NCBI GenBank assembly: GCA_051439605.1
Contig: JBFRWN010000051.1
Coordinates: forward strand, 1-24,693
Direction of reading: 5' to 3'
DNA from: Synechococcus sp.
GTDB lineage: Bacteria > Cyanobacteriota > Cyanobacteriia > Thermostichales > PCC-7336
DNA: 24,693 bases
Shown: piece by piece, positions 1 through 24,693 of the stretch
Numbering within the stretch: the first letter of the stretch is position 1
Layout: every line of letters starts with the position of its first letter
The notes under the pieces: generated by a model
Databases searched by the model: none
Told to the model about the DNA's origin: nothing
The model's input: only the letters and a program-made list of their open reading frames with translations
Translations under genes and position numbers: made by a program

Positions 1-114
1 GGGTATCTGGAGCATCGCCGTAAAACTCCCATCGGCATTCAGGTGCTCTGGAAAGGATGGGCTAAATTACAAGACTTGGTTGAGGGATGGAAATTGGCCA
101 ACCAGCAAACTTAA
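1..114 (+). CDS. C-terminal end of an IS4-family (IS50/Tn5-like) transposase, partial
   Basis: Frame 1 reads GYLEHRRKTPIGIQVLWKGWAKLQDLVEGWKLANQQT*, matching the GGYL-x-R...P-x-G-xxx-LW-x-GW motif of the Tn5-type dimerisation domain. Stop at 112-114. Confidence 0.85.
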   Translation, partial: GYLEHRRKTPIGIQVLWKGWAKLQDLVEGWKLANQQT

Positions 115-127
115 CGGGAAAAGTCAG
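109..127 (-). mobile_element. Terminal inverted repeat of the IS4/IS50-like element
   Basis: Reverse complement CTGACTTTTCCCGTTAAGT matches the IS50 outer end CTGACTCTTATACACAAGT at 12/19 positions, including both ends (CTGACT...AAGT). It overlaps the transposase stop and abuts pta-like sequence. Confidence 0.7.
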
Positions 128-2008
128 ATGAATTGATTAGTCAGAATCGGTTTGAAGATGTGCTGGAGATTGTCATCAAACAATACGAATCTCTGGCGAG
201 CACCTGCAAGTTTGTTCTTTGCGAAGGATCGGACTATAGCAGCCAGAGCTCGGCGTTTGAGTTCGACCTCAACCGAGACATTGCCAGAAATCTGGGCTGT
301 CCCATTTTGATTCTGGGGAATGCAGAGTCAAGGGCTGCAGAAGAAGCCATTATGTCCGTGCAAATCTCTTACGAGGCCTACCGAGAAAAAGGCTGCCAAG
401 TGGCTGGGATTCTGCTCAATAAAGTCGACCCTCGGCAGCTTGATGCCGTCAGCGACGCTCTAGAAGAATGCTTTGCCCAGGCTGACTGCATCCTGGCCAC
501 AATCCCTTACAGTCCCCCGCTCAGTTGGCCTACTGTGCGCGATGTGGCCGAACAGCTGAACGCAGAAATTCTCTACGGTCACCGCCACCTCGATCACCCC
601 GTAGCCAACTACATCGTTGCCGCCATGCAAATGCAACATGCACTCAACTGGCTCGAAGAAAACACCCTCGTGATTACTCCGGGCGATCGGGGGGATGTGA
701 TTGTTGGGGCGATCCAAGCTCACCGATCGGTAAACTACCCTCCTCTGGCAGGACTTCTGTTATCCACCGGGGTCAAGCCCGAACCCTCCATCGCAAGATT
801 AGTGGAAGGGCTTCCCGATGCAGTGCCTATCCTGGCAGTTCCCCACGACACCTACACTACGGCGTCACGTCTCAAAGAGGTGCGTGCTCCGCTCGTGGCT
901 GACAACCACCGCAAAATCCGACTGTTCATCCAACTGTTTGAAGAGCACGTGGCGAAACGCCAGCTAGAGAACAACATTGCTCGTATCCAAACAACGGGCA
1001 TGACCCCCAAGATGTTTACCCACAGCCTAGTCAAACTAGCGGGTGCAGCAAAACAACATATCGTCTTGCCCGAGGGCAACGATCCGCGCATCCTGCGGGC
1101 TGCATCCATTGTGTTGTCGCGAGGAATTGCCGACTTAACACTGCTGGGTCAGCCCGAGTCCATCAGACAGACGGGTCATCAACCGCCACGGCATTGACCT
1201 AAACCTCGATCGCCTACACATCATCGATCCGTCCCAGAGTGACAAAATCGATCGCTACGCGCAGATTCTTTACGAGTTCAGACGGCATAAAGGCATGACG
1301 CCAGAAGCGGCCCGCGAGTACTGTCAAGACGTCGCCTATTACGGCACGTTGATGGTTGACTCGAATGACGCCGATGGCATGGTGTCCGGTGCGGTCCACA
1401 CCACGCAACACACGATCCGGCCAGCCTTTCAAATCATCAAAACAGCCCCTCATGTCAAAACGGCCTCGTCGGTATTTTTTATGTGCTTAGAGGACCGAGT
1501 GCTGGTGTACGGCGACTGTGCGATCGTCCCAAATCCGACGGCAGAGCAGCTGTCCGATATTGCGATCGCCTCTGCCGATACCGCCAGTGCATTTGGGTTG
1601 CAGCCGAAGGTGGCGTTGTTGTCTTATTCTTCGGGGGAGTCCGGGCAGGGGAAAGATGTGGGCAAAGTCCGTCTAGCGGCGAAGCTGGCCCATCAGCGTC
1701 GTCCCGAACTGATGTTAGAAGGTCCGCTACAGTACGATGCTGCTGTTAGCCCCAGCGTCGCAGCGGCTAAGATGCCGGAGTCGAAGGTGGCGGGTCAGGC
1801 AACCGTCTTGGTATTCCCCGATTTGAATACAGGAAATAACACCTACAAAGCGGTGCAGCGGGAAACGAAGGCGATTGCGATCGGCCCAATTTTGCAGGGG
1901 TTGAGAAAACCCGTGAACGATTTGAGTCGAGGCTGTACGGTAGAGGACATTGTCAATACTGTGGCCATCACTGCGATTCAAGCTCAAGGCGATCGCTCGG
2001 GCGGTTAG
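128..2008 (+). pseudogene. pta: Long-form phosphate acetyltransferase, 5'-truncated by the IS and frameshifted
   Basis: ORF 133..1197 has the BioD-like region, the DRTGG domain (LVITPGDRGD) and the start of the PTA domain (IVLPEGNDPRILRAA). ORF 1295..2008 has GPLQYDAA, FPDLNTGNNTYKAVQR and GPILQGLRKPVNDLSRG. Removing one CAGA of CAGACAGA (1164-1171) joins the frames (...ESIR-RVINRHGIDL...). The reading frame starts mid-protein at the IS end. Confidence 0.9.
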
Positions 2009-2162
2009 CCTCACAAGTTACTCAAACAATTGTCCTAGCCTGATGGTGTGGGGGACAGAGGAGACCCCCTCCGCGACATCCAAGCTGTTCCGTACTGGGA
2101 GAACGGAAACCTCCTTTTAGGAATTGACGAGACTCAACGCAGCGATGCGAAGTAGGTGGCAT

Positions 2163-2345
2163 ATGACAGCTCGAACAGTCTTTACGCGAGTCGCAGACAG
2201 CTTTAAAACGATGCTGAAAGCTGTTCTGAGGTCCTTTAAACCAGTAAAAGATGACTATCCCAAATCCGGGACGACTCCACTAAAACACGACATCTATAGA
2301 GGAGGAAAAGGCAAAAAGCGTTCTCGTTACCGTTACAAGTTCTGA
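2163..2345 (+). CDS. Small hypothetical protein (60 aa), resembling a conserved cyanobacterial micro-protein family
   Basis: AGGTGG precedes the ATG at 2163. An amphipathic N-terminal helix is followed by R-x-F-x-P-x-x-D-x-Y-P-x-x-G-x-x-P, a pattern I recall from small cyanobacterial hypothetical proteins (not verified by search). Confidence 0.5.
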   Translation: MTARTVFTRVADSFKTMLKAVLRSFKPVKDDYPKSGTTPLKHDIYRGGKGKKRSRYRYKF

Positions 2346-2389
2346 AAACTAAAGTCGTTCAGGTTGAGTGCGACCTTTGAGAGCATTGA

Positions 2390-2438
2390 TGGGCAACAAC
2401 GCCAGCAAGTTTCTGAGCCAATGGGATGTTGTTGCCCA
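2390..2438 (+). terminator. 11-bp inverted repeat after the small gene (possible 3' stem-loop)
   Basis: TGGGCAACAAC (2390-2400) and GTTGTTGCCCA (2428-2438), 27-nt loop, no U-tract. Confidence 0.3.
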
Positions 2439-3242
2439 ATACATTTGCTAGATATTGTCACCACCAGTTTGCTTGATGTGAGGTATCCAGAAATCTTGCT
2501 TGTCATACAGCTGGCAGTCATTGCTTAGGGGGCAATAGCTGTAGATATCAGTCTCGAAGTTTATCGAGCAAGCGTCGATGTTAGTGTCTTCACCAAGTTT
2601 TGTTCTATCTCCAATGTGGCTTCTATTGATAATGGTGGGAGCGGCGATCGCCTTTGCCCTGACTCATCGACGAACCAGAAGACTTCGTCTACCCTTATTG
2701 CTGATTTTTTTCATGCTTTTGGAGCTGATGACCCTACCTGAATAAATTGTTGAGATTGGCGTAGGGAGTTGCTGACTGAGTTTGCTCGACGATATAGAAA
2801 TTTGAGAGTTCCGTAAATCCTCATTAGTTAAGCGCGCAAAGATCGGGAGTGGGCGGAGGAAGAAGCTGTTGAGATTTATCGCCAGCAGGAGGAGTGTCGA
2901 TCGTACTTCTGTTTTTTGACCTGGCTTTCAGTTTGAACTACCTCAGAAATCGGTTCGGCGATTGGATCTCAGAAGGAAAGAGGTCTTACAGGCTGCTGAA
3001 GCCGTCAGGTCCTTGTTGTCATGGTTCGTACGGCATCCCAAGTGTTGAATTGAATTAAATGTGCTAATTTTGTTGGCCACCTCCACACAATCCCTAAAGA
3101 ACCCTCATCTCTAGCAATTACTTTTACGTATCTTAATAACAAGTCAGTTATATATAAAAAAAAGAAAATATATGTTCTCCCGCTTAGAACGGCAGATGTC
3201 AAGTTGTCTACAATTGAATATAGTAAGTGAGGTAATACTACT

Positions 3243-3521
3243 ATGTCTTGCACATTAAGATTTTTAAAGCACGTCTGGAGCGATACGGAAGAGGTAATGC
3301 CTTTTCAAGAGATTCCAGATGACGTAGCTAGCTTAATTTCTGGAGGTAGTACAACAAGTAAAGAGAGTCAGCGTAGATGCGTCGATGGCGATTGTACATA
3401 CAAAGATAAGGTTGTTGAGGATGGAGTCACTGTTTACGAGTACGAAGGTGACAAATCTCCCTGGCAACGCCTCTTCGGTGGTTTCTTTGATGTCGGTGAT
3501 TTTCCCGGTCCTGCTTTCTAA
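3243..3521 (+). CDS. Orphan double-glycine-leader peptide precursor (35-aa leader, 57-aa core with C-x4-C)
   Basis: Leader ends FQEIPDDVASLISGG. Upstream GTAAGTGAGGTA (3223-3234) is identical to the motif in front of the four tandem precursors. Confidence 0.7.
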   Translation: MSCTLRFLKHVWSDTEEVMPFQEIPDDVASLISGGSTTSKESQRRCVDGDCTYKDKVVEDGVTVYEYEGDKSPWQRLFGGFFDVGDFPGPAF

Positions 3522-4224
3522 ATGAGATGGCCTTGAGCTATGCCATAGCCTTAGCGTGCATCTAGTTTTGCAGAACTCAAGCAGAGAACAACCCATCGAG
3601 TTAGAAACAGCGATATTTTAGGCTCTGTGGGACATGAGTCGCCTGCTACTGTGTTCCGGAAGTCTCGATGCGTCGACTAGGGCAAACACAGATTTAAGTA
3701 GAAAGAATGTTTGAGAGGTAATCATTGTTAAAACTAGCTTTGAGACATTATCTTTTTCCCTTGATACTAAGTTTGGCAGAGGTGTTCTGTATCCTCAGGT
3801 CATACATTGAAAGTGACTTGCCAGTTCGGGGTCAGAGAATGAGGGGCATGGACCTTACGAACTAGGTAAGCATCCCCATTAAAGCTGCATCCAACACCTA
3901 ACGAATATAATTTTCAATGCCCCATTGGCTGCAAATAAACAAAGCAAAGTGTTTGACATCTTCCTCCAGACTTGAAAACACGATTGCACGTCACTCCCCA
4001 ATCTATTTAACAGAGTTTCACACAAAAGAATTAGGGTTGTCTTCTGTGCCAGATCGAGAAGGGCTGAATCGTTTTGAATCCATCGAAAGGAGTCCTTGTC
4101 AGAACCATTATGACAGGGGAGCAGTCTTAGTCAGGATTTCACACTTTACTACCAGTAGTTTTATCTATTCATCCGCCTTTCTACGTACCTAGGCTGGTTG
4201 ATAACTTGCTAATCTTGACCATCT

Positions 4225-6549
4225 ATGAATACATGCAAAGTAATGTTGTACTCGATATCTGGCAATGCAAAGTCCCAAAACCACAGTGAGTTAGTGGATG
4301 AGTTGCTAAATCAATATCGTTCAGGAGTACGTAGCTTTAAAAGAGTTACCTTATGTCACGTACATCTTAGTAGAGTAGCCTTAGTCAATGCAGACTTTTG
4401 TTATTCAAATTTCGCAAATTCGAAGTTAGATAACGTCGATATGAGGCAGGCTATTTTCCAATGGGCAGATCTGAAATACAGCGAGATTTCAAACTCTAAT
4501 CTCTCACAGATCGAACTTCAAGGCGCTAATCTAGAGCATGCCAACCTTAAAAATGTCAATTTACAGGATGCGAATTTAGTTAGAGCAAATCTAAGTGAAG
4601 CGTCGCTGCAAAACAATAACCTACAGGGAGTTAATTTAAAGCAGGCTTTGTTAAAGGGAGCGGATCTTGCAGGTACAAATCTGCAAGATGCCAACTTGAC
4701 ACTAGCGAATTTGGCCATGGCCAACCTGGTGAGTACCGATCTGACTACAGCGAATCTCGAGCGAGTCATTTTGACAGGTGCGGTTTACAGTGAAACGACT
4801 CGTTTTCCAGAGGGCTTCGATCCGATTCAGGTGGGCATGAAGGTTGTAGAGACGGAGACTGGTGACTGCAAACAGGTGTTGCAAAGATATCGATTGGGAG
4901 AACGAAATTTTAGAGGAATTACGTTGAAAGGGACCTATATGGGTAAGGCTGACCTACGTGGGGCTGACTTAACCAAAGCGGATTTTCGCGATGCCAATTT
5001 ACAAGGGGTCATTCTTACAGGCGCCAATCTAAGGTCTGCCTTACTGACGGGGGCAAATCTCGCAGGTGTTGATTTAAGTGGAGCAAATTTAAGTCAAATT
5101 CAATTCAAACGGGGCAGCCTAGCCTTCGCCAAATTGAATCGGGCAAATTTTGCAGGGGCCAACCTAGCTGAAACTAACTTCAGCGGAGCCAATCTCGAAC
5201 AAGCATCTTTGAAGGGGGCCAACCTCAGTAACGCAACCCTCAAAAATGTCAACCTCAGTCATGTGAACTTGGATGAGGCTAACCTAACTGAGGCTAACCT
5301 GACTCGGGCTAATCTGAGTGGAGCAGATCTCAGGCTCGCAATTTTAAAAAACGCAGTGTTTAAGGATGCGATCCGTAGCCAAAACACCCGTTGGCCAGAT
5401 CGGTTCAATCCAGCGAAAGTAGACGCGAAATCTGCCGATCGCTCAATCGAGGCCAGTGCCAAACAATCTTCTCTTTGCCCTGCTCCCACCAGGCCTCCTC
5501 ATCGCAATCCGTCCTCGGGCCGGAGGGTCGGTATGACTGCCGAGCGATTTGGATCCGGTCACTCCTTGCAACACTCTTTCTTTGGCAAACCTGCAATCTA
5601 CCTGCCGTTGGTCTTACTTTCAATCGCAATACTTGCAGGAGGAGGCTACTCCGCCTACAGAATTCTGCAATATGGATTTACTGTGCCAAACGAGAACAAA
5701 TCTAGAATTGCTTCAACTGGCAGTTCTCTAGGGGCATCGGACGCTGGGTCTTCGCCCATCGATATTTTCTTCGGTAGTCAACCCTCAGATGAACGTCTAG
5801 GTCCCGTAGCGGAGCACTACCGCCAGGGGGAATTGGATCGGGCAATTACGCTATTGAAATCGATTCCAGAAAATGCTGAAGATTACGATCTGGCCCAAGA
5901 CACCATCAATCTTTTGCAGTGGGAGTCCGATCGTCGCACCGTTAATTCAGCCCGACAGGAACTCGAAAGCCAAAATTGGTCAGCTGCAGTTCTTTCGACA
6001 AATCTGATTGTTAACGACTATTGGAAGGGTCAAGCGATTCTGATTGCAGATGACGCGCACTATCAACTGGCACTCGAAGCACTCGATCGCACCGATCTCG
6101 AGACCGCTAAGAAAACAGCCGATTTGATTTCAGATGAAGTGCGGCAGAAAGAAATTTTTTCAGAGATTGCCAATCGTCAGACAGATAACACCAGTGATTT
6201 GCTGGAAACAATCGTTTCTACAGACTCTTCAGTCCCGAACACTGAAACACAAAATTCTTCCCCTGAAGCTGAAGCTGCGTTCGCCCAGCTAGCCCGCGAG
6301 GCATTCGCTCGCAGTGATTGGTTGGAGACGGTGGAGACAGCCAGTCAGATTGAAACCCCCGACATCGTTGAACCTATTTTGCCTCTGGTTGATGAAGCGT
6401 ATCACCAACTAGCCCACGAAGCAGAAGAAAGAGGGGATTGGCAGGCAGCACTTGACTATGCAAACCAAACCGTTACAGAAGAGGGCAAAATTCAGACCGC
6501 ACCTATGGTGCAAAGACTTGAAGCGGCGATCGCAGGACCGTCCCAATGA
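4225..6549 (+). CDS. Pentapeptide-repeat protein with a transmembrane helix and a C-terminal helical (TPR-like) domain
   Basis: Two A(D/N)Lxx repeat blocks, each beginning LxxYxxGxRxF and ending T-R-(F/W)-P-xx-F-x-P. These are followed by the hydrophobic segment AIYLPLVLLSIAILAGGGY and repeated helical units (ARQELESQNW, AREAFARSDW, AHEAEERGDW). Confidence 0.9.
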   Translation: MNTCKVMLYSISGNAKSQNHSELVDELLNQYRSGVRSFKRVTLCHVHLSRVALVNADFCYSNFANSKLDNVDMRQAIFQWADLKYSEISNSNLSQIELQGANLEHANLKNVNLQDANLVRANLSEASLQNNNLQGVNLKQALLKGADLAGTNLQDANLTLANLAMANLVSTDLTTANLERVILTGAVYSETTRFPEGFDPIQVGMKVVETETGDCKQVLQRYRLGERNFRGITLKGTYMGKADLRGADLTKADFRDANLQGVILTGANLRSALLTGANLAGVDLSGANLSQIQFKRGSLAFAKLNRANFAGANLAETNFSGANLEQASLKGANLSNATLKNVNLSHVNLDEANLTEANLTRANLSGADLRLAILKNAVFKDAIRSQNTRWPDRFNPAKVDAKSADRSIEASAKQSSLCPAPTRPPHRNPSSGRRVGMTAERFGSGHSLQHSFFGKPAIYLPLVLLSIAILAGGGYSAYRILQYGFTVPNENKSRIASTGSSLGASDAGSSPIDIFFGSQPSDERLGPVAEHYRQGELDRAITLLKSIPENAEDYDLAQDTINLLQWESDRRTVNSARQELESQNWSAAVLSTNLIVNDYWKGQAILIADDAHYQLALEALDRTDLETAKKTADLISDEVRQKEIFSEIANRQTDNTSDLLETIVSTDSSVPNTETQNSSPEAEAAFAQLAREAFARSDWLETVETASQIETPDIVEPILPLVDEAYHQLAHEAEERGDWQAALDYANQTVTEEGKIQTAPMVQRLEAAIAGPSQ

Positions 6550-7037
6550 GAAAGAGGATCCTAGCTGGAGTTATGGAAAATTCTGGGGTCAGAATTAGGT
6601 CAATTGGGAGATCGATTATTCGCAAGAGATCTGTACTTCGTCAAAAGCCACGATTAGGCTTTCACTGATTCAAATTTCAGGCGGTTTAACTTTTACATTG
6701 CTTTCTCAATCAGAAGCCAACATTGATGTTTGTTGAGAATGATAGCTTCACATTGAATAACCCAGCCAGCTAAAAAAATACTATGAGTATGGGTAATCGA
6801 TCCAGGTTAACGCTATATCTAGAGATAGTTGTTGACCTGTTGTGCTGCGAGTAGACGAAATCTGGGCAGTTGAGCCTCACTCGGTTCCTTCTTGTCTTGC
6901 ATAACTTAGGGCGTTCATCAGATTCACTGGCTTAACTCCTTTCGGATCGCGTTTCGTAACACGACTATCCCTCTCTTGGAATCATTGAACGCTTCTGATT
7001 CTACTCGTTGGGTCAATTCAAACTCTAGAGTTGAGGT

Positions 7038-8735
7038 GTGAAGGAGTACTCGATCGTTATGTTGGATTGCGTTTGGAAAAGTTCGTTGGCGATCGCTTCT
7101 ATGACGACATCCATTTGGCTTGGTATGAGTCCCGCCATACGGGCACAGTCGACTGCAGGAAGTACAGCTCCCGATACATCTCAAGGGATAGTTGACGAGC
7201 TTATACCTCAAGACAAGACGTCTACTCCTTCTGAAGTCAATGGAATAAATGGAGTTGTTCAAAATCCTGAGGATGTGGATCCTCCCAGATCCGGACTAGA
7301 TATTCCGCCGATTAACATTCCCAGCAACCCGTTGGATATTACGACCCCGCCAGCACCACCTGTTCTAGATATCCCTGAAGAAACTCAACCCATAGAACCC
7401 CTACCGGCGAGATTATTAGAACTGCCTAGCGACCCATTGGAAGTCAGGGTAGAGAAGGTTATGGGGCTTTCTCTTGAAGAGGTCATGGATATCGCGATCG
7501 AGCGAAATCCTGAGGTCGAACAGGCCAGAGAAGATGTGATTATTGCGCGCCGAAGGCAGCGGGCGGTTGTCGGCGAGTATCTTCCTCAAATTACTACGAA
7601 TACTAGATTTACCTATACGAAGATTCCCCGACCGGGAGGTGGCGGTGGCGGATTTGAAGGTCTGAATGAGTTTTTAAGAAGTGTTGGGATTGACGATCCG
7701 GTAACTGCTGGAGTTACCAACGAACCCCAAAGCCAGATGTCAGGTACGTTGCGACTGACCCTGACTCTTTACGATGGCGATCGCAGAGGCCGCCGACTGT
7801 TTAGAGAGAAAGAGATTAATGCTGCGATATTTCAACTCGAGTCTGTTGAAGAAGATGTTCGATTAAGAGCAGCTGTGGCTTACTACGGACTTCAGAGGGC
7901 AGATACTCGAGTTTTGGTGGCTGAGGCAGGATTGGCAGATTCGGAAGCAAGCTTGAGCGACGCCGAAGCATTGCTAGATGTTGGATTAGGCACTCGTTTT
8001 GATGTCCTTCAGGCTCGGACTAGAGTGGCGAATAATCGAAGTGAATTGCTAAGACAGCAAGATGTTCGGGAAGATGCGCGTTTCGAACTGGCGTCAATTT
8101 TAAATTTCGATCGAACGATCGCCATTGCATCAACCGATCCAATTGAGCCCAGAGGAGAATGGCCTCTTACGTTAGAAGACACGATTGTGACTGCGTTTGA
8201 AAAGAGGCCTGAGTTTGATAATCTGCGACAACGAATAGCAGCACGGCGTAACCTGGCCGGGGGGTTTCGTGCTGAAACCCGTCCAAAGTTTGAAATTTTT
8301 ACAAGTTACGACTACACAGATGATTTTGACGATCGGTTTACTATCACTGACGGGTATACATTCGGAGGTAACTTTAACTGGACTATTTTTGATGGGGGAA
8401 CAAATCGAGCAAATGCTCAGGCCGAGGAGGCGACAGCTCGACGGTTCGCAGCCGAGTTCGAACAACGGCGAAGTGACATTCGGCTTGAGGTGGAAAGTGC
8501 TTTTTATTCGCTTGACAATAGCCGCGAAAGAATTGAAGTTGGCAAACTAGCCCTTGAAGATGCGCAGGAGCAGCTGAGGCTGGCAAGATTGCGATTTCAA
8601 GCGGGGTTAGGCACCCAAACAGACGTAATTCAGGCAGAAGATGAGCTTACAGATGCTCGAGGGGGATTAGCTGAGGCAATTACTGACTACAACATCAGTC
8701 TTGCCAGGTTACAGCGTTCGGTCAACAGCCTCTAA
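7038..8735 (+). CDS. tolC: TolC-family outer-membrane efflux/type I secretion channel
   Basis: Signal-peptide-like N-terminus, Pro-rich linker, LSLEEVMDIAIERNP, two OEP repeats (GLGTRFDVLQA and RFQAGLGTQTDVIQAE) and C-terminal YNISLARLQR. The start could be GTG 7038 or a downstream ATG. Confidence 0.92.
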   Translation: MKEYSIVMLDCVWKSSLAIASMTTSIWLGMSPAIRAQSTAGSTAPDTSQGIVDELIPQDKTSTPSEVNGINGVVQNPEDVDPPRSGLDIPPINIPSNPLDITTPPAPPVLDIPEETQPIEPLPARLLELPSDPLEVRVEKVMGLSLEEVMDIAIERNPEVEQAREDVIIARRRQRAVVGEYLPQITTNTRFTYTKIPRPGGGGGGFEGLNEFLRSVGIDDPVTAGVTNEPQSQMSGTLRLTLTLYDGDRRGRRLFREKEINAAIFQLESVEEDVRLRAAVAYYGLQRADTRVLVAEAGLADSEASLSDAEALLDVGLGTRFDVLQARTRVANNRSELLRQQDVREDARFELASILNFDRTIAIASTDPIEPRGEWPLTLEDTIVTAFEKRPEFDNLRQRIAARRNLAGGFRAETRPKFEIFTSYDYTDDFDDRFTITDGYTFGGNFNWTIFDGGTNRANAQAEEATARRFAAEFEQRRSDIRLEVESAFYSLDNSRERIEVGKLALEDAQEQLRLARLRFQAGLGTQTDVIQAEDELTDARGGLAEAITDYNISLARLQRSVNSL

Positions 8736-8879
8736 TTGAGATTTCAAGTTTGTGCTAAAGGAAAAAGTGCAATTGAACACCACGACCCACCAAGCTAGAA
8801 AATCCCTGGCACCCCTAGAAGGGTAAAGCCGGTTGCAACCCCATCACCGCATGTATGATGTATCGACTGCCGATCCCAA

Positions 8880-8981
8880 CGCAAGTACGACACCAAAAAC
8901 TTCAAGCCAGGTCTGAAGATTATGTTTGATGGCTTCCTGCCCCAATGAAACTTCAAGACTATACCGATAGAAAGTCGTTAA
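8880..8981 (+). mobile_element. Decayed C-terminal remnant of an ISAzo13-like transposase
   Basis: Reads RKYDTKNFKPGLKIMFDGFLPQ*NFKTIP, resembling the ISAzo13 C-terminal K-I-x-F-D-x-x-L-P-x-W-N-Y-x-x-x-P motif with TGG changed to TGA (recognised from memory). Confidence 0.45.
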
Positions 8982-9156
8982 TTCAAATGGCATTGGCATA
9001 TCGAAATCCTGATGGACCTAGTTAAGGCAATTCAGGTTCTCTGACAATACCGACCCCACGCCAGCCAAAGAATCCTCAAATCATCGTGTAAAAAGAACTT
9101 ACTGTCATGAGGTTCAGGGTTGCTCCTATTCCTAAACTCTTGAACAGTTTTGTCGA

Positions 9157-9624
9157 TCAATGAGGTGGAGTGGAAGGCTGATTGGTAGTTGATAGATTGT
9201 TCCACTCATTTTGTAATAATTCCATTCCTTCCTCTGCAGTGTCAGTAACGATGTCAGCAGGCGGCAAGGCATTCAATCTAATGGCTTTAATGCTTTTATG
9301 GCCCTCCAAAAGCGCCTTTGCAAGTCGATGGCACCCATCAATCACTTGCCCTTTTGGTCCGAGCAAGATCGGAAAGGAAAGATCTGCGCGTTGCATTTTA
9401 AGGCAATGGCCCACAACCCTTCGTATCGTAGGTGGCTGCGTCGGGCTGAACCAACGCGTCCTATCTATTTCGGAAATTAACGAATTTAACTCCACTGACT
9501 CTACAGGTAAGTCAGAACAAAAGTCCCACAGTCCAGGAATTCGCCAAATTTGAAAAGCTTCCCCATTCCAGTCACAGTAACAGTGAGTATCGAAAGTTCT
9601 TTGTTTTTGTGTTGCCTGTACCAT
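9157..9624 (-). CDS. Stand-alone ParB/Srx-like N-terminal domain protein
   Basis: ADLSFPILLGPKGQVIDGCHRLAKA matches the P-I-x-x...I-D-G-x-H-R signature. No HTH or dimerisation domain. AAGGTGG lies upstream. Confidence 0.75.
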   Translation of the reverse strand: MVQATQKQRTFDTHCYCDWNGEAFQIWRIPGLWDFCSDLPVESVELNSLISEIDRTRWFSPTQPPTIRRVVGHCLKMQRADLSFPILLGPKGQVIDGCHRLAKALLEGHKSIKAIRLNALPPADIVTDTAEEGMELLQNEWNNLSTTNQPSTPPH

Positions 9625-9784
9625 TTTTCGTTAAACCACCTTATTCACTATAACTTTGGCCCAGTTTTATTGCCTGCTATTGTGATGTATTGAATACATC
9701 TATGGGTTTGATGCGGCAATTATTTGTGCGATCAATCTATATCATGTACATACCTATAACATATACTACCGGTAAGCAGCTTTT

Positions 9785-9847
9785 TTGAAGCCATGTGTAA
9801 ACAAAAATCAACCAGTATTGAAGCTATTTGTAAACAAAAATCAACCA
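9785..9847. repeat. Direct repeat, 2 x 30 bp, 33-bp period
   Basis: TTGAAGCCATGTGTAAACAAAAATCAACCA (9785-9814) and TTGAAGCTATTTGTAAACAAAAATCAACCA (9818-9847), 28/30 identical. Confidence 0.85.
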
Positions 9848-10797
9848 CTTTTTGATTTCGCTGGTGTCGATTATGGGTTAACCGATGTGGTATCAACCGA
9901 TTGCGGCCGGGGTTTGCCTATGAAGGTTTCTTACTGGCTTGGTAGGCTGAATACCCAACAATTGGAGAAAACCCCTGGGATTGCGCGTTACCAGACAGGG
10001 CGATGGCATTGTCGCAGAACAAGTTTGGCAAAGTCTAGGAGCAAGCCCCAGTCACATTACAGTGGGTGGCGGGCTATGCGAATTGGATTTGACACCACGG
10101 TCGGACCCAAAATTATGGCTGCCCATCCAGCCAGATTAACTGCAGTCCCTTGAAGTTGGCATGATTGTTTCTGGCAATACTACGCTCGGATGGCGCTCGG
10201 CCAATTAGCTGAAAATTCTCCATTGCGCTCGCTAAACCTCTTTGAGCCGATTTGTGAACTCAAGTAATGCCTTACTCCGCATTTTCAGTCGGAATACTGC
10301 ACTTGCCTCCCAAGTCCTCCATGCTGGATGACTTTTGAGACATCTTTTGCTGCTTACAAAAGGTTTTCAATTTGTTACCAATCAATCCATGTAATAAGTT
10401 CCTATCCCTACTCTGTAGAAACCTCTAACAAGTCCTTACTGAGGGAAAATCTAGGAAGTCCTACCTAAGGGAAGGACCCTACGATACAAGAGATTAAGGC
10501 TCCATAAAATTTACTTTGTAAATATCCTCTTAGATCTCGTTATTTCTCTTTCATGAAATTGTATGCTTCAAGAGAGAACGACAGGATTAAATGCTTGGCA
10601 GGTTCTGCTTACAGCTCAAATCAGGCTCAAGTATGGGGGCACTTAAACAGGGATAATCTATGGAGGCGGAGTAACCCCTATCAACATGATGGAAAACTCA
10701 TGACCCTAACATGAATTCTGTCTACAGTCATAAAGAAATGCTACCTGACACTTCAGACAGCAGGCAATAGTTTCGGCGAATACGAGAAACACATCTC

Positions 10798-13152
10798 ATG
10801 AACGCAATCCCAGTCACCGATCGAATTGCACGGCAGCTCGACTTAGGAATCCAACATCACCAATCCGGGCATCTGCACGAAGCAGAAGTTTGCTATCAAA
10901 AAGTGTTAAAGTTGCAGCAAACTCATTCTGAAGCATGGCATTTGCTGGGTACGATCGCGTGTCAGCAAGGTCAGTATGCCCTTGCTGTTGTGCGAATTTC
11001 TCGTGCTATTGAACTTCAGCCGAACAAAGCATTATTATACTGCGCTCTCGGTAACGCGTATCAAGAGCAGGGACAGTTTCAGCAAGCTATCGAATGCTAC
11101 CAGAAAGCGATACAGCTGGAACCCGATTATCACTCGGTTCACATTCATCTAGAAACTCTTTTGGAAGTTCTAAAAAGACTCAAAGAATCAAGACAGACTG
11201 AACCACATCTGCAGACTGAAAATGCTGAATCTAGCGAGCTTCAACAGCCATTAGAAATAGCTTCTAATCCTTCGGCTACAGATACTAAAGCTATTAAAAA
11301 ACAGTTTGCCACTGGTCTCAAACTTCAGAAAGCCGGTCAATTGCAAGGAGCAGAAATTTGCTACCAACAAGTGCTACGGTGGCAACCAAATCATGCTGAG
11401 GCTTGGTATCTCATGGGTACGATCGCCGCGCAACAAGGTCTGTCTTCGATAGCGACAAAACGGCTGAATCGTGCAATTGAGCTTCAGCCAGAAAAAGCTA
11501 TTTTATATTATACTCTTGCCAAAGTTTATCAACAGGAAGGAAATAGCAAAAAATCAATTGAATACTATCAGAAATCTCTACAGCTCAATCCCAATTTTGC
11601 TGAAGCTTACAATAGCCTAGGGAATGTCTATGTGATTGCAGATAGGCTCGATGACGCAATTCAATGTTTTCAACGAGCCCTACAAATCAATTCGAATCAC
11701 TTTGCTGCTTGCAATAATCTAGGGCTTGCATTAAAACGACAAGATCGGCTAGGGGAAGCCATTGAAGCCTTTGAGAAAGCACTTAAACTGTATCCCAACA
11801 AGGATAAAGTCTATATAAACTTAGGGAGCGCATTGAGAGATCGAGGTCAGATAAAAGAAGCCATTGAGTTTTTCCAAAAAGCTCTTCAGCTCAATCCCGC
11901 CTTGAGTAGTGCTCACAGCAAACTTCTACTTATGTTGCATTACGATGGCAGCTATCAGCCATCGACAATCTATGCCGAACATCTGAACTGGGCTGAGCGT
12001 CATGCAGCACCTTTAGCAAAATTGATCGAGTCGTACAATTACGATCCCAATCCAGAGCGTCGGCTTCGAATAGGGTACGTTTCCAGCGACTTGAGAGAGC
12101 ATTCGGTGGCTTTTTTCTTCGAGTCCGTACTCGCTGCGCGCAACCACAGCGAATTTGAGGCCATATGCTATTCAAACAATACAGAAATCGACGCCACCAC
12201 AAGGCGTTTGCAGCAACTGTCTGATGGCTGGCGTGAAATCTATGCCATGAACGACGAACAAGTTGCTGAACTGATACGCCGAGACGAAATCGACATATTG
12301 GTGGACCTATCCGGTCATACCGGGGGAAATCGATTACTCGTATTTGCTCGAAAACCGGCTCCAATCCAAGTCAGCTACCTTGGCTATCCTGATACGACGG
12401 GACTCGACACAATGGATTACCGACTGACCGATGGATGGGCGGATCCTGAAGGTCAGACCGATCGCCTCTACACTGAGAAGCTGGTGCGTTTGCCTCATGG
12501 GTTCTTGTGTTATCAACCCAAGTCAGATTGTCCAGCGGTTGGTGATTCTCCCTTTTTGAACGGGGGACAGGTTACTTTTACCTCGTTCAACAACCTGCCA
12601 AAAGTGACTCCCCAGACGATCGGTACTTGGGCAGCCATCCTCAAAGCCGTTCCTAACAGTTACCTGCTGATTAAGGCAAAATCGTTAACAGATTCAAGTA
12701 CGCGTGCGTACATACATGGCTTGTTCAAACAGCAAGGCATTGAAGTTGAGCGAGTCGAGTTGATCGGTTGGATTGCCGAACCAAACCAACATCTTGCCCT
12801 CTACAACCGGGTGGATATTGCCCTAGATACATTTCCGTATCATGGCACAACCACAACCTGCGAAGCCATGTGGATGGGGGTACCCGTTATTACCCTGGCA
12901 GGTCAAACCCACGTATCGCGAGTCGGTGTGAGTCTATTGTCTTCTGTGGGACTGGAAGAGCTGATTGCTGAATCTCCTGAAGACTATATCCAAAAAGCAA
13001 TTGACCTAGCTCGCGATCGGGAGCGGCTACAGGATTTGAGGGCAAGCTTGAGAAATCGTTTGAGAAATTCTCCTTTGACTAATCAAAGTCTCATTTGCCG
13101 CACTTTAGAAGAGTCCTACAGGAATATGTGGCATCAATACTGTAACGATTAA
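10798..13152 (+). CDS. TPR-containing GT41 glycosyltransferase (SPINDLY / O-GlcNAc transferase-like)
   Basis: Multiple TPRs followed by RLRIGYVSSDLREHSV, DILVDLSGHT, KPAPIQVSYLGYPDTTG, FNNLPKV, DIALDTFPYHGTTTTCEAMWMGVPVITL and SRVGVSLL. Confidence 0.95.
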   Translation: MNAIPVTDRIARQLDLGIQHHQSGHLHEAEVCYQKVLKLQQTHSEAWHLLGTIACQQGQYALAVVRISRAIELQPNKALLYCALGNAYQEQGQFQQAIECYQKAIQLEPDYHSVHIHLETLLEVLKRLKESRQTEPHLQTENAESSELQQPLEIASNPSATDTKAIKKQFATGLKLQKAGQLQGAEICYQQVLRWQPNHAEAWYLMGTIAAQQGLSSIATKRLNRAIELQPEKAILYYTLAKVYQQEGNSKKSIEYYQKSLQLNPNFAEAYNSLGNVYVIADRLDDAIQCFQRALQINSNHFAACNNLGLALKRQDRLGEAIEAFEKALKLYPNKDKVYINLGSALRDRGQIKEAIEFFQKALQLNPALSSAHSKLLLMLHYDGSYQPSTIYAEHLNWAERHAAPLAKLIESYNYDPNPERRLRIGYVSSDLREHSVAFFFESVLAARNHSEFEAICYSNNTEIDATTRRLQQLSDGWREIYAMNDEQVAELIRRDEIDILVDLSGHTGGNRLLVFARKPAPIQVSYLGYPDTTGLDTMDYRLTDGWADPEGQTDRLYTEKLVRLPHGFLCYQPKSDCPAVGDSPFLNGGQVTFTSFNNLPKVTPQTIGTWAAILKAVPNSYLLIKAKSLTDSSTRAYIHGLFKQQGIEVERVELIGWIAEPNQHLALYNRVDIALDTFPYHGTTTTCEAMWMGVPVITLAGQTHVSRVGVSLLSSVGLEELIAESPEDYIQKAIDLARDRERLQDLRASLRNRLRNSPLTNQSLICRTLEESYRNMWHQYCND

Positions 13153-13358
13153 AACAAGGCATATTATCTGATTTACCGATCGACCTGCTGAATGTCTGCT
13201 TGAAGGCATAACTATAAACTTGGGTTGCTATTCATGGGGGACTTGGAAAATTAATGTCAACAATCACCGGCAAGTTAAGGCTTCGATCCTAACAACACCA
13301 AGCTTTGATTTGTCCGCGTGCATTTTTTTGTTAGGCCATCTCGACAAGCCAACTCCAA

Positions 13359-14003
13359 CTAGTCTAGATACCCGGTTTTTACGAGAAGTTCCTTATTTGC
13401 CTGGTTAAAGCGTTCCAGTAGATCGCCAGAAAGTTCAGATCTCCAATCTGTTTTGGTCTTTACCCATCGCCCATCTTCTCCAGCGATGGTATTTCTGTCA
13501 GGGATACTTTCAGTTATTAATCCACGCTTTAAAAAGTCGCTTATACTGTTCATGATATCGGGTAGGTTGTTTGTCATATTCTCGTATTTCAACAATAAGG
13601 TATTCGGGCGATCCCACGGCTCCCACGATCGCACATGGTTTGACCAAGTCCCAAATCGGTGTTGCCCCTCGATGATTGCCTCTAACGGAATGCGTTTGTT
13701 ATAAAACTTCCACAAGCTAACGCATGCTGCTCTGCCATCTCGGATTACATATATTGCAGGGTTCTTGTCCCTCGCATATTCGTGTGTTTTCACCAACGGA
13801 ATGGAGTTTTCTGGAAATCTTATTTGCTTGTCAGGACCATGTTCGATATGGCCAACATATTGTTCTAATTTCTTGTTTCCACCGAGATCGTTTGGGTAAA
13901 TGCTTGCCGAACGAAGGCCAAAACATTGCCATAATATTGTTCGAAGAAATGTATTACCACTACGGGGGTACGAAGCGAGCCAAACTATATAGTTGTTTTT
14001 CAT
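13359..14003 (-). CDS. PAPS-dependent sulfotransferase (214 aa)
   Basis: 5'-PSB loop SYPRSGNTFLR, VKTH, 3'-PB motif IRDGRAACVS, W-x-x-H-V-x-S-W and LLLKYE. Start placed at ATG 14003 (MKNNYIVW), because the longer extension runs toward the IS remnant. Confidence 0.9.
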   Translation of the reverse strand: MKNNYIVWLASYPRSGNTFLRTILWQCFGLRSASIYPNDLGGNKKLEQYVGHIEHGPDKQIRFPENSIPLVKTHEYARDKNPAIYVIRDGRAACVSLWKFYNKRIPLEAIIEGQHRFGTWSNHVRSWEPWDRPNTLLLKYENMTNNLPDIMNSISDFLKRGLITESIPDRNTIAGEDGRWVKTKTDWRSELSGDLLERFNQANKELLVKTGYLD

Positions 14004-14099
14004 TGCTTTTACTCTCTTGGCATAACTAGTGGTTGAACGCTTCCGCATGCCTCCCCAAACCCCACTCATTGAGCAGACAACCCCACCCATTAACCGAAG

Positions 14100-14650
14100 C
14101 TGCTTTCTCAGAATGATTGCAGCCTAGCGTATCTCAGCTCCTTGCATCAGTTGGTGGACGGATTGCACGAAACCTTGGAACAATGACTTTTTCAGAAGCC
14201 GCTTTCCTTGGTGGCCAGGCTGAGTCATGCCGACTGGAACAGTTCCTTTGCATGGACGAGGCTCATACTCGCTTATACGCTGACGAGGGATACGGTTGGT
14301 CGATTCGTGGGGATCGATTTTGGGTTGGTTCCAGCTCTCCGGGCTTGGCTATAGTCTCTTTCTATGGGGTTTTCCTATATAGCTTGGCTCAAGTGAGACT
14401 GTTCTCCTTCAATCCTGCCAATGACCTCACGTTTGATGTACTCGAGCAACTGAGGGTAGAATTCCTCGGCCGGAAGATGACCCAGACTAGGATCGAGCAC
14501 TTTACCATCGCTCTGGTTTGGTTAAAGTAGCGGCAGAAGCGCTGGAGATTGAGCCGGTTCCACTCCCCGGGTGTAGCCCTGACTTCATGCCAGTGGAGCA
14601 TTGATGGCAGTGGTTGCACGAGGAGATCGTTTATCACACTAGTGCTATTG
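14100..14650 (+). pseudogene. IS630-family transposase remnant (DDE region, decayed)
   Basis: MDEAHTRLYADEGYGWSIRGDRFWVGSSSPG...VSFYG carries the first catalytic Asp motif. Another frame reads PLPGCSPDFMPVEH*WQWLHEEI (the P-x-Y-S-P-D-x-x-P-x-E-x-x-W motif) with an internal stop. Boundaries approximate. Confidence 0.8.
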
Positions 14651-15076
14651 CCTTACTCAGATCGGGATCGCTTCTCTCGACGCCCTTCAGCGGCAGATTC
14701 TGGCTTTAATGAATGTTATGGACTAGATCTACCTCCTGCATTCGGACATCTCAAAATTCAGACAGGGGCTTCATAATGCTCAAACCAACAGTTCATATTG
14801 CTCAGACGAACAGTAGGCAGTCTTTGCGAGCCGATTTCTAGAGTATAGATTAGTTCAAAAAACACTATAGGTAGTGTTTACTGGCTCCAGAAACAACTGC
14901 ATATAGCGCAGGTTTGCATTTAGTGAAAAATCCAGAAATGTATACAATGATTAAAAAATAAAGCAGTGCAATTGGTTTTTATCCTAAGATATTGAAGGAA
15001 GAAACTAGTACTTAAGTACATAAGTAATTCCAACTAGAAAATAAAATTTCTTGCCATGTAAGTGAGGTACTTAACC

Positions 15077-15289
15077 ATGGAATCGTTATTTTTACTAGAC
15101 AACGAGCTAGTTGTTGAATTGTCCGATGAGGCTCAGGAAGTTGTCACCGGTGGGTTGGTATTCGATGTCGATCAAGACTACAGCATTAGTTATGCTGCAG
15201 TCGGCGCTGCTAACGGTATCGGCGGCGGTCTGTTAGTCTTCACGGCATACTCGATTGAGTCTGACAACAATTTGAATCTCACCACCTAA
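15077..15289 (+). CDS. Double-glycine-leader precursor, copy 1 (CTB-family/EbfG-like; 26-aa leader + 44-aa core)
   Basis: GAGG precedes ATG 15077. Leader ends VELSDEAQEVVTGG; core LVFDVDQDYSISYAAVGAANGIGGGLLVFTAYSIESDNNLNLTT. Lies upstream of HlyD and PCAT. Confidence 0.9.
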   Translation: MESLFLLDNELVVELSDEAQEVVTGGLVFDVDQDYSISYAAVGAANGIGGGLLVFTAYSIESDNNLNLTT

Positions 15290-15304
15290 GCACAGTCTCC
15301 TTAT

Positions 15305-15497
15305 CTTCCCGGCGTAAGATTGCATAGCTCAGAACCCTCCGATATATGTACGATTAGAGAGTAAGCCCAATCATGGGCCGGGAAGGGAATAGCTAATACC
15401 TAACCAATTGAGTATTAGTTATTCGATTAGAAGCTGGAGTTTTGACTAATTCAAAAATCCTTTACCAGTAGTGACTTAAGGCTTAGGTTGACTACTG
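15305..15497 (+). promoter_or_regulatory. Repeated structured RNA element in the inter-precursor spacers
   Basis: Stems CTTCCCGGC/GCCGGGAAG (15305-15385), GAATAGCTAATAC/GTATTAGTTATTC (15387-15424) and CAGTAGT...ACTACTG (15466-15497). Homologues lie at 15803-15892 and 16309-16397, the latter with a compensatory G-C to A-T change. Confidence 0.7.
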
Positions 15498-15575
15498 TAT
15501 AGAGCATCAAACTTGATTTTGTTAAATCTCCACTAGAAAACCAAATTTCTAACCATGTAAGTGAGGTACTTAACC

Positions 15576-15788
15576 ATGGAATCGTTATTTTTACTAGACA
15601 ACGAGCTGGTTGTTGAATTGTCCGATGAGGCTCAGGAAGTTGTCACCGGTGGTCTGAACTTCGATGTCGATCAAGACTACAGCATCAGTTTTGCTGCAGT
15701 CGGCGCTGCTAACGGTATCGGCGGTGGTTTGTTAGTCTTTACGGCATACTCGATTGAGTCTGACAACAATTTGAATCTCACCACCTAA
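15576..15788 (+). CDS. Double-glycine-leader precursor, copy 2
   Basis: Same leader; core differs from copy 1 at two residues (V2N, Y13F). Confidence 0.9.
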   Translation: MESLFLLDNELVVELSDEAQEVVTGGLNFDVDQDYSISFAAVGAANGIGGGLLVFTAYSIESDNNLNLTT

Positions 15789-16081
15789 GCCATATTTCCT
15801 TACCTTCCCGGCGTAAGATTGCATAGTTCCGGAATCCTCTGATCTACGTACGATTAGAGAATGGAGGGCTACCCGATCGTGGACCGGGAAGGGAATAGCT
15901 AATACCTAACCAATTGAGTATTAGTTATTCGATTAGAAGCTGGAGTTTTGACTAATTCAAAGATCCATTACCAGTAGCGCCTTAAGGCTTAGGTTGACTA
16001 CTGTATAGGGCATCAAACTTGATTTTGTTAAATCTCCGCTAGAAAACCAAATTTCTAACCATGTAAGTGAGGTACTTAACC

Positions 16082-16294
16082 ATGGAATCGTTATTTTTAC
16101 TAGACAACGAGCTGGTTGTTGAATTGTCCGATGAGGCTCAGGAAGTTGTCACCGGTGGGTTGGTATTCGATGTCGATCAAGACTACAGCATCAGTTATGC
16201 TGCAGTCGGCGCCGCTAACGGTATCGGCGGTGGTTTGTTAGTCTTCACGGCATACTCGATTGAGTCTGACAACAATTTGAATCTCACCACCTAA
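16082..16294 (+). CDS. Double-glycine-leader precursor, copy 3
   Basis: Protein-identical to copy 1, with synonymous nucleotide differences. Confidence 0.9.
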   Translation: MESLFLLDNELVVELSDEAQEVVTGGLVFDVDQDYSISYAAVGAANGIGGGLLVFTAYSIESDNNLNLTT

Positions 16295-16479
16295 GCCATG
16301 TTTCTTTACCTTCCCGACGTAAGATTGCATAGCTCAGAACCCTCTGATCTAAGTACGATTAGAGAATGAAAGGCTACCCGATCGTGGGTCGGGAAGGGAA
16401 TAGCTAAGACCTAGCCAAATTAGTATTAGTTATTCGACGAGGAAGCAGATTTGTTGCCATGTAAGTGAGGTACTTAGCC

Positions 16480-16692
16480 ATGGAATCGTTATTTTTACTA
16501 GACAACGAGTTGGTTGTTGAATTGTCCGATGAAGCTCAGGAAGTTGTCACTGGTGGGCTAATTGTCGATTTAGATCAAGACTACAGTATAAGTTTTGCTC
16601 AAGTCTATGCTGCTAACGGGCCTAGCGGTAGTGTGTTAATCTTCAGAGCATACTCGATTGAGTCGGACAATAACCTGAATCTCACCACCTAA
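16480..16692 (+). CDS. Double-glycine-leader precursor, copy 4 (divergent core)
   Basis: Identical leader; core LIVDLDQDYSISFAQVYAANGPSGSVLIFRAYSIESDNNLNLTT. Confidence 0.9.
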   Translation: MESLFLLDNELVVELSDEAQEVVTGGLIVDLDQDYSISFAQVYAANGPSGSVLIFRAYSIESDNNLNLTT

Positions 16693-17262
16693 ACTCTGGA
16701 ATATTAGCATTAATACTGTCATTGCTAACATAGCTGAGGGAGGGAAAGAGTTTTGTCTAAAGTTCAGAGAGGAGAATCCCCTTTCGCTTTGAATAGGGTA
16801 ACTCTAAGCGTGGCATCATACGATTTACCCGGGTATGATGGTTACCATGGAGCCTTGAAGTGAGGAGGGTTCCTTCTCTAAAATTTCAATTCTTGAGAAG
16901 GGATAAACATTCTTAAGTTTTTTACAGGCAGTCAGAAGCGCTAAGACATAGAAATTAACTTCTAGATATGCTGTACTGCTGTCGATAAAGAGGGTTGTCA
17001 ATCGGAGCCTCGTAATGCTGGTTCCGATCGAGTGTTTTTTCTGGGATTAGCGTCTTAACGTGTTTAATTTACAAATTTCGCTGGAGGAACTATATGATGC
17101 ATCTCACTCGGAAAGAGTTAGAAAGACTATTTCATTAAGTTCTTACTCACATGAACTAAAAGGTTATCCAAGAACGGAACTCAGACTTCTAAAGTAGAGA
17201 TTGGCAACTCCAGAGAGTAAACTCATTTATAGAGTTAAATCGAGGAGATGAGAGGCACCTAA

Positions 17263-17322
17263 CTAACCATGTAAGTGAGGTATTTGATTGAGTCAAGAGC
17301 CTCTTCATTTCCCCAGCGTAAG
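17263..17322 (+). pseudogene. Collapsed relic of a fifth precursor unit
   Basis: CTAACCATGTAAGTGAGGTA (upstream motif) is joined to GATTGAGTC (near the 3' end of the core) and then TTCCCCAGCGTAAG (start of the spacer hairpin). Confidence 0.6.
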
Positions 17323-17639
17323 CTTAGAGCCACCTTAGATTGCTCTAAGTTAACTCGATTGTAACAAAAGTATGTTCAAATCAGTCTACGTTATTTTACC
17401 TATATTTTTGAACATATTCTTTTCTCGACTTGACGTCAAGTGGTTGTTATTTGAGCTTTCCTGGAGCAGATGGAAGGCCTGAGAGGGTTAAAGACAAATG
17501 CGTTACAATCATTAACCTTCTGATGAAAACTATCTGACGATACTTCCTGATATGCTTATTTTCCCAAAAAGTGCCAAATTAGCGATAGATAAATATTATA
17601 CTTAATTGGGCCATGCATAATAGGTTCGGAGCTTGAGTC

Positions 17640-19013
17640 ATGCTAGAAGAATCTCGCTCAAAAAAATCTTCGGACGACCGACTGGAAATATCCAATGCGA
17701 TCGTTGAAGATCCGAACCCAGATCAACTTACTTCTCTGAGCGAGGATGACTTTCTGCCTCCTGTCAGCCCATGGATGGTAATTGGAGGTTTTGCTCTTGT
17801 GGGGGGATTGGGAATCGCGATCGGCCTTTCCTCCATCATGAACTTTAAGGTCACAGTTAAGGCATTAGGCTCATTTCGACCCATTGGAGATTTGCGGTTA
17901 GTAGAATCCGAGTTAGATGGAACCGTTGTACAAATTGCCGCCAAGGAAAATCAAGTTTTGCAGGCTGGTGATGTCATTGCAAGTCTAGATCGTTCTAGGC
18001 TGCAAACAGTCAAAAGACAACTCCAAGAAGATATTGAGCAAAAAGAGCTACAGCTTGCCCAAATCAATGCACAGTTAAATACATTAGATTCACGGTACAA
18101 GGCAGAATCTGACTTAATAGCACGCACGATTAATGCTGCCGAAGAAAGTCTAAGGTTGCAGGAGCGTAGATATCGCGAGCAGCTAATAATTACTGAGGCA
18201 AATTTAGCTGAGGCAAATTCTGAACTTCAATTAGCTCGAGCAGAGTTGGAGCGCTACATTGCTCTTGAAGGTACGGGCATTGTTTCCCAACATCAAATTG
18301 ACGAAAAGATTGCTCGTGTTAGCCTTGCCGAGGCAAAACTAAAGCGGGCCGAAGCACAAGTTAGCCCTATCAATGCAGAGATTGCCATAGCCCAGCAGGA
18401 AATTGCCCAGCAACTTGCGAGTGGTAGAGCTACGCAGGCTACCTTGCAACAGCAGCGAGAGCAAATGCTTCAGCGAAGGATTGACATGGAAAACCAGATG
18501 CAAACGACCCAAAAAGAACTCGATCGAGTCGAGTTCGATCTAGACCGAAGTGTAGTACGAGCACCCATTAATGGCACTTTACACCAGCTGAATCTGAGAA
18601 ATCCTGGACAGGTACTGAATGCTGGTGAAGGAATAGCATATATTGCACCTTTAGATATGCCTCTGGAATTCAAAGCCAATGTGGCCTCTCAGGATATTAG
18701 CAAAGTGGAACTCGATCAACCTGTTGATATTCGAGTTTCAGCATGCCCTTACACAGATTATGGAATTCTAGATGGAAGCGTTACCGCTATATCTCCGGAT
18801 TCTATTTCAGCAGGAGTGAGTGGAAATAATCTTAACAATAATACGGGAACTTTTTATGAGATAACCATTACACCTGATAGAGAAAATGTTGGTGAAGGGG
18901 AGAATCAATGCCAACTGCAACCTGGCATGGAAGGTAAAGCAGATATAATCTCAAGTGAGGAGACTGTATTGACATTTCTACTGAGAAAAGCAAGATTGAT
19001 AACTAATATATAG
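17640..19013 (+). CDS. HlyD-family periplasmic adaptor (membrane fusion protein)
   Basis: N-terminal TM helix, VESELDGTVVQIAAKENQVLQAGDVI lipoyl half, long coiled coil, VVRAPINGTL, CPYTDYGILDGSV and LQPGMEGKADI. Confidence 0.95.
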   Translation: MLEESRSKKSSDDRLEISNAIVEDPNPDQLTSLSEDDFLPPVSPWMVIGGFALVGGLGIAIGLSSIMNFKVTVKALGSFRPIGDLRLVESELDGTVVQIAAKENQVLQAGDVIASLDRSRLQTVKRQLQEDIEQKELQLAQINAQLNTLDSRYKAESDLIARTINAAEESLRLQERRYREQLIITEANLAEANSELQLARAELERYIALEGTGIVSQHQIDEKIARVSLAEAKLKRAEAQVSPINAEIAIAQQEIAQQLASGRATQATLQQQREQMLQRRIDMENQMQTTQKELDRVEFDLDRSVVRAPINGTLHQLNLRNPGQVLNAGEGIAYIAPLDMPLEFKANVASQDISKVELDQPVDIRVSACPYTDYGILDGSVTAISPDSISAGVSGNNLNNNTGTFYEITITPDRENVGEGENQCQLQPGMEGKADIISSEETVLTFLLRKARLITNI

Positions 19014-19049
19014 TATTAATGAAGGGCATTCGAAGCATAAGCATTGAAA

Positions 19050-21218
19050 ATGGAACAGACTGCTAAGAAATCGAAAAAGTTTCACTGTGTCACCCAAATG
19101 TCTGAAGAAGACTGTGGTGCTGCCTGTTTAGCATCTGTTTGCAAATATTATGGACGATATTTAGGACTTAATCAAAGTCGTGAAATTATAGGCACAGGAC
19201 AATTAGGGACGTCCTTACTAGGACTCAGAAGAGGAGCTCAAAGACTTGGGTTTAATACCAGAGCAGTGAAAGCGAGTCCCGAAGTTGTCAACAAAATGAA
19301 CGAGATGATCTTGCCTTCAATAATCCATTGGAGAGGCAATCATTGGGTTGTTTGGTATGGTCGACAGGGTAAGAAGTATGTGATTGCCGATCCGGCATGC
19401 GGTTTACGCTTTATTAACAAGCAAGAACTCTTAAAATACTGGAATGGGATCATGCTTTTGCTCGATCCAGATCCTATTTTGTTTTACGAGCAAGTGGGAA
19501 ATGAGGCAGCACCTGGTTTTGCAAGATTTCTAAAACGAATCTTGCCCTTCAAAGGCATTCTAGCTGAAGCAATAGGCATCAATATTGCATTAGGTTTGCT
19601 TTCCTTATCTACTCCTTTTCTTGTTCAACTACTAACTGACGAAGTACTGGTTCGAGGGGATACACAATTACTGACAGTGATTATTATTGGGGTAGTCTTT
19701 TTTCACTTGATGGCTGCAACTCTTCGTTTTTTTCAATCCACTTTGATCGCGCACTTCAACCAAAAACTTCAACTGGGTCTCGTACTTGAGTTCGGCTATA
19801 AGATTTTGCGATTACCACTAGATTATTATGAGGCAAGGCGCAGTGGAGAAATTGCCAGTCGGATGCGAGATATTAATGAGGTAAATTTATTAATTTCTCA
19901 GATTGCATCTTCTTATCCAAGCAAAATATTTGTTGCATTTATTTCTTTGGGATTTATGTTTTTCTATAGCTGGGAACTAACGCTAGTCGCCTTGTCTTTA
20001 GCCCTTATGATGACCCTCGCAACGCTTCCATTTATGCCTGTTCTTAAAGCCAAAACACGGAATATGCTGGTACTCTCAGCAGAGAATCAGGGGGTGCTTG
20101 TCGAAACATTTAAAGGTGCTTTAGTTCTTAAGTCGACAAATGCTGTCGATCAATTTTGGGAAGAATTACAGAGTCGATTTGGTCGTCTTGCAAATATCAG
20201 GTTCTCAACCATCAAAATTTCTATTATCAATAGTACACTATCTTCTTTTGTTTCGAGTGTTGGTGCAGTTGTATTACTCGGAACTGGAAGCATTTTAGTC
20301 ATTAATAAAGAGATTAGTATTGGTCAATTATTGGCATTTAATGCCATGCAAGCAAACGTTCTAGCTTTTGTTTCTGCATCGATCGGACTACTTGATGAGT
20401 ACTTTCGCGCCCATACTGCATTGACTCGGCTTATAGAAGTGATTGATGCAGAGCCAGAGGTAGAACGAAATTCTCATAAGCCGGATGTGGTTGTTTCAAG
20501 TATTGATGATATTTACTGTGAAAATGTGACTTTCTACCATCCTGGCAGAGTATCATTGATGGAAAATTTTGATGCTGTGATTCCAGGAGGCAAGCTAACA
20601 GCACTGATTGGTGAATCGGGTTGTGGTAAAAGTACTTTAGCTAAGCTAATCGCTAACCTATACAAACCCGTATCTGGAAGCATACGGGTTGGCCCATATA
20701 GTCTTCAAGATATTTCTATTGAGTCTATTAGACGCCAAATAGTTTATGTTCCTCAGGAACCTCATTTCTGGAGCCGATCGATTCTAGAAAATTTCCGCCT
20801 TGGAAATCCAACTCGGTCTTTTGAAGAGATTGTCCGCGTTTGTCAAATTGCTGAAGCACATGACTTTATCAATAAACTCCCCAACCAATACCAAACAGTT
20901 TTAGGTGAATTTGGCGCCAATCTTTCGGGTGGACAACGGCAGCGATTGGCAATTGCAAGAGCGTTATTGTCCGATCCTCCGATTCTTATTTTAGATGAAT
21001 CAACCTCAGGCCTCGATCCAATTAGTGAGGCTAGAGTATTAGATAAGTTGTTGCCTTACCGTAAGGGTAAAACTACGATTATGATTTCTCATAGACCCAG
21101 TACTGTAAAACGTACTGATTGGTTAGTCTTCTTAGAGAATGGTCGTTTGAAGTTATCTGGATCTCTGGAACAATTACGTTCTATCCCTGGAGAACATATG
21201 AGATTCTTGGAAGCATAA
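19050..21218 (+). CDS. Peptidase-containing ABC transporter (C39 peptidase + TMD + NBD)
   Basis: QMSEEDCGAACL (catalytic Cys), HWRGNHWVV (His) and IADP (Asp). Walker A GESGCGKST, signature LSGGQRQR, Walker B ILILDE and H-loop ISHR are all intact. Confidence 0.96.
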   Translation: MEQTAKKSKKFHCVTQMSEEDCGAACLASVCKYYGRYLGLNQSREIIGTGQLGTSLLGLRRGAQRLGFNTRAVKASPEVVNKMNEMILPSIIHWRGNHWVVWYGRQGKKYVIADPACGLRFINKQELLKYWNGIMLLLDPDPILFYEQVGNEAAPGFARFLKRILPFKGILAEAIGINIALGLLSLSTPFLVQLLTDEVLVRGDTQLLTVIIIGVVFFHLMAATLRFFQSTLIAHFNQKLQLGLVLEFGYKILRLPLDYYEARRSGEIASRMRDINEVNLLISQIASSYPSKIFVAFISLGFMFFYSWELTLVALSLALMMTLATLPFMPVLKAKTRNMLVLSAENQGVLVETFKGALVLKSTNAVDQFWEELQSRFGRLANIRFSTIKISIINSTLSSFVSSVGAVVLLGTGSILVINKEISIGQLLAFNAMQANVLAFVSASIGLLDEYFRAHTALTRLIEVIDAEPEVERNSHKPDVVVSSIDDIYCENVTFYHPGRVSLMENFDAVIPGGKLTALIGESGCGKSTLAKLIANLYKPVSGSIRVGPYSLQDISIESIRRQIVYVPQEPHFWSRSILENFRLGNPTRSFEEIVRVCQIAEAHDFINKLPNQYQTVLGEFGANLSGGQRQRLAIARALLSDPPILILDESTSGLDPISEARVLDKLLPYRKGKTTIMISHRPSTVKRTDWLVFLENGRLKLSGSLEQLRSIPGEHMRFLEA

Positions 21219-21241
21219 ATTAAAAAATTGGCATCGAAAGA

Positions 21242-21263
21242 GTATTAACTTTTTTGTTAATAC
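21242..21263. promoter_or_regulatory. 8-bp inverted repeat between the PCAT and the next gene
   Basis: GTATTAAC-TTTTTT-GTTAATAC; may be a terminator or an operator. Confidence 0.35.
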
Positions 21264-21356
21264 AATCATGATTTAAATACAAGTTGATATTATATACATA
21301 GATTGGGCGACCCTAGGTTCTGTTTGTATCCTTTTTCTAATAGTAGGGAGGTTATA

Positions 21357-21674
21357 ATGTCGAGCTTAAGCCGTATCGATAAATGTCTGGAGTCTGATTT
21401 TCTGGAAGAGATTCCGGAGTTATTGCAGCAAAGCGTGGTTGGCGGGACAACATTTTTTCATTTTAAGGATATACAGATATTTTCTGCCTCTGACCTCAGC
21501 GCCAACTTAGATCTCGGGGATGTAGATCTCTCTTCTGTTTATGCCCTTAGTTACAGGGAGATGATAGTCGCTACAGATGTTAAGGGTTGGGTTCCAGGCC
21601 CTGGACTCTACAATGCTTACAGTCCTCGTTACGCTCAGACCACCGCACCCTATTTATATTTCAATAGCTTATAG
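21357..21674 (+). CDS. Additional double-glycine-leader precursor (30-aa leader, 75-aa core)
   Basis: GGGAGG precedes ATG 21357. Leader ends FLEEIPELLQQSVVGG. Directly downstream of the PCAT. Confidence 0.75.
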   Translation: MSSLSRIDKCLESDFLEEIPELLQQSVVGGTTFFHFKDIQIFSASDLSANLDLGDVDLSSVYALSYREMIVATDVKGWVPGPGLYNAYSPRYAQTTAPYLYFNSL

Positions 21675-22869
21675 GCTTAGAATGTGCCAGTTCTGACTCT
21701 GAACTTTATCTGAAAAGGGTTTTGCATAACCCAAAAGCTAGACGTGGCAATAAACAGCCCGCCGTTCGAATCACGGAAATAGTGTTTTGGCACAAATTCA
21801 TTCGAACTAGGGGAAATGAGAGTGGATGGAGATTCTATCCATCTGCTTGTGGGTACAACACTGGACTGTACCTTATTGAGGGCGATCCAGATATATAATG
21901 ATATTAGTAAAAGAGAGATGTTTAAGCGTTTCCTTGAAATCCCCAAATAGTTTTGTATATGGGGACAGCTGGTGTGATAGTGCATATATCGAGACGTTGT
22001 AAGCCGAAGCTATTAGTTTGCTCGTGAAGAAGTATGTTCGGGAGTAAAGGCTTCTAGAGGAACAAAGAACGTGAGCATCAGATAAAGATCTTTAAGCTGT
22101 GAGCCTCTCGTACGTAAGGGTTTCAGACTAGCTCCAAAGAAGCTCCTTAAATAGCCAGAAATTTATGCATAACCACTTTACGGGTTCCCAGACATTGAGA
22201 CGTATCTATATGTGGTTTCTACATCATTTCTACGTCATAAACCGATCCAAAATTATCCAATCACCATTTCCTCGAACTGTAACGAGGTATTTTCTTGAAA
22301 GTCTTCATTGACTGGATCTTATTCAAACAAGCCCGATACGAGTGCAGCGTTATCAGTTCAGTACTGCTAGGGAGTCATTAAGGTGGTTCGCCGCTTCAGG
22401 ATTATCGAGTGTACTTTCGTAGTCCATCAAGGTGAGCAGATACAGAATCGGAGCGAAAGACACGATCGGTTCGTTGATGCCCGACAAAAAGAAATCAGAG
22501 TTGCAAAGCCGTGATACCGCCGATCCCCTTGCATCTTTTGGGGCGGGTAGTGAGCCACATGGAGACACTGCCGTAGACTACAGCCAACTCGACCATTGAA
22601 AGGAATGCAGCAAGCTGGTTAGCGGTAGGGGAAAACTTTGCGTCACGGAAAAATCTCGCAACGGTTAACTTACATAGGTTGAATGCCTTTGGAAAATAGT
22701 TGCAATCATTACCTAATTAACATATCTGGGTAACATATTACTCATGACATCGTCATGCTCGTTTATTGATGTTCTACCTGGCCCCTTAACGAATATTTTT
22801 TGGAAAGATTTCGGAAATTTGCCTAGACTCTAGAGATTGCAAGGGTTTTGCCGATCGCGTAGTAGTTCG

Positions 22870-23544
22870 CTACCTCTTCACGAACTCGAGACCGAGATAC
22901 TGTTTTTTTTGCGAAAATCTAGCTATAGATAGAGCAGCCATTGTGCAATTCCAGCCAATCAAACATTCTATTGCCTTTATTGACAGGCTCCCAAACAGTT
23001 CTCGAATAGTTTGACGGAATTGCTCGACATCTAACAATGGCTGCCAAGGTACCAAGCGATCGCCCCGATAGGCTGCGAACTGCTTCAATTTTTGCGAAGC
23101 CTGATTTCTGCGCCGTTTGGCTGCTTTCAACTTAGCTTTGAGTTTGCGTAACAACCGATAGACCGCAGCGTAAGATGCGTCCACTCCCTGGTCTTGAAGC
23201 CATTGCTGAACGGCCCCGTAACTTTCAAAGCTTTGGGGATCTCGCAAGCGTTCTTTTAATGCGCGCACAGCCCACGGGGGAATCGAAGGTTTGCGGCCAG
23301 TTGGCTTTTTGTGCTCCAGCAAAGCCTGCATCCCCCCCTCCCGATAAAGGGATAACCAATCCTGGACGGTTACCCGATGGCGACCGAGCAGTGACGCGAG
23401 TTTGCTCACCGTCTTCACTCGTTTCCCTTTGAGCAAATACAGCGCTTGTACCCGTTCTTTGCCCTGGGCAGTTGTTTGGCGACCTAAGAGGTTTTTTAGT
23501 TCGGCTTCGGTCTCTTTGATATCTAGCTTGAATCGTCCGGCCAT
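22870..23544 (-). CDS. IS630-type helix-turn-helix protein (transposase ORF-A-like) with no DDE domain
   Basis: KERVQALYLLK, LGRHRVTVQDWLSLYREGG, TGRKPSIP, FESYGAVQQWL and KLKAKLK are typical of the cyanobacterial IS630 N-terminus. No catalytic motifs were recognised downstream. Confidence 0.75.
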   Translation of the reverse strand: MAGRFKLDIKETEAELKNLLGRQTTAQGKERVQALYLLKGKRVKTVSKLASLLGRHRVTVQDWLSLYREGGMQALLEHKKPTGRKPSIPPWAVRALKERLRDPQSFESYGAVQQWLQDQGVDASYAAVYRLLRKLKAKLKAAKRRRNQASQKLKQFAAYRGDRLVPWQPLLDVEQFRQTIRELFGSLSIKAIECLIGWNCTMAALSIARFSQKKQYLGLEFVKR

Positions 23545-23977
23545 TGTTCGCAGGGTTTCATCTTTCCCAATACTCTTCACTATCTGTAGTCTAACTAACG
23601 TATCTATCTGATGTCGAACTTTAATTATTGAGCCAATGCTCGCAAGATTTGATATTCTCTAAAGCCTTTCTCTATCTGTAGTCTTTCTAACGGAAAGATG
23701 TCACTTTGCTACTCTTCTATCATTTAGATCTATGACCTACCGAGAGTTTTGAAATCTTCGCATATGAGCTTGACAAAGCGTTACAGAGTCTGTTTAGAAT
23801 CTTTACTGTTGAGCTTGCAAAGTCCTTCAATTCATCAGAATTAGGCTGCAATCTAGTTCTGTAAAATTCTTTGCTGACTAAGGTACATTCCTTTAGGGTT
23901 GCCAAGAATCTTCTTTCTAAGATTCTGTAACTTGGGATTGTTAGTTGGGACTGTGCTTGAATAGCTCGAGTTAGATG

Positions 23978-24105
23978 ATTGAATTTAACTTGCGCATAAT
24001 TTTCAGAGGCAAATTGAATTTGAAATATTTTATTTGTTAGTGGGCAGATTGAATTTGAAATATTTCAATTGTTATTAGGTAAATAGCTTTTGAACTGTTT
24101 CAAAT
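23978..24105. repeat. Degenerate 35-bp tandem repeat containing palindromes
   Basis: ATTGAATTT occurs at 23978, 24013 and 24048, exactly 35 bp apart. Units start at 24008, 24043 and 24078. Perfect palindrome TTGAAATATTTCAA at 24055-24068. Confidence 0.75.
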
Positions 24106-24196
24106 GCTTGCTTGACTTAAGTTTTGCCCTGAATAACTTAGGCCAGTCTAGCTCTTAAGTTTGCATCAGCTGTTGAGCATTTAATGGAGATCGTGC

Positions 24197-24693
24197 ATGC
24201 CTTTAGAGGCTTTATCTGAAATCCCGACGCCAGTATTCGAAGGAGCGGTGCCTGCTGCGCCCGAAGCGCCTACCGCCCCCGAAGCGCCCAGTGCCCCCGA
24301 AGCACCAGTATTCGAAGGAGCGGTGCCTGCTGCGCCCGAAGCGCCCACCGCACCTGAAGCGCCCACCGCGCCCGAAGCGCCAGTATTCGACGCAACACTG
24401 CCCGACGTGCCCACCGCACCCGAAGCGCCCACCGCACCTGAAGCGCCCACCGCGCCCGAAGCGCCAGTATTCGACGCAACACTGCCCGACGTGCCCACCG
24501 CACCTGAAGCGCCCACCGCGCCCGAAGCGCCAGTATTCGACGCAACACTGCCCGACGTGCCCACCGCACCTGAAGCACCCACCGCGCCTGAAGCGCCCAC
24601 CGCGCCCGAAGCGCCAGTATTCGACGCAACACTGCCCGACGTGCCCACCGCACCTGAAGCGCCCACCGCACCTGACGCGCCCACCGCGCCCGA
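24197..24693 (+). CDS. 5' part of a Pro/Ala/Glu-rich repeat protein running off the window; not in the ORF track
   Basis: GGAGA (24186-24190) precedes ATG 24197. The open frame reads MPLEALSEIPTPVFEGAVPAAPEAPTAPEAP...PVFDATLPDVPTAPEAPT with no stop. The antisense GASGAV ORF shares wobble positions and remains the alternative. Confidence 0.55.
   Translation, partial: MPLEALSEIPTPVFEGAVPAAPEAPTAPEAPSAPEAPVFEGAVPAAPEAPTAPEAPTAPEAPVFDATLPDVPTAPEAPTAPEAPTAPEAPVFDATLPDVPTAPEAPTAPEAPVFDATLPDVPTAPEAPTAPEAPTAPEAPVFDATLPDVPTAPEAPTAPDAPTAP
24229..24693. repeat. Nested coding tandem repeat: 9/18-bp APE/APT units within larger units of variable length
   Basis: GCGCCCACCGC(A/G)CC(T/C)GAA units alternate with CCAGTATTCGA-anchored blocks, six in all. 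Confidence 0.95.

Follow-up and report, generated by a model that had tools for sequence, protein, structure and literature searches.

The window analyzed here (24,693 nucleotides, from a marine-sediment Synechococcus sp.) probably contains a horizontally acquired, low-GC island flanked by insertion sequence (IS) remnants, the core of which is an export cassette of the cyanobacterial tandem bacteriocin (CTB) type for peptides with double-glycine (GG) leaders. A sulfotransferase and a GT41 glycosyltransferase encoded in the same island are likely mere neighbors, unrelated passengers rather than tailoring enzymes, because their pairing with such exporters is absent from every related locus examined. 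An earlier note had proposed that these enzymes sulfate and/or O-glycosylate the exported peptides. The inventory in that note is confirmed (Table 1): six intact GG-leader genes of three types and genes for HlyD, PCAT, TolC, sulfotransferase, and GT41 are all present and uninterrupted, and lanthipeptide, YcaO, and radical-SAM families are absent from the 18 ORFs scanned in the window.

Table 1. Features annotated in the window
Feature	Position	Strand	Description
pepA	3297..3521	+	GG-leader peptide ORF; leader end SGG; alternative ATG start 3243
Pentapeptide-repeat protein	4225..6549	+	774 aa; Pfam Pentapeptide 237 bits; NCBIfam Alr5209-type
TolC-like outer-membrane factor	7038..8735	+	Pfam OEP 213.6 bits
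155-aa ORF	9157..9624	-	No Pfam/NCBIfam family match
TPR + GT41 (SPINDLY-like) glycosyltransferase	10798..13152	+	Glyco_transf_41 208.4 bits (cut-off 25); multiple TPR families
PAPS sulfotransferase, SULT-like	13359..14090	-	Pfam Sulfotransfer_1 64.9 bits
Degraded IS630-family transposase, DDE half	14230..14640	+	Frameshift and in-frame stop; between sulfotransferase and array
pepB1-4 array	15077..16692	+	Four tandem CTB-type GG-leader peptide genes
pepB1	15077-15289	+	
pepB2	15576-15788	+	
pepB3	16082-16294	+	
pepB4	16480-16692	+	
HlyD-family periplasmic adaptor	17640..19013	+	Pfam HlyD_3 71.6 bits
PCAT (C39 + TMD + NBD)	19044..21218	+	Peptidase_C39 113.9, ABC_membrane 95.6, ABC_tran 114.1 bits
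pepC	21357..21674	+	105-aa GG-leader peptide directly downstream of PCAT; leader end VGG
IS630-family transposase N-terminal (HTH) fragment	22870..23580	-	

The GG-leader peptides and their exporter

The PCAT combines the C39 peptidase, ABC membrane, and ABC ATPase domains in one protein, all scoring above their cut-offs, and the type I secretion trio of ABC exporter, HlyD adaptor, and TolC-type factor lies entirely within the window. The cassette recurs across cyanobacteria, HlyD adjoining PCAT in 73 of the 88 related PCAT loci surveyed, in agreement with the peptide export function assigned to PCAT and HlyD in the earlier note; among the nearest PCATs (61 to 65% identity), HlyD is adjacent in all cases, and several of these loci have tandem peptide arrays of 3 to 6 copies. 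The TolC-like gene is an extra, divergent copy, with a second copy present elsewhere in the same genome (on C69, 44% identity) and one copy in most relatives. No TolC was detected in the 88 related PCAT loci by tblastn with the window protein, and the encoded channel is a possible outer-membrane exit for the PCAT exporter.

Each pepB gene encodes 70 residues, of which the first 26 form a leader ending in TGG. Copies 1 and 3 specify the same protein, from which copy 2 (97% identity) and copy 4 (83%) diverge, and the genes are embedded in direct-repeat units of ~500 bp that share 92 to 95% identity, with the fourth at 74%; the array ends 948 bp upstream of the HlyD gene. Cyanobacterial double-glycine "bacteriocin" clusters consist of short GG-leader precursors arrayed densely beside HlyD and a C39-ABC protein (Wang et al. 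2011, PMC3140520), and the window shares with these clusters and the CTB family (NF038167/PF28158) the GG-leader arrays beside HlyD/C39-ABC, the tandem copies, and the leader type. The CTB arrangement is present in the form of four tandem GG-leader copies beside HlyD and PCAT, database proteins nearly identical to pepB carry the precomputed Pfam assignment PF28158, and in an atlas search, the PF28158 cluster ("Cyanobacterial tandem bacteriocin domain") was the third-nearest to pepB (score 0.88). Judged by sequence, the array peptides appear to fall in the CTB family, at NF038167 scores (26.6 to 29.3 bits) below the cut-off of 32. In contrast to the described clusters, the pepB core has no detectable wider homologs, and an additional TolC gene shares the low-GC island with the cassette; the word stems "sulfotransferase," "glycosyl," and "TolC" do not occur in the main text of Wang et al. 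(PMC3140520). Comparison of pepB with the GG peptides of related PCAT loci gave 28 matches at E ≤ 0.01, all by the leader, and no homolog of the core was detectable except near-identical copies. "Bacteriocin" is used here purely as a family name.

The pepC gene occupies the position directly 3' of PCAT, where a GG peptide is found in 18 of the 20 nearest loci; no sequence homology was detected between pepC and the peptides at that position, and a pepC homolog at 65 to 66% identity retains both the GG and the core. For pepA, one homolog was found (93% identity); its predicted core is acidic and contains two Cys residues, and Cys is absent from the pepB and pepC cores. RNA-library contigs cover pepA (3239-3477) and pepB (15077-15247), and on the basis of this coverage and the homologs, the three types look like real genes. 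The C39 domain would cut the precursors after the GG, giving anionic cores of 57 (pepA), ~44 (pepB), and 75 (pepC) residues, and the ABC transporter would pass these via HlyD to an outer-membrane channel, perhaps the island's own extra TolC, with the peptides leaving the cell unmodified.

Glycocins depend on a dedicated SunS-type (GT2) glycosyltransferase and have a Cys-stabilized core. A glycocin assignment was rejected, as the only glycosyltransferase in the window is the GT41 enzyme and the pepB and pepC cores are without Cys.

The sulfotransferase and the GT41 glycosyltransferase

In 88 cyanobacterial PCAT loci, 1.65 Mb in total and reaching about 9 kb around the transporter, custom HMMs (E ≤ 1e-3), which recovered all positive controls, found no sulfotransferase or GT41 gene, and tblastn with 10 sulfotransferase queries plus the GT41 protein likewise gave 0/88. 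PCAT, HlyD, and GT41 are missing from all 11 loci of sulfotransferase relatives, the metagenomic ones being mostly 1.5 to 2.6 kb and therefore revealing immediate neighbors only, and no C39-type PCAT, HlyD, or sulfotransferase occurs in the 8 loci of GT41 relatives. The earlier note had itself named such a survey as a test of its tailoring claim, with arrays rarely near these enzymes counting against it; as the enzymes are absent from all 88 loci, the claim failed this test and is not supported. Against the passenger interpretation, the contigs that carry close relatives of pepB are all too short to reveal gene context, and a one-off recruitment of the enzymes within this lineage may have occurred.

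The sulfotransferase resembles cytosolic small-molecule SULTs in sequence and fold, and alignment with orthologs places its true start at a likely position of 14003, giving 214 residues. Its Sulfotransfer_3 score (17.5 bits) is under the cut-off of 27, and no tyrosylprotein sulfotransferase (TPST) appears among the 43 PDB sequence matches or the listed fold matches (to rank 50); TPST and RaxST are of the Sulfotransfer_3 type. The genome contains 11 Sulfotransfer_1 matches, so a nearby copy is not rare. The orthologs (54 to 83% identity) adjoin an amino-acid ABC importer, an HtrA/PAS-kinase pair, an IS21 IstB gene, or a transposase and a PhoD-like protein.

The GT41 protein combines a TPR array with the Glyco_transf_41 catalytic domain, as in the OGT/SPINDLY family. 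Among solved structures, its leading matches are SPINDLY and bacterial OGT, with Arabidopsis SPINDLY closest to the catalytic half (E 6.5e-107). The genome has no other GT41, and the gene lies ~2 kb from the pepB array, a placement that is unlikely by position alone.

RaxST of Xanthomonas oryzae is described as a tyrosylprotein sulfotransferase whose gene shares an operon with raxA and raxB (10.1101/442517), and a sulfated GG-leader peptide leaves the cell there through a PCAT, an adaptor, and TolC. By analogy, the sulfotransferase and/or GT41 of the window might act on the cytoplasmic GG-leader precursors ahead of PCAT cleavage and export, so that the secreted peptide would be tyrosine-sulfated like RaxX and/or O-glycosylated, which we regard as quite unlikely. 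The two systems share a GG-leader peptide, a PCAT, a periplasmic adaptor, TolC, a PAPS sulfotransferase, and a Tyr in acidic context, and the physical closeness of enzyme, peptide, and exporter genes as well as the uniqueness of the GT41 gene are consistent with tailoring. All seven pepB variants retain a Tyr that has three acidic residues and no basic residue around it, and pepA has a similar site. Tyrosine sulfation usually takes place among acidic residues, a pattern that the pepB site fits. StaL and Teg12 are among the weaker matches of the sulfotransferase; StaL and Teg sulfotransferases act on peptide phenols, and a SULT-type fold is compatible with phenolic peptide acceptors. However, unlike the Xanthomonas enzyme, the window sulfotransferase is Sulfotransfer_1/SULT-like rather than TPST-like, is encoded on the strand opposite to the array and HlyD (3.5 kb and an IS630 relic separate it from HlyD) rather than cotranscribed with adaptor and PCAT, and shows no PCAT linkage in the related loci. 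The complete genome G291 carries an ortholog of it and no C39 domain at all, and base composition steps between the enzyme block and the exporter block. The fuller version of this proposal, a first cyanobacterial RaxX-like system in which a SULT-type (not TPST-type) enzyme would sulfate the invariant pepB Tyr, GT41 would possibly add a sugar, and PCAT-HlyD with a dedicated extra TolC would export anionic sulfopeptides, is to be doubted to the same degree.

The GT41 and sulfotransferase genes are convergent neighbors 206 bp apart with similar GC3 values (0.43 to 0.44), which is consistent with a two-gene decoration module of their own, unrelated to the exporter: GT41 would glycosylate, for example, pilin or a surface protein, and the sulfotransferase, in place of an FkbM methyltransferase, would decorate the added sugar or a small molecule. 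The closest GT41 relatives are indeed beside or fused to FkbM methyltransferases in 4/4 loci scanned, with Ig-like Big_5 proteins adjoining in 3 of these, and the only tested cyanobacterial GT41, S. elongatus Ogt, is needed for pilin glycosylation (PMC9306852). The window GT41 and the SPINDLY/OGT-type enzymes, Ogt included, comprise TPRs and a GT41 catalytic domain, and the known cyanobacterial substrate is pilin, not a GG-leader peptide. Such a module is nevertheless unlikely, given that neither gene accompanies the other in the 8 GT41 and 11 sulfotransferase loci, that the two are 45 kb apart in G291 and on different contigs in G219, and that, in the nearest relatives of the sulfotransferase gene (84% identity at the DNA level), similarity to the window stops 12 bp past the stop codon and an IS21 istB gene follows.

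Composition and maintenance of the island

The preferred reading of an acquired island with passenger enzymes is in line with base composition. Of the 585 20-kb segments into which the genome was divided, 99.8% exceed the region 2100-22100 in GC content, and GC3 falls from 0.59 to 0.64 in the neighboring pta gene to 0.41 to 0.45 from the pentapeptide gene through the sulfotransferase and 0.32 to 0.36 in HlyD-PCAT. The IS630 relic ahead of the array gives an HMM match at 14491-14637 (E 5.9e-6) with one TGA inside it. Such IS630 fragments on both sides, intergenic gaps of ~1 kb, and the frameshift in pta might mark the cassette as a decaying, nonfunctional remnant of a mobile island, but this is highly improbable: the six peptide genes, HlyD, and PCAT are all uninterrupted, the island is kept at 90 to 99% identity in sequencing runs on marine sediment that come from three or more studies, and RNA-library contigs extend over pepA, pepB, and portions of the HlyD gene. 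The RNA-library figures peak on pepB, and long neighboring genes are uncovered among the contigs listed for that run, a pattern that gives a weak hint of transcription.

Implications for cyanobacterial GG peptides

The one tested cyanobacterial precedent is EbfG1-4 of Synechococcus elongatus, four small GG-motif proteins that are exported through the PCAT PteB and build biofilm matrix (PMC4997328, PMC9981879). The pepB array resembles it in gene number (four) and PCAT export, and to ascribe a role in biofilm or amyloid formation to pepB would be only an analogy.

The earlier note had also remarked that it knew of no description of this combination in cyanobacteria. The concept is not new, since sulfated GG-leader peptides exported via PCAT are already known outside cyanobacteria from RaxX (10.1101/442517). 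Should the sulfopeptide reading prove correct, secreted peptides with sulfated tyrosines, known from the plant pathogen Xanthomonas, would occur in cyanobacteria as well, made by a different sulfotransferase class. The negative survey is useful in itself: sulfotransferases and GT41 are not companions of exporters across 88 cyanobacterial PCAT loci, and proximity alone is therefore no sign of tailoring. On the ordinary reading, the window adds one more divergent member to the cyanobacterial GG-peptide cassettes, a very large set whose functions have hardly been studied, and it would be a case of a cassette of this kind that travels, together with a spare TolC, on a low-GC island between IS elements.

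Composition and gene content of the contig

The stretch is one whole 24.7-kb contig of a 4.9-Mb genome assembled in 143 contigs (99.98% complete, 4.12% contamination), and the runs that hold it are marine-sediment metagenomes from four studies. Gene order was taken from the ORF listing and family scans of the window, which bore out every item of the gene inventory in the earlier note: six GG-leader peptide genes (pepA, pepB1-4, pepC), an HlyD adaptor, a C39-peptidase ABC transporter (PCAT), a TolC, a sulfotransferase, and a SPINDLY-like GT41 glycosyltransferase.

Features of the contig in order of position
Feature	Position	Strand	Remarks
pta, phosphate acetyltransferase	133-2008		frameshift near 1165-1200; first ~78 family positions absent at contig start
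pepA	3297-3521		GG-leader peptide gene
Pentapeptide-repeat protein, 774 aa	4225-6549		two repeat blocks; C-terminal half without family match in scans
TolC-like OEP protein	7038-8735
ORF, 155 aa	9157-9624	minus	without family
TPR and GT41 protein	10798-13152
Sulfotransfer_1 protein	13359-14090	minus	convergent with GT41; strand opposite to pepB array
Degraded IS630-family transposase, C-terminal DDE part	14230-14640	plus	between sulfotransferase and pepB1
pepB1-4	15077-16692		four tandem 70-aa peptide genes
HlyD	17640-19013		adaptor
C39-ABC transporter (PCAT)	19044-21218
pepC	21357-21674		GG-leader peptide gene
IS630 fragment, N-terminal HTH half only	22870-23580	minus	beyond pepC

The region from 2100 to 22100 has a GC content of 44.1%, against 51.3% for the genome, and lies below 99.8% of the genome's 585 20-kb windows. 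GC3 changes in steps, from 0.59 to 0.64 in pta to 0.41 to 0.45 between the pentapeptide gene and the sulfotransferase and 0.32 to 0.36 in HlyD-PCAT. Because of its GC3, pta marks native DNA bordering an island; the steps, together with the low regional GC, fit an island of at least two imports and not a single co-inherited system. The split pta itself is either a pseudogene or an assembly error. At the other contig end (24181 to 24693), the sequence is repetitive and open on both strands; its plus-strand reading is rich in Pro/Ala/Glu/Thr and its minus-strand reading in Gly/Ala/Ser/Val, and this repeat probably caused the assembly break there.

Two complementary IS630 halves in opposite orientation bracket the peptide-HlyD-PCAT cassette. 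The call of the upstream relic rests on an IS630 family HMM match (14491 to 14637, E = 5.9e-6, with an in-frame TGA inside) and on frame readings, in which the DDE-region motifs are spread over two frames and broken by a frameshift and a stop; tblastn of two intact IS630 transposases of the same genome against the window gave nothing significant. The two halves (C-terminal at about 14.2 to 14.6 kb, N-terminal at about 23.1 to 23.6 kb) could be one element split through an inversion of ~9 kb that took in the cassette. No inverted repeats of at least 24 nt flank the cassette.

An Rfam search of the window returned no matches, and neither the promoter scan (30 found, 34 expected) nor the terminator scan (16 versus 17.7) rose above shuffled sequences. 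Two 151-nt RNA-library contigs fall at 9972 to 10376, in the 1.2-kb gap upstream of GT41. Neither a family-matched ORF nor an Rfam match is found in the gap, and the RNA fold of 9960 to 10390 is no better than that of shuffles (z = -0.56).

The GG-leader peptides and their export cassette

The nearest PCATs (61 to 65% identity) come from other cyanobacterial families with genomes of 4 to 8 Mb, while the best PCAT within the same order is 57% identical. We surveyed 88 PCAT loci (~9 kb per side, 1.65 Mb in total, about 74 genomes), whose PCATs are 45 to 65% identical to that of the window. HlyD is present in 73 of them and adjoins the PCAT in all 21 loci formed by the 20 nearest and one named MAG. 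These 21 are rich in GG peptides with leaders like that of pepB, several with three to six copies in tandem, and pepB matches 28 GG peptides of related PCAT loci at E ≤ 0.01, in the leader only. The HlyD association and the leader matches support the reading of a GG-peptide export cassette, and the cyanobacterial bacteriocin clusters of Wang et al. 2011 are described with the same architecture (PMC3140520). The survey includes a second GG-peptide/PCAT/HlyD locus of the same genome (C1:1381-6088), with a PCAT 53% identical and a different leader and core.

All six leaders end in GG. Each pepB gene occupies a ~500-bp direct repeat; the repeats are 92 to 95% identical, the fourth 74%, and the encoded proteins are 83 to 100% identical to each other. 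Among 5.8 billion database proteins, only three relatives of pepB occur (83 to 96% identical), all three with a precomputed Pfam PF28158; the third-nearest cluster in an atlas search with pepB (score 0.88) carries the same family, the "Cyanobacterial tandem bacteriocin domain" (CTB). The NCBIfam model "CTB family bacteriocin" reaches 26.6 to 29.3 bits on the pepB leader region, under its cutoff of 32. A search of 29 further genomes from this order did not find pepB. One homolog only is found for pepA (93% identical) and two for pepC, one 99% and the other 65 to 66% identical; the GG and long parts of the core are preserved in the latter, a pattern of sequence conservation that would be expected for a real gene. 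Every predicted core is anionic, with a net charge between -3.5 and -5.2; those of pepB and pepC lack Cys, and a core-only phmmer search with pepA, pepB, and pepC against 1,345 small ORFs gave nothing at E ≤ 1.

A GG peptide of ~100 aa lies directly downstream of the PCAT, in the position of pepC, in 18 of the 20 nearest loci (L052 to L070), and to the eye they look like a single conserved family. pepC was considered as a relative of theirs by eye and rejected; it shares only position with them, because an HMM of the 18 peptides run against the genome of the window had no match at E ≤ 10 and did not detect pepC.

Contigs of one RNA library cover pepA (3239 to 3477), pepB (15077 to 15247, with the highest figures), the array end, and parts of HlyD, which hints weakly at transcription of the peptide genes in nature. 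The contigs listed for RNA-library run X12 leave the genes of the sulfotransferase, GT41, TolC, and pentapeptide protein uncovered, which does not mean that these are silent.

TolC, sulfotransferase, and GT41 beside the cassette

Custom HMMs of the sulfotransferase (16 sequences) and of the GT41 catalytic domain (10 sequences) found neither enzyme in any of the 88 PCAT loci at E ≤ 1e-3, with every positive control recovered, and tblastn with ten diverse sulfotransferases, GT41, and TolC was equally negative across the 88. The window TolC is an extra copy, another being encoded elsewhere in the genome at 44% identity. Across 29 other genomes from the order, TolC is matched once in 25 and twice in four, and an ortholog of the window copy is found in none. 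This extra TolC may serve the exporter.

Few genomes have an ortholog of the sulfotransferase (2 of 400 others sampled from the phylum, 54 to 56% identity). One ortholog adjoins an amino-acid-type ABC importer and a methyltransferase, and the other is flanked by an HtrA-like protease on one side and a PAS histidine kinase on the other. Relatives 63 to 83% identical occur at seven metagenome loci. In the two closest, an IS21 istB closes the locus, 12 bp past the end of the DNA similarity to the window; on the single long metagenome contig, a transposase fragment and a PhoD/LVIVD protein lie nearby. The neighborhoods of two weaker relatives of the same family contain nothing related. PCAT, HlyD, or GT41 was found at none of the 11 sulfotransferase loci, 7 of which are only 1.5 to 3.2 kb long. 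The genome has 11 Sulfotransfer_1 matches. By sequence and predicted fold (pLDDT, 83.6), the window enzyme is compact and related to the cytosolic SULTs that act on small molecules; StaL and Teg12, both glycopeptide sulfotransferases, match it less well, and no tyrosylprotein sulfotransferase is among the sequence and fold-search matches listed. It differs in this from the enzyme acting on RaxX, a known sulfated GG-leader peptide, whose tyrosylprotein sulfotransferase is reported to be encoded in the raxSTAB operon with the adaptor and PCAT (10.1101/442517), whereas the window enzyme is not in an operon with those genes.

The catalytic half of GT41 is nearest to Arabidopsis SPINDLY and then to bacterial OGT. 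Among its eight closest relatives examined (37 to 53% identical), none has a sulfotransferase, HlyD, TolC, or C39-type PCAT nearby. FkbM methyltransferases are fused or adjacent in all four scanned loci (L035, L037, L038, and L041), and ~595-aa Big_5 Ig-like proteins adjoin in three, an arrangement suggestive of a recurring module for protein-glycan decoration, with a candidate substrate alongside. The only tested cyanobacterial GT41 is reported to be required for pilin glycosylation (PMC9306852). A complete 1.7-Mb genome (G291) has the sulfotransferase ortholog and zero C39 domains, with its GT41 45 kb off, and in a second genome (G219) sulfotransferase, GT41, and PCAT are on three different contigs. 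That the GT41 and the sulfotransferase of the window form a separate pairing, which would be compatible with the main reading, is unlikely.

Three points leave some weight to the proposal of the earlier note that one or both transferases may tailor the peptides. An invariant Tyr with three acidic and no basic flanking residues is present in all seven pepB variants, with a similar site in pepA; GT41 is the only one in the genome; and close relatives of pepB are seen only on contigs too short for context. But the pairing of enzyme and exporter recurs in 0 of 88 PCAT, 0 of 11 sulfotransferase, and 0 of 8 GT41 loci, so that sulfation or glycosylation finds no comparative support and fails the comparative check proposed in the earlier note; a tailoring role is very unlikely.

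For cassettes of the exporting kind, the one tested case is EbfG1-4/PteB, in which four small GG proteins are reported to enable biofilm formation, EbfG1-3 being described as amyloid prone (PMC4997328, PMC9981879); Nodularia CTB genes are reported to be induced under phosphate limitation (PMC9846622). The locus is a divergent new cyanobacterial GG-peptide export cassette, of a kind already known, on a mosaic island.
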